Source of the DNA: Tubulanus polymorphus
Taxonomy: Eukaryota > Animalia > Nemertea
Assembly: GCF_964204645.1 (NCBI RefSeq)
Contig: NC_134030.1
Span: 22,094,210 to 22,158,209 of the forward strand
DNA: 64,000 bases
Reading direction: 5' to 3'
Numbering within the stretch: position 1 is the first letter of the stretch; each line of letters begins with the position of its first letter. A program made the position numbers and the translations under genes. The notes below the pieces were generated by a model. That model made no database searches. It was not told the DNA's origin and was given only the letters and a program-made list of their open reading frames with translations. This document shows, one piece after another, positions 1 to 64,000 of the stretch.

Positions 1-636
1 CTTAAGTTGTTAGATTTGCTATTGGACCAAAATGAGCTTAGACTGGTTTAAGCTCAACTAGACATATTGGCCACAGAACTAAAACTGTCTTAAACTGGTC
101 TTGAATACAAGCCATCATGGTGCACATTAGCCCTATTACAAAATATTTAGTTCATTGTCAATCAAAATGTTGCGATCGTAGATTATCATAATATACAGAA
201 TGCTAGAAATCTAAAAATAGTGTACACAGCTGGAGGGATCCGAGCCAGATACAGTTCTTGATTACTTGCCTACGTAGGTTCTCCATTTTCTCGTTGGGAA
301 GTATCGTTACGTTGTTCGGTGACGATAGTGATAAATTATCACATATGCCTACCGGGTATCGGTAATGAAAACTTGCGCCCGGTTCCTTGTCCCAGTTACC
401 ATTTATTGCGAACTAGAAGAAATTCTGTAAATCCGTGATTCCGAAATAGTACCGGTTTAAACTCAAGAAAATTACGCGGTATCATTGGTTCAATTATCTC
501 ATAGCATTAGTATCCATGACTATCTTTAGTGGGTGGCTCCAACAATATCCAAATCACACTGTTTCTTTATTGGGTTGATTTGTCAGGTGAATGTGCATCA
601 TGTAGACAAACAGTATTTCTGTTCTCTAATTTACAG

Positions 637-3600
637 TACCGTGTTTGGTTCCGAAACCTGAAGATGCGATTGCATTGTTGCGTTGGACAAGTGAAACCTG
701 GTATGAAAAAGGTAAGATTCTCTCACATGATTTACTGCACATATTCTCAGATATCGGTTTGATAATTTTAGGTGTTGTTTTCTCTTTGTAGATCATGAGT
801 ATTGGGTGAAAACACGTGAACAACTTCAGCCAGGTATTTATAGAATTATTAACCCTTTATTTCTATAACATATAGAATATCTCGCATGAATACAGTTCAT
901 AGTTTTAGAAATTATCCACTAATCATCTGAATGATATACAACTGATTTTGCTTCATTATCAAAACCGTAATTATCAATTTAAGTTTATGGTTAACAACGT
1001 AATTTTTGACTATTTTATCGTATGTTTTTGGTAGATGTTTAATGCAATTAACTGACAATTATTTCTATCTGTGAAGCACATTTATAATAATGGCCTCTTA
1101 TATTAACTCACTGGATACAATGGAAACACGTTTACGCAATGAAATAAACCAAATAATTTGGACCAAGAAACTTTTAGATTTTTCAGAAACTATTCCATAT
1201 TCACGTACTAAATCCTGGACTTCACTTGTAGCAAGTGAGGATCCACCAGGTGCAAGGAGGCAATTCCTTGCTATTTTTAGGGACTGAACTTTTCGTGAGA
1301 AATAAGAAAAAGCATGTGAAATCCCTGATAATGTGTTTGCCTAAGCGTTGTTGTCGTCGTTAACCGGCACTTTTTTCGGCAGTCCTCCAGTTCATGGTGT
1401 TTCATCGATCGTTCATTGATGTGTTTGGTTGAATGACTGGACTGGTTCCGGGTCACATGTACTCTGATCGTGCCTAGAAAACGTATCCACGCATCTAATT
1501 TTAAACAATTTTCTGCGGAAGAACGCCCACTAATTTGTGCACCCCTCCCTGAAATCCTGGATCTGCAGCTGTTCTGCGGCAATAGAGGATTCCCATTGAA
1601 AATCAACTATACGCGAGAAACGTTTTTAGATGTCGTCTTTTTTCATGTTTATCTGTAGCTAATATTTGTGTTGTTTGTTTAACAGTTAAAACTGAAGACT
1701 TTGAGGTCATTGAAAAGTCATTCAGTCCAGGTATATTATTCATTGTGATTTCATTTCAATAAAACAATATAAACTCACATGATTCATCGATAAATCAACT
1801 ACCTGTTTGTTAACATCGATGAATTCATTTAGAAAATTAATTTGTTGTCAATTTTTCTTTCTAGAAATTTTCAGAATAATTAAAGATGTTTACGGAACTG
1901 AGAATGATTGGGAGTTAACGAGAGATAAGGATAAACAAGGTAAGAGGAGTGAGTGGTAAGAGTAGTGAGTGGTAAGAGTAGTGAGTGGTAAGAGTAGTGA
2001 GTGGTAAGAGTAGTGACGACTCAGTTGCCGGAGGAAGAGCAGAACCGACTGATTGGTGCCCTGCATGTCTCTCTAAATATGACACTTCTGCCTCCTATCT
2101 TCATCCAGCAGTAATTCAAACTGTTTGATGCACAGTTTATTGGACTATTGAACAAATAATTTCTATAATTCATTTCAGCAATAGCTATCAGAGAATTCCT
2201 GTTTGGACAGTTATCAAGTGATCAAAGTAAGTAATCGTTTACCTATAGTTTGTTTTAAGTTTATGTACGCATGTGATGTATGTAAACATGCGCATGTGAG
2301 TTATGTGAACATGCACATGTGATTAATGTGTGCATTGACATTTGATTGATACATAGTAAGTTGTGAGTTGGGTAAACATGTTCATGTAAGTTAACATGCA
2401 CATGTGATTAGTTTACGTGTTTTAAGTTAACACAAGTTTCATCAATGTTTATATTTTCAGGTGTGTTAGATTTGGTGAAAGAAATCCTAAGTAAGTTTAC
2501 GAAACGACTCAATATTTCCTCTTCAACTCGAATCATCGATTCAAATGTGTTTGTTATTATCTGTTGACAGGAAAATACGTGAGAATAAACAATTTAAAAA
2601 CGAAACTATCAAATGAGATCGGTAAGATTTGATTGTATACAGTTATTGGTGTATGAGTTTATTGATTATTATTCTACTGTCAACACATTTTGTAAATGTA
2701 TTACAGATACATTACTGAACAAGAAGAGGTCAATAGATGGCGCTGATGTAGTTTACAATAGAGATGAAGGTACATGATTATTTAGTGTTCAAATGAAATA
2801 TTCAGCTTTGCTGATAGAAATGTAGCGAATTCTATTCAACATGGCCGCATGGCAGCCACTGAGAATAATCTATAAACCTGATAGAAGCGACCAGTTGGGA
2901 ATTTGTTATAATTCAGTGTGTTATTTCGTGAAATGGAAAGTTACTCTAAATTTCTTTGCCTAAATTCGTACCGTTTTGGTCAAATTGGATGCATCAAAAT
3001 TTGTGATGGAAATTTCATCTTAAAAATGTCAGACTAGAGCTTCAGAAATACTCAAGTTACAACAAAATAATCAAATTTACAATTGTTATTTAAGAAATAA
3101 GATGTGATATAAACTAGGGGTAATGATACAGCATGAAACAGAATTTCAATTAAACTAATTTCAAATCTATTTTTTCCGTGTTTCAGATGAAGTTCATGTT
3201 AGTTTTATGACGCAATCTAATGAAGAGAAAAAACCCCTGACAGACAAAGAGAAACAGTTCATCAGAGATGGTCAGTAAAACTATGAATTCTATCTGAGTT
3301 CCAGTTTGATGTCGGGTTCACTACACAGTTACAGAGAGTCTTAAAAAGTGTTAAAAAAACTTACTGACGAAAATTTCCAACTTTTTGAAAAAATGTCTTC
3401 CGCATTTTTCAAGATTTATACAGATGTCTGTTAGTAATGATTAGTCATGTAGTGAACAGGGTTCAGTGATTCACTGTGTCACCAATATTTAGGAGTTATC
3501 TGTATTTATGGATTTGTTCACCCAGTCCTGAGAATGGTCGGTTCGCGGAGCTCCGTATACTGCCTATACTAAAGGGGTCGCGTTAGCGATATACCACTGA

Positions 3601-6600
3601 CAAGGTTTTCAGTGAATGGATTTGCAAAATGAAATGAGTGCCAAAAGAGCAACTGCTCTGTGTGAATCACATTCAGCTATTTTTTCGCAGGCTTCAAATC
3701 CCCAGTAAACGGTTATAATGAATTTCTATATTTTCAGTTGCTTCAGCAGTTGAATCTATTGATGCTTTCTTTGCTAAAATGTCCGGTAGGTTCAATAAAT
3801 CATTTCAGTAAAAATACTGTGGAGTTTGTTGTGGAATCATTGAATAATTGATTGTGTTTATTTTTACTGTAGATGCTGAATTATGTGAACGAGGAATATT
3901 CAACATTAAACGTAGGTTTTAATTCTCATTTTATCCTCAACTGTTTATAAATACATGTGCTCTATAATCTACCGTACATGTACATGTGAGTTCTCTATAC
4001 ATGTACATGTTAGTTCTCTGTACATGTACATGTACAATACTGAAGTATTCGTAAGTTCTGTGGTTAATACTTTTTCTTTATATTTCAGCTACTGATGAAA
4101 TTGCTGGTAAGTGATAATATTCACTACGATGTTTAAACTGGTGCTAAGTCTGTTAATTGAAATATAGTTGTATCTATTTATAGATATGTTTGTAAAAGAA
4201 ACACTTCAAACAGAAGTTAAACAACAGAATGGTGAGTGTTCAGTTAATCTAGGAATCTATCAGGAAGGGGCTTACAACTATAAACTGATTACATATTAAA
4301 CATATTTTGTCTAATTACAGAAAACCTCGTCACACAAATAGAAAACCAGAAAGTAACTGATGAAACAAGGACAGGTTTGTTACATTATAATCGAAAATTT
4401 ATTCAGATTTTTTTGATCTTCTGAAAACATGTACAGTAGATACAATTTTACACCGCAATAGTAAAAACATGTAGTAGAAACTATTATTTATGGTTGGTTT
4501 TACAGAAATGGAAGTGGCCGATCGGAAGCGTTTTGTGAACAAAGATATTTGTGGTAAGACTGAAAATGTTGTTCTTTCATTATTTTTCACGATAATTACA
4601 AATCGTTTCGTTAATGAGAAATCCAAGGTACAATAAAGCCAGCTGGACCCGGTGATGTGGAACAATTGGTAACTTTGTCGAAATTCATCTGCTGTGTGGG
4701 AAATTTAAGGTTTTATAAAACCCAGATGTATTTATATGAAATTCTAGTTAGAACTGATCTACCAGATCAGTTCAAACTAGAATTTCATGAATTTCATGTG
4801 TTGTAATTTCATTAGAATAACATGAATATTGACCAGACTTGTCAATATTCATGTTATTCTATTCATGTATTCATTTGTAGAATCAGTTTTATTGGGTTCA
4901 AGTTTGCAGAAATTAGAAGAGAACAAACATTCGACAGAACTAGATAAAAGTAAGTGTAAACTTTCTTTGTCTCTAGAACTAAATTTACAGAGTATTTGAT
5001 GACCATGAATTGAAGATGAAATTTATCGATGTCATCAGATTATCAGAGGCATCTGATTCAGAGCCGAGTTTTAAGTGGTGTTAAACTAAGAATGTTGCTA
5101 GGTGACAGTTTGTATCGATATGAATAATATTCAGACTGAGTTCATCGTAGATGATTAAAATCAGTTGTGTTTAAACGCCAAAAAGTTACCCAGTATCGTC
5201 AGTACAAAATCAATCATAGTTTGAAGAAACCGTGTTTTGATTGTCATGCATGTATCAAATGGGGTGGCTCCGAAAATATCCAAATCATGTCATCATAAGA
5301 GGCTAGCCGAGGGTGATTTCTGTCAAAATGCTCCATTTTGGGAAATTATTTTTTCATTAGTTTATTTCATTGTTCAACTATATTTTTAGGTATTTATGAA
5401 ATAAGTCGAGATGTTTTAGGTAAGAACTAAATAATAGTAACAAACTATAAATACCGAGGTCTAGGGTCGAAAGCAGACGTTTTAAAAGAAATTATCAGCT
5501 GACAAATTTCAAATTACATTTTCTAGGAGTTTCTCGTTTCTTTCTGATTAGCCAGAAACTTGTTAGGTTGAATTTCATTCAGAAATTTGAATAGATTTGA
5601 ATAGAAGTCTCGATGTCACCGGAAGCGAATGCCGTGTTGTAATCATGAATTATGTTCTTTTATTCAGAAATTAAATTGAAAATCGCAGTTTTTAAATCTA
5701 TCAGAGGTAAGAGGTTTATGTATGGATTGCATCACAATCAGCAGGGTTTATTCCATCATTTTCCAAGATTCAACCTGAGCTCAATTTTTTCCTGGAACTC
5801 AATTTCTCATTTTTTTCATGATGATACATAGGCCTATTTACAAATATTTCTTAAAATTGCTCAATTTGTTTTCTGAGAACTCAATTTCAGTTCTGATGAA
5901 ATTTTCCTAGTAATTTATCTTGACGAATCACTTTTAGAATTGTACGCTGGACGAGCTGAAAGATTTCAGAAAGAACTCAAAGAGAAACTGAAACAAGAGG
6001 AAAATAAAGAGAGAAAAAACGAGGAGGAATTGAACAGAATAATTCACAGTTCAGTTTGTCAGGCGTTTAAATATATCACTGATATGAATGAAAGTAAATA
6101 TCGATTTTATATCTCAAAGTATAATGCACTTAACATGTCGCATATTATATGTAAATGAATGCACATGTCACATGTTCATGTAAATGAATGCACGTCATGT
6201 AACATGGTTCAAACATCTTTGATACATTTCAGAAACTCTGGTGGATAGTAATGTTGTACGATATGGAGGTTTGTATATAATTTACATGGTTCAATCACAA
6301 ACCAGTTTTTAGCCCACTTGGGACTTTAGTCCCAGCGGACTATTGCGTTCACTTTTCGTCCGTCGTCCGTCCGTAGACGGAATCCAGTTATTTTGGGATG
6401 TTTTGAAGACGCTTCAAGGTAACGTCTTGATATTTGGGTTACACATGTATCTACCCTAGACACATCTTCAGCCCAAAAACTGGCCCTGTCAGATTCAAGA
6501 TGGCCGGCTGGCAGCCATTGTTGTTCGCCAAAATTAGCACTTTTTACTTTTTGAGGGTAATTTTGAAGACGCTTTGATCAATTACATTGATCTTTCGGAT

Positions 6601-9600
6601 ATATGTGAATCCCCCGAGGGCCCATCAGCAAAAATTGGGTCGATCGGACTCAAGATGGCCGTCCTATGACCTTTTTTGTGCCCAAAATGTCAATTTTGGC
6701 CGGAATTCTGGGTCCTTTAGCTTCCTACTTGTTTGCCATTTCTCATTGCAATTTGTGATGGGTATTCTTTGGAAAGGGATGTTTTATACCTGAGATAGGT
6801 ATTTTTGATCTGCCAATTATGACGCAATTGGCGGCCATCTTGGTGTCATCAGTACTCATTCGTAGGTGGGAAAAAGTTTTTCCACATTAAATTGATACCT
6901 TAGCATATTGTGTTACTATATTCAATTGGAAAGTTGTAGCCCATAACGTGTTCTATGATTTTGGTGAGTTTCAAGGTCATTGGTTTTTGTATGTGGCCAC
7001 CAGGGGGCGTTGAATAATACAATAACTTAGTATCGCTATATTTTATTTGTACCGATGCATATTTTGTTACCACAATCAATTGGAAAGTTGTAGCTTATGA
7101 CATCATCTATGATTGTGGTGAGTTTTAAGGACATTATATATATAGTCACCAGGGGGCGTTGAATAGTAGAATAACTTAGTGTTTCCTTATAAGATTGGTA
7201 CCTAGGCATATTTTGTTACCATGACCAATCGCAAAGTTGTAGTTCATGACATGTTCTATGATTGTGGTGAGTTTCAAGGTCATTGGGTTTTGCATATGGT
7301 CACCAGGGGGCGTTGAATAGTAGAATAGCTTAGTATTTCCTTATTATATTGGTGCCTAGACATATTTTGTTAGCATGATCAATTGCAAAGTTGTAGTTCA
7401 TGACATAGATCATTGGGTTTTGCATATGGTCACCCGGGGCCGTTGAATAGTAGTCAGAATAACTTAGTATTTCCATATTAAATTGGTAACGAGGCATATT
7501 TTGTTTTCACAATCAATTACAAAATCGTAGATGCTGACATGTTCTATGATTGTGGTGGGTTTTAAGGTCATTGGTTTTTGTATATGGTCACCAGGGGGCG
7601 TTGAATATTGAAATTGTTAGATTGTTGAGCATTTGACACCACTTCCCAAGTAGGCATGGTGTCCCTGGACCCCTAGTTATCATGAATAATCTGTTTGATT
7701 TTCTATCTATTTATATTCCAGTGAGTCCAGAAGAGATAAGTGAGTTCTGATTGATATTTATAAATATTCTCAGTACAGTAGACTGCGCACTTGTCTTTGA
7801 TTTCATGTTGTAATTCGTCATATTTACCTTTTTATAAGTTGCAGTGATTTTCTATATTGATAGATTCTAAACTTCGTGAATTAGCCGATAAAGAGTTTAA
7901 AGACAGAACAGGTACTGTACATATTACAAAGTGTGAAGACTCTTGAATGGATTGTTTTGATATCGGTTACCCTAGATCCGAGTGTCGTACATAGAAAGCA
8001 AGCTAACCAGTAGACCATAGACGTATAAACTAGTCTAGTTTATACGTCCATGAGTAGACCAATAGAACTAGTCCACTGGTTAATGTTTATACAGCTTGTC
8101 CTATATGCGGAACGCTGTGACCTTTTTTGAGCCCAAAAAGTTCATTTTCGCCCTGCATTCCGAGACCTGTAGCTTCCGAATGGTTTGCCATTTTTCATTG
8201 AAATTCGTTATGGATATTTTTAGAAGGGCTCTTAAACATATCAGATGGGCTGACGTTGAATAATGGAATTTAGTAATGTTTTAAATCTTATTGATGTTTA
8301 TAATCAATGTTTATTACAGTCGGTAGATTTAAGGGAATAAAGACACCTGAAGAGATAGTGACTGTAACGCTGAATATACCGACACAACTCCGCACTGGTA
8401 AGTGACTACACTGAAACTGTATGTTGGAATTGGAATTCAATACAGTAAACTTAAAATTAGTCGAGAATCAGGAAAATCGGTTTATCACAAACTTAAGGAA
8501 TCTTTATTTGAATTTAATCTAATTTGTAGACTTGTATTCAGCTGGACGAGATCCAGTTATTCTGCCGGATCGAGCAGGTATTGTATAAGTCCGTAAAAAA
8601 CTTAAGATAACCAGTTTAATTCCATTCCATAATCATGCCGTTATCAAACGCCAACATATTTCAGGGAATAAATCCCGCAAATCTAAATTCAGTGGAAATA
8701 CCATTCTTTATAATGCCTTGTACTTCATCGGTCCCAACTGTTGCATCATGAAGGACTTTCACTGTGAACAAAATTTGAGTTTTTTAAGAGCATTAGCCTG
8801 AAATATTCTGCAACTGATCATTGTCCCCGAAAGGACGATTAATTCTTCTAAGTTCTTGTAACGAATCGTTAAACTGCTCGTTATTAAAACCAGAAATCGC
8901 TCTTCCGTCATATACCTAATTGTTTGGTTAAGGCCCTGAAAATGGGGTTCTAACCATGGTTTACTGGTATTTTTAATGTCAAAATGCAAACTTAAAGCAA
9001 CAACGGTTTTATAATGAAACCACACTCATTGAATGCTGTGTCTATGTTTGCTGTTTTTATGTGAATTTCAGTGGAATATTTCAAGGATGAATTCATTAGC
9101 GCAATACAATCTGATGAATCATTGAAAACTGCTACTCAAACTGCTTTAGATAACGGTAAGTTACATCTACAGTAAACTACATTTACATCTACAGTAAACT
9201 ACATTTACATCTACAGTAAACTACATTTGCATCTACAGTAAACTACATTTAATACATCTACATCTACAATCAACAATTAGATACATTTATTCACTAAGAT
9301 TGTCAATCATAGAAATTTGTTTGTGGTTTTTTAGAATCAAGTAAAATCAACGAATTGTTGAGGAAAGAAAAGTCGAATGGTAAAATTGTTTGATAAAATG
9401 CGGATAATTTGTTTGTTTTCACGAACCGAAAAATAATTCAAACGTTTTTCTTCTATTTCTTAGTTAATAGAATTTATGGTGAAGTGAAAAAGAGAATAGA
9501 ATCAATGTCTACAGGTTTGTATTTTAATGATTTTCTATCAATTCTTGCATTTAAATGTCGGATATATTTCCTCGTGTTGAGGCTTCTTTTCATAAAGCAT

Positions 9601-11318
9601 GTTATAATATATCATATTTTTCATAAACATATCATATCATATCATATACCACTATCATATACAATGTCATCAAGTACATATATAAAATACGTATATCACA
9701 TATCATATCACGCCATACCACATCATTTATGCTTGTAAAATGTGATTTTGAAGGTGATGAGTTTTGTTTTACTTTTTATCACGAATTGATGCATTGCTTA
9801 ATTTACGTTCTACTTCTATTTGTGATTTCAGAGGAATTAAATGAACAGGGAATCGTAGTTTATAGAAGTGAGTAAAAGTCAATTTGTCTGATTTGAATTC
9901 TAATCTGTTCATCAATTCCATAGTTTTCCTGTTCCATAGTTACCCTGATCCCATAAACTCCTCACAAGAGACTCCCAACACTAGAATCATAACCCCTCAG
10001 TTTTTTTAAATTCAGATCTAAATCAAATTAAGTAAGAATTTTATAGTAAAAGTGAACTGTATGAATTTATCTGTTTAGATCTAATTAATGTATATTTATT
10101 AGTTATTGTTGTTGTTCTGTTTTTCAGTAAAAGATGAAACAGCGAGTAAGTACTGATGACAACTTCCATGTTAAAATTTAGATAAAAATATATATTTGTC
10201 ATCTCCTGTTTTGAATAGTAGTGGTTCTTATATAGCGCTAAATCCAGTGAAACCGTTTTACAGATGATGAAAATACTTCCTTCAAAAGGAAGGATTGTGA
10301 AAGGAGAACATTTTGGTGTTTATAGTATTATCCAAAACCTATGATATGAGTAATATGCATAAGTAGTTTTTAGTTTGTGGTTGCGGTTACATGAACTTTT
10401 GAACTTTATTGTACCATGTGTTTTGTACCACGTGTTCCTGGTTTATCTTTGTATGTGTGAATCCTTACTTATCAATAGAACGTCATATAGTAAACACGTA
10501 GTCTCAATATTTCTTCTTCCACGCCGTTTTGTGTTGCTTACAAGCTCTTTTACAACACATGTTTCTCTCTCCCTGCAGTAATCTATTGTGTTTATTCTGT
10601 TACAGTGAGTAACATCAAACCAATTATTGCAGACAGAATCCAAACGGAATTTAAAGGTGAATACATTGTGTTTACTGTTAGGTGTTTCAATTAACAAATT
10701 TAATCGGTACCGAGAGTAAGAATGGTGGTCGACAGGTCCCGAGTTAAGGGTGAAGGTCGACTGTATTTTGTTGGAGGATATTTGACGCTGTAGCAGCATA
10801 AATAGTTTACATCATCAGACGATATTTTAGTAGTTTCTAATGAGCATTGTATAATTACAGATTCACTAGTGACTGTTTTAGAAGAGAAATGTCAAAAGGC
10901 TATCAGTTTGTGGCCATCAAAACACTGGGAATACGATATATCTCGCGCGAGTAAGTTCATTGTGAAATCAGTTTGTGATTTATAATAGAATTCTATTGTA
11001 TAAAAACTTGTCTATTGTTTATTACATATAGTGTCTGTACTCAGTGAATTTACCAGTAGAACTTTAAACACAAACACAGGTTATTGGAAACAAGTCAAAG
11101 AATGTTTCGGTAAATAATAAATTCTTGTTTCACTGCTGATTCTTTTTTGATGATCTGATTTGTAAGGATGACCAATAATTGTTTGTTCTGTTTGAATAGG
11201 AGATGAAATTAACAGTGAAACAAATACAACTGAACTGACAGAAATAGGTGAATATCAAATTAACATATTACATATTATTTCAAGATTAACAAAAATTATT
11301 TTGAAAATTATTTATATA

Positions 11319-11385
<67 letters not shown>

Positions 11386-14300
11386 TTATTTATTTATTAT
11401 TCACTTGTTCGTTTATAGTTGATGAGTGTTCGGGTGAATGCATCAAAACAATGAGTGACAAATGGAATCCCGGTGAGTACCCCTCACCCCTCATATGGTG
11501 ACTGATAAGGGCCATGAAAATATTTCCCGACAAAAAATGATTTTATCATGAAAAATAAGTTTCCATCGAAAAATATTCGTGAGTGAAAATAATTTCGTCA
11601 CAAAAAAATTATTTTCCATCGAAAAATATTTTGTGAGTTAAAATAATTTCGTTGTGAAAAATATTTTGTGAGTAAAAATAATTTCGTTGTGAAAAATTAA
11701 TTCCCATCAAAAAATATTCATAAGCGAAAATAATTTTCTTAATAATCGCCTCCAAAATATAGACGTGAGAAAAAATAATTCCGTTCTGAAAAATAAATCG
11801 CCTTCCTTCAAAATATATTCCGATGACAAGATATTTTTGCAGCGTAAAAATAATTGTGGGTTTTCCGCTAGTACGGAAGCCCCTAGGTGACATACGAGAA
11901 AACCTTTTCACAATTTCGACTTATTAAGTCGAATTTCGACATAATAAGTCGAATTTCGTGTTAATTAAGTCGAAATTCGACTTAATAAGTCGAATTTCGA
12001 CAATTAACACGTTAATTAACACGAAATTCGACTTATTATCTCGAAATTCGACTTATTATGTCGAAATTCGACTTAATAAGTCGAAATTATGAAAAAAATT
12101 ATATCATATGTCACCTAGGGGCTTCCGTACGCTAGTCACCTCTGATCTTATTTCATCTATGCTACTAGCCCTTAGTATAGTGGTACACACTGCGTACATA
12201 ACATACTTGAACTACACGGGGGGGGGGGGGGGTATACCACAGGGCTCTCATTTACACATGAATCAGAGTACTTGGGTAGAGCTTTGATTTTTTTTTTAAT
12301 CCTGAGATTTCGTGACGGCGAGTCCTTGTAACCTAAAGTAAGGAAGGGTGGGATGGTGGTGCTGTCATCGGGTCCATGTGAACACAAATTTGGGCAAAAA
12401 ATATCAAAAATTGTGTACGGTCAAAATAAAAATTAGGGCTCTTGATTTTGGTTTCCTTCTCAGACCTCCTGTCCATCTAGAAATAAATATCTTTTGTCAA
12501 TGTTATGGGCGCAGATCAAGGACCCAAATAACGGATACAAGAAGCCGTAGGGCTAGTAGCATAGATGAAATGTTAAGATCAGGTGAGAAAGTTCAATCGA
12601 CCGCGTGCACCAGCGGAAAACCCACAATTATTTTTTACGCTGCAAAAATATTTTAGTCATCGGAATATATTTTGAAGGAAGGCGATTTTTCATAGCGGAA
12701 TTATTTTTACTCAGCATATGTTTTGAAGGCGATTATTTTCATGAGAAAATTATTTTCGCTTATGAATATTTTTGATGGAAATTTAGTTTTCATGACGAAA
12801 TCGTTTTTGTCAGGAAATATTTTCATGGCCCTTCCTTGTCAGCCACCATAGATACAAGTTGCTGTGCTGTAGCCGTAGGATCGAAAACTAAGACATCTTT
12901 TACTTGATGTCCCGTTCAACATACTTAACGGTACAAACACTGCTGCGCCGTAGTTGTAGCGCGATCAATATAAAGCGCGTGAAAACGGGAAAACCCGAAA
13001 TTATTTTTACAGCAGTTATTTCTCGACAGAGAAAAATATTTCTATGGAAATATTTTTACACATAAAATATATTTTGAAGGTGATTCATTTTACACACCAA
13101 AATTATTTTCACTCACGAATATTTTTCGATGGTAATTTATTTTTTGTTAGGAAATATTTTCATGGTCCTTATCAGCCACCATACCCTCGTGAGTACCACT
13201 TATGAGTACCTCTCATGAGTACCCCTCGTGTGAGTACCTCTCATGAGTACCTCATCCATAATACTTGAGTTCAATTTGAGTACAGGACTCAAATGCAAAT
13301 CGTAATTTCAGTACCTGAGTACCATAAGGTATTGGACCTTGAGTGAGTACCATTTATTGACCGTCGGAATATGTCAGTATGATTAGAGTACATGCGGAGT
13401 ACCAAATACAGTCACTCAACTGAGTACCCGGCCCCGGTTGGTTACATGAATTGTGTAAAGGCATTAAAATGATGCTATTCACAGATCAAGTTGAAACAAA
13501 CTGCAAAATGAACAAGGTTAAGTGACAGAATTTCATTTTTTGTTGTTTGTAGATGCTTTCAAGCACAACAAGATGATTACAGGGACAGGTGAATATATCG
13601 TATATGAATCACCTAGGGCCGGTTCCATAGTAATCATTACAGTCCAAACCAGTCTAAGACGATTTCGGTTTTACAGCCGATCTAACAACTTAGAACCAGT
13701 TATAAGATTTAAGACGAATTTTGGATTCAATTTTCGATTATGGAGCCGGCCACTGGTTCAATGAAAAACCAATTTGAATTCATCATGAAAATCTGTTTGA
13801 TTTTCTATCTATTTATATTTCAGCGAGAGGGATAAGTGAGTTCTGAGATGAGTAGAATTTATTTTAGATTTTCACTATTTTGATCTATAAAGTGATTGTT
13901 AGATGTATCTACTGACAGGTACCGGTATCTGCGTGAACTGATGCTGACAATCACAAATTATTCATTGGATTCACAAGAGCAACAATCATTTTGGGTTCAG
14001 TGATAACTGGTTATTCATAATTGCTGCCCCATAAAACAATTCAATGCAATTTACTTCTTCAAATATTATACACAGAAAAAAATATCCCTAAAATAGAAAC
14101 CAGTTGTCAATATCATCACATGGTGGACCTAAAACCCAGAGTCACACTTATCTGTTTATCTGACAGTTGTAGTCAGCGCTTGCCTCTGATTTCGTGGAAC
14201 CATTGAATAATAGTGACTTCGAACTACAAGTCACACGAGTTTGTTTAAGTTAATGAATTTCTATATTGATAGATTTTAAACTACATGAATTAGCCGATAA

Positions 14301-17300
14301 AGAGTTTGAAGATAGGAAACGTGAGAGAGGTACTGTACAGTCACATTACAAAGTGTGAAATTCAACATATTGTTTTATGTTTTAAATCTTATTGATGTTT
14401 ATTATCAATGTTTATTACAGTCAGTGTATTTAATCAAATAAAGACACCTGATGATCACATAAAGACACAAGAGGCATCATTCGAACGCGTAAAAACACCT
14501 GAAGAAATATTGCCTCTAACACTGATTATACCGGCACAACTCAGCACTGGTAAGTGACTACACTGAAACTGCATGTTTGAATTTTAATTCAATACAGTAA
14601 ACTCTGTCTGAAATAACCTGTTAGTAATTCACCGAGTTGAGAATCAGGCTAATCGGTTTATTACACATTTCTCTATTTTTAAACTGTTTAATTTTTGTAG
14701 ATCAGTCTGATCCTTTTATCACAAAACATTACATTTTTTTTAAATGTTAAAATCCTATTCAATTTTTGTAGAGTTGGATTCAGCCAATCGACATCCAGAT
14801 ATTCTGTGGGATAAAGCAGGTATTATATAAGTCTGTAAAAAGCTTAAGCTAACCTGTTTAATGTCACCGATCTCTTAACGTCAACATTTTTCAGAGAACA
14901 AATCCGGCAAATCTAAATTCAATGGAAATACCATTCTTTATGTATTTCATCGGTACCAAAAGTGGCATTACGAAAGCCCTTTTACTGTGACCAGCTTCTT
15001 AGGAGCATTAGCCTGAAATATTCTGCGGCTGATCTTTGTCCCTGAAAGGACGATTAATTCTTCTAAGATCTTGTTAAAAATCCTTAAACTGCTCGTTAGG
15101 AATACCAGGAAATGCTCTTCTATCATTCATCCTGAATTGAACATGATGTTCTAATCCCCTGCTTTACTGGTCTTTTAAATGTCCAGCGGAACTGAAGGTC
15201 TTTAAGCAACAAAAGTTTAGAATTGAAACCACACTCAATGAATGTTGTTGTTTTTATGTGAATTTCAGTGGAATATTTCAAGGATGAATTCATTAGCGCA
15301 ATACAATCTGATGAATCATTGAAAACTGCTACTCAAACTGCTTTAGATAAAAGTAAGTTACATCTACAGTAAACTACATTTACATCTACAGTAAATAACA
15401 TTTACATTTACAGTAAACTACATTTACATCTACAGCAAACTAAATTTACATCCACAGTAAACTAAATTTACATCCACAGTAAACTACATTTACATCTACA
15501 GCAAACTACATTTATATCTACAGTAAACTACATTTACATCTACAGTAAACTACATTTACATCTACAGTAAATGACATTTAATACATCTACAGTAAACTAC
15601 ATTTACATCTACAGTAAACTACATTTACATCTACAGTAAACTACATTTACATCTACAGTAAACTACATTAACATCTACAGCAAACTACATTTATATCTAC
15701 AGTAAATGACATTTAATACATCTACAGTAAACTACATTTACATCTACAGTAAACTACATTTATATCTACAGTAAACTACATTTACATCTACAGTAAACTA
15801 CATTTACATCTACAGTAAACTACATTAACATCTACAGCAAACTACATTTATATCTACAGTAAACTACATTTACATCTACAGTAAACTACATTTACATCTA
15901 CAGTAAACTACATTTACATCTACAGTAAACTACATTAACATCTACAGCAAACTACATTTATATCTACAGTAAACTACATTTACATCTACAGTAAACTACA
16001 TTTACATCTACAGTAAATGACATTTAATACATCTACAGTAAACTACATTTACATCTACAGTAAACTACATTTATATCTACAGTAAACTACAGTTACATCT
16101 ACAGTAAACTACATTTACATCTACAGTAAACTACATTTACATCTACAGTAAACTACATTAACATCTACAGCAAACCACATTTATATCTACAGTAAACTAC
16201 ATTTACATCTACAGTAAACTACATTTACATCTACAGTAAATGACATTTAATACATCTACAGTAAACTACATTTACATCTACATCAAACTACATTTATATC
16301 TACAGTAAACTACATTTACATCTACAGTAAACTACATTTACATCTACAGTAAACTACATTTACATCTACCGTAAACTACATTTACATTTACAGAAAAATA
16401 CATTTAATACATCTACAATCAACAATTGTATATTCATTCACTAAGATTCTTAAAATGTTTTTCCTTTTTTAGACTCAAGCGAAATCAACAATTTGCTGAA
16501 GAGAGAAAACTGGAAAGGTAAATTGTTTCATGAAATGTGTGTAAAATGTTTATTTTTACGAATCAAAAATGAATGTTTTAAGATCCGCAAATGACTGGTT
16601 TATTTCAATCACTGCTATGACTTCATATTGACAGCTGATTTTACTGTGTAAAATAATTTAAAGATTTTCTTCTATTTTCAGTTGACGGAATTTATAATGA
16701 TGTGAAAAACAGAATACAATCAATGTCTACAGGTTTGTATTTCAAACGATTTACTATCAATTCTTGCATTAAATTGTAACCGTATTTTGTCGGGCAAGCG
16801 CCCTTTTTGTGACCCATATCATATCATGTCAATGTATCATATATCATGTATCATATATCAGCCGGTATATACACTTGTATAACGGTTTATTCCCATTTCG
16901 CCGCTTATTTATTCCGATTTGGCCCTTTTCCCATTTTGCCCCTTTCCTATTTCGCCCCTTTGTTCACATTTTCGCCCCTTTTAGTACATTTTCAAAGAAG
17001 CTTAGTTGAATCTAAGCAATGTAACATGATTGTTAATTGTGCCTGTGCCTAATTAACTTCAGTCATTAAGTTAATGTGAATATCAATCAAAAACAAAAAG
17101 GTACGAGGTGGAAAATGGGCAAAAAAAAGATTGGCGGGGCTGAAAAAATGGTAAGGGTGAAATTGAAAAGGAGCGAGATGGGAAGGGGCTAAATGGGAAA
17201 GGGGTCAACTAGGAAGGGAAGACATCTTGTATATCATGTCAACACGCATGCACGCAAGTCGCATGCACGCACACGTCCTCAATCATATTACGTTTATGTC

Positions 17301-20300
17301 ATTTATGCTTGTAAAATGTAATTTTGAAGTTGATTAACTTCATTTTATTTTTCATCATGGAACGATTCATTGCTGAATTTACGTTCTATTTCTATTTGTG
17401 ATTTCAGAGAAATTGAAGGAACGAGGAATCGTAGCTTATAGAAGTGAGTAGAATGCGTGTTTGATTTATTCATCAATTTACACAGTTTTGAGTTACCCTA
17501 AACCCCTTAACACTAACCCCTAAACTCCTAACCCTAGACTTCTAAGCTGTCACTATTGAGATGAACAAAACTGAAAAAGAAATAAAAAATTAGGATATTT
17601 TCAAACTCTTGACAAAAAACATTGACCAATATTACATACAATTTAGAAAATAAAGTATAGAATTAAAGCACATTGAATAATCATATAATAAATAATAATG
17701 ATAATTAAAAAAAATAATAGAATTAAACATCAGCAGAAATAAATAATCATGTAAAAAATAAATCTATAAAAGTAATTTTTGAAAGATGATAAAAGCGTTT
17801 AGTCGCAATGATATTCTACAAATGAATAAGATTTAAAGAAATTTAGATTTAATTGAAAAGAAGTGAAAAGTGAACTGTATGAATTGACCTGTTTATATCT
17901 ACTCTATGTTTATATATGAATTATTGTTGTTTTCTGTTTTTCAGTAAAAGATGAAATAGCGAGTAAGTACTGATAACAACTTACACATTAGAGTCTAGAT
18001 AAATAGATATTTGTCATGTCCTGTTTTGAATAATAGCGATTCTTATATTGCGCTAAAACCAGTAAACAGTTCAGAGTACTTGAAAAGCTGCACGAAATGC
18101 TGCCTTAGAAAGGAAACATTTCAGGGGCTTCCCACATTCATCAATGGATGAAATTGCCCGTGGAGGCTTCGGGGCGGATCTATCCAAGGTTTCTGTGAGT
18201 ACCGCTCAACTGTGGAAGGGTAAGCCCAATCATAACCCAATTACGGTACTCCCTCAGAAAATCGTGAAGTTTTGTTGGAAATATTTATTAAAGAAATAAA
18301 AAGTTTACCATTTTCCATTATTCAAATTAACCATTTCTATTACTTCTACCAGAATATCAGCCTGGAATATAACATACATGTCTGTACAACTCAAACCCTG
18401 ATCAAATTCAAATCAACTCATCGATAATAACTCACTTGCCAGGGGTAATTTATTCCTGTTAAAACGAGATTTTCACGAGGAACTTGAAAAAATGGTTCTT
18501 CTACAATCGTGAGTACCGCTCAAAGCGGTAGTTGCGGTCGGCTGGAGCCACCCCTGGGCGGCTTGTTCCACAAATTTGGGGCACTACTCGGCGGAATATG
18601 TAGTATTTGACTCGCAGTGGCTTTGAACATGGATAGAAGCAGAAACGTGAGAGTAACAGATTTTCCTTGATCTTCAATATCGCGGTTTATTTATAAATCA
18701 GTACAATCAATATTCATTCTCTGGTTTATCGACTTGATTTGTAGATGTGAAAGAAGAACATGTTTTACTCTCCCTGTAGTAATCTATTGTGTTTATTCTT
18801 TTTCAGTGTTTCATATCAAACCAATTATTGCAAACAGAATCCCACAGTTTAAAGGTGAATATATTGTGTTGACTGTTAGGTGTTTAGTATACTAGCAAAG
18901 AACCGGCCGTCATGAACGGGTTTTATCGTGATTGAGTTTGAGTTGATTATTTTGCTTCTCGTGTGGAATACACAGTTATTTCGCGTAAGGTCGACTGTAT
19001 TTTGTAGGAGGATATTGTGACGCTATAGCAACATAAATAGTTTACATCAGTTGACATCATGATAGTTTCTAAATTTAACTTTGCACCTCATAGGTACATT
19101 ATAACATGTATAATTACAGATTCACTAGAGACTGTTTTAGAAGAGAAATGTAAAAAGGCTTCTGGTTTGTCAACAAACAGCAGTATAAACCCTACCAAGT
19201 GGACGCTATCCAAACAATGGGTTTACGATATATCTCGCGCGAGTCAGTTCACAGTGAAATCAGTTTGTGATTTATAATAGAATTCTATTGTATAAAAACT
19301 TGTCTATTGTTTATTACATATAGTATCTGTACTCAGTGAATTTACCAGTAGAACTTTAAAGACAAACACAGGTTATTGGAAACAAGTCAAAGAATGTTTC
19401 GGTAAATAATAGATTCTTGTTTCGTTTCTGAATTTTTTAATGGTCTGACTTTCAGGTTTTGAATAATAATTATTTGTTCTGTTTGAATAGGAGATAAAAT
19501 TGACGGTGAAACAAATACAACTGAACTGACAAAAATAGGTGAATATTTTTAAAAATTCAGACAAAAATATAGCGTTGAATTCATTGAAGATGAAATTCAT
19601 CAATTTAATCGGATCTTCAGAGGCGTCTGTTTTGATTCAGGTCCATGTTTTAAGTGTGAAACTTAAAGTGTTTGATAGCCGCCACTGTTTGTTCACACAT
19701 TTTGTACCGATGTGAAAATGTCTTTATTTATTTGTTTATAGTTGATGAATGTTTGAGAGAATGCACTAAAACAATGAATGATAAATGGATTACTGGTGAG
19801 TACCCCTCATGAGTGAGTACCTTATTCGCTAACGCCACGCAACACAATTTTCATCGCAAATCCTCCCGTAAATATTATTCACTAAAATCAGCGCAAATAT
19901 TTTCCTCACAAATTGCTCAATTTTTCCCTCAAATCTGCGTGCACAACTAAGAGGCACCCCTTAACTCTCATTTACCGCGCAAATAATACTTTCTTGGCTT
20001 TTGAAAGTTAAATAACGTAAATAATTGATATTTTTCAAGGTGCGGTCTGATGGACCAGTACCTTACCAAATTTTTCTGGGGCTCAACTTGGATTCATTGT
20101 TAATTATAGTTAAGACCCTTTTCACCAATATATTTGCCCTATGGTGGCCGGCATCCAGCGTTATATCACGTACACAGAATTATTTTTTCAAGAAAAGACT
20201 TTTAAGAATGAATTAAATATTAGTTTATTCTCGATGCCAAAATCATTAAATCGATGATAAGTTAAGAAAGGTACAGCGTCCATTCCCGATAATGAATAAT

Positions 20301-23300
20301 GAATATTGGAATATTATGTTAATTTAAAGGTAATAAATATTCTTTTGATAATAATCAAATACAAATTGTTTTCAATGAGGCCACATCAAGAATCCAGATA
20401 TGGTGACGGTGAATAAGATATTGATGCAAATATCAATTTGCAATGAGTTTTTACTATGAATACCTTTTATGATTGGACTAGTTCCCGTTGCGTGAAAAAT
20501 TGCCAATCATATCTTGCGATGAGTTTATCTCAAACTGATTTTCATCGCAAATCGTCTCGCAACGCAAATCATCCACGCAAACTTGCGTAAAGTTAGTGAA
20601 TAATGTCCCCGGTACCTGAATTGTGTGAAGACATTTAAATGATGTGATTCATTGATGAAGTTGAAACCAGCAGTAAACTAAACCAGGTTGAATGACTAGT
20701 TTTCTGTGAGCTTGAATTTCATGTATTGATATTTTTAGACGATTTCAAGATCCGCAACATGATTGTAGAGACTAAGATAGGTAAATATTAGTAGAATAGT
20801 CAGAACTGATGACGTGGAGAAATATAGTAAGTTTATATAAAACCCACTATATACAAAGTCTTTAGAAGATTAAAAAAGCGAAATTTATCTATCAAAAATT
20901 AAAATCAAAGGACTCAACTTTTCGAATTTTCACTAGACATCAACTCAGGTCTGACGTTGGTCTCTAGCGACAGATCGAAACGTTTTGTCCTTTGATTTTA
21001 ATTTTTGGTAGATATCGTATAGCTCTGAATTATGAATTTATTTACACTCCAACCATTCCCATGGTGTATGAAGAAAAAACAGTATTTGCATAATTACAAA
21101 AAAAACCTAGAAAATAATATTATTTTAAAACATAACAAATGTTATTTACAACATACTATTTACACACACTACCGGAGCGATCTATATACATCTACCGGTA
21201 GACCTAATTTTATAGATTTAGCCTGGTTTTTTTTAAATATCAAGGTTCCTAAATGTATTTGAATTTAAGTAGTTTTCACGGAATTCGGTTAGTAAGTTAA
21301 AGTAAAAAATAAAATGTAGTTCTTCTAATAAAACGTTTTAGGAGGGGGGCCTAATATATCGGTTCTTGGTAAATAAAGATTTGAAAATTCATTCACAGGT
21401 AAAAGATAAGACCCAATCCTGAATTGAAATAAACGTCATCAAGCTGATTAATATAGTTATCAAATTTTTATCTAAATTAAATTGTAACTATTCTGTTATT
21501 TGTATTGTAGAAGAGATTGTGAATAAGGTCAAACACGAATATTTTCAAACTCGCGAATTTAGAAGTAAGTTTGCAATAAAATCAGAACCTGTTTTAACAA
21601 CCAGAACTCAAATATCTGTATGTATTGTATTATTATTTATAGGATCAGTTGAGACTGCAGTGAATGAAGCTATCCAGAATTCAGGTATTTATTAAATATT
21701 CTTCATAAGTTCGCATTCTGTGATTGAATTGAGTTCAGTTTGGCTGAATGTGTATTTTTTCAAATGTATTTTTACAGAAAAATCACAAGCCGGCAAAACA
21801 CCAAACTATGAGGCTGCAGGTTTGTAAAAACTCTAATTTCTGTAAATGAATTTGACCTGATGTGGTTGCTACACAGGACCGAATTTCATAGATTAGGGGG
21901 CAAAATATTCCCCTGGACCCAGTTTTATAGACTGGTATTATCTTTAACCCGGGAGTTAACTTAATTGAAATTGAATCAAGTTAGCCTCCAGGTTAAAGAT
22001 AATACCAGTCTATAAAACCGACCCCTTGGCCCTGGAAACTTTTTGAAAATTGTCAGTAGTTAACATAGTTTCTCAATGTTGCTATGGTGGTTGTCACTCT
22101 TGTTGAGGATTTTCCCCAAGAGGATCATCCATTTATTACGTCTGCAACAAATTCAGAAAAAGCCTCGAGTATGCTGATAATAGTTAGATCGAGTCCATTA
22201 TGTATAAAAAGGGTGGTAGAAAATGTAGTCACGTGATAAAATTCATCCTGAACAGAATTGAATTTTTTTAAGGTGCGTACAATACGCATTATTATTTACC
22301 CCTCCCCCTTTTGTACACACAAGTATGCAATTTAATAAGACCCCCTTAATTGTACAATTTGATTTTTGAGTTTAACCCCCTCCCTACCCAAAATGCGTAC
22401 CTAATTAGTGGATGACTCCTTAAAAGGTAACTTTGAACCCGCCCTATGAAACAAGGCCCACGATTATGACCACAAAGATGAGGTAATTTTCAGTTGCTTT
22501 CCCTTCAGAATTTTATTCTATTATTTCAGTGCAGTGGATAGCTGCTGAAATGAAAGGTAAATTGACTGATAATAAATACTCAATTTCGTGATGAGTTTGT
22601 GTTGATGTTTACAGAATCATTTCTAATTTCAGATTTTACGGTTAAACCATCTGAAACATCATATGGTATGTAATATAATTGTTATATACAGTTGATTATA
22701 GGTTGATTATTGATTATACGGTCGCTGTCATCGTTTTTACTGTCACTGTTCACTCAACACGAACATTTTTCAGAGAACAAATTTGTAAAATCAAACTCAA
22801 ATTCAATGAAATGAAAATACCATTTATAAATCGCCAAAATTCATTACGATGTCATATTTTTCATTGGTCCCAAAAGTAGCTTAAAGGACTTTGACTATAT
22901 GATAGTGGCTGATTTTAATTCTCGCGTGAGAAAACCAAAAAAGGGCCACTGTGAAAATTTTTTTATCGTTGCTCTACCCGTACAGAAGAATTTTTTAGTA
23001 TGGCCCGATTCAGCCACCATACATAAAGGACTTGGGTATATGTTTTGTGGGTGCCTCATCAGTCAGCCAACTGAGCAGGAAGTCTAGTAACAATTCACTA
23101 AAAATCATGATGTGTTTTCAGAGCGTAATGAATTTGCTAGACTTGCACGAGCAACAGGTAATGAACAAATTATGTGTGTTGAAATTGATGTTATCGGTTT
23201 TTATAATGTTTTATAATGTTATACGTAATTTGATTTCTATTTCAGTAACGAGAAAATCAAGAGAGTTGATGGATGAGATACGTGCTATAACAGATAAAGG

Positions 23301-26300
23301 TAATCAATATTGACTTCTATAAACATTTTACTGACTCAATTCCATATTCATGAATTCATGTTTCCACATTTATATATAACATGTCTTTTGGTTCCCAAAC
23401 CGGGAAATCAGGAATTTCAAAATTATATTTCCAGGTTGGAAATATATGCGTTAGAAATTCTCCTAATTCTGGAAATATTTTTGAAATTCATTTTGCGCTT
23501 CAACTTTCTTTGGCAATCTTTCTAGAAAATCACTTTCATCAACCAATCGACAGTAAAATGTTCTGACGTCACTGTAGTGTGTGATGTTATCTGCTTAATT
23601 TCTATCTGGAAAATGAATAATCACCCATGAAATACTCGGGTTTATTGACTTCATAAAATTATGAGAACTATCCTTAATTCTGTTTTGAGTTCGATCACAA
23701 ACTTGTTTGGTCTTTATTTCATTACATTTGAAGTTAATCTTATTCATGTGAATATTGCTGATTATAATTTGTATGCATCAAATTTTCAAGAATATTTTAT
23801 TTTATTTTCAGACGAATTAAAAAGCTCGGTTTCCTGGTATAGTTCATACATAGTTTTCATTTTTTTCAGGCGAATTAAAAAAGCTCGGTTTCCTGGTAGA
23901 GGAGTCGAGTAAGTAAATTATACAGTCGTCACTTTCTGAATTAAACCATATGAACGAGGTTAAACTACGTAGTTTTGACGTTAAATGGTATGAGATAAAA
24001 CAAATCGACGAAATTGAGATGAAATTAAGTTTCGTTTTCTTCTGGTTTTTGAGAAATCCGAAGTATATCATTAAACCGGTTTCATCCGGTTCACTGGGGA
24101 AACCGGTGAAATTCATCTGGTTTATGAGAAATCACGATTTAAAATCGCATTCAATGAGATACTAGTTGATTGTTTAATAAATAGTCATATCATATCACAT
24201 ATCATATCACGTATCATATCAGCAGGTATATACACTTGTATTACATGTCATCACACACAGATTATTTATTTTTCATCATGGATTGATTTATTGCTGAATT
24301 CACATATTCTTTCTATTTGTGATTTCAGAGAAATTAAAGGAACGAGGAATCGTAGCTTATAGAAGTGAGTAGAACGCGTGTTTGATTTATTCGTCAATTT
24401 ACACAGTTTTGAGTTACCCTAAACTCCTTAACACTAACCCCTAAACTCCTAACCCCTAAACTCCTAACACTAGACTCCTAACACTAAACTCCTAACACTA
24501 AACTCCTAACGCTAGACCCCTAACACTAGACTCCTAACACTAGACCCCTAACACTAGACTCCTAACACTAGACCCCTAACACTAGACTCCTGACACTAGA
24601 CTCCTAACACTAGACTCCTAACACTAGACTCCTAACACTAGACCCCTAACACTAGACTCCTAACACTAGACCCCTAACACTAGACTCCTGACACTAAACC
24701 TCTAACACTAGACTCCTAGCACTAGACCCCTAACCCTTAAACTCCTAACACTAAACTCCTAACACTAGACTCCTAACGCTAAACTCCTAACCCCTAAACT
24801 CCTAACACAAACTCCTAACCCCTAAACTCCTAACACAAACTCCTAACCCCTAAACTCCTAACCCCTAAACTCCTAACCCCTAAACTCCTAACCCCTAAAC
24901 TCCTTACACAAACTCCTAACCCCTAAACTCCTTACACAAACTCCTAACCCCTAAACTCCTTAAAGTACTTTACATCATAAAATGATCTCAAAGCTTAATA
25001 CATTCAAATATTACAATCTTAAAAATAAGTTACATAGATATAATACATTGAACAATGATACAATAAATCGAATACTGTAATCATACTAAATGTATTCTAC
25101 AAATAAATAAGAATTTTCCAGATTTAGATTTTAATCAGAAGTAAGAATTATATGGTTAAAGTGAACTGTATAAGTTTACCTGTTTAGATCTACCGGTACT
25201 CAATGTTTATATATCCGGTATTTGAATTATTGTTGTTTTTTGTTTTTCAGTAAAAGACGAAACAGCGTGTAAGTACTGATAACAACTGATTCGTTAAACT
25301 CTACATAAATAGATAACACAATATGATATATCCTATATTGAATAGAAGCGGTTCTTATATAGCTCTGAATTCTGTGAAGCTGGTCATGAAATACTTCCTT
25401 TAGGATTGGAAAGAATAACATGTTTCTCTCTCCCTGCAGTAATCTATTGTGTTTATTCTGTTTCAGTGAAACACATCAAACAAATTATTGCAAACAGAAT
25501 CCCGGGATTTAAAGGTGAATACATTGTATTGACTGTTAAGGGTATTAGTTAACAAGTTAAACCAGTACAGAGTAAGGGTGAAGGTCGACTGTATTTTGTA
25601 GGAGGATATTTGGCGCTGTTGCAGCATAAATAGTTTAAAACATCGGTCAATGTTGTAATAGTTTCTATTTTCTAAGTTGTTTTGCTCCTCATTAGGTACA
25701 TTGTAACATGTATAATTACAGATTCACTAGTGACTGTTTTAGAAGAGAAATGTAAAGACGCTCGCAGTATGTGGTCATCAAAACACTGGGCATATGATAT
25801 ATCTCGCGCGAGTAAGTTCACAGTGAAATCAGTTTGTGATTTATAATAGAATTCTATTGTATAAAAACTTGTCTATTGTTTATTACATATAGTGTCTGAA
25901 CTCAGTGAATTTACCAGTAGAACTTTAAAGACAGGCACAGGTTATTGGAAACAAGTCAAAGAATGTTACGGTAAATAATAAATTTTTGTTTCACTGAACG
26001 TTTTATTAAATGATCTGATTTTTGTGTTTTGAATAATAATTGTTTGTTCTGTTTGAATAGGAGATGAAATTAACGGTGAAACAAATACAACTGAACTGAC
26101 AGAAATAGGTGAATATAAACAAATTCAGATAAACAGAAATATAGTATTGAATTCATTGAAGATGAAATTCATCAATTTAATCAGATCTTCACAGAGACCT
26201 GTTTTGATGCAGAGCAATTTGAACTAATTTTAAACTAAGAGCGCTTGAAACCCTTTGGTCTCAGTTTGAATCAATGTGAAAATTTATTGTTTATAGTTAC

Positions 26301-28434
26301 TGAATGTTTGGGTGAATGCAGTAAAACAATGCGTGATAAATGGAACACTGGTGAGTACCCCTCATGAGTACTTCTCATGAGTACCCCTCATGAGTACCTA
26401 TCATCAGTACCTCTCTTGAGTACCTTATTCAAATGACCACCGAGCGTCTTGAGTACTGTTAAGTACAAGACTTGAATACAAATTGTAATTCGAGCAGGAA
26501 AGTTGATTGAGTACCATTTATTAACTGTCAGGATATGTAATTAGTGTGGTGAGTACAATGAGTACCAAATACAGACACTCAACTGAGTACCCGGCCCCGG
26601 TACCTGAATTGTGTAAAGACATTTAAATGATGTAATTCATTGATCAAGTTGAAACAAACTGCAAACTGAACCAGTTTTTCTGTGAACTAATGTTTCATGA
26701 TTTGATATTTTTAGACTATTTTAAAAACCGAAAGATGATTGTAGAGACAGGTAAATATTGTGTAGCTCTGATATTCAGCCCAGTACTGCCCCCTGGTGAC
26801 TTTATGAGATGTAACTATTCTGTTATTTGTATTTTAGACGAGATTGTTGATGAGATAAAACGCGAATATTTTCAGACTCCCGAATTTAGAAGTAGGTTTC
26901 CAGTAAAATCAGAACCTGTTTCAACAACCAGAACTCAAATATTAATATCTGTATGTATTGTATTATTATTTATAGGATCAGTTGAGACTGCAGTGAATGA
27001 AGCTATCAAGAATTCAGGTAATTAAATATTCTTCATAAATATGAATTCTGTGTTTGAATATTTCCAATTAGTCGAATTCAGATTTTGAAATGACTTCAGA
27101 TGTTTAGTGAAGGTGTATTTTTTTCAATGTAAACTTATATTTTACAGAAAAATCACAAGCCGGCAAAAAACCGAACTATGAAGTTGCAGGTTTGTAACAT
27201 TTCTGGTAACGAATTTGACCTGATGAATTTCACAGATTAGAAAACAAATTCCCTGGGAAAAAACAAATTCCATTTTAAATATGTCAACTATTTCGTTCCA
27301 TGGCTTCCTGTCGTTACTAGGGTGGTAGTCACCCTTGTTGATGATTTACCCCTAAGGGTAACTTTGAATCGCGGTCTATGAAATAAGGAAGATTATGTAA
27401 TATTCTGTTCAGAATTATATCTTATCATTATTTCAGTGAAATGGATAGCTGATGAAATGAAAGGTAAATTGACTGATAATAAATACTCAGTTTTATGATG
27501 AGTTTATGTTGATGTTTACAGAATCATTTCTAATTTCAGATTTCACGGTTAAACCATCTGAAATTTATGGTATGTGATATTGTTTTATATCTATATTTGT
27601 TGTATGGGTGGCTCATCTGTCAGACAACTGGGCGGGAAGTCGAGTAACAATTCACTAAAAATCCTGATGTTTTTTTTTTCAGAGCTTAATGAATTTGCTA
27701 AAATTGCACAACCAAAAGGTAATGAATAGATTATGTGTGTTAAAACTGATGTTATCGATTTTGATAATGTTTTATAATGTTATACGTAATTTAATTTATG
27801 TTTCAGTGATGAGGAAATCAAGAGAGTTGATGGATAAGATACGTGCTATAACAGATAAAGGTAATCAATATTGACTTCTATAAACATTTTACTGACTCAA
27901 TATTTCCATATTCATGGATTCATGTTTCCACATATATATATATATATAACGTGTCTTATGGTCCCCAAACCGGGAAATCAGGAATTGCAAAATAATATTT
28001 CATCATGGCTCAAAATATTTGCGTTGTAAGTTGATAGATTTTCCTCTCATTCTGGAAGTATTTTGAAAATTTATTTTGCGCTTCAACTTTCTTCACCGAT
28101 CTTTCTTGAAAATCACCTACATCAGCCAATCACCGGTAAAATGTTGATGTCACTGTAGTGTGTGATGATAGCTGCTAAATCTGGAAAATGAAAATCAACA
28201 CCCATGAAATACTCGGGTTTATTGACTTCATGTAATTGTGAGAACTATCCATAAATTCTGTTTTGAGTTCGATCACAAACTTGTTTGGTCTTTACTTCTT
28301 TAGATTTGAGTTTGATCTGATGTTATATGTGAATGATACAACTGTTTATAGTTTGAATGCATCAGTTCATATATTGTTTTCATTTCATTTTTCAGGCGAA
28401 TTAAAAAAGCTCGGTTTCCTGGTAGAGGAGTCGA
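637..28434 (+). CDS. Multi-exon gene of at least 74 short symmetric phase-1 exons; uncharacterised Glu/Lys-rich repetitive protein (~1,270 aa in window; 5' end probably upstream, 3' end unresolved)
   Basis: Exons read as polypyrimidine-AG...GT, each 3n long and open in the phase-1 frame: 637-711, 792-833, 1686-1730, 1865-1939, 2179-2226, 2461-2490, 2571-2621, 2707-2769, 3187-3270, 3738-3785, 3873-3911, 4089-4106, 4184-4231, 4321-4374, 4506-4553, 4881-4949, 5390-5419, 5668-5706, 5938-6093, 6233-6268; block A 7722-7739, 7864-7911, 8320-8397, 8530-8577, 9072-9155, 9335-9379, 9464-9514; B 9832-9867, 10128-10145, 10606-10656, 10861-10950, 11032-11109, 11200-11247, 11419-11472, 13553-13588; A' 13824-13835, 14273-14329 (or 14320), 14421-14549, 14772-14819, 15269-15352, 16473-16517, 16682-16732; B' 17408-17443, 17945-17962, 18807-18854, 19120-19242, 19324-19401, 19491-19538, 19742-19795, 20739-20780; C 21511-21564, 21643-21684, 21778-21819, 22530-22556, 22633-22665, 23122-23157, 23246-23299, 23870-23908; B'' 24329-24364, 25251-25268, 25467-25514, 25722-25811, 25893-25970, 26061-26108, 26297-26350, 26715-26750; C' 26838-26891, 26976-27017, 27148-27189, 27437-27463, 27540-27569, 27683-27718, 27807-27860, 28396-28434. 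Sum 3,813 nt. Translation begins PCLVPKPEDAIALLRWTSETWYEK-DHEYWVKTREQLQP-VKTEDFEVIEKSFSP. All length differences between paralogous exons are multiples of 3. A possible further exon lies at 28870-28914. Confidence 0.85.
1940..2015 (+). repeat. 16-bp minisatellite (gtaagagtagtgagtg) starting at a splice donor
   Basis: About 4.7 tandem copies directly after exon 1865-1939. Confidence 0.85.
6309..7678 (+). mobile_element. Non-autonomous Helentron/Helitron2-associated element (HINE/DINE-1-like) with internal ~150-bp tandem repeats
   Basis: Inserted in a T-run; 5' subterminal repeat gcccacttggga (6312) inverted at the 3' end as tcccaagtaggc (7644); 5' hairpin gggactttagtccc; (gtcc)n microsatellite ~6356-6373; about 5 tandem units ~6890-7620; 3' hairpin then ctagtt. 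This layout matches the described HINE organisation. Confidence 0.75.
9161..9250 (+). repeat. 22-bp minisatellite (acatctacagtaaactacattt), ~4 copies
   Basis: Visible tandem copies; short paralogue of the 15358-16410 array. Confidence 0.9.
11323..11380. repeat. (TA)n microsatellite
   Basis: Pure TA dinucleotide run. Confidence 0.97.
11494..13183. mobile_element. Non-autonomous TIR DNA transposon, IS3EU-like termini, with a duplicated right end
   Basis: Left end tatggtgactgataagggccatgaaaatatttcc is inverted at 13150-13183 (...catggtccttatcagccaccata) and again ending at 12850. Flanks ccctca/ccctcg form a 6-bp TSD with one mismatch. Absent from the paralogous intron after 26350. TAY..RTA ends with a 6-bp TSD fit IS3EU as I recall its definition. 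Confidence 0.7.
11872..12129. mobile_element. Nested 258-bp palindromic MITE (IS3EU-like ends)
   Basis: TIR tacggaagcccctaggtgacata / tatgtcacctaggggcttccgta; perfect 6-bp TSD cgctag (11866-11871 and 12130-12135); interior of ttcgacttaataagtcgaa palindromic units. Confidence 0.85.
13616..13750. mobile_element. Short MITE (gggccggttccata...tatggagccggcc)
   Basis: Imperfect terminal inverted repeats; similar ends at 36540-36648. Confidence 0.55.
15358..16410 (+). repeat. 22-bp minisatellite array (~47 copies, with 24-bp variants)
   Basis: Tandem acatctacagtaaactacattt directly after the donor of exon 15269-15352. Confidence 0.97.
16881..17225. mobile_element. Foldback-like insertion
   Basis: C/T-rich left arm (ccccttttcccattttgcccc) mirrors a G/A-rich right arm (ggggctaaatgggaaagggg); flanked by cttgtat on both sides; absent at the paralogous site near 24240. 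Confidence 0.6.
19818..20609. mobile_element. Probable degraded TIR element inserted in an intron
   Basis: ttattcgctaac...acgcaa at left is inverted as ttgcgt...gttagtgaataa at right; sequence absent from the paralogous intron 26351-26714. Confidence 0.5.
21876..22459. mobile_element. Nested MITE remnants including a ~110-bp near-perfect palindrome at ~21914-22025
   Basis: gttttatagactggtattatctttaacc ... ggttaaagataataccagtctataaaac inverted pair; inserts missing from the paralogous intron 27190-27436. Confidence 0.6.
24414..24961 (+). repeat. 14-15-bp minisatellite (taacactagactcc / taacccctaaactcc)
   Basis: Tandem array; only about 3 units at the paralogous position 17492-17545. Confidence 0.95.
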
Positions 28435-29222
28435 GTAAGTAAATTATACAGTCATCACTTTCTGATTTAGACTAGGATCGAGAGATGAAATAGTTTGACA
28501 TACAATAAATCGACAAAATTAAGATGAAATTAAGTTTCATTTTCTCTGGTTTGTGGGAGATCCGAAGTATATGATTAAACCGGTTTAATCCGGATCACTG
28601 GGGAAACCGGTGAAATTCATCTGGTTTATGAGAAATCACGATTTAAAATCGCATTCAATGAGATACTAGTTGATTGTTTAATAAATAGTCATAAAACTGA
28701 ACGGAATCTCAGAATTCGGATTTAACTGATCCTGATTAGGTTAATCCGGTATTCATGGTTCTAATCTCTACTGAACAGTTTAAGACATTAATGAACAACA
28801 ATGTTCAATAATATGATATCAAAACTCCTCACTTAGATGAATAAAAAGAGTCTGAATTGTTTCCTTTAGAAGATATTCATTCAACGTTTGAATTATATCC
28901 TTTAATAGCTAAAAGTAATCATCATAAATACTAGTATTATAACAAAATTATTAGGTTTAATGCTATACAGAACAAGTCACGAAATAAGTTACGAACTGTA
29001 TTCAGATGTAATACAAACTAGGGGTAATATACAGCATTAAAACGGTTACAAGTTAAACATATTAAGGGAACTTAAAGAATACAACAGTGAATATAAGTTA
29101 ATGATTGGATATCTAAAGCAGAACAAACTCTAAGGTGTTTGTAATTGTATTTGATGTTTGGTTTATATTGTATTTATTAATAGGGGCTTAGTAGAAGTCT
29201 AAGTAATGAAACTGCTGGTGAA

Positions 29223-29793
29223 GGTAGATCGGGTACTGGCCGACCAGTGAGTGGTGATGGTAGATCGGGTACTGGCCGACCAGTGAGTGGTAGATCGGGT
29301 ACTGGCCGACCAGTGAGTGGTGATGGTAGATCGGGTACTGGCCGACCAGTGAGTGGTGATGGTAGATCGGGTACTGGCCGACCAGTGAGTGGTAGATCGG
29401 GTACTGGCCGACCAGTGAGTGGTGATGGTAGATCGGGTACTGGCCGACCAGTGAGTGGTGATGGTAGATCGGGTACTGGCCGACCAGTGAGTGGTGATGG
29501 TAGATCGGGTACTGGCCGACCAGTGAGTGGTGATGGTAGATCGGGTACTGGCCGACCAATGAGTGGTGATGGTAGATCGGGTACTGACCGACCAGTGAGT
29601 GGTGATGGTAGATCGGGTACTGGCCGACCAATGAGTGGTGATGGTAGATCGGGTACTGGCCGACCAATGAGTGGTGATGGTAGATCGGGTACTGACCGAC
29701 CAGTGAGTGGTGATGGTAGATCGGGTACTGACCGACCAGTGAGTGGTGATGGTAGATCGGGTACTGGCCGACCAGTGAGTGGTGGTGGTAGAT
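29223..29793 (+). repeat. 39-bp minisatellite (with 33-bp variants), ~15 copies
   Basis: ggtagatcgggtactggccgaccagtgagtggtgat-type units; explains the repetitive ORFs on both strands. Confidence 0.95.
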
Positions 29794-31569
29794 CACTTGA
29801 TGGCTAGTATAGCGAACAATGCGTGGCAGTGGGTACAGCGCTTGTGTTGTTAGTCCGACTAGTGAGTTAACTCATTGATAATGAACTGGTTTTAACTCGG
29901 AGTAACTTTGGAACCGGTTCCCACTGTTTGAACTGTTTGCGTATTGCGTATTGTTTTTAGAATTGATTGCTTTGCGTCGCCCGGTAGAAAATACGCTTCA
30001 ATCTTGCATGTTTCAATATTTCAAAAACCGGAACTTGTTTATTCGATCTGTGTTATAACTTAGACCCGGTCCTCAGTTATAGCCGATATAACAACTTAAA
30101 CCAAGTCTTTAGATTTCAGACAATTTTTGGACTTAAGACATTTGAGAGTTGGAAATAAAATACTGCCCAAGGTCATTTCTCCATTAAACAGTACACAAGT
30201 CGAATTAGACTCAGATATACGGTTTTACAACTGTCAACAATATCATCAGCCTATACCTAAAAATCAGTGATGGTGACGATTAATTAAAATCAATCAGTTT
30301 AAATAATAAGAATCTCTCAAAGGTGAAAAGTATTCCATCTTTTTATGGGAGAAACAAGACTCCCAGCATGTTAGTAGTCGAATGAAACACTCTAATCGAA
30401 GAAGTCCCACAATTCGAATTTTTATACGATGTAATTTATTAAAACGAAACCACAACGTTTCGGCTGTTAACTTCCACCTGATGATGGCTGTTAGTCACAA
30501 ATGAAATTTCGAATTGTTGGACTTCTTCGATTCTGTACATGTACCGCGCTAAACGAAACTATCTTAGCAACTTCTTACGCACTGGGGTCCGTGAGGTGCG
30601 TTAGGCTTGAGTGAAAACTTAATGTGAATGACTTAATTTCAACCCATGATCTCAAAATAAACTCATAACTGTGGAACTGGGTCTAAAAAGAGAAAAGTGT
30701 GGTTTAAGATAAAATCATTGTAATTTGTGTTATTTATTTCATGCTCTATTGTAGTGCTACATTTACTAATTAGCAGATTGTTCGTTAAAATTGATTAATC
30801 TAATTGTAATTGATTATTCTCGAATATTTTGTGCTTTTCGCGGACGACTGAAATACTGTCGCAAAGATACAGTCTGTATCTAATAGTCCTACTTAAATGT
30901 TCAATAACTATGGACTTTTAAGAGTCCATGAATGAACTAACTGAAACAAGTCGGATTTAGGATTTATAACTGAGACGCTTTTGTATATTGTGAAATTACT
31001 GAAATATACCGTGTAACTGAATTGCGCAATAGATTGATTATAACAGAATGTGTAGGCATCTTGAGATCTAGGGGATTAATCGATTAATTATTTACTAAAA
31101 CATACTATATTGTGATCTAACTAGAACAGTCTTGGAGGCCATTGGAGTGATCTTACTGCATTTTGATCTGAATTGATTTATTTGAACCAGTTTTGTAAAA
31201 CTTTTATGAAACCGATGATGTTTGATGCGGTTTGTAAGACCATGGAGATCGTGGACTCCTGGTAAAACCAGGGAGATCGTGGGCTTCTAGTAAAACTTTG
31301 TACTGTGTTTTTGTGCTAGAAATCGCTAATGATGTAACGTGCTTCTTTTATTCGCTGAAATAAAAAGAATTTATCTATAAATGTGAAGTCATTGTTTTCT
31401 TGTGTCAAATGCAGCCGAGGTAGAATCGACCCGGGTCGCTGGTGAAGTTCAACGTTTTTTGATATCATTCCCTGGATGATAAGGAGAAGGTGCCGGGCGG
31501 AGGGGAGGGAGCGGGGTAACGTCCTCGACTGAATTATAATCCGTTTTATATAAAAATATGTAATGAGTG

Positions 31570-32170
31570 GTACTAGTCTCTTTAAATAGAACAGTCTGCA
31601 AACGACTTGAAAGATAGTTTCAAAACCAAAGTAATGTTGTACCTCTAATGCCATGATGGCAAAGTTTAGACAATAGAATTTCATGGTTTACTGTATCAAA
31701 TGCACGTGAAAGGTCTAAAAATATTCCTATAGTAGATTTGCCATTGTCTAAATTATTGATTATTTTATCTATAATAACAGTAATAGCCATGTCAGTGGAA
31801 TGGTCTTTCCTAAATCCAAATTGACATGGAGATTGTATTTTATGTTTGTCCAAAAAACTTATAACTCTTTTATAGATAACTTTTTCTAAGATCTTAGAAA
31901 TACATGTCTGGAAGAATTGATATAGGTCTGTAATTTGAAAAATGAGAAGCATCTCCAGATTTAAATCTTCGATATTTTGATGGATTCAGGTACTTGCCCA
32001 TTAGCTAGACTTAGATTCAGGATATGAGATAACGGCATAGATATAACGTTAATAACTATCTTGAGGATCTTTTGATTAATACCATCATGACCAGTGTTAT
32101 CGCTATTTTTGAATTTTGAAACTATATTTTCAATTTCTAAACAATCTGTAGGAGAGATAAACAAATTATT
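31570..32170 (-). mobile_element. Decayed non-LTR retrotransposon (CR1/L2 group) reverse transcriptase fragment
   Basis: Broken frames give GHDGINQKILK, PLSHILNLSL, KILEKVIYKR, QFGFRKDHST, IFLDLSRAFDTVNHEILLSKL and GIRGTTLLWF, typical of CR1-like ORF2; interrupted by a stop and frameshifts. Confidence 0.9.
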
Positions 32171-32999
32171 TTGTTATGTGGCGGACCCAGAAAAGAGAAC
32201 AGGAAAATTAATTTTAATGAATTATTTGACGCCTGCGAAAAAATGCAGAATTTTTGGGATAAGCTTACGTGGGATTGAAAATTTGAAATCGAAGTTTTAA
32301 GAAATTTGGGTTTGAGGTTTGGGTAGCAGGTCGGCCGGGCTAAATCCCGGCCGGGGACCAGTCACTCGATATCCTATCTTGAGTCTGGGTTGAAGTAGAC
32401 ATTGTCATTTGAAATAGCAATAGGCTTGTTTATGTTATTCCGTATGAATTACGCCCGTGTTTTGTATGTTGTGTTTTCTTATTCTAAAATTTGTAACTTT
32501 ATTGAATTTGGGAATCTTATATGTAATGCTCAACATAATCATCAATAACGAATAATTAAATTGTCGCCTGAAGCACATGCCATCAGAGGACGCGGAGCCG
32601 TATATGACAGCTATGCTATTATAAATTGCTAATCTCATGAAACCGGCATACCCCTAATATCGAACATACTTTCTAAAACATTTGAATATTGAAATTATAT
32701 GTTTACACGTTTTTATATAGACCGCTTGAAGCCGTCGATGAAATTCACACCGGCCCTACACAGATCGTAGATAGCTTCGTCATTCCACCAGCATCCACAT
32801 GTCAGGGTCTGACTTTTATATCAGACTTCCAAATCGTGTATAGATCCGCCATTATGACCGAATAATCCGATTTACTTATCATTTCTATTTATGCCTACCT
32901 CTTCTGATATAATCATACATCAATTATTACTATTACAATACGTCTTCTAATGACATTATGTAATCACAGTAAGACATTCTACATCTTTGTCAATTATAT

Positions 33000-34430
33000 T
33001 TTGCCAAGTAGCTTGGTTGTGTACACATAGACCTGTGATGTTTTGCACATCGATTTACGGTTGTCGTTTGTAAAATGACGCTGAATGGTTAGCATTGTTT
33101 AGGTTTCATAATGGTAACGTTTTATAAGGCGTCAAAAAATGTTTCCTTATTAGGTAAAATATCATTTGCTAAATTTGGACCCGCTTGTGTGAGACACTCA
33201 TTAAATTCATTGGCTATAGTAAGATTATTTTCGTACAGAACACCATTCTTTTCAAAAATATCTGGAAATCAAGGCTTTGTGATTGTCTATTAATTAGGTT
33301 ATTAATTATTTTCCAGGTTTCTTTGGAGTCTCTCGCATTGTTTAACATAGTATTATAATGCAGCCTTTTAGCTTTTTGATACAAGAATTAACAAGAGGAC
33401 TTCAAAGTCCTGGGGTTCGAAGAAGCAAAGTCTGATGTACTAAATTATAAATCACATAAAAGAAAGGCAAATTATGAAAAGAAATTGCTATTCCATTAGA
33501 GAAGTTTGTTTTCAATTTGTTTTCCGTTTGCATTGCGCACGTGTTAAATGATATGCTTTGTAATTATATTAAGGTGTAATAAAGTTATTTTGAGTTTGAA
33601 TTTTGAATTTGAATTGTTTACATCTGACGTCATCGATAAAATGCGGCGCGCAGCTGAGCTTGCCTGTCAATCAACATGATTGGTTTACACTAAAAATACG
33701 CTCACTTGAAAAACTTGTAGTGTATCAATGTAGAATTTTCGGCACAATATCCGATGCTAAATACCTTACTTTAAAGGTTTATTTGGTGTAAATCGGATCA
33801 CAAATATTTCTAATATTTTGTTCTTAACTTTTGAAGTGGAAGCCGGTGTCGGCATCAACGTGTGTATGGCTGTACGTACGGGTACTGGCGCTTTATCTGG
33901 CTAAGCATTGATGGTGTATTTATGCGCGAGTAGATGTAATGACTTGTTTTAACCAACCGCTAAATCAGCATTCATTACGCATGATTTTAGAAAATGATAT
34001 TATTCAGAGTATTTGAATATATCTATCATGATAATTATAATATTCTTAAGACAAGCGAATTACGTATGTGGACCTATTTCATTGAGGCGTATCAGTCAAT
34101 CTGAAAAAAAAACCTTCCGATCCTGTCCTGTTTGATGACTGCAACTTGACGATAGCTTAGGTTCTCATTCTTCGAACCAAAAACGTTTCTGTATCTATTG
34201 TAGATGTCTCTATCAGTCTGAAGTTTGCTAAAATCTTCTATAGAGAGAATCCCTTCTTTTAAAGAAATCAATAAACCGTTGGTAAACCTTTCGTGTCCCA
34301 TCGAAAATCTTCTATTGATTATAGGGAAGCATTCCGTGTTGTATTTATAGAATACATCATAAAAAGAGTTATAGGCCACAGTATCGTGGATATTAATCAC
34401 ATGGGTCCAATCATGTGCAATAAATATCAT
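33000..34430 (-). mobile_element. Further decayed CR1-like ORF2 fragments (region between endonuclease and RT)
   Basis: Minus-strand peptides such as IANEFNECLTQAGPNLANDI (~33160-33220) and DWTHVINIHD..AYNSFYDVF..YNTECFPI (~34320-34415) resemble CR1 ORF2 linker segments. Confidence 0.5.
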
Positions 34431-34441
34431 ATAAATTATGA

Positions 34442-34490
34442 CATTCATTCATCCATTCATTCATTCATTCATTCATTCATTCATTCATTC
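34442..34490. repeat. (CATT)n microsatellite
   Basis: Tetranucleotide run. Confidence 0.95.
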
Positions 34491-35756
34491 AAGTGTGGAC
34501 GATCAGTTTTTGAAAGGTTTTGAAAGTGCGCTGATAAATTGTCTAATATCTGGTGTTCGTAATTCATTTTCAATAAAAACCGTCTTAGATGACGAACTGA
34601 ACACATGTGAAGTGTGGACAATCAGTTTTTGAAAGTGAGCTGATAAAATGTCTAATGTCTGGTGTTTTTAGTTCATTTCCAATTAAAAATGTCTCAAGTG
34701 AAGCACTGAACACATGTGAAGTGTGGACGATCAGTTGTTGAAAGTGAGCTGATGTCTAATGTCTGGTGTTTGTAGTTCATTTTCAATTGAAAATGTCTAA
34801 GGTGAAGTTCTGAAGTTCTGAAATTTATTTTCTGCACTTTCCATTCAAATCCTTGTCGTTAAGGTAAGATTCCAATTTTCATATTTCGACTTTTTGATAA
34901 CGAAAACCGAAGGTAGGACTGTATTTCGGAATGAAATGCTGATAATATTTTGCACCTTTGACACTGGATGAATTCCAGAACTGTAACCTAGGATACGGTT
35001 TGTACTGTAAGTTTCAAAACCAGTAGTTGACATATGAATGCGGCGTGTATTGAAGATCTATGAACTTTTCAACTTTTTGTCATCTGCTGTAAATTCAACT
35101 TCGCCGCTCGATATATGATTCCTCTGAATCATCATTCCTCGTTTCAAAATACATATCTACCTGCGTATATCTAATATCACAGTTTGTGAAAGTGTGCTGA
35201 TAAAATGTCTAATATCTGGTGTTTGTAGTTCATTTTTAATTAAAAATGTCTCAGGTGAAGCCCTGAACACATGTGAAGTGTGGACGATCAGTTTATGAAA
35301 GTGTGCTGATAAAATGTCTAATGTCTGGTGTTTGTAGTCCATTTTCAATTAAAAATGTCTCAGGTGAAGCCCTGAACACATGTGAAGTGTGGACGATCAG
35401 TTTATGAAAGTGTGCTGATAAAATGTCTAATATCTGGTGTTTGTAGTTCATTTTCAATTAAAAATGTCTCAGGTGAAGCCCTGAACACATGTGAAGTGTG
35501 GACGATCAGTTTATGAAAGTGTGCTGATAAAATGTCTAATATCTGGTGTTTGTAGTCCATTTTCAATTAAAAATGTCTCAGTTGAAGCACTGAACACATG
35601 TGAAGTGTGGACGATCAGTTTTTGAAAGTGTGCTGATAAAATGTCTAATATCTGGTGTTTGTAGTTCATTTTCAATTAAAAATGTCTCAGGTGAAGCACT
35701 GAACACATGTGAAGTGTGGACGATCAGTTTTTGAAATGTGCTGATAAAGTGTCTAG
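34491..35756 (+). repeat. ~114-bp satellite in two blocks (34491-34810 and 35182-35756)
   Basis: Unit aagtgtgctgataaaatgtctaatatctggtgtttgtagttcattttcaattaaaaatgtctcaggtgaagccctgaacacatgtgaagtgtggacgatcagttt; the spacer ~34985-35180 recurs at ~35928-36235. Confidence 0.92.
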
Positions 35757-36909
35757 TTTTTTAATTTGAAGTGCGCTTTAAATTAAAATTTCTGCAATTC
35801 TGTAAAAGCTTCCGATTTTTACATCAATATTTTCAATGGCGAATCCGGGAGCGAAATTGTATTTCGGACGGAAAACTTTGAAAATATTTTGCGCATTTGA
35901 CAAACGGAGAATCCCAGAATGAAGCTGTTACCTAGGATACGGTTTGTACTGTAAGTTTCAAAACCAGTAGTTGATATACGAAATGCGTGTATTGAAGATC
36001 TATGAACTTTTCAACTTTTTGTCATTTGCTCGGGTTGTAAATTATATGTTCAACTTCGCCGCTCGATAGTTCCTCGTTCCGATGCGTATATAGCCCTGAA
36101 GGCTTCGAAGTTAATTAGAGAGAACTTCAAACAACCACCATCTCATCTATCCTGATATCTAAAACCCGATCGATTCCTCTGAATCATCATTCCTCGTTTC
36201 AAAATACATATCTACCTGCATATATCTAATATCATAGTAATTCAAAGTTTCTAGATATTTTTCATTTGACTGTACAAAACCAACGCCCAGTAACTGACGT
36301 GTTGCACAGAAACTTTGGAGCCGACTTAAAACCGGGCTCAGTTGCTCAAAGGTTCGTTCGAACTGGAGCTAACTATAAACCTAGGCTGGTTTTATTGACT
36401 AGTTTTATCGTTAGCCCTTGTGTAAACTCAGAGGGAGTATTTCAGGGCCAGTCGCCACAGTCACGACTTAATTGGTCGACTATACACAACTAAGAGGGTT
36501 TTAGACTGAGGTTACATTTAAGCCATGAACTCAACTCTGGGACCAGTTCCATAGTCGAGACTTACGTCCAAAAGTGGTCATCGATCTTTGAATTCATTAC
36601 ATTGGCTATTAGAACTAAGACTAAGCAATGACCATGGAGCCGGCCCCAGAAGTCGTAATTTGCTTACATTATGCAAAATATTAAATTGTTTGAGACCATT
36701 TGTTCTTCGGGAAATCTAACAACTACTTATGCAACTGGAGCCCGGGGTTAAAGTTAAAACCGATCCTAGTCCATGAGGGACTGATTTTTGAATTTATACT
36801 TGGATATAAAGTACTTAGATTTAACGATTTAAAGGATTTAACAAAATCAGAATTTAATCCTAAGCAAGAAAATTTATTTGATTTCACACTGTATAAATAC
36901 AACGAATTC

Positions 36910-37312
36910 TATAGAACAAAGAACTATCGGTTATAACGAACAGATTTTCTGGTCCCGTGAAGTTCGTTGTAACGAGGTTTCGCTGTATATAGAACTATCG
37001 GTTATAGCGAACAGATTTTCTGGTCTCCTGAAGTTCGTTGTAACGAGGTTCCGCTGTATATAGAACTATCGGTTATAGCGAACAGATTTTATGGTCTCCT
37101 GAAATTCGTTGTAACGAGGTTCCGCTGTCTATAGAACTATCGGTTATAGCGAACAGATTTTCTGGTCTCCTGAAGTTCGTTGTAACGAGGTTCCGCTCTA
37201 TATAGAACTATCGGTTATAACGAACAGATTTTCTGGTCTCCTGAAGTTCGTTGTAACGAGGTTCCGCTGTATATAGAACTATCGGTTATGGCGCCCTTAA
37301 GTTCGTTGTAAT
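36910..37312 (+). repeat. 71-bp tandem repeat resembling Tc1/pogo-type MITE terminal repeats
   Basis: About 5.5 copies; the reverse complement of each unit begins tacagcggaacctcgttacaacgaac, like TA-flanked pogo/Tigger TIRs. Confidence 0.85.
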
Positions 37313-37922
37313 CGGGAAACTAGAAATTTGAACTGCCCAAATCTATCGGGTCGTTGTATCGACAAAAATGGATAATTGGTTTTTATCCAAATAATTGAAT
37401 TCATTGTCGCCCATGCATTGATTAAACAAAGCGCCTCTCAAGAACACAAGGTCCTTTATTAGCTCCGTGGAAATAAATATCAGACCCAATTTAACAGTTT
37501 CCGTTACAGATCTCAAATTCTAACAATTTCGACTTCAAAATACGTAGGACGTATGACGTCATCAATGTAGTTCTAGTAAATGTTTCTAAAAACCTGAAAT
37601 TCGTGTGTGAACAATTCTAAAAATCTTTGAAAATTATGAGTTGAATGAATTGACGCCTTCAATCTTTCACTTCAAGTAACATGAAATCTAGAATTAATAT
37701 ATATTTGAAACTAATTGAGAAACCGATCTGTCAGCGAAAAAGTTCAAATATGCAAAACTGGAATCGGTTTCAAAATAATTGCAGCAGCGACGAAAAATAT
37801 CTATTTCAAAGAATTCTCAGCGAATTTTCTGATTGGACGAACTGTTATTTGTGATCGCTTGTTATTCGACGAAAAGATATGCGAATTATAGTTTGAAAGA
37901 TTCGGTTCATTCTGTCGTGTTG

Positions 37923-40900
37923 ATGCTGTTCGGTATGGATCGACTGAGAGCGCTGTTTATAGCGTCGCTGATCGTCTGGCGAGTTAACATCGCACACGCT
38001 GATCTGTCTGACTCTGTGACGGTTAGTTCGTCTTGCAACAACACTTGGTACCCCGTCGATTCTACGTCCGGTTACATCGTTTCACCGAATTACCCGTCGT
38101 TAACGCGCGGCGTTGAATGTCGTTGGTTCGTCAAAAGCTCTTTACCGGGAACTTTCAACATCGAACTATACTACGACATCGAGCCGTCGATATTCTGTAG
38201 TGATAACTACCTTCTCGTCGGTGAGTCCGATAACAGATTCTGCGGCGAAGGAAAATATGAAATCCGCCGTAACGATTCGATCTCGTTGATGTTTAGAAGT
38301 AACGTCGATGGTGCGCGGGGTAGTCGGATTTATATCATATATCGCTTCGAACGAAACCATTTGAAATTGAATCACAACTGCAGGGAAGCTTTGCACAGTA
38401 TAAACAAATTACAAACTTCGGCAGGATACAAATTCGCATTATATTTACGTCAATGTAAATTGGATTTGGAATGGATCGGGATCCCGGATGGTTTCGCTAT
38501 GAATTTGACGTTCATACAGATCGATTTCAGATTATCTCCTGGCGCTGATTCAGCGACAACTGTTCAAATTTACGACGGATGGAACACCAGTGAACCTATA
38601 GCTGTTATACCAGAACAAACCGGGCATCCACCTTCATCATTTTATACTAAAACAAACAAAGCCATTATCAGTTTTCTACAAAACCAAAACATCAACTCAC
38701 AACTATCAGTTCAGGTGTATAGAATATCTGATTGGTACGTCTCTAATCCGTTAATTCAAATCTCTCATAACGAGTCTGGAGTGCTCATAACTGATGACAA
38801 CAGTTTACACGTAATAACTCGATCAAAACACTTACACTGCTGGTCTATCAAAGTGCAGGTGTTACAGTACGTCATCTTCAACTGGACACGTGATCTCAGC
38901 ACATCCGGTGACGTCATTGGTGTATATAAACTAGAAGGGTTACGCGTTGTAGGAACTGATATTTTACTCGGTTACAACTACCTGGAATCACTGAGTGTTA
39001 AATCTGACGGCTTTCTCGTCATACTGTGCGTTTTAATAAGACCAGGTGTTTTACAATGGAAGATAAAGATTGACTTTTACGTTAAATCTATTTCTATAGG
39101 AGACGTACAAGTCAACAAACCCAGGGTAAGTAAAATTAACTACTCAGCTTTATCTAAATTAAATGTAAACTCTACAAACTATTTTTAGATTAAACTCTAA
39201 AAACTATTCTAAAACCCTTTTGTGATACAATCTTAACACGAATTAAAAGAAATACCGGTACCGAAGTCGTATAAAATGAAATCCCACATGAAAATAAGAG
39301 GACTTAGTTTTAGACATATCCAAAATAAACGGGTTTAAATATATAAGAAATATGAGGCGTAATTAATTCTTTCCATGATTAATTTCAACTTTACACCTTT
39401 TATACTTTTAGTATTTTACATTAAGTATTTTATATTTAGTATTTTTACTATTAATGACGAATTTTTTTATTTTGTAGATATCTCGCTCCAGTGCCAGTTT
39501 ACATCCTCGCTCTCTGTTCCCGACGACAAAGAAGACAACATTATCGTATCGTATAAATACTTTAGAATTTAAACGGAAAGTTGAAATCTATGAGGATAAT
39601 TTCAGACTAACAGTTTTATCAGAGACGTGCGAGAGAGCTGGATTTTATATATATGATGGTGGTAATTTTACAGCTAGACGCTATGGTCCGTATTGTCCTA
39701 GTTATAAATACGGTCGTCACGTCGTCAGGCTGATTACATCAGGAGGACCGGTTACTGTAGTAGGATACGCTTATAACTGGGATAATTTGGTTCCAGATCT
39801 AATAACGCTAATCCACTCAGCAGCAGCTCTCAGATTCAATCCTACTGATTGTGACGGGTATGTTCTACATGAAGGAGAAAGTCAGATCAATATGACGTCA
39901 CACTGTCTCGTGATTACACCTGAAAACCGGCGCCTTCCTTTAGAAAACATTTATATATTATCAGAATATGATTATCAAATTGACGCGTGTTATCCAGCGC
40001 GATACTCGGGTAGAACATGTGACATGGAAATGAGTTTATCAAATCAGTTTCTCAATAACAGTTTCGTATTAAACACTTTGAAATTGTTCGACAAATATCA
40101 ATTCTGGAATTTTAAATTGATAGTTAAACTACGTCGTAAATGTCAAGGAGAGAAAATACCTACAAAATATTCAGTTGGTGTTTCATTTTTCCCGGATAGG
40201 GATGAATGTGGAATCGTACAATCACCGAACTATCCGGGATCGGCGGGATATACTTCGGAATCTTTGTATTATAGCTTTGAAAACCCGATAGAAAATAATC
40301 GAATTCAATATTACAGATTTATAATCATATTTATTCAGACTTTACCGTGCAGTAAGTTATCTTCAAAAGACAAAGACCCAATTCTTTTTAAACAACGTAT
40401 AATTGACCTTAACGATAATGGATTAATTATTCCAAATAGCGAAGTCCAACATCAAATTACAATATGCGGAACTTATGCTAAACGTGGAAATGTATTTTAT
40501 AGTTTAAGGGACAATGATTTGCATTTTGAGATAAAGGAACGCATTCCCACATTTGAAATACAATACAATTTAGAAAAGTCGTTACCAATAAAACAGTTTG
40601 ATAAAATCCACTGTAAATCAGGATTTGTAGATTCGGGAATTTCCTGCGTCAAATACATCAGAGATGAACGTCTGAATTGGCAGAACGCTGAAATGTACTG
40701 TCAACAGAAATACGGAGGACATCTTCTCAGTATCAACTCACAAGATGAAATGATTTCTGTTAAAAGATTATTCGCCACGAAACTGCTTAGAAAGGGATAT
40801 ACCCAGGAGGCGCTTATAATGATGATCGGGCTAAAATTCAAGGTAACTTCCTAACGGCAAAGTAAGAAAAAAAGGAAAATAAAAAAGGATTCGAATCAAA

Positions 40901-43900
40901 AACTCCCAAAATGCGGATAATTGGAATCAATTTGAGCAAAAGATTTTTAGAAATAACGCTCTGTGAAATGACTTCATTCATTAACTTAGTTCTGACCCAT
41001 AACCCACGCCACATTTGAAATAAAAGATCCTGAGGCCCGAAAAAATGATTTTTTCAAAACAATATTGAAGTTAGAGCAGACACCTTCGACAAGTTCGCCA
41101 TCTAACGGAAAATTAGGTTAGTAGGCTAGTCACCTGTGAAGTGACCACGACCATATTTCAGGTTTTCTCTGTCATACCCCGCGTGACATTGCCATGGAGT
41201 GGGGTTTCTAAAGCTAATTGTAGTTTAGTTGTTGAATCGTTAATGGTTATTTAAGTGGTTAATAAAAATGCTGAAACCATTTTTGCAGTCGATAAATGAA
41301 AATGAATTCTATCTTAACAGAATAATGGTTATTACACGTGGACTGATGGTAAACCATTGAGCTACACAGAGTGGTTTAAACCTGCTATGATAAACGAAAC
41401 GATACCAGAAGTTATTCAAGGATTGATATCTCCTCTACGAAAACAACCGATAAATGACGTCAATATGCTGTGTACGGCGATGATACTGAATAATCCACGA
41501 GGATCAGCGAACTGGGTTCGATTCCCGTGTCAAATCGAGGAGACTCGAACAACTTTCATTTGCGAATCGGATAGAATTGACGTCGATTCAGAACGCATGG
41601 ATAATTCGACACTTAAAAATCAAAATACAACGAGCATCATAGAAATAACTGATACTCATAACGATATCGTATTTCTATATGGGAATAAAAATGTTCTAAA
41701 TTCGAATAGAACCAATAATAACTCGACTTGTAAAAGAGGTTGGCAAAATGTGGACGGTAAATGTTGTCAAATGCTCACAGATTGGAACAACAATCGAAGT
41801 TTGGATATTCGAAGTGCTACGAAAATGTGTCTTGACCTTCACGCTGAAATAGGCATTGTAGCTAATCACATGGAAAATGAAATAAAAGCATTAATTGACG
41901 CGTTCAGTTTTAAACACCAATATGGCGCTATACTGACTATGGATGCTAGGAAAATGTTTCAAGTGATCGAACCAGTTTTGACAAGGGATGAAATCACTTT
42001 TATCGAGTCGTTGAAATGGTCGATAAAACCGTGGAATAATCAGACAAACAACGTTCATTCCGTGCTATGTTCCTACAATGTAACTGGTGAAGAGTTGGCT
42101 TCTATAAGCGGTTGTAAATCGTGGCAGTTTAAATGTAACGATCAAAGATGTATCAGCGACCATCGCGTATGTGATACCAGAAACGACTGTCAACACGGTG
42201 AAGATGAACTCGATTGTTCGGGTTCAAACTTACAGAGTCAGTTCCACTGTTCAGATGGACGATCTATATCAATAAGTGGTTTGTGTGATTTCATAGAGGA
42301 TTGTGTCGATGGCTCGGATGAGAACTCGTGTTTTCATCCCCCGTGTTTGCCCCAACAATTCCGCTGTATTAGTGGTCAATGTGTCGATAGATCGTACCGA
42401 TGTGATGGAATCGTTAACTGTAAGGATGGCTCCGACGAGCGGGAGTGTGGTCCGCAACTTTGCAACGGGTTTCTGTGTAACAGCGGTGAATGTATCAGTT
42501 CTCTATTGTATCGGGATGGTGTTGTAGATTGTAGCGGAAGCCTCCAAGAAGATGAACTTTTAACATCGAATATTACAGTGAATCCTACAGTTCACTGTAA
42601 TAATGAGAACTACTGCACGACTAACTTCACAAACTTATGTAAGAAATCTGATGAACAAAGATGTTCTTTCGATTCTCCTCATTGTTATTCTAGGCGTCAT
42701 AGATGTATTTTAGAAAGGATGCCGATTGGTTACCCGGTATGTAGAAGGCTCGAACATATACAAGGTTGTACCGATTTTAAATGTCCAGCTGGTACTGTAA
42801 AATGTCCAGCATCGTACTGTATACCGATGGGACAGGTGTGCGATGGTCGATCAGATTGCCCTAATTCAGAAGACGAGCGAAACTGCGAGACTTTGTCATG
42901 TCCCGGCATGTTCAAATGTGGCCAGGAAAACCGATGTATACCTCAATCTGAAGTTTGTGATGGTGTTGTAAATTGTAAACATACCACTGATGACGAGTCT
43001 TACTGCGACGTTACGTGTCCTGAGTATTGTAAATGCCAAGGTTATTTAATTGATTGCGATGATGCTGGTTTAGTAGAAATTACTGATCTTTTCTCGGCAT
43101 CAACTCGAGTTCTGATTTTATCAGAAAACCGAGTAGTATTCAATGAGTCCACGTTTTCTTCTTACCTCTATCTACATTTCCTCAATATTTCACGTAACAA
43201 TTTGTCTTATATTGTTCCAAACTCGTTCTCAAACCTGCGTAATCTACATACATTAGATCTTACATATAATCGCATAATATCATTGTCCGCGAATACATTC
43301 GCCGGTTTGTATAGCTTGAAAATTCTCTTGATGTTTGGAAATCCAATTAGATATTTAGAAGAAGGCAGTTTTCAAGGTTTAAAGTCAATAATCGATCTCG
43401 ATCTTCACGGACTTTTCTTGTCGTTACTCGGTGGAAATGTGTTCAGTGGTTTATCCGATTTAGAGTCGTTGAATATCAGCAATAACAGAATCAGTTATAT
43501 TTCACCAAACGCATTTTCCGGGTTAACAAAACTGAGAAATATGGATCTTACCAAAAATTCAAAAGTCATAACCGTAGTTAGAACCGTTTTTGAGAGTCTA
43601 ACATTACTGAGTTCTTTGGCTTCTGACGCGTACAAATTTTGTTGTATGGTTCCGCATGTTGACCAGTGTCTCCCGGAAGCCGACCAATTTTCAACTTGTT
43701 CCGACCTGATGGGTAACACTGTTCTTAGAGCAATCATTTGGGCGATCGCTTCATTCAGCTTTGTCGCGAACATGATTGTCATTTTAATTCGCGTTCAAGC
43801 GTTTCGAATTTCATCCTCTGAATCACGTAACACATCCTCTGATATCCTCATCATTAATATTGCCACCTGCGATTTTCTGATGTCGATTTATCTGTTTCTG

Positions 43901-44623
43901 ATCGCAGGAGCCGATTACGTCTATAAAGGTGTTTATTTCTTAAATTCTGAAAGTTGGATAGATAGTTCATTGTGTCGACTCGCTGGGGTTATAGTAACTC
44001 TTTCGTGCGAGGGATCTTTGATTTTTCTGCTCATTCTTACCCGTCAAAGATACTCGAATATCGTCGATCCATTTTCTGGAAGTCCAATTATATCTTCGGA
44101 TTCTGTATCCGGTATTTGCTGTATATGTTGGATCATTTTAAGCATCATTTCAATGCTACCGCTATCGTCATCTACTTATTTCGGAAACAACTTTTACGGC
44201 ACAACTGGCGTCTGTTTACCTATGAATTTACTATCCATCAATGTCCACGCCTGGCAATATTCATTCGCTATTTTTGCTGTATTTAACTCGGTCGTTCTTG
44301 CTACAATAATGATGACGTATGCACAGATGTATAGACTCGTATCTGGAAGCAGGTCCGGCTCGGGTAGAGCTGATCCTACCGAATTGGTTCTGGCGCGTAG
44401 GAGTTTAGTGATAAATCTGTGTAATTTATTTTGCTGGTTACCGATAATTATCGTTCAGTTTTGCGCTGTATTCCGAGTAGAAATACCGAACCAAGTGGCG
44501 GCTTGGTTGGCGGTACTTTTCCTACCGATCAATTCGTCACTGAATCCACTTCTTTACACCATCCTCACTATCGATGTTAAATCTATTCGCGCCAGAAATA
44601 AACGAGTTTGGAGAACTCGCTGA
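37923..44623 (+). CDS. GRL101-like LDLa/LRR-containing rhodopsin-family GPCR with CUB and C-type lectin ectodomain (~1,950 aa, 3 exons)
   Basis: Exons 37923-39125, 39478-40842, 41321-44623 join in phase 0. Signal peptide (MDRLRALFIASLIVWRVNIAHA; alternative ATG 37935); CUB motifs (SGYIVSPNYPS, CGIVQSPNYPG); C-type lectin split by intron 2 (LNWQNAEMYCQQKYGGHLLSINS...IGL / WTDGKPLSYTEW); ~7 LDLa modules (e.g. CDGIVNCKDGSDEREC); LRRNT CPEYCKC plus LRRs; hinge YKFCC...FSTCSDLM; 7TM ending PINSSLNPLLY. Confidence 0.92.
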
Positions 44624-46497
44624 AACATTTCTCGTCGATATTAACCTTTTTTGCACTGTAACTAGAATTTGAAAACATTTCAGATGAAATACATCAACAC
44701 ACTTTCATATCAAATATTTGTCAGTCGATATCAACCTTTTTTAAAGTCCAATCCCGCATCTAATCATGTCATTATGATTTATAAGCACTCAGAATCAGAA
44801 TGTGAAATTGAAACATGTTTGTATCAAACACCTTGGCACGAGCACGGACTGGCGTTGGCTCAATGTTTTCTGTTATAAACACGTCACTTAAAATCAAGGA
44901 CCTAAACGCAAAGTAATCAAATTAATCAAAGTGATCTAATTCAACGTTACCTGAACACATAGTGCTATATCTAGACACTAGGGGCGCTGTATGTCATATA
45001 AGCATCTAATTTGAATATGTTGTAACACTGATAGTGAAAGAGACACTCAGTGAATACTGTTGATTATTTATATACACTATTGTTTATATATTTCTGTAAT
45101 ATCTCTTCCGAGTGAAAAATAGTTCGTCAACTTAAAACTTCGGAGGAAATTGTTGGCGCTTAAGTGTATAGGCCAAATGTCTATTTCAGCTCTACTTGAA
45201 AGCACATCAGATGGCCTAGCTCGGTCAGTCTTGGTGGTACCTTGGAGTAATCATTTGACTACTCCAAGGTGGTACATACCTGATAGTTGAAATAGACATT
45301 ACTTTTCTGCACCTTCTCCTTCGATGAGGAAAATTTAGAAACGTTTCTGTCATTAGTTTAAGCGCGATTTTATTTCGAAAATCCTGAAATAAAAGCTGAA
45401 GACAATATTCAAACAATCAGACCACGATATTAGAAAGAAAATAACACTTTTAATTCATGTCAAATGCACCTACCGGCTAAAGATGGCGCTTAAATCCATA
45501 TACTGGAAAAGGATAAAAGATGGCGATCAACCGCAAAGCCTAAAAATGAGAATGAATTGGTTTTGTTTAATGTTTGTGCGTTGTACAAAATACAGAAGCC
45601 AGTTTCAGCTGAATCAATTAATGTTCAAAATATGGTTAATTGTTACTGTTTCAACCGATTGCAATTATATATATAACCAGATGGAACTGGATTCACCCAA
45701 AACATAAGGTTCATTTTTCAACTTTTTAATCAACCGATTTTTAACCCCTTTTCATACCTAATTCTAGTAAGAACCTCAACAAACTCACCTTTATCTAGTT
45801 ACACGAATAAGTTTCACTTCATCACCAGAGTTTTGATATCAGTCTGATGTGAGAGCACCTCTAAAGTTGCGACGCGTATATCAGTTGTAGAAGACGCTGA
45901 TTAAACGCCGCGTACGAAAAGAATGGTCGAACAAACACTAGTGTCGCATTTTACATTTATCTAACTATTCGGTTCAGTGTAAACTAACACATGTCCAACT
46001 GTAATAATCCATCTTCGCTCTATTAACTGCGCGTCTTTACTAACATCAATAACATTCTACACTGAATATTATCCGTTTACGATTCCATTTTAAGTAATTG
46101 AAAAATAATCTTTTACCAGTTACATCTTAAAAACGAGTTCAATCTAAATGTGAATATCATCTGCACATTTTCACAAGAAGTCTGATGTCTGTAGACAGAA
46201 AAACGCCACGTATGACGGGTCTAATAATGCGTCACATTTTACATTATCTTACTATAATTGGGGTCAGTGTAAACTTACACATGTCCAACTGTTAAAATCT
46301 TGATTAACATCGATCAATTCTACACTGAACACCGGGTTCTGAATGGTCTAAACACGAAGGCTGGCGTTTCAAGGGATAAAATGATTCCACATCATGTAAT
46401 TTATATGAATCAATGGAAAAAAACATAATTGTGTAGTTTATTTCATGACTGTGTTTATGGCGACGATAGGTTACCCGCAGGATGGAACGAAGTTTGA

Positions 46498-46635
46498 ACC
46501 GGTGGCTACCCGTGGGGACCGGTGGCTACCCGTGGGGACCGGTGGCTTCCCGTGGGGACCGGTGGCTACCCGTGGGGACCGGTGGCTACCCGTGGGGACC
46601 GGTGGCTTCCCGTGGGGACCGGTTGCTACCCGTGG
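46498..46635 (+). repeat. 20-bp GC-rich minisatellite (accggtggctacccgtgggg), ~7 copies
   Basis: Visible tandem copies. Confidence 0.95.
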
Positions 46636-46809
46636 AAAGGAGCCAAATTTGGAATGGGCGGGTAGCCTTGATGTGAGCCATGACATCTAAAGTGTCGCAT
46701 TTCACATTATTGGGGTCAGTAAACTTTAACATGTCCAACTGTTATAATCCATCTTCGCTCTATAAACCGCGGGCCTTGTCGCTGGTGATAGCGATTTGAT
46801 TTATTAATC

Positions 46810-47017
46810 AAAAAACTGAATGATGAATTGATATTTCATGAAAAACTGAATGATGAATTGATATTTCATGAAAAACTGAATGATGAATTGATATTTCATG
46901 AAAAACTGAATGATGAATTGATATTTCATGAAAAACTGAATGATGAATTGATATTTCATGAAAAACTGAATGATGAATTGATATTTCATGAAAAACTGAA
47001 TGATGAATTGATATTTC
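46810..47017 (+). repeat. 30-bp perfect tandem repeat, ~7 copies
   Basis: aaaaactgaatgatgaattgatatttcatg repeated. Confidence 0.97.
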
Positions 47018-47329
47018 GACGCGTCGGCGTCGTAACCACACCTTGGTTCCAGCTCCCGCGAACGGAACCTACGTAGGCGTAGTCATACTGGTCGGTGATT
47101 GGCCAACAGAATCTTTATGAGGGGTGCCGAATCTACTCATGGTCACTAGAACCATGTCCACCGTATACAATAATGCATACCAGGCTCTGTATTAAAAAAA
47201 AATGTCATTAGCTAAATGTTGAATTCATTCTTCCAAAATCAAACTCTGACCAAAAGAGTAGCAACAAGAGCTACCAGGACTGACCACGTGACCACAGACC
47301 GTCAGTAACCCTAGACCGACCGTAACCCT

Positions 47330-47400
47330 AACCCTAGCAGGAAACGAACCTTCGACCTGCAGTATGTCAGCCGAGCATGCTAACCACTAGACCATAGACC
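47330..47400 (-). mobile_element. tRNA-derived SINE head or tRNA pseudogene
   Basis: Minus strand ggtctatggtctagtggttagcatgctcggctgacatactgcaggtcgaaggttcgtttcctgct has an A box (tggtctagtgg) and a B-box-like ggttcgtttcc at tRNA spacing, but the stems pair poorly. Confidence 0.5.
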
Positions 47401-47427
47401 AGTGCTGACTAGAAAGTTTGTCTGGCT

Positions 47428-47577
47428 AGTGTGGTGACTGGTGACCCGTCAGTGTGGTGACTGGTGACCCGTCAGTGTGGTGACTGGAAACCCGTCAGTG
47501 TGGTGACTGGAAATCCGTCAGTGTGGTGACTGGTGACCCGTCAGAGTGGTGACTGGAAACCCGTCAGTGTGGTGACT
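47428..47577 (+). repeat. 22-bp minisatellite (gtgtggtgactggtgacccgtca-type)
   Basis: About 6-7 tandem copies. Confidence 0.9.
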
Positions 47578-48364
47578 ATACACTAACGATACCCGCCGAT
47601 ATCATCTATTCTTTATATTAACCGATTTGTAAACATCCTGGTACACCCCCCCCCCCCCCCTCAACAACAGGCCCATTCAAATTCCACCAGGTTCGGACCT
47701 TCGGCAGGGACCGGGCGAAAAGAAGACACATTCTTCCAATCAAGCAGCCAGTCAGCGAAGATCGCAAGTCGGGTTTTGTGAAGAAACACATTCGAAATAG
47801 GTACAATTTCCGAGAGTAGGAATGAAAAATCTGCAGCAGGTTTTGACGATTTTCACTAAAGGATAGCATCAGTGGAATGACAGGAATCCATACCCTGATG
47901 TCGTGACCATAAAAACAACAACTAATCAATTAAATTTCTAGACATTTTATTATTTCGAAATAATTGACATATTTTTTCTTCATGCAACATTTTCGCACGA
48001 TACGCATTTTATTGCACCACGTTTTTTTTTCCATACATTAACAGCATAATCGTTAAATGCGAAATTATTTTTGCGAAAATAATTCATGTCAGGAGAATAA
48101 AAAAATAAATTCACACTTTACGAGTACATTTGAGGTAGGCTAGCGAACAGATTTCTTAAATTACATCTAACTGTATTCAACCTTATATATATGATAATAG
48201 CCGATAGATTGTTTGACAAAAACATACCATTCTTATGACCAGTCATTTTTGCTGCTATAAGTCCACCGGCAAGGTCCTTACAGAGATCTGCATTTATCCA
48301 AATTCCCCGACCTTCGACCAGAAATTGCCCGATAATTTATCAGATTTTCTCAGTGGTGGCCGTT

Positions 48365-48890
48365 TTTTATCAAGAGGTTCCTTAATGTGCCACTCTTCAC
48401 CCGCATGAACAACAAGACACCAAAAATACAAAATTCCCTGATTAAATTATAAGATATCCTCAGTGAAAGCTGTTCGTTATCACGAAGTTCCTTGTGCCAC
48501 TCATCACCAGTTAGAACAACAAGACACCAAAAATTCAAATTCCCTGATTAAATTATAAGATATCCTCAGTGAGGGATGTTTATTATCAAGAGGTTCCTCG
48601 TGCCACTCATCACCAGCAAGAACAAGACACCAAAAATTCAACTTCCCTGATTGAATTATTAGATATCCTCTCAGTGAGGGCTGTTTCTTATCAAGAGGTT
48701 CGTTGCGCCAACAAGACAAAAATCGTAAATGACATTGATACACTGCACTGCAGGGTAGACAAAATAAAGGATGGATGGATTGTACACTGCATTCAAATTC
48801 CCCGATTGAATTATTAGATATCCTCTCAGTGAGGGCTGTTTCTTATCAAGAGGTTCATTGCGCCAACAAGACAAAAATTCACGCCCCTGA
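48365..48890 (+). repeat. Degenerate ~110-bp tandem repeat
   Basis: Recurring tatcaagaggttc...aacaagacaccaaaaattcaaattccctgattaaattataagatatcctcagtga. Confidence 0.8.
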
Positions 48891-49194
48891 CTTTTCAAAA
48901 TAAATCTGGAAATATCCGATCTGTAAGAACCCTGGTCTATCGTCTTAAATATTATGTTCCGCAATATTACAGTCACTAAGATGACATTGAATTTGCTTTA
49001 ACGTTGGATGAAAGCTCTACACGAGAAAGGGACCCTTACAGCGTTAAAATTTGTCAGATTTTCACACGTGCCGGACACAAATCCCTGTTCCAAAAGGTCC
49101 GACTTGTACTGGCTTTACATTTATAAAAACTTATACAAAACACTAACTACACATCACACATTCAAGATAAGAAATATTAGCACTCCCTAATTCA

Positions 49195-49632
49195 ACAAAT
49201 CAGCACTCCTAACAAAATACCAGCACTCCTTGTTTTAACAAAACAGGAGCACTCCTTGTTTTAACAAAACAGGAGCACTCCTTATTGCAACAAAACAGGA
49301 GCACTCCTTATTACAACTAAACACTATAGCTTGCCTTGTTTTAACAAAACAGGAGCACTCCTTGTTTTAACAAAACAGGAGCACTCCTTATTGCAACAAA
49401 ACAGGAGCACTCCTTATTACAACTAAACACTATAGCTTGCCTTGTTTTAACAAAACAGGAGCACTCCTTGTTTTAACAAAACAGGAGCACTCCTTATTGC
49501 AACAAAACAGGAGCACTCCTTATTACAACTAAACACTATAGCTTGCCTTGGTTTAACAAAACAGGAGCACTCCTTATTGCAACAAAAAAGGAGCACTCCT
49601 TGTTCAAACGAAGTTAAAATACTAGCACTCCT
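49195..49632 (+). repeat. 26-bp minisatellite with higher-order structure
   Basis: aacaaaacaggagcactccttgtttt units punctuated three times by acaactaaacactatagcttgcc. Confidence 0.9.
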
Positions 49633-49926
49633 ATCTTTTTTAGTTTTATATTAAATTTTGATAGACATACATTCGCACATCACTGTTACGTAGAAAACCT
49701 TTAAAAATGTTATAAAACGTCACATCCTTGGACGCTATTTCAATAAGTTATCAATTACAATCGGCCCACTTCTACAGCTCGTGGTTAAGTCTGAATCTTA
49801 ATACAGAAAAACGCACATCCTTGTAATAGAAAAATTATTCACACTTTGATACAAATTTACAATTCACGGGTAACATTAAATTAAAACAACCACTTGTGCC
49901 CCGTCATTTCGGTCGAAAATGTTCCG

Positions 49927-52900
49927 TCACACAAATTCCAGCGCGGGTTTGTTCTGAAAAGAAAAGAAGAGAAAAAATTTTAGAGAGGTTTTCATACCGA
50001 CTTCTTTTAACCTTAGCAGATTCACGCTGGAGATACTTTGATGATTTGGAGGAAATTTCACCACAATGCCGTGTACAATAGACACACAGCTGTATTGTGT
50101 CTATCCCACAGTGCAGTGTATAACCACTAAATCATGTCTACGCAGCAGCCTGGTGTATAGCCAGGACCTTTCAATATTCGAGATTTTAACCAATCGTAAA
50201 TGACATTGATACACTGCACTGCAGGGTAGGCAAAATAAAGGATGGATGGATTGTACACTGCATGATGAGCCGAGCGCACTGTCAATTGCATTTACCCCAT
50301 AGCGCAGTGTATAAAAGATTTACCACTATATCGAATCTATCCCGCAGTGCGATGTGTAATAAATGGACTGCTGTATTGCATTTTACCTGCAGTGTATTGT
50401 TAGTTAATAATTATGAATACATCGCACCACAGGGTAGCCAAATGGTGGATGGATTACATACTGCCCCGCGAGGGACACAAACTGAAATAGGGTTAAGGGT
50501 GCTGAATTCTCAAGTGGAGCGGTCTGTTTGTTTAGCTACATAAAACTCGAACCTTTCTCCTCAATTTTTTGTGTCTCGATCCATCGCCGTCTGCTTTCGT
50601 CGCTGCCGCCAGGGGGCGTTTTCTCGCCTGTTTCCGCGGTGATCGTCTCGGTGCACTGTCGGCCATGTCTGAGACTGGAATCGACGCAAAAAATAATTCG
50701 ATGTAAAATACAAAATAAAATTTCAGGTATTATTTTGCAGACGCTGGGCATGTGTCGAAAACAAGGATCAACACTCCTTAAAACTGGTTTCAACTTCCGA
50801 CCAAATAACTGCTCTATATTCTGGGTTTAACTTTCAGTGCGGTGTATGAATCGGTGATAGATTTTGCTAGTACACCGCACTGCGGTGTATTGATGTAATT
50901 AGTAATTATATCTCTTGAAAAATGGCAGCACCTGTCAAACATAGTGAAATATCAGTAACTAACGATACACCGCGCTACTGTGTAGACGCACTATACTGGT
51001 ATTCCCGTTGTTCAACACACTAGGGCGGAATTATTCAAAATTTTCAAATTATCTCCATCACTATAGGGTATCAATAAGTCAGCACTGAAAGGGTTAAGGA
51101 AACTGATAATTTGAGAAACTGGTCTAAAGATTCGAAGTCCATCTAATTTTTATCTAGACCCTGGCTTCTCGTTGAGATAAAAACTGCCCTTTTGAAATTC
51201 ATGCTGAAATCCACCCTCCTAAAAATCCGTTTTTAAAACCAGTTTATACTCCAGGGCTGGGTTTCATAAATGTAGGCCCAGTTTCACGAAAAAGTTTAAG
51301 CCTAAAACGGTTAAGTTTGAATTGTTGAATTGTTGTCCTGCCATTTACCACCACCACCAAAATCGTTCTGCACCGATGCGGGCGCAGTATATCGGGGGCT
51401 GACTGTACTCATTTTTATGAGTTATCAGCTCATGTTCATTTCATACTGATGTAAAGGTGCACTGATTATAATTAGTAGAAGTGCCCGCCCTAGATTAGAA
51501 AATAAACTATCATTATTATCATTAATTAGACCTAATTCTATTATACCTGGTTGTTCCGTGTTTGACTGCGAGGTGTCGCTCTCTAGTGACTGTTCACCGC
51601 TGAAACGCTCGGTCCACAGTTTTTTCGGTGTCCGTACGCTGCTAACAGGCGGCGCCACTGAATCTGTTCGCCTCGAGTCCTGCGTTTTGCGGGACTGCGA
51701 AATTTCAACGTTATAGATTTTTTTCTCGTCCGGCGTTTTACAAATTCTCTTTGTCGGCTGCTCGGGCGTCAGTTCGGAATCGTCGTCGTCAGAATCAGCC
51801 ACGTCCGAATTGCGGAACGTTTTGTGAAGTTCCACAATTTCAGATTCGATATCGTCATTTTTTCTAGCCGACATTTCCCTTGTAGACGTTCGACTAGCCG
51901 ACATTTCCTCCGGCACAGGCGACATTTTCTCGCGTGACATTGTTCGATTCCGACCGCGAGTTACGTTCGTATTTCCGGCCGACATTGCGACATTTCGTTT
52001 AAGTTTTACGAGAATCGAAGCGAACTCTTCGAGCGATGACGTCTGCGCGTCGACGCCCCCTGGCGGTGAACGCGAACACTTTTTACCGGTCACCGGCGCC
52101 CGATTGGTCGGAATTGTTTTTAAGTAATTCGAAAGATTCTCCGTATTTGAATTTTTCCGATGATTCGTTTCGATGACGACTCGTTTTCGATTCCTCGTCC
52201 CCGTTTTCGACGGGGTATTCCGAGGCGAGCGGACGTCGATGTCGGATTCGGACTCGGCGACGAATTCCGGAGACGAAGCTTTCAAAGTTTCGATCGAAGA
52301 ATCGCTGATCGCCAAACGATAGCTTTCACTTTCCAAAACAAACATGTCCGCCGTTTCGAGTGGATCGTTTGTCTCGGGTGAATCGGATAAACCGAGATCA
52401 ACCGTCTTGGGTGGAGTAAACATATCACAGTTATTGTCGAGCGCGGGTGGAATTTCATCCACCGATTCCACTGACATCGCTCTCGCTTCCAGGCGATCGC
52501 CGCTTGATAATCCAGTTTTTCCTTCTCCGTCGCGCAGAGGAGCGACAACAGCTGCCGGAACAGGAGCAGCTGCAGGAGAAGCAGCCAGAGCTGGAGCAGA
52601 CGGAGGAGCAGCCGGAGCTGGAGCAGCTGGAGAAGCAGATGCAGTTGGAGCAGATGGAGAAGCAGCCGGAGCTGGAGCAGCTGGAGAATCAGCCGGAGTT
52701 TGAGCAGACGGAGGAAGAGCAGCCGGAGTTTGAGCAGACGTTTTCACCGGTGATTTCATAATAACCGATTCGTCGAAATCTGAACCGGATTCCGAAATCA
52801 AACATTCAATCACAACTTTCTCTCTTTTCTTCTTCTCTTTCTTCTTCTTTCGGTTCTTCTCTCTTTCGATCGAGGGTTTTTTAGGTGAACCACCGTTTTT

Positions 52901-55900
52901 TTTCGAAGAAGACGAACGTCTTTTTTTGCCGCTTTTTCCATGTTTTGAAGAAGAAGATTTCTTCTTTTTCTTTCGTTTATTTCTCGACAAATTCATCTCA
53001 TCCGGGGTTTTCCCTCCATCGATTCCGGCAGCGCCGTCGATCAGAATTGTCGCTACCTCGGCGACAATCTCCGAGCGGGCAGCGCTCGAACCGGTGGCTC
53101 CATCTAGCTGCTCATCGAGTTGTTCAAACGGACGGATTATTTCCGGCGCTTGCGTCAGTAATCGCCGCGCCTTCGATAACCACGGCACGTTCGTGCGGAC
53201 TTTCTTTGGACTCGAATTCACGACGAACTCCGGCTCCGATTCCGTATCCGTCAAATCCGGTAAGATTCTGTCGTCAAGACAACAATCGCCATCTCCAGAA
53301 TCACAAATCGCGCTTTTTTCAGGAGCTTTTGAATTTTGCTCGACAACATTTTTTTCATCCTGAACTACCGATATTCGTTCCTCCGATTCATGATTCGGCA
53401 ACGAATCGTTGATTCCATCCTCCGCTGCGGTTGTCGTGTCTCCTGAGTATCGTTTAGCTTTAGTTTTATCGACTGATGAACAGTTTTTATCATTAAACCA
53501 GGTCGGTTTTCGAATTTGAACCGTCATCGGTTTCGGTGAGGTTTTATTCTTCGCACTGCTGCGCACCTGCTTACAATCTGTAGATACAGGTACCTGCTTG
53601 TTGGCCTGCACCAGCGCACAGTCTGTAGACACCGGTACCTGCTTGTTGGCCTGCACCTGCGCAAAGTCTGCAGACACCTGATCACCCGCTCGCGCCTGAA
53701 ATGTTTTAGATTTCGTATTCTTAATACCTTCGATGATTTTCTCCAATTTAGATTTTGATCCCGTACGACAGTTCCGTTTACTATCACCAGGTGGCTTCAC
53801 GCCTGTCCGTTTAACTGAAGAACCACCAGGTGGCGTCTTCGATTGAACTTTCACTACCTTTAAACTTTCTCCACCAGGTGGCTCTGATAATATTTGGTCA
53901 TTAGGTGCATGCTCCAGATGGACAACATTAGTGTCTTCTGCTGAGCAGTTCACATTATCACCACTAGGGGGCTCTGGATGCACAATTATAGTATCTGTCA
54001 CTGTAAGATCAGTGTTTGTCACTTTAAGCTTTACATTTTTCCCACTAGGGGGCTCTGGATTTACAAAATCAGGGTTTTTCACCGTAAACTTCACACTTTT
54101 CCTAACAGGGGGCTCTGGATGAATGCAATCGGCATTTTTGACTTTGAGCTTGGCATTTCGTCCACTAGGGGGCGATGGAGCGACGCTATCAATATCTTTC
54201 GTCGATGAACGTTTCACATTTCCTCCGCTAGGTGGAGTTTGAGATAACCGAAGCGCGTTAATACTGTTCATGAATTCATCGACTTCGCTGCGTTCCGATT
54301 GACTTGCGTCCGGTCGACTGGTTTCCGATCGACTGGTTCCTGATCGACTCGTTTTCGATCGACTCGTTTTTCGGCGACTGGTTTTACAACGAATTTTCTC
54401 GGTGGGAGGTTTTTTGGACCGATTCGAAGACGGCACTGAACGAGCGACGACTTTTTGTGAATCTCGCGATTCGCGCGTTTTATTCAAGTTGATCAGTCGA
54501 CTCAACGGCAACAAGTCGTCCTCGGAATCATCACTAGATGGCGCTCCGTCAACCGGTAAATGATCTGTTTTATTACAAGAGGGCGCTCTATCCACAGGTA
54601 GTTTACCTATTTCATCACCAGATGGGTCTCCATCACCGGCGACTTGTAGTTTATCAGTGTTATCGCTAGATGGCGCTCTATCCACTGCTAGTCTATCTAC
54701 TTTATCACTAGATGGCGCTCTATCACCTGCGACTAGTAGCTTATCAGTTTTATCGCTAGATAGCGCTCTATCCACTGCTTGTCTATCTATTTTATCACTA
54801 GACGGCGCTCTATCCCTCGCGACTGGAAGTTTATCCCTTTTATCACTAGATGGCGCTTTGTGTGGTGATTTCCGCACGACCGAAATGAAATGTTTTTTGA
54901 CGCAATCGCCGGGAATCGCGGAACCGCGACTGCGCGTATTACGACACACTTGGTCGTCGACGTCTGCTGATGATGTCATCGATTGTTGTGTGGCTTCGCG
55001 AATCGCCGCGTTCAAAACTTTCATACATTTCCCTTTCGATTTGAATGGAAACGATTTCGGTTTCGAGGCCGATTTACCGCCGTCGCCGCCGTTGTTGTCG
55101 TCCGTGATGACCGCTCGTATTTGCGGATTAATATGCGCCGCGGTTGCCGTCGGTTTTGCGATGGTCGAAACTACTTTCTTCTGCGGAGAATCGAGCAGCG
55201 ACGCGATTTCGCTCAATAAATCGAGGTTTTTCGTGTACAAGTCGTTCGACGCGATTGGAGCAGTCTGAGTCGGAGCGGACGGATTCGGAGCAGTCCCATT
55301 TAGATCAGACGGGATTGGAGCAGTCCCATTTAGAGCAGACGGATTCGGAGCAGAACTTACTCGAGCAAAACTAAGCTCAACTGGAGCAGATCCAATCGGA
55401 GCCGTCCCAACTGGAGCGGAAGCCGACCGCTTCAATCTCGGAGACGCAAGTATCCGAGCGAGGACGTCGGGACGCTTCGGTGATAGTAACAATTCACCCG
55501 CCGCGGCGGCCGCGGAGGTGACTGCTGGGTCATCGCCGGGGACGATATCCAACGCCGACAGAATATCGCCGAGAATATTGCTGTTATCGTCTCGCGACAC
55601 TTCCATGACGACCTGATTGACCAGATCGTCGCTCGTGTTATCGCAACGAGGCTTCGGTCGAATTTTACGAAGTCCGCGGCGTTTCGGCCGAGGTTTAGTT
55701 TTAACCGCGTTACCGCCGCCGGCGTCCGCGTTGAAATCGAGTGATTTCGCGCACATGGCGACGCCGGTATTGTTGTTGTTTTTATTGTTGCGATGCGTTT
55801 CGGGTTTGTTTAAAACGTTGGACTGTTCGACGGACTGGTACCGCTGAGGTGACGCCAGATCCAGCAACGCTTTCAAATCTGAAAAACAAAACAAAAAAAT

Positions 55901-58900
55901 TGAAATCAACCCAAAACTGATTAGCATAAAATATGTTGCTATGTTTTCTAATTTATGCGCATAACTTACTCGGCGACCAATCGCAATTGATCAAATTTGG
56001 AATCAATTTTTCGGGAGTTTTTATGTTCATCACAGCCGCAACATCTAAAATTAACATCATATCTCAATTAGTAAAAGCTTCTAATGATGATGTCATAGGA
56101 GGATTTATGGGGAATTCTTTCTGTTATTTGACGGGATTTTTGGAGTTAGCTATGTGTGATGTCATACAGAGGGATTTATGGAGACACTGATGATGTCATA
56201 GAGGGATTTATGGAGGCATTGATGATGTCATAGAGGGATTTATGGAGGAGACACTGATGATGTCATAGAGGGATTTGTGGAGGAGACATTGATGACGTCA
56301 TAGAGGGATTTATGGAGGCATTGATGATGTCATAGGGGGATTTTTTGAGGCATTGATGATTTTTATGATGTCATAGAGGGATTTATGGAGATTTCTATCC
56401 GTTATTTGATAGAATTATTTGGAGTTAGCTATGTGTGATGTCATAGAGGGATTTATGGAGACACTGATGATGTCATAGAGGGATTTATGGAGGCATTGAT
56501 GATGTCATAGAGGGATTTATGGAGGAGACACTGATGATGTCATAGAGGGATTTGTGGAGGAGACATTGATGACGTCATAGAGGGATTTATGGAGGCATTG
56601 ATGATGTCATAGGGGGATTTTTTGAGGCATTGATGATTTTTATGATGTCATAGAGGGATTTATGGAGATTTCTATCCGTTATTTGATAGAATTATTTGGA
56701 GTTAGCTATGTGTGATGTCATAGAGGGATTTATGGAGGCATTGATGATGTCATAGAGGGAATTATGGAGGAGACATTGATGATGTCATAGGGTGAATAAA
56801 GACTTACCGTTATGAGTTTTCTCCAGTAACGAGACTGTTGTTGTTGTTGTTGTTTTGTGTTTTGTTGATGTTGTTTTTTTAACGGGAGGCGGCGGAGGTT
56901 CGGGCAGCGTTACAGAATCTACGAATTTCGAATTACTCGGCGAGTTGGAGGTGACGCGAGTCAAGGCCACACGACGAGGAGGAGGAGGAGGAGGAGGCGG
57001 AGGAGGTCTCGATGATCGACTGTTCTTACGTAAACTACCGCTACCAACTTTATAATCCAAGGCAGACGGCTTCGATTCAACAATCCGCTCGCTAGATGGC
57101 GCCGGTAGTATAAACTGAGATTTATTCGCGGTCACTTGCGGCGTCTGCTGTGGTACGACGGGCATCGTCGTCATGGTAACCGGTGGCGCTTGTTGTAGAA
57201 TAATTATCGTAGGTGGCGCCGGTAATGATGCGATTGCGTTCTGAATCGGTACCGCGGCCGTTGCTACCGAAACGTTAACCGGCCGCGTATCGATTACGTT
57301 CGAAGTGTAACTAGTTACCGCTGATGTCGTCTGCGCGCGTGTATTATCCGTGTAACTAACGGCAGCACTTTGTTGATATCCCGACGCGACCCAGTCTTGT
57401 TGCGCCGTGTAACTCATAGCCGCAGCGCCCCCTGGTAGTGGACCATTTAAATGCTCCTCGATGAATTCGGTGTCGAAGCTGACGTCATCGGCGGTGGTGG
57501 TAAGTGGAAAATGCGTATTCGGATTGGTGTCCGGCGAGCATCCGATGAGGTGTTCGCGGTGCGCCGCCTCAACCGATGACAACATCTGCGGCGACATGAC
57601 GCGTAACAGAGCCTCGGCCTGAGTCTGCGTGACGATCTCGTGATTAACTCCCGTCGGAGGCGTAGGTGGCGCCGTCGTCGGTGAACACGCCGAGTACGTC
57701 TGCCGTATCGGAATGAACGGCGATTGTGGAGCGCAGCCCGGTGAGGGAGCCAACCTCGATAATGGAGATGGAGCCACCCCAGGCGACGGGGCTACGATGG
57801 ATGTATTCATAACGTCCTGATATGCAGCAGGTGATGGTACAGCAGCCGGCGACATGATTCCACCACCAGGGGGCACTACGAACTGATTCGGTGCTGGTGA
57901 CACTATTCCACCACTAGGGGGCGCTGCAAATTGTTGATTCTGAGCAGATGCCACCATTCCACCAATAGGTGGTGCTACAAATTGATTCTGAGAACCCACC
58001 ATTCCACCAGAAGGGAGCGCTACAAACTGTTGATTCTCAGCAGACGCCACTGTTCCACCACAAGGTGGCGCTACAAATTGTTGATTCTGAGCAGACGCAA
58101 CTATTCCACCACTAGGGGGTGCTATGGCCTGTTGAACAGAAGATCCAGTAGGTGGCAGTAGTGACGCTTTATGATTTTGAATAGTCGGCACTAAACCGGC
58201 GAAACTAATATTCAAACGAGCGTCTGCCACATTGTTGTTTCCAACGACAAGCGGAGAATTCAAATTCGAACACTGATCGCTTGCAAATTTCTCGAAATTA
58301 AAACCCGTCTCGGCAGCTGTCGCCGCCGCTGTTGTCGCCGTGGTTACAATATCTCCGGCGGCCATTGTTGTGAACGCGTCTTGAGTGTCGAGTAAACCGC
58401 ACGTAAACGCTGTCGTCTCGATAACAGTCGGAGCTGTAACGGATTTTTCAACTTCGTGTCGTTTTTGTTCCTCGTTTCGAGCCTCGGAGTTCGGCTGTAA
58501 ATCAATAGAGTCATCAGGTGCTGCCACCTGTACAGATTCAGTGTCATTACAGGTAACCTCTCCCACAGGTGCTGCCACCTTTAGATAGTCTGCTTCCTGA
58601 GTTGACGCGAGTATATAAGAGTTCCCAGCAGGTGCTGCCGCCTGCTGATCAATTGTATCGAACGACTTCAGTCCAACGCTTTCTCCAGCAGGTGCTGCCA
58701 CCTGGTGTTCATTAGTCTCACCAGACTCGAGTATAACAGAGTTTCCAGCCGGTGCTGCCACCTGCTGGTAATTCACATCTACCGTTTCTTGCATAACACC
58801 AACTCCAGCAGGTGCTGCCATCTGGTGATTGTTTGTATCGACAGTTTTTGGTAGAACGCCGTCTGCAGTAGGTGCTGCCATCTGATGTTCATTCATATCA

Positions 58901-61900
58901 TAAGCCTCCGATATAATCGAGTTTCCATCGGGTGCTGCCACCTGGTGACCATTCGTTTGAACCGCTTCGACGTAAACAGACGTACCGCCCGGAGAGGACG
59001 TTATCGATATCGGAATGATTTCGCCGTCACCAGGCGGCGCTGCTGGACTCGACGGTGGCTGCGGATCGGAAACTATTTCAGCACCTGAAAGATAATTGAC
59101 AAAACTTCTTGAGTTTATAAACGAATTTCACGCTAAAAATTCCATTTCTTTGAGATTCTGAATCGGCAGACGATAAAATTGAAACATTTCTCGGTTAAAC
59201 TAAACTCATATCTAGGATGCAAACTTTAACTGCCGGCGACAGGAAGATATCTCATTGCTCCAATCCCCCCTCCCTTGTAGCTGATTCTTTCTATTCACAG
59301 TAGATATTTGCACATGGGAATGGCCCAGTTCCTGATTGGCTGGCAATGTGAACAAACTCAGCTTCATTTTCACTGCTCATTGGTCAATGTCGAGCGAAGG
59401 CTGACAACGTAATAGCTTCAGTTCAAACCTACGAGTAAACTCGTAGTTGCAATAGAGGGCAGCACTGTATCAACATGGCAGTATATCTCTACGCATAGAT
59501 AGTCAAAATAAGTCACTTTGTTATTTCTGTTAGTTCATTTAAACAAGTTTATTGTGTCATTGAATTTGTAAATTTTCCACCGTGTTATAAAATCTGTAAA
59601 ATATGTGTCGTCCCTCAATTACCTGTGTGTTTTAGAGTAAAAAAAAAAATAAATAAATAAATAAACAAGCAGCAAATGTTGTCCGCCACGTCAGGAGAGT
59701 TACCTATTTCGAATAGATTGAACAGCTCATCAAACGCCGGGTCCAACTTCGCTTCTTGAATCACGTTCGTAATATCGTCCGACGTCATTTCCTGCGACGT
59801 CAGAAAATCGTCGAGCGTCGTCGTCGTCGTCGGCATCCTCGTGGCCGTCGAGATAGTCGCTGCGCCACCTGGTGGCGGATCTTTAACGACGACTTTGTTG
59901 ATGGTTTCGGCGAGTCTTTCCTGCAGCTTCTTATCGGCCAACATTCGTTCGACGACCGACTGTAACAAACAGAAAACAAATTGAAAACTCAATGATGAAA
60001 TGTGGCTTCATCCAACAAGATAAAATGTCAATAGACATTGAAACACGGGTTCCCTTCAGATGAGTTTTAACAGGATCTCTACAGATAACAGTCATTCCTG
60101 GATATGAGTTTAGATGGGGTCCCTACAGATCAGTCTTACCAGGATAAAAGGAGTTTTAAAGGTGAAAATTTCAAATTTCGAGGAAGCGTCAGAATCACTT
60201 TCATATCCCAATTTCAGGAGACTCCTCCTAAATCAGTGCACTTTATTTCAGTAAACCAGTAATTCAGTAGTTTTTTTGTAAGCAAATTTTTATCCTTAAA
60301 ACTGCATAATTGGGTAAAAAAATCCTAATTGTTGACTGATTTAGGCATAGTTCACAGTCCGTACAACACAAACATTTCCAATCTCCTATTTCTCAAAATT
60401 GCAGTTTTTAAGTAGTTTTGGCATTTAGCTCAAATGAAAGGAGTTTCTATATAGGTATTTCTATATAGGCAAAGGAGTTTTTAAGGAATCAAGGAGTCGC
60501 AGTGACCCTCTAAACTTACTGAGACTTTTTCCGGGTGTATCGACTCATTGCTGTCGCATTTCAATTTACGCTTGACCTCTGTGCGTTTACGAGGCGTGTG
60601 CCTAAAAAATATATCAATTCAATATTACATCGTGATGCGATGTACTAACAAAATCCATCACCTATTTATACACTGCACTATGGTGAAAACGTTTTCCTTA
60701 AAATTCTGGGAAAGGTTTTTCAATAATAATTGATTAGAATCGGGTTTAGGGTTAACTAAACAGATTTGAATTCCAAGTCAAACTTAAGCAGTAACTTATT
60801 CAAGTGGGAACTTTTCCTTGCATTTCTCGTTTCATTGGTTTGTGTTAAAATTAGTTCATCGTAATCATTTTCAAACTTTTAGAGTCATAATTTTTTCGCG
60901 AATGTTTCGTTCGTTCATGAATAACTTTTCGAAATCGCGACAAAAACTTACTTTTTGCGCTTAGGTGTGCGTAACAGATTATCAGCGTCTGCGGGCTGCG
61001 TCAAGTCAATTGAAAAGGAAAAGCTGTCCACGCTCGCCGTAGCTAGTACGTCGTCTTCTGGTTGTGATTTCGATAGTTTACAGGTCGATGGTTGTTCGAT
61101 TGACTCAACTGTTCCTTCCAGAGCTGAAAAAATCATTCAAATAAATCCAGTTCAACAAAGAGGACAAGAATGAACAATGGATTTGTTAGATTAGTTTTAG
61201 GATCCGCGTAGTCCTGGAGTTTTTCGATGTATTTTAGGACAACATTCACCAACTTGAGTGATATCCGAATTGGATCGTACAGTAGACTCAGCTCAAGTCA
61301 GATCTATCGACTTGAGAGTGATATCTGAGTTGGATGATACAATAGACTCCGCGCAAGTCTGATCTTTTGACTTGACAGTGATATCTGAATTGGATGATAC
61401 AGTAGACTCCACTCAAGTCGGATCTTTTGACTTGACAGTGATATCTGAGTTGGATGATACAGTAGACTCCGCTCAAGTCAGATCTTTTGACTTGAGAGCG
61501 ATATCTGAGTTGGATGATACAGTAGACTCCGTTCAAGTCTGATCTGTTGACTTGAGAGTGATATCTGAGTTGGATGGTACAGTAGACTCCGCTCAAGTCA
61601 GATCTATCGACTTGAGAGTGATATCTGAATTGGATGATACAGTAGACTCCGCTCAAGTAAGATCTTTTGACTTGAGAGTGATATCTGAGTTGGATGGTGC
61701 AGTAGACTCCTCTCAAGTCAGATCTATCGACTTGAGAGTGATATCTGAATTGGATGATACAGTAGACTCCTCTCAAGTCAGATCTTTTGACTTGAGAGTG
61801 ATATCTGAATTGGATGATACAGTAGACTCCGCTCAAGTCAGACCTTTTGACTTGAGAGTGATATCTGAGTTGGATGATACAGTAGACTCCGCTAAAGTCA

Positions 61901-63979
61901 GATCTTTTGACTTGAGAGTGATATCTGAGTTGGATGATACAGTAGACTCCGCTCAAGTCAGATCTTTTGACTTGAGAGTGATATCTGAGTTGGATGATAC
62001 AGTAGACTCCGCTCAAGTCTGATCTTTTGACTTGAGAGTGATATCTGAGTTGGATGATACAGTAGACTCCGCTAAAGTCTGATCTTTTGACTTGAGAGTG
62101 ATATCTGAGTTGGATGGTACAGTAGACTCCGCTCAAGTCGGATCTTTTGACTTGAGAGCGATATCTGAATTGGATGATACAGTAGACTCCACTCAAGTGG
62201 GATCTTTTGACTCATACCTGTATTTTGAGAAGCACTCTTCGATATATCTGCAGGTTGATCTGTGATATCAGAAAAAAAAACAAAGTTTATTTTCATGTCT
62301 CGGTTCGGAGCCAGTTCAGTGGAATTTCAATTTCTGTCTGCTTAAATTCAAAGTAACTCTATTTTCTCACCTGAACAAACGGCGTTAAAAACCTCTTCGA
62401 ATCCAAGGATTTCCATCGCAGGCGTCTTTTGTTTCCGTTTCCTTTTCCGTTTTTTAGGAACCGAGCTGCTAGTATCTGTATGGCTAGATACGGCACTGCT
62501 AGGAACAGCACTGCTAGATACGGCACTGCTAGGAACTGCAGCGATAGGAACTGCACTGCTAGGAACAGCACTGTTAGGAACTGCACTGCTAGGAACCACA
62601 CAGCTAGGAACTGTACTGCTAGGAACCACACAGCTAGGAACTGTACTGCTAGGAACCACAGCAGAAAAACCTGTTTGAAAAAATAATAATCAATATTTGG
62701 TTTTAATTCTATGGATGGTATTATCATTAGCCAATCAGAATGCATGTTTCATTTAGAGTCCTTTTTAGAGTCATTCTTTTTCATGGCAGAGTCTCACGAT
62801 GTCATCAGGTTCAAATCCCTGAGGGAGGAACATGGCAGAGTCTCACGATGTCATCAGGTTCAAATCCCTGCGAGGGAGGAACGTGGCAGAGTCACACGAT
62901 GTCATCAGGTTCGAATCCCTGCGAGGGAGGGACGTGGCAGAGTCTCACGATGTCATCAGGAACGAATCCCTGCGAGGGAGGAACGTGGCAGAGTCTCGCG
63001 ATGTCATCAGGTTCGAATCCCTGCGAGGGTGGGATGTGCCAGAGTCTCACGATGTCATCAGGTTCGAATCCCTGCGATGGTGGAATGTGGCAGAGTCTCA
63101 CGATGTCATCAGGAACGAATCCCTGCGAGGGAGGAACGTGGCAGAGTCACACGATGTCATCAGGTTCAAATCCCTGCGAGGGAGGAACGTGGCAGAGTCT
63201 CACGATGTCATCAGGAACGAATCCCTGCGAGGGAGGAACGTGGCAGAGTCACACGATGTCATCAGGTTCAAATCCCTGCGAGGGAGGAACGTGGCAGTCT
63301 CACGATGTCATCAGGAACGAATCCCTGCGAGGGAGGAACGTGGCAGAGTCACACGATGTCATCAGGTTCAAATCCCTGCGAGGGAGGAACGTGGCAGAGT
63401 CTCACGATGTCATCAGGTTCAAATCCCTGTGAGGGAGGAACGTGGCAGAGTCACACGATGTCATCAGGTTCAAATCCCTGCGAGGGAGGGACGTGGCAGA
63501 GTCTCACGATGTCATCAGGTTCAAATCCCTGCGAGGGAGGAACGTGGCAGAGTCTCGCGATGTCATCAGGTTCAAATCCCTGTGAGGGAGGAACGTGGCA
63601 GAGTCACACGATGTCATCAGGTTCAAATCCCTGCGAGGGAGGGACGTGGCAGAGTCTCACGATGTCATCAGGTTCAAATCCCTGCGAGGGAGGAACATGG
63701 CAGAGTCTCACGATGTCATCAGGTTCAAATCCCTGCGAGGGAGGAACTTGGCAGAGTCAGGTTCAGTAATCCCTGCGAGGTTCATAAAGAACCCTGTTTT
63801 TTGCTTACCTCCATTTTTAAGCGCGACAAACTGATCAATAATATTGATCAATGATAAGCCGTATACGTTAGTTGGATATTCTCGGCCCTTGCGCAACAAC
63901 GTGACGTATTCCTTCAGATATAAACACTCATCCAGAAACACATTGTACGTATTGAAACAAGACTCTTCTTTTAGGTAAC
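49927..63979 (-). CDS. NPAT: Protein NPAT / Mxc-like histone locus body scaffold (~2,590 aa in window; first exon outside window)
   Basis: Frame-consistent exons: 63979-63809, 62670-62371, 62259-62218, 61123-60952, 60601-60520, 59959-59704, 59084-56808, 55878-51547, 50674-50553, 49953-49927 (last two less certain). The LisH-type segment GYLKEESCFNTYNVFLDECLYLKEY matches NPAT's N-terminus and starts after a phase-1 intron at the Gly. LQERLAETINK and DPAFDELFNLF match the NPAT LQEKLAENINK and DPAFQALFDLFD motifs. Many S/T-P-x-K/R CDK-type sites (TPKR, TPRK, SPKR, SPVK). Confidence 0.88.
51547..55878 (-). CDS. NPAT: NPAT large exon (4,332 nt), low-complexity and basic
   Basis: Lies within the 1500-aa ORF; acceptor tttttcag at 55879, donor gtataa at 51546; phase 1 at both ends. 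Confidence 0.85.
53784..59042. promoter_or_regulatory. Clusters of CTCF-consensus motifs inside NPAT coding exons (putative)
   Basis: Repeated matches to CCASYAGRKGGCRS, e.g. ccaccaggtggcgt 53823, ccactagggggcga 54162, tcactagatggcgc 54531/54705/54843, ccaccagggggcac 57863, ccactagggggcgc 57911, and minus-strand ccagcaggtggcagca at 58753. Motif match only; binding not shown. Confidence 0.6.
56085..56792 (+). repeat. Intronic 27-30-bp minisatellite with ~278-bp higher-order repeat
   Basis: tgatgatgtcatagagggatttatggagg units; marker ggagttagctatgtg recurs at 56142, 56421, 56698. Confidence 0.93.
56808..59084 (-). CDS. NPAT: NPAT large exon (2,277 nt) with HQVAAP and APPSGG repeats
   Basis: Overlaps the 718-aa ORF; acceptor ctttcag at 59085, donor gtaagt at 56807; phase 1 at both ends. 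Confidence 0.85.
61251..62212 (+). repeat. Intronic 60-bp satellite, ~16 copies
   Basis: atatctgagttggatgatacagtagactccgctcaagtcagatcttttgacttgagagtg aligned line by line. Confidence 0.97.
62783..63780 (+). repeat. Intronic 51-bp satellite (~19-20 copies) carrying Pol III B-box motifs
   Basis: Unit gtggcagagtctcacgatgtcatcaggttc(a/g)aatccctgcgagggaggaac. Confidence 0.95.
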
Positions 63980-64000
63980 CTAAAAATAGACACACATTCT

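Follow-up and report, generated by a model that had tools for sequence, protein, structure and literature searches.

Tandem clusters in which related ectodomains are coupled to different cytoplasmic tails, with tyrosine-based motifs, are familiar from the vertebrate LILR, KIR, SIRP and CD300 receptors. The Hydractinia Alr family, in the part of its description used here (10.1101/2022.03.04.482883), comprises clustered single-pass IgSF proteins in which each domain has its own exon; its genes have duplicated recently and shuffled exons, some isoforms skip the TM, and some members have ITAM or ITIM motifs. The GRC and PTC2 clusters of Biomphalaria encode hyperdiverse single-pass membrane proteins tied to parasite resistance (PMC7494358), and the sea cucumber protein AjNLRC4 joins extracellular Ig and TM regions to an intracellular NACHT domain, binding microbes via its Ig domains (PMC8699970). 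The schistosome micro-exon genes (MEGs) form a multigene family of a different kind: they are secreted, have 10-20 exons of mostly 15 nt, vary by splicing and evolve fast (10.1101/2023.06.21.545858).

We analysed a window of 64,000 nucleotides (C6:22,094,210-22,158,209) from the nemertean Tubulanus polymorphus, in which scoring of splice sites without regard to phase recovered 74 AG/GT-bounded exons of 12-156 nt between positions 637 and 28434 (+). The first-pass annotation took the gene to be unannotated; it is already in RefSeq as LOC141907883 (XP_074653742-4), labelled 'uncharacterized'. In its isoform X1 (P0058; 1,752 aa) the peptides of the 74 exons are all present and in the right order, starting at residue 481, and the RefSeq protein P0044 matches 73 of the 74 exactly. 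Residues 1-480 of P0058 are the translation of six upstream exons (Table 1): an extension upstream, proposed in search of a signal-peptide exon, found that exon together with the Ig and TM exons. With the exception of the first, these exons are 3n and phase 1, and they continue in frame into the exon at 637-711. The Pfam matches of the Ig exons fall short of curated cut-offs in the window gene and exceed the cut-off in its relative P0001. Hydropathy yields two hydrophobic segments only, the signal and the TM helix, with none in the tail, and juxtamembrane cysteines stand beside the TM helix. The protein accordingly combines the signal peptide, Ig-like domains and single TM helix of a type I IgSF receptor. 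Since the array directly follows the TM exon and there is one TM helix, it is predicted to encode the cytoplasmic tail, of 1,271 residues, of a single-pass Ig-type receptor. Of the earlier suggestion of a secreted or surface protein, the surface part is thus upheld, while MEG-like secretion does not agree with an array that follows a TM exon. At L001:5779-6066 we also observed that the initial 42 nt of the Ig1 exon occur four times in tandem; each copy has AG/GT ends and is 3n and phase 1, and the copies, which are absent from RefSeq X1, are possibly new micro-exons arising by local duplication.

Table 1. Exons of the window gene and of its upstream partner. L001 is the 10 kb preceding the window (plus); a window position equals the L001 position minus 10000.
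Feature	Position	Strand	Basis or remark
Signal peptide exon with furin-like RxKR site	L001 5027-5141	+	translation, P0058
Ig1 exon	L001 6107-6391	+	Ig_2, E 6e-4 (under curated cut-off)
Ig2 exon	L001 6814-7149	+	Ig-like
Ig3 exon	L001 7957-8292	+	C2-set_2, E 0.03 (under curated cut-off)
Fourth beta-rich domain exon	L001 8600-8869	+	zero Pfam matches
TM exon, 96 nt	L001 9601-9696	+	hydropathy
End of intron following TM exon	window 1-636	+	
Tail exons 1-20, first half	637-711, 792-833, 1686-1730, 1865-1939, 2179-2226, 2461-2490, 2571-2621, 2707-2769, 3187-3270, 3738-3785	+	P0058 residues 481-846 (exons 1-20)
Tail exons 1-20, second half	3873-3911, 4089-4106, 4184-4231, 4321-4374, 4506-4553, 4881-4949, 5390-5419, 5668-5706, 5938-6093, 6233-6268	+	
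Repeat block A, exons 21-35	7722-7739, 7864-7911, 8320-8397, 8530-8577, 9072-9155, 9335-9379, 9464-9514, 9832-9867, 10128-10145, 10606-10656, 10861-10950, 11032-11109, 11200-11247, 11419-11472, 13553-13588	+	
Repeat block B, exons 36-50	13824-13835, 14273-14329, 14421-14549, 14772-14819, 15269-15352, 16473-16517, 16682-16732, 17408-17443, 17945-17962, 18807-18854, 19120-19242, 19324-19401, 19491-19538, 19742-19795, 20739-20780	+	
End module, first copy, exons 51-58	21511-21564, 21643-21684, 21778-21819, 22530-22556, 22633-22665, 23122-23157, 23246-23299, 23870-23908	+	
Partial third repeat, exons 59-66	24329-24364, 25251-25268, 25467-25514, 25722-25811, 25893-25970, 26061-26108, 26297-26350, 26715-26750	+	
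End module, second copy, exons 67-74	26838-26891, 26976-27017, 27148-27189, 27437-27463, 27540-27569, 27683-27718, 27807-27860, 28396-28434	+	
Terminal exon	29184-29807	+	phase 1 gives Arg-Ala-stop (stop 29189-29191), same as RefSeq
Partner gene	L002:8545-8644, 9168-9488; L001:210-1888 (upstream of window)		signal peptide, one Ig, short stalk exons, TM, tyrosine tail

By analogy, the cluster would work like Hydractinia Alr, the snail PTC2 and GRC clusters and the membrane NLR AjNLRC4, and not as a MEG. Tandem related ectodomains with different tails and tyrosine motifs recall the LILR, KIR, SIRP and CD300 clusters, which differ in their independent origin and have neither NLR fusions nor a giant helical tail. 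With Alr it shares clustered single-pass IgSF proteins, a domain-per-exon organization, recent duplication, exon shuffling and TM-skipping isoforms; unlike Alr, it has a 1,200-residue helical tail built from dozens of small exons and a NACHT fusion, neither being described for Alr in the part of that paper drawn on here (10.1101/2022.03.04.482883). A profile of the Ig3 exon, searched over 1.84 billion proteins, retrieved RefSeq proteins of T. polymorphus first; among the matches named out of 32, one distant match was hemicentin and none gave a link to Alr. The relatives with a NACHT domain combine extracellular Ig, TM and intracellular NACHT, as does AjNLRC4, but have one TM and a C-terminal LRR-like region where that protein has two TM and no LRR (PMC8699970); the window gene itself, again unlike AjNLRC4, is without NACHT. 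Like GRC and PTC2 (PMC7494358), the locus is a lophotrochozoan cluster of hyperdiverse single-pass membrane proteins; the protein searches run gave no sequence match to either, and the likeness seen is one of cluster type. Long runs of short, mostly symmetric exons, a multigene family and fast evolution are shared with the MEGs (10.1101/2023.06.21.545858). However, in place of secreted products of 10-20 exons without a membrane anchor, we find a TM exon ahead of 74 exons (11 of them ≤30 nt) that form the cytoplasmic tail of a 1,752-aa receptor varying mainly between loci. Short symmetric exons account for 74 of the 81 exons of the gene and are on average longer than those of MEGs.

All 74 array exons are 3n and phase 1, 49 being ≤51 nt, and with exon 46 taken as 19120-19242 they join into a single open frame of 3,813 nt with zero stops. 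Their last base is G in 54, A in 18, and C and T in one each, the T belonging to 25251-25268. A phase-blind scan restricted to strong acceptor/donor pairs at strict thresholds returned 45 pairs, 43 of them 3n and every one of these 43 open in the phase-1 frame (p ~1e-18), while the controls, namely the opposite strand and the window from 31 to 64 kb, gave few candidates, about one-third of which were 3n at looser thresholds. When the exons were projected onto upstream paralog units, AG/GT was kept in 247 of 251; 17 of 18 length changes were 3n and the 18th is a partial self-match inside exon 38, so that all 17 true changes are 3n, and with that self-match set aside none of the other 246 projected exons has a stop. 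The length changes of short introns were 3n in just 6 of 27 cases. The excess of 3n pairs in the strict scan and the splice-site conservation in paralogs show that the array is no artefact of choosing exons by eye, and thereby exclude the bias toward 3n calls feared at the outset.

Only 4 of the 2,701 possible pairs of array exons would create a stop at the skip junction. The donor -1 position ordinarily prefers G or A, and the scarcity of junction stops follows mostly from this preference. A special adaptation against junction stops was considered and ruled out: the donor consensus suffices, and the TM exon ends in T, so that 23 of its 74 possible joins to array exons would give a stop. The essential description in the first-pass annotation therefore stands after rescoring and comparison with paralogs and RefSeq, including the run of 74 consecutive phase-1 3n exons with its stop-free frame, their last bases, the near-universal retention of frame on skipping and the conserved splice sites of duplicated copies.

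The gene extends beyond the array as first called, P0058 ending two residues past exon 74. In another frame the terminal exon holds a 207-codon Gly/Ser/Arg repeat; the paralogous terminal exon at -39977 has one G fewer at its start, and P0051 reads the Gly/Ser/Arg sequence through. A T-x-V C-terminus (PDZ-type, recognised by eye) is found in 8 RefSeq paralogs and in the adjacent L002 unit; the window copy does not have it because of one extra G at the start of the last exon relative to the paralog, which may be a true variant or a homopolymer error.

The internal organization of the tail points to growth by duplication: besides repeat blocks A and B (about 66-71% amino-acid identity) there is an incomplete third repeat, the end module is present twice, and exons 11-12 are old relatives of exons 28-29. 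Exons 59-74 constitute an additional duplication absent from five upstream units. Near-invariant Trp, Cys and Tyr columns and a helical amphipathic pattern are common to 25 repeat copies. At window 23812-23838, just 5' of the full exon, the beginning of exon 58 occurs a second time as a partial copy that has a strong acceptor of its own.

The proposed search for paralogues was productive. Exon 19 has 18 copies genome-wide, 16 of them on C6, and with one unit without exons 12-50 this makes about 19 tail-bearing loci; the genome also holds 24 Ig exons of the Ig3 type and about 40 more distant ones. In the 200 kb read, six units of about 26-43 kb are arranged head-to-tail, the window gene being the last, and in each a single-Ig gene with a TM and a tyrosine-rich tail precedes the Ig-TM-micro-exon gene. 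We rejected a reading of the second Ig-TM unit as part of one long gene, since the genes are set apart by stop-bearing terminal exons and by a new signal peptide. The partner gene is present in every unit (RefSeq LOC141907918-like, 374 aa); its Ig shares 53% identity with Ig3, and there are 12 tyrosines in its tail, forming about ten tyrosine motifs that include four YxxM and one YSYATV. The two genes of a unit are thus linked, related in their ectodomains and unlike in their tails, tyrosine motifs being found in one of them, as in paired immune receptors. Further along the window, three long ORFs at 37833-44623 (+) with CUB, LDL-receptor class A, LRR and rhodopsin-type 7TM matches are a candidate GRL101-like LDLa-LRR GPCR, intron-poor or interrupted, and the ORFs at 51425-55927 and 56785-58941 (-), 1,500 and 718 codons long, contain repeats and gave zero Pfam matches.

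The tails of the six units comprise about 43, 59, 59, 59, 22 and 74 exons, the differences arising by gain or loss of whole blocks, always in frame. A paralog 106 kb upstream (C6:21,987,979-21,994,026 and on) matches the window gene at every base (100% identity) in exons 3-34, their flanks and short introns (window 1686-11472) and differs in exons 1-2 and past exon 34; this identity may reflect very recent conversion or duplication, or an effect of assembly. Because the internal exons, Ig1 through the end of the tail array, are without exception symmetric and phase 1, recombination in any intron can add, delete or swap exons in frame, and this has taken place repeatedly. The diversification that can be demonstrated is genomic, by duplication, loss and swapping of exon blocks among the roughly 19 loci.

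The copies are young (dS 0.01-0.1). Counting (NG86) gave a dN/dS of 1.66 over few sites for Ig1, about 0.6 for Ig3 with domain 4, and 0.36-0.47 for the Ig and tail of the partner, which is more conserved than the micro-exon gene. For the tail, exons 1-20 compared pair by pair gave 0.78-1.10, the internal repeats 0.83 (bootstrap 0.59-1.25) and the pooled data 1.06-1.23. These values are rough, since the pairs are non-independent and gene conversion is evident. Paralog divergence is 0.06-0.09 in exons against 0.05-0.14 in short introns, so that exons are not faster than introns. As a rough reading, frame and splice sites are strictly kept, whereas the tail sequence appears to be under weak constraint or mixed selection, and a dN/dS near 1 fits relaxed constraint as much as mixed selection.

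Outside T. polymorphus no homolog of the tail was found among 5.8 billion proteins; Pfam and PDB sequences gave zero matches, the ESM Atlas no usable one, and C3 exoenzyme and AvrB (E 0.05-0.8) were dismissed as chance. Two AlphaFold models, built on RefSeq protein sequence, are almost all helical at low confidence (pLDDT 39.8 and 48.8), and fold searches from them returned generic helical matches only (Foldseek E at least 0.33, best VIA Z 6.6, Atlas TM at most 0.32). The models thus tentatively indicate a mostly alpha-helical, charged tail, in line with the earlier description of a charged, amphipathic-helix-like product of no recognisable family, and the fold search proposed at that stage likewise ended without a known family. 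No catalytic motif is evident in the tail. Exon junctions fall inside predicted structure elements of a low-confidence model in 19 of 36 cases against 55% expected, with no preference for loops. Among PDB sequences the Ig exons are closest to IgLON and RPTP Ig domains, at a non-significant E of 0.3-0.9.

Several relatives connect this receptor type to NACHT-LRR (NLR) proteins. P0001, P0006 and P0078 couple an ectodomain of the window-gene type to a TM, a short Cys-rich linker, a NACHT domain and an LRR-like region. P0055 has Ig domains, a TM, a shortened micro-exon tail and then NACHT-LRR (NACHT E 3e-16), and P0056 has part of the tail ahead of NACHT-LRR (NACHT E 8e-17); in both, NLRC4_HD2 is weak and the LRR weakly supported by Pfam. 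The genome agrees with this at C6:22.26 Mb, C9:0.32 Mb and C19, where a NACHT frame, open for >900 codons, lies 3' of tail exons in the same orientation. The tail thus precedes NACHT-LRR in at least one RefSeq model and probably at three loci, and the models together with genomic order show cytoplasmic modules being exchanged with NLRs. The window gene has no NACHT domain, P0058 ending after exon 74, and its close paralogs P0003 and P0004 gave no NACHT match. The NACHT exon (P0055, about residue 1494) and tail-only terminal exons (P0034, about residue 1510) start alike, with V-T-R or V-T-Q/H; these three residues hint at a common acceptor segment where NACHT and terminal ends were exchanged. 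The soluble relatives P0075-P0085 (C8, C9 and small contigs) have (I/V)Q(I/M)G repeats before the same NACHT-LRR; by eye these look like RHIMs, and Pfam gave no RHIM call for them at E 0.01. Effector domains of NLRs sit N-terminal to NACHT, and the tail fills this slot, where it might act as an effector domain.

RefSeq lists 1-4 protein isoforms per locus, the longest holding every exon, and they differ mostly by single-exon skips or tandem-acceptor shifts. Skipped elements include exon 3, 18-nt, 36-nt and 45-nt exons, two adjacent exons, the TM exon and whole Ig exons, the TM exon at three loci (P0063, P0067, P0069) and Ig exons at one. The TM-skipping isoforms would carry ectodomain and tail in a secreted form. 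At NCBI an alternative model normally requires aligned transcripts, and ab initio prediction has difficulty in placing 12- and 18-nt exons exactly; the RefSeq structure of the array is therefore probably transcript-supported. Some paralog models are without exon 3, and the models may in part be ab initio or affected by cross-mapping between paralogs. Sequencing runs over window 560-6400 are uninformative on splicing: the DNA-like X1-X3 span introns with zero exon-exon joints, and X4, RNA by guess, touches repeats alone. The isoforms show occasional cassette use and not a combinatorial repertoire, so that the combinatorial splicing proposed in the first-pass annotation is not supported so far.

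An immune or self-recognition role is what we infer as likely for these proteins, and our best reading, held with moderate confidence, is a lineage-specific family of such receptors diversified mainly by genomic exon shuffling. In this germline-encoded kit for immune or self/non-self recognition, variable distal Ig domains would bind ligand and clustering would bring the tails together, each tail acting as a scaffold for protein binding at the position occupied in NLRs by the effector domain. The scaffold role is the default for a tail with no homolog, Pfam or PDB match or confident model. Most tail-only paralogs would be tethered through the C-terminal T-x-V, the tyrosine-motif gene would be the paired partner of the micro-exon receptor, and exon skipping would add a modest second layer of diversity. 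Possible, if rather doubtful, is that a membrane-anchored NLR system has in this tail a new, variable module for recognition or effector function inside the cell. Its dozens of interchangeable phase-1 exons would be reshuffled between loci, with skipping as a further source of variation, so that one ectodomain would be wired to many outputs or baits. That combinatorial splicing instead diversifies the intracellular tail, each locus producing very many tail isoforms by cassette skipping, as in MEGs or Dscam, and so tuning signalling per cell, seems unlikely: almost all skips are in frame and stop-free and single-exon skips occur at many loci, but the isoforms per locus are few and the longest has the full exon set, the junctions show no loop preference in the low-confidence model, and the uniform phase 1, which extends to the Ig and TM exons, follows from descent through exon duplication.

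A tandem cluster with variable distal Ig domains and a conserved T-x-V end, together with weak, non-significant best matches to IgLON and RPTP Ig, would also suit receptors for adhesion or neural self-avoidance, in which homophilic Ig domains and PDZ-anchored tails confer cell identity, as in clustered protocadherins or Dscam, with no immune role. We regard this as distinctly improbable, given the fusion of ectodomain and tail to NACHT-LRR, partner tyrosine motifs of the immune-receptor type and the confinement of the young copies to a single species. Quite improbable, too, is a nearly neutral spacer, in which selection would keep only the frame and an approximate distance from the TM to the terminal motif or NACHT while the sequence drifts; a dN/dS of about 1, the tolerance of 40-exon deletions and block duplications and the want of a confident fold speak for it, but drift would more likely yield low complexity, as in the terminal exon, than the amphipathic helical pattern and near-invariant Trp/Cys/Tyr columns of the 25 repeat copies. 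Gamete-recognition proteins typically show rapid repeat-based evolution and concerted copying, both of which are seen here, and a fast-evolving family of that kind is conceivable in a marine spawner; it is a long shot, however, as the repeated variable part is intracellular and the NLR fusions point to immunity.

Nemertean immunity has barely been described, and by title or abstract none of the papers retrieved on it concerns this receptor family. One genome here shows a kit of all-phase-1 exons that joins one Ig ectodomain to different cytoplasmic ends, including Ig-TM-NACHT-LRR. Most variable immune receptors vary outward, whereas here much of the variation is predicted to be intracellular. 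It lies in a large tail that has no known relative and in which amino-acid and silent changes accumulate at about equal rates, with exact preservation of the frame. The family thus offers a tractable case for the use of small symmetric exons in genomic shuffling versus splicing diversity, and for domain exchange between surface receptors and NLRs.

Follow-up and report, generated by a model that had tools for sequence, protein, structure and literature searches.

In vertebrates, each variable exon of the clustered protocadherin genes contains one CTCF site, for which both occupancy and looping to enhancers have been shown. CTCF is also bound by mammalian macrosatellites of the DXZ4, FIRRE and D4Z4 type, which consist of kilobase-long, non-coding units. 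Transcription factor sites within coding sequence, called duons, are scattered singles whose constraint is weak and debated. The hotspot motifs of the PRDM9 type that reside in mammalian minisatellites erode by biased conversion. Exonic CTCF sites (reviewed for the clustered protocadherin variable exons in PMC7811963) and CTCF-binding tandem repeats are already known, and the arrays described here vary on both themes.

The locus lies in a stretch of 64,000 nucleotides from the nemertean Tubulanus polymorphus, hereafter the window. As in the protocadherin exons, CTCF core motifs are placed inside exons, here presumably coding ones whose codons would be read two ways. The present protostome gene, however, contains about 30 putative sites, known from sequence, within tandem repeats that keep the reading frame. 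The DXZ4, FIRRE and D4Z4-type repeats are likewise arranged in tandem with every unit containing a CTCF motif, and many non-coding arrays of this build exist in this genome; however, the units of the present locus measure 39–90 bases, are in frame and are presumed to be translated. As with duons, a DNA-binding motif skews the choice of codons, except that here entire repeat families have this motif as their conserved core. With PRDM9-type minisatellites the arrays share a short GC-rich core of the multi-finger-protein kind that is common to otherwise unrelated minisatellites, but in our case this core is the best-kept part and the motif is that of CTCF, not of PRDM9. We favor, with a probability of about 55%, the interpretation that binding-site arrays are carried as in-frame minisatellites in a LisH-like gene, using motifs that are widely employed outside genes.

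The host gene

The features of the locus are collected in Table 1. Frames A and B presumably are two giant low-complexity exons of a minus-strand LisH-type gene. The preliminary description had called this gene NPAT, an identity that our searches did not confirm. It derives solely from the LisH-like first exon, whose N-terminus we take to resemble that of NPAT/Mxc; the protein-atlas neighbours of this exon are LisH clusters at 0.87–0.90, which is below the counting level and serves as a lead only. Protein searches were run exon by exon, without a spliced gene model. Nothing above noise was obtained from Pfam for any exon, and neither the NPAT nor the LisH family was matched. At E ≤ 0.001 no homologues were found for frame A (1500-residue query), nor for frame B when its 780 residues were compared with 1.84 billion representative proteins, and the exon at 59.7 kb had no neighbours in the protein atlas. 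The lone match of frame B, a 116-residue bacterial repeat protein, was dismissed as chance. Sequencing runs containing the locus, compared over a 5701-base stretch, gave only DNA-like contigs, with no splice joints across the 55990–56788 intron and no sign of expression.

Table 1. Open frames, repeat arrays and single motif sites of the locus (positions in the window)
Feature	Position	Strand	Peptide or frame	Remarks
LisH-like first coding exon	63711..63998	-		reaches window end; basis: open frame
Small open frame (exon)	59618..60007	-	..DPPPGGAA..	one palindromic motif site
Open frame B, presumably giant exon	56788..59127	-		780 codons; arrays F3, F4; singles 57089, 57425, 59027
Open frame A, presumably giant exon	51428..55990	-		1521 codons, terminal stop; arrays F1, F2; single 52053
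Array F1	53784..54238	+		8 CTCF-type copies; spacings 39-90 bases
Array F2	54531..54856	+	(R)-A-P-S-S-D	8 copies, TCACTAGATGGCGCT type; spacings 42 or 48 bases
Array F3	57863..58158	+	(V)-A-P-P-x-G-G	7 copies, CCACYAGGKGGCRCT type
Array F4	58511..58948	-	H/Q-Q-V/M-A-A-P-A-G	8 copies, 60-base unit
Palindromic site in small frame	59862-59878	-, +		exact on -, 1 mismatch on +
Single site CTACCAGGGGGCGC	57425..57438	-	L-P-G-G-A, sense frame	1 mismatch
Single site	57089..57102	+	A-P-S-S-E, frame as in F2	2 mismatches
Single site	59027..59040	+	A-P-P-G-D	2 mismatches
Single site	52053..52066	-	P-P-G-G-V, sense frame	2 mismatches
Single site	50606..50619	+	short frame ..KRPLAA..	2 mismatches; downstream of frame A stop

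The 27 spacings between repeat copies are without exception divisible by 3, and the repeats remain in frame. The four arrays differ in unit length, which supports the earlier view that they were separately amplified. Their regions match only themselves genome-wide, and since both array regions are unique they are not mobile-element copies, an origin that we could rule out. The preliminary description also held the repeats partly responsible for the enlargement of the protein. As the arrays account for some 1.5 kb out of roughly 7 kb of coding sequence, or about a fifth of the exons, they explain little of it.

Motif A and codon choice in the arrays

The sequence CCASYAGRKGGCRS (motif A), the bilaterian CTCF core consensus, has 5 exact matches in the window where 0.00 are expected, and 22 matches at ≤1 mismatch against 0.13 expected. 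Twenty of the latter are located at 53823–59878, within the two long minus-strand open frames and the smaller one; at ≤2 mismatches there are 44 matches, including 35 at 50.5–59.9 kb. Every copy originally placed in the region proved to be motif-like, a few of them with three or more mismatches; copies of this weaker kind lie at 53784, 54102, 54573, 54615, 54753 and 54225. At the sequence level the CTCF core is matched by F1–F3 and partly by F4, where the CCA end is poorly kept. The 23 copies of F1–F3 read as the reverse complement of the motif in the frame [x]-CCM-YCT-RST-GG, with a peptide of the type x-P-P/S-x-G. The coding strand of F1 is x-CC(A/C)-CCT-(A/G)GT-GG, giving E/T/K/S-P-P-S/G/V-G, while F2 uses GCG in 7/8 and TCT in 8/8 copies and the codon before its motif ends in A in 8/8. 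The information profile of the 23 copies is high at invariant and low at degenerate positions, and 20/23 have a T at motif position 15. The motifs had been said to be written as different peptides on both strands. This is true of F4 (HQVAA), where the sense strand is read and the frame is a different one, but EPPSG, RAPSS and APPSGG have their frame and their peptide type in common and are therefore not independent "different peptides".

The motif excess goes beyond what the peptides need, as had been proposed: 2000 synonymous-codon shuffles gave on average 2.0 matches at ≤1 mismatch (maximum 8) compared to 20 observed, and 0.18 exact matches compared to 5. Computed on the consensus peptide of each array, the probabilities of a random synonymous coding reaching ≤1 mismatch are 0.003 for F1, 0.0025 for F2, 0.029 for F3 and 0.08 for F4; the joint chance over the array families is <1e-4, even if F1–F3 are taken as a single event. 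At 2 mismatches the shuffles yielded 10.6 matches. The single copies at 50606 (RPLAA), 52053, 57089 and 59027, which had been included among the sites, fall within this expectation; scattered singles add little and were dropped as evidence.

The alternative that the repeats matter purely at the protein level, P-P-S-G and Q-V-A-A-P-A-G being short linear peptide motifs with an incidental likeness to CTCF sites and with codons inherited from amplified founder units, has to be weighed here. Peptides rich in P, G and S do make a match about 200 times as likely as in random DNA, and the single frame and peptide type common to F1–F3 would be expected. However, it is the silent positions that are kept and not the amino acids. 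The fourth codons of F3 are GGT, AGT, ATT, TCT, TGT, AGT and ACT, that is six amino acids with a third base T in 7/7, and the joint chance given above also speaks against a protein-level origin. Codon usage within the motif is moreover the reverse of that seen in other parts of the gene. The codon preceding Ser/Gly is CCT in 15/15 copies and TCT in 8/8 of the RAPSS array, whereas in the remainder of the gene CCT encodes 22% of the prolines. For the preceding Pro, CCA/CCC is found in 20/21 copies against 29% elsewhere; variation is confined to these two codons apart from one CCG, the commonest Pro codon of the gene (48%). Ser at the fourth codon is written AGT (9), AGC (3) or TCT (1), so that the constrained codon choice noted initially is confirmed. 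Amino-acid changes sit at degenerate motif positions, namely S/G/I/C/T/V at the xxT codon, H/Q and V/M. Taken together with the recurrence of both motifs in non-coding DNA and in other frames, described below, these observations leave the protein-level reading already strained, and we judge it to be very improbable.

Silent-site conservation was compared among the repeat copies, no orthologue having been found. Identity at third codon positions reaches 0.79 within the motif blocks, compared with 0.41 for the flanks (Mann–Whitney p = 1e-8), and an exact test across all block placements gives p = 5e-4, p-values that overstate the evidence because the copies share descent and are not independent. 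The assertion that the motif is kept while the spacers diverge is borne out by these figures. Arrays F1 and F3 even preserve the third codon position better than the first and second. The motifs are maintained at the DNA level, with silent third positions fixed to the bases of the motif. In F1 the motif retains a third-position identity of 0.70 and the flanks, at 0.33, are almost wholly diverged; with flanks this near saturation, either selection or continuing turnover is needed to account for the motif.

Array F4 and motif B

The conserved core of F4 is a 20-base sequence, CAGRTGGCAGCACCTGCTGG (motif B), present with 0–3 mismatches in each copy. The HQVAA repeat had been counted as a CTCF array. 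Motif B does overlap the 3′ two-thirds of the CTCF consensus, but it describes the array better than the CTCF core, and its other genomic sites are without the CCA half. A random synonymous coding of the F4 peptide reaches motif B at ≤1 mismatch with a probability of 0.005. Genome-wide we found 193 matches to motif B and 0 to a control, mostly in non-coding DNA. The loci have unrelated flanks, and stops interrupt the QVAAPAG frame at 11/14 independent loci. At three other motif-B sites the DNA may likewise encode QVAAPxG, which could be cited in favor of the protein-level reading. No report of motif B was found in the literature.

An imperfect inverted repeat (CAGGTG..CACCTG) constitutes the F4 core, and a small hairpin might fold from it. 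Such a hairpin would be compatible with an RNA-level element, a binding site or structure in the transcript constraining the silent sites. Motif A is present, however, in both orientations within the one presumed transcript, and again in both orientations in DNA that does not look transcribed. Occurrence in both orientations fits recognition of double-stranded DNA, and an RNA element seems to us scarcely credible as the source of the constraint.

The motifs across the genome

In the 268-Mb genome, motif A has 1245 exact matches, 659 forward and 586 reverse, against 16 for a reversed control, an over-representation as would be expected of a site in use. The sampled sites are mostly isolated and non-coding, and part of the excess traces to dispersed repeat families containing the motif. 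No paper linking CTCF to Helentron arrays was found in the literature. There are also non-coding minisatellites in which every unit has one copy of the motif; one of them consists of 24 co-oriented copies spaced 61 bases apart. The P-P-P-S-G repeats of a further gene are encoded by the motif in one orientation or the other, and a nearby 2795-codon exon contains 3 motif sites in other frames. The T at position 15, strong in the arrays, is weak in isolated genomic sites (40%) and was abandoned as a general rule. Since the motif is kept at silent positions and recurs in non-coding DNA, the DNA itself seems constrained.

An alternative is that the arrays themselves do nothing. The motif or a protein bound to it might promote local tandem duplication, for instance through stalled replication or breaks, in which case units that keep the motif would go on duplicating, also in tolerant coding regions, and the arrays would be idle by-products. 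Motif-centred minisatellites are indeed common in the non-coding DNA of this genome, and arrays whose units are otherwise quite unlike have the motif as their core. When the reference is compared with another individual, about 3 of 40 listed differences fall in the motif, which makes up about 9% of the bases; there is no polymorphism deficit, and two of the three changes keep the motif while one breaks it. On the other hand, the window also contains minisatellites without the motif (at 29.2–29.8, 61.3–62.2 and 62.7–63.9 kb, and several more inside the exons), so that the motif is not needed for amplification, and the contrast between motif and flanks in F1 requires selection or continuing turnover. 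We consider idle arrays unlikely, although they deserve to be taken seriously.

A broader proposal, which we regard as possible but doubtful, is that a genome-wide system keeps the motifs of multi-finger proteins, CTCF for motif A and another factor for motif B, as minisatellite arrays wherever they are tolerated, exons included. Whole repeat families of disordered proteins may in that case merely accompany chromatin-binding DNA that is itself under selection, and motif B may represent a new type of architectural or regulatory site.

CTCF and the possible role of the arrays

The gene for CTCF, on which the initial proposal depended, is present as a single locus (G000:C3:3430376-3432127). It is collinear with the zinc fingers of human CTCF (PDB 7w1m; E = 4e-68) and shares 70–86% identity with named CTCF proteins from arthropods, priapulids and bivalves, whereas all other finger genes of the genome reach ≤46%. 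Motif A would be bound by this single orthologue, and motif B probably by another factor or by CTCF in another mode.

In the model that we favor, four in-frame minisatellites would be hosted by a minus-strand gene whose first exon is LisH-like and which has two giant exons of low complexity. Each minisatellite would be built round a DNA motif of the protein-binding type: motif A with T at position 15 in F1–F3, and motif B in F4. The P-P-S-G and Q-V-A-A-P-A-G peptides would largely be passengers of the arrays, tolerated in a disordered protein region. Candidate effects, if the sites are bound, are local chromatin opening, polymerase pausing or a boundary. Binding would also make the arrays an unusually clear case in which selection on DNA-binding sites has shaped a protein sequence, since the prolines that are conserved and the fourth residue that is free track the information content of the motif and not that of a peptide. 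The arrays offer an entry point to the role of CTCF in a protostome, an animal for which no loop anchoring is expected, and their analysis defines motif B, 20 bases long, as a second motif that is abundant.

A vertebrate-style loop anchor is a less likely version of this role. The idea that the arrays are selected as an exon-placed chromatin insulator or cohesin loop anchor draws on the match of the motif to the CTCF core, the presence of a CTCF gene and the density and co-orientation of the sites; in vertebrates, CTCF-bound tandem repeats anchor long-range contacts. However, the plus-strand copies (53.8–58.2 kb) and the minus-strand copies (58.5–59.9 kb) form blocks that face each other over about 350 bases, the reverse of a vertebrate boundary arrangement. 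Loop frequency and insulation at protostome CTCF sites are moreover reported to be at a neutral baseline, and cohesin halting to have arisen in chordates (preprint 10.64898/2026.10.19.760054). An insulator or anchor function is in our opinion quite improbable. With sites 42–60 bases apart, all of them could hardly be occupied simultaneously.

A minus-strand gene with four in-frame motif arrays

Two motifs are maintained at the DNA level inside the in-frame repeats of one gene: motif A, the CTCF consensus CCASYAGRKGGCRS, and motif B, a 20-base motif CAGRTGGCAGCACCTGCTGG. An open-frame survey of the window (G000:C6:22094210-22158209, in an assembly of 268 Mb) places the studied region in the body of a minus-strand gene whose large frames A and B encode a low-complexity protein with several tandem repeats. 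Motif A has 5 exact matches in the window against a chance expectation of 0.00, and 22 with at most one mismatch (0.13 expected), 20 of them within 53.8-59.9 kb; at up to two mismatches there are 44, with 35 inside 50.5-59.9 kb. These counts bear out the motif coordinates of the preliminary description. Besides the four arrays F1-F4 only a handful of single sites is present. Neighbouring motif copies stand a multiple of three bases apart in all 27 cases, which argues for translation of the arrays in these putative exons; the non-coding arrays with the CTCF motif elsewhere have units of 61 or 154 bases.

Features of the window and of the Tubulanus polymorphus genome (G000; C1, C3 and C6 are contigs)
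Feature	Location	Strand	Description
Frame A	window 51428-55990	-	open frame, 1521 codons
Frame B	window 56788-59127	-	open frame, 780 codons
Small exon-like frame	window 59618-60007	-	130 codons
LisH-like first exon	window 63711-63998	-	extends to the window end
F1 (EPPSG type)	window 53784-54238		8 copies, frame A
F2 (RAPSS)	window 54531-54856		8 copies, frame A
F3 (APPSGG)	window 57863-58158		7 copies, frame B
F4 (HQVAAPAG)	window 58511-58948		8 copies, frame B; orientation opposite to F1-F3
Tandem array with CTCF motif	window 6875-7601	+	unit of 154 bases (134 in the last part); TCACCAGGGGGCGT in every unit
Minisatellite	G000:C1:31733336-31734825		non-coding; ~24 co-oriented CTCF-type motifs, 61-base unit; variant CCGCTAGGGGGCAG in half the copies
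Q-rich open frame	G000:C1:28144897-28146102		402 codons; Y-T-P-P-P-S-G repeats
Single open frame/exon	G000:C6:22192782-22201166		2795 codons; 35 kb past the window
CTCF locus	G000:C3:3430376-3432127		sole orthologue in the genome

In F1, F2 and F3 the motif is read as its reverse complement in one register, [x]-CCM-YCT-RST-GG, giving x-P-P/S-x-G, while F4 uses a sense register, and the sites at 52053, 57425 and 59862 are read in the sense register as P-P/L-G-G-A/V. The unit lengths of F1-F3 differ and their flanks are unrelated, in agreement with the proposal that the coding repeats were amplified separately, although the three may share an ancestral unit. They therefore fall short of the different peptides originally meant: F1-F3 represent one register and one peptide type, and other registers are seen in F4 and the three sense-register sites.

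The gene had been assigned to NPAT. All gene-identity and protein searches took the exons singly, and they detected no NPAT family or NPAT homologue for this gene. The tentative assignment is based on the first exon, whose N-terminus has a weak match to LisH and may resemble that of NPAT. The only public runs that contain the locus look like genomic contigs, with the intron covered and the splice joint absent. Nor do the arrays explain much of the enlargement of the protein, as had been suggested, since F1-F4 combined make up ~1.5 kb of ~7 kb coding sequence; the remainder consists of motif-free repeats (27, 45, 15 and 30 bases) and non-repetitive low-complexity sequence. The CpG observed/expected ratio is 1.5 in the exon at 51428-55870 and 1.2 at 56788-59100, compared with 1.0 for the whole window, and the codons CCG, TCG and GCG are favoured; the gene thus carries no sign of germline CpG methylation.

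Codon choice and silent sites

Peptides rich in P, G and S make the motif more likely by themselves, and codon choice raises the count another tenfold. In 2000 shuffles that exchanged synonymous codons between sites with the same residue, exact matches averaged 0.18 (maximum 3) against 5 observed; the corresponding values were 2.0 (maximum 8) against 20 at up to one mismatch, and 10.6 (maximum 24) against 33 at up to two. Shuffled exons therefore do not yield a similar motif count. Since repeat copies share descent, the arrays were also scored as single events: a consensus peptide coded at random with synonymous codons lies within one mismatch of the motif with a probability of 0.003 (F1), 0.0025 (F2), 0.029 (F3) and 0.08 (F4). 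Codon usage in the motif opposes that of the gene itself, as expected if the motif constrains it. Elsewhere in the gene proline is coded by CCG (48%), CCT (22%), CCA (20%) and CCC (9%), whereas in the motif 20 of 21 copies use CCA or CCC for the first proline, followed by CCT (15 of 15) or, in F2, by TCT (8 of 8).

Silent positions were compared in codon-anchored alignments of each array, setting the motif blocks against seven flanking codons on each side. Between copies, third-position identity reaches 0.79 within the motif blocks, compared with 0.41 for the flanks (Mann-Whitney p = 1e-8); an exact test that tries every position of a five-codon block gives p = 5e-4. As the copies are non-independent samples, these p-values set a ceiling on how strong the evidence is. 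F1 has flanks close to saturation (0.33) and a motif at 0.70, and in the motifs of F1 and F3 third positions are kept better than first and second ones. The variation that remains between copies tracks the degeneracy of the motif. The fourth codon of F3 reads GGT, AGT, ATT, TCT, TGT, AGT and ACT, six amino acids with the third base always T; the first proline of the motif switches only between CCA and CCC; and the variable residues of F4 are H/Q and V/M. In 20 of 23 copies the codon preceding the motif has A as its third base, which places T at motif position 15, where it is likewise found in non-coding arrays of this genome. Given this retention of silent sites and variation that follows the degeneracy, the DNA motif explains the conservation of the peptide, and the peptide does not explain that of the motif. 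As far as one genome can show, the constraint on the DNA that the preliminary description had proposed is thus supported. The peptide repeats would be passengers in a disordered region.

A second motif in F4

The conserved block of F4 runs from CTCF position 5 to nine bases beyond the core, and the CCA end is poorly kept. Motif B occurs 193 times in the genome at up to two mismatches, against 0 for the reversed control, and the F4 copies differ from it by 0, 0, 1, 1, 2, 2, 2 and 3 bases; the chance that QVAAPAG is coded within one mismatch of it is 0.005. F4 accordingly consists of copies of a second DNA motif that occurs across the genome. What stands of its description as a CTCF array is the AGRTGGCAG that motif B and the CTCF core have in common. 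The 16 motif B loci fetched with at most one mismatch, 14 of them independent, have unrelated flanks. They show no CCAS preference at the four bases where CTCF would need it, and 11 of the independent loci have stop codons only a few triplets away in the frame that would read QVAAPAG. Genomic occurrences are mostly non-coding and sometimes paired, 30-50 bases apart. Part of the count of 193 comes from a dispersed repeat family with CAGATGGCAGCACCGGCTGA, perhaps a mobile element that carries motif B. This family is seen at G000:C1:13.6-14.3 Mb and C2:10.99 Mb, with an inverted GCCATCTT half-site ~10 bases upstream of CAGATGGCAGCACCGGCTGA.

We found no description of motif B in the literature. 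Our prediction is that motif A in the arrays is bound by CTCF and motif B by another factor, or possibly by CTCF in a different binding mode. Exonic CTCF sites, CTCF-bearing tandem repeats and dual-use codons are the known kinds nearest to this finding, which is extended by the second, undescribed motif.

CTCF and the genomic setting

A search that started from a degenerate pattern for a CTCF finger peptide gave one genomic match. The frames of this locus are collinear with human CTCF fingers 1-4 and 7-9 (PDB; E = 4e-68 and 9e-42) and 70-86% identical to proteins named CTCF from insects, a priapulid and a bivalve. With a bivalve CTCF as query the locus reaches 63-86% identity and all other finger genes at most 46%. 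The organism is accordingly a protostome with one CTCF gene, and the proposal does not fail for want of the protein. The orthologue has a Q/H-rich N-terminal region, and its fingers are spread across several exons.

The preliminary description had seen in the arrays an insulator or loop anchor. As a loop anchor they appear unlikely from their layout: the two orientation blocks face each other with ~350 bases between them, and the sites are spaced 42-60 bases apart. Moreover, loop frequency and insulation at protostome CTCF sites are reported to be at baseline, and cohesin halting to have arisen in chordates (preprint 10.64898/2026.10.19.760054). A fourth point against the loop anchor is that between the reference and another individual the motifs show no deficit of differences, with ~3 of 40 listed differences in ~9% of bases.

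The CTCF consensus occurs 1245 times in the genome (reversed control, 16). Among 40 sampled sites most are isolated, in AT-rich surroundings without long open frames; several groups have common diverged flanks, so dispersed repeat families add to the count. Clusters of the motif elsewhere are non-coding minisatellites. A real rival is that the motif itself drives tandem duplication, which would leave the arrays as by-products with no function. It is opposed by the several minisatellites of this window, and of these very exons, that have no such motif, and by the retention of the motif in old arrays. F1-F4 have no match elsewhere in the genome and thus arose locally. In the Q-rich frame the peptide Y-T-P-P-P-S-G carries the motif in sense in one copy and in antisense in two, through differing codons, and three CTCF-type sites, each in a reading register of its own, lie towards the 3' end of the 2795-codon exon.

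Other repeats and frames in the window

The intron between frames A and B holds a composite 32/277-base tandem repeat (56087-56790). Public runs cover it with contigs at 20 to 100 times the depth of its flanks, which marks it as a member of an abundant family, dispersed or satellite. At 49210-49604, immediately downstream of the gene, a 26-base hairpin unit (AACAAAACAGGAGCACTCCTTGTTTT) is repeated 15 times. In the minisatellites at 29188-29807, 61291-62211 and 62711-63854 two or three frames are open for 200-350 codons; none of the three has a CTCF-type motif, and two sit in introns of the studied gene. Three plus-strand open frames lie within 37833-44623, with 451, 355 and 1088 codons; judged by eye, the 1088-codon frame looks like a single-exon LDLa-LRR-seven-helix receptor of the relaxin/LGR type C.
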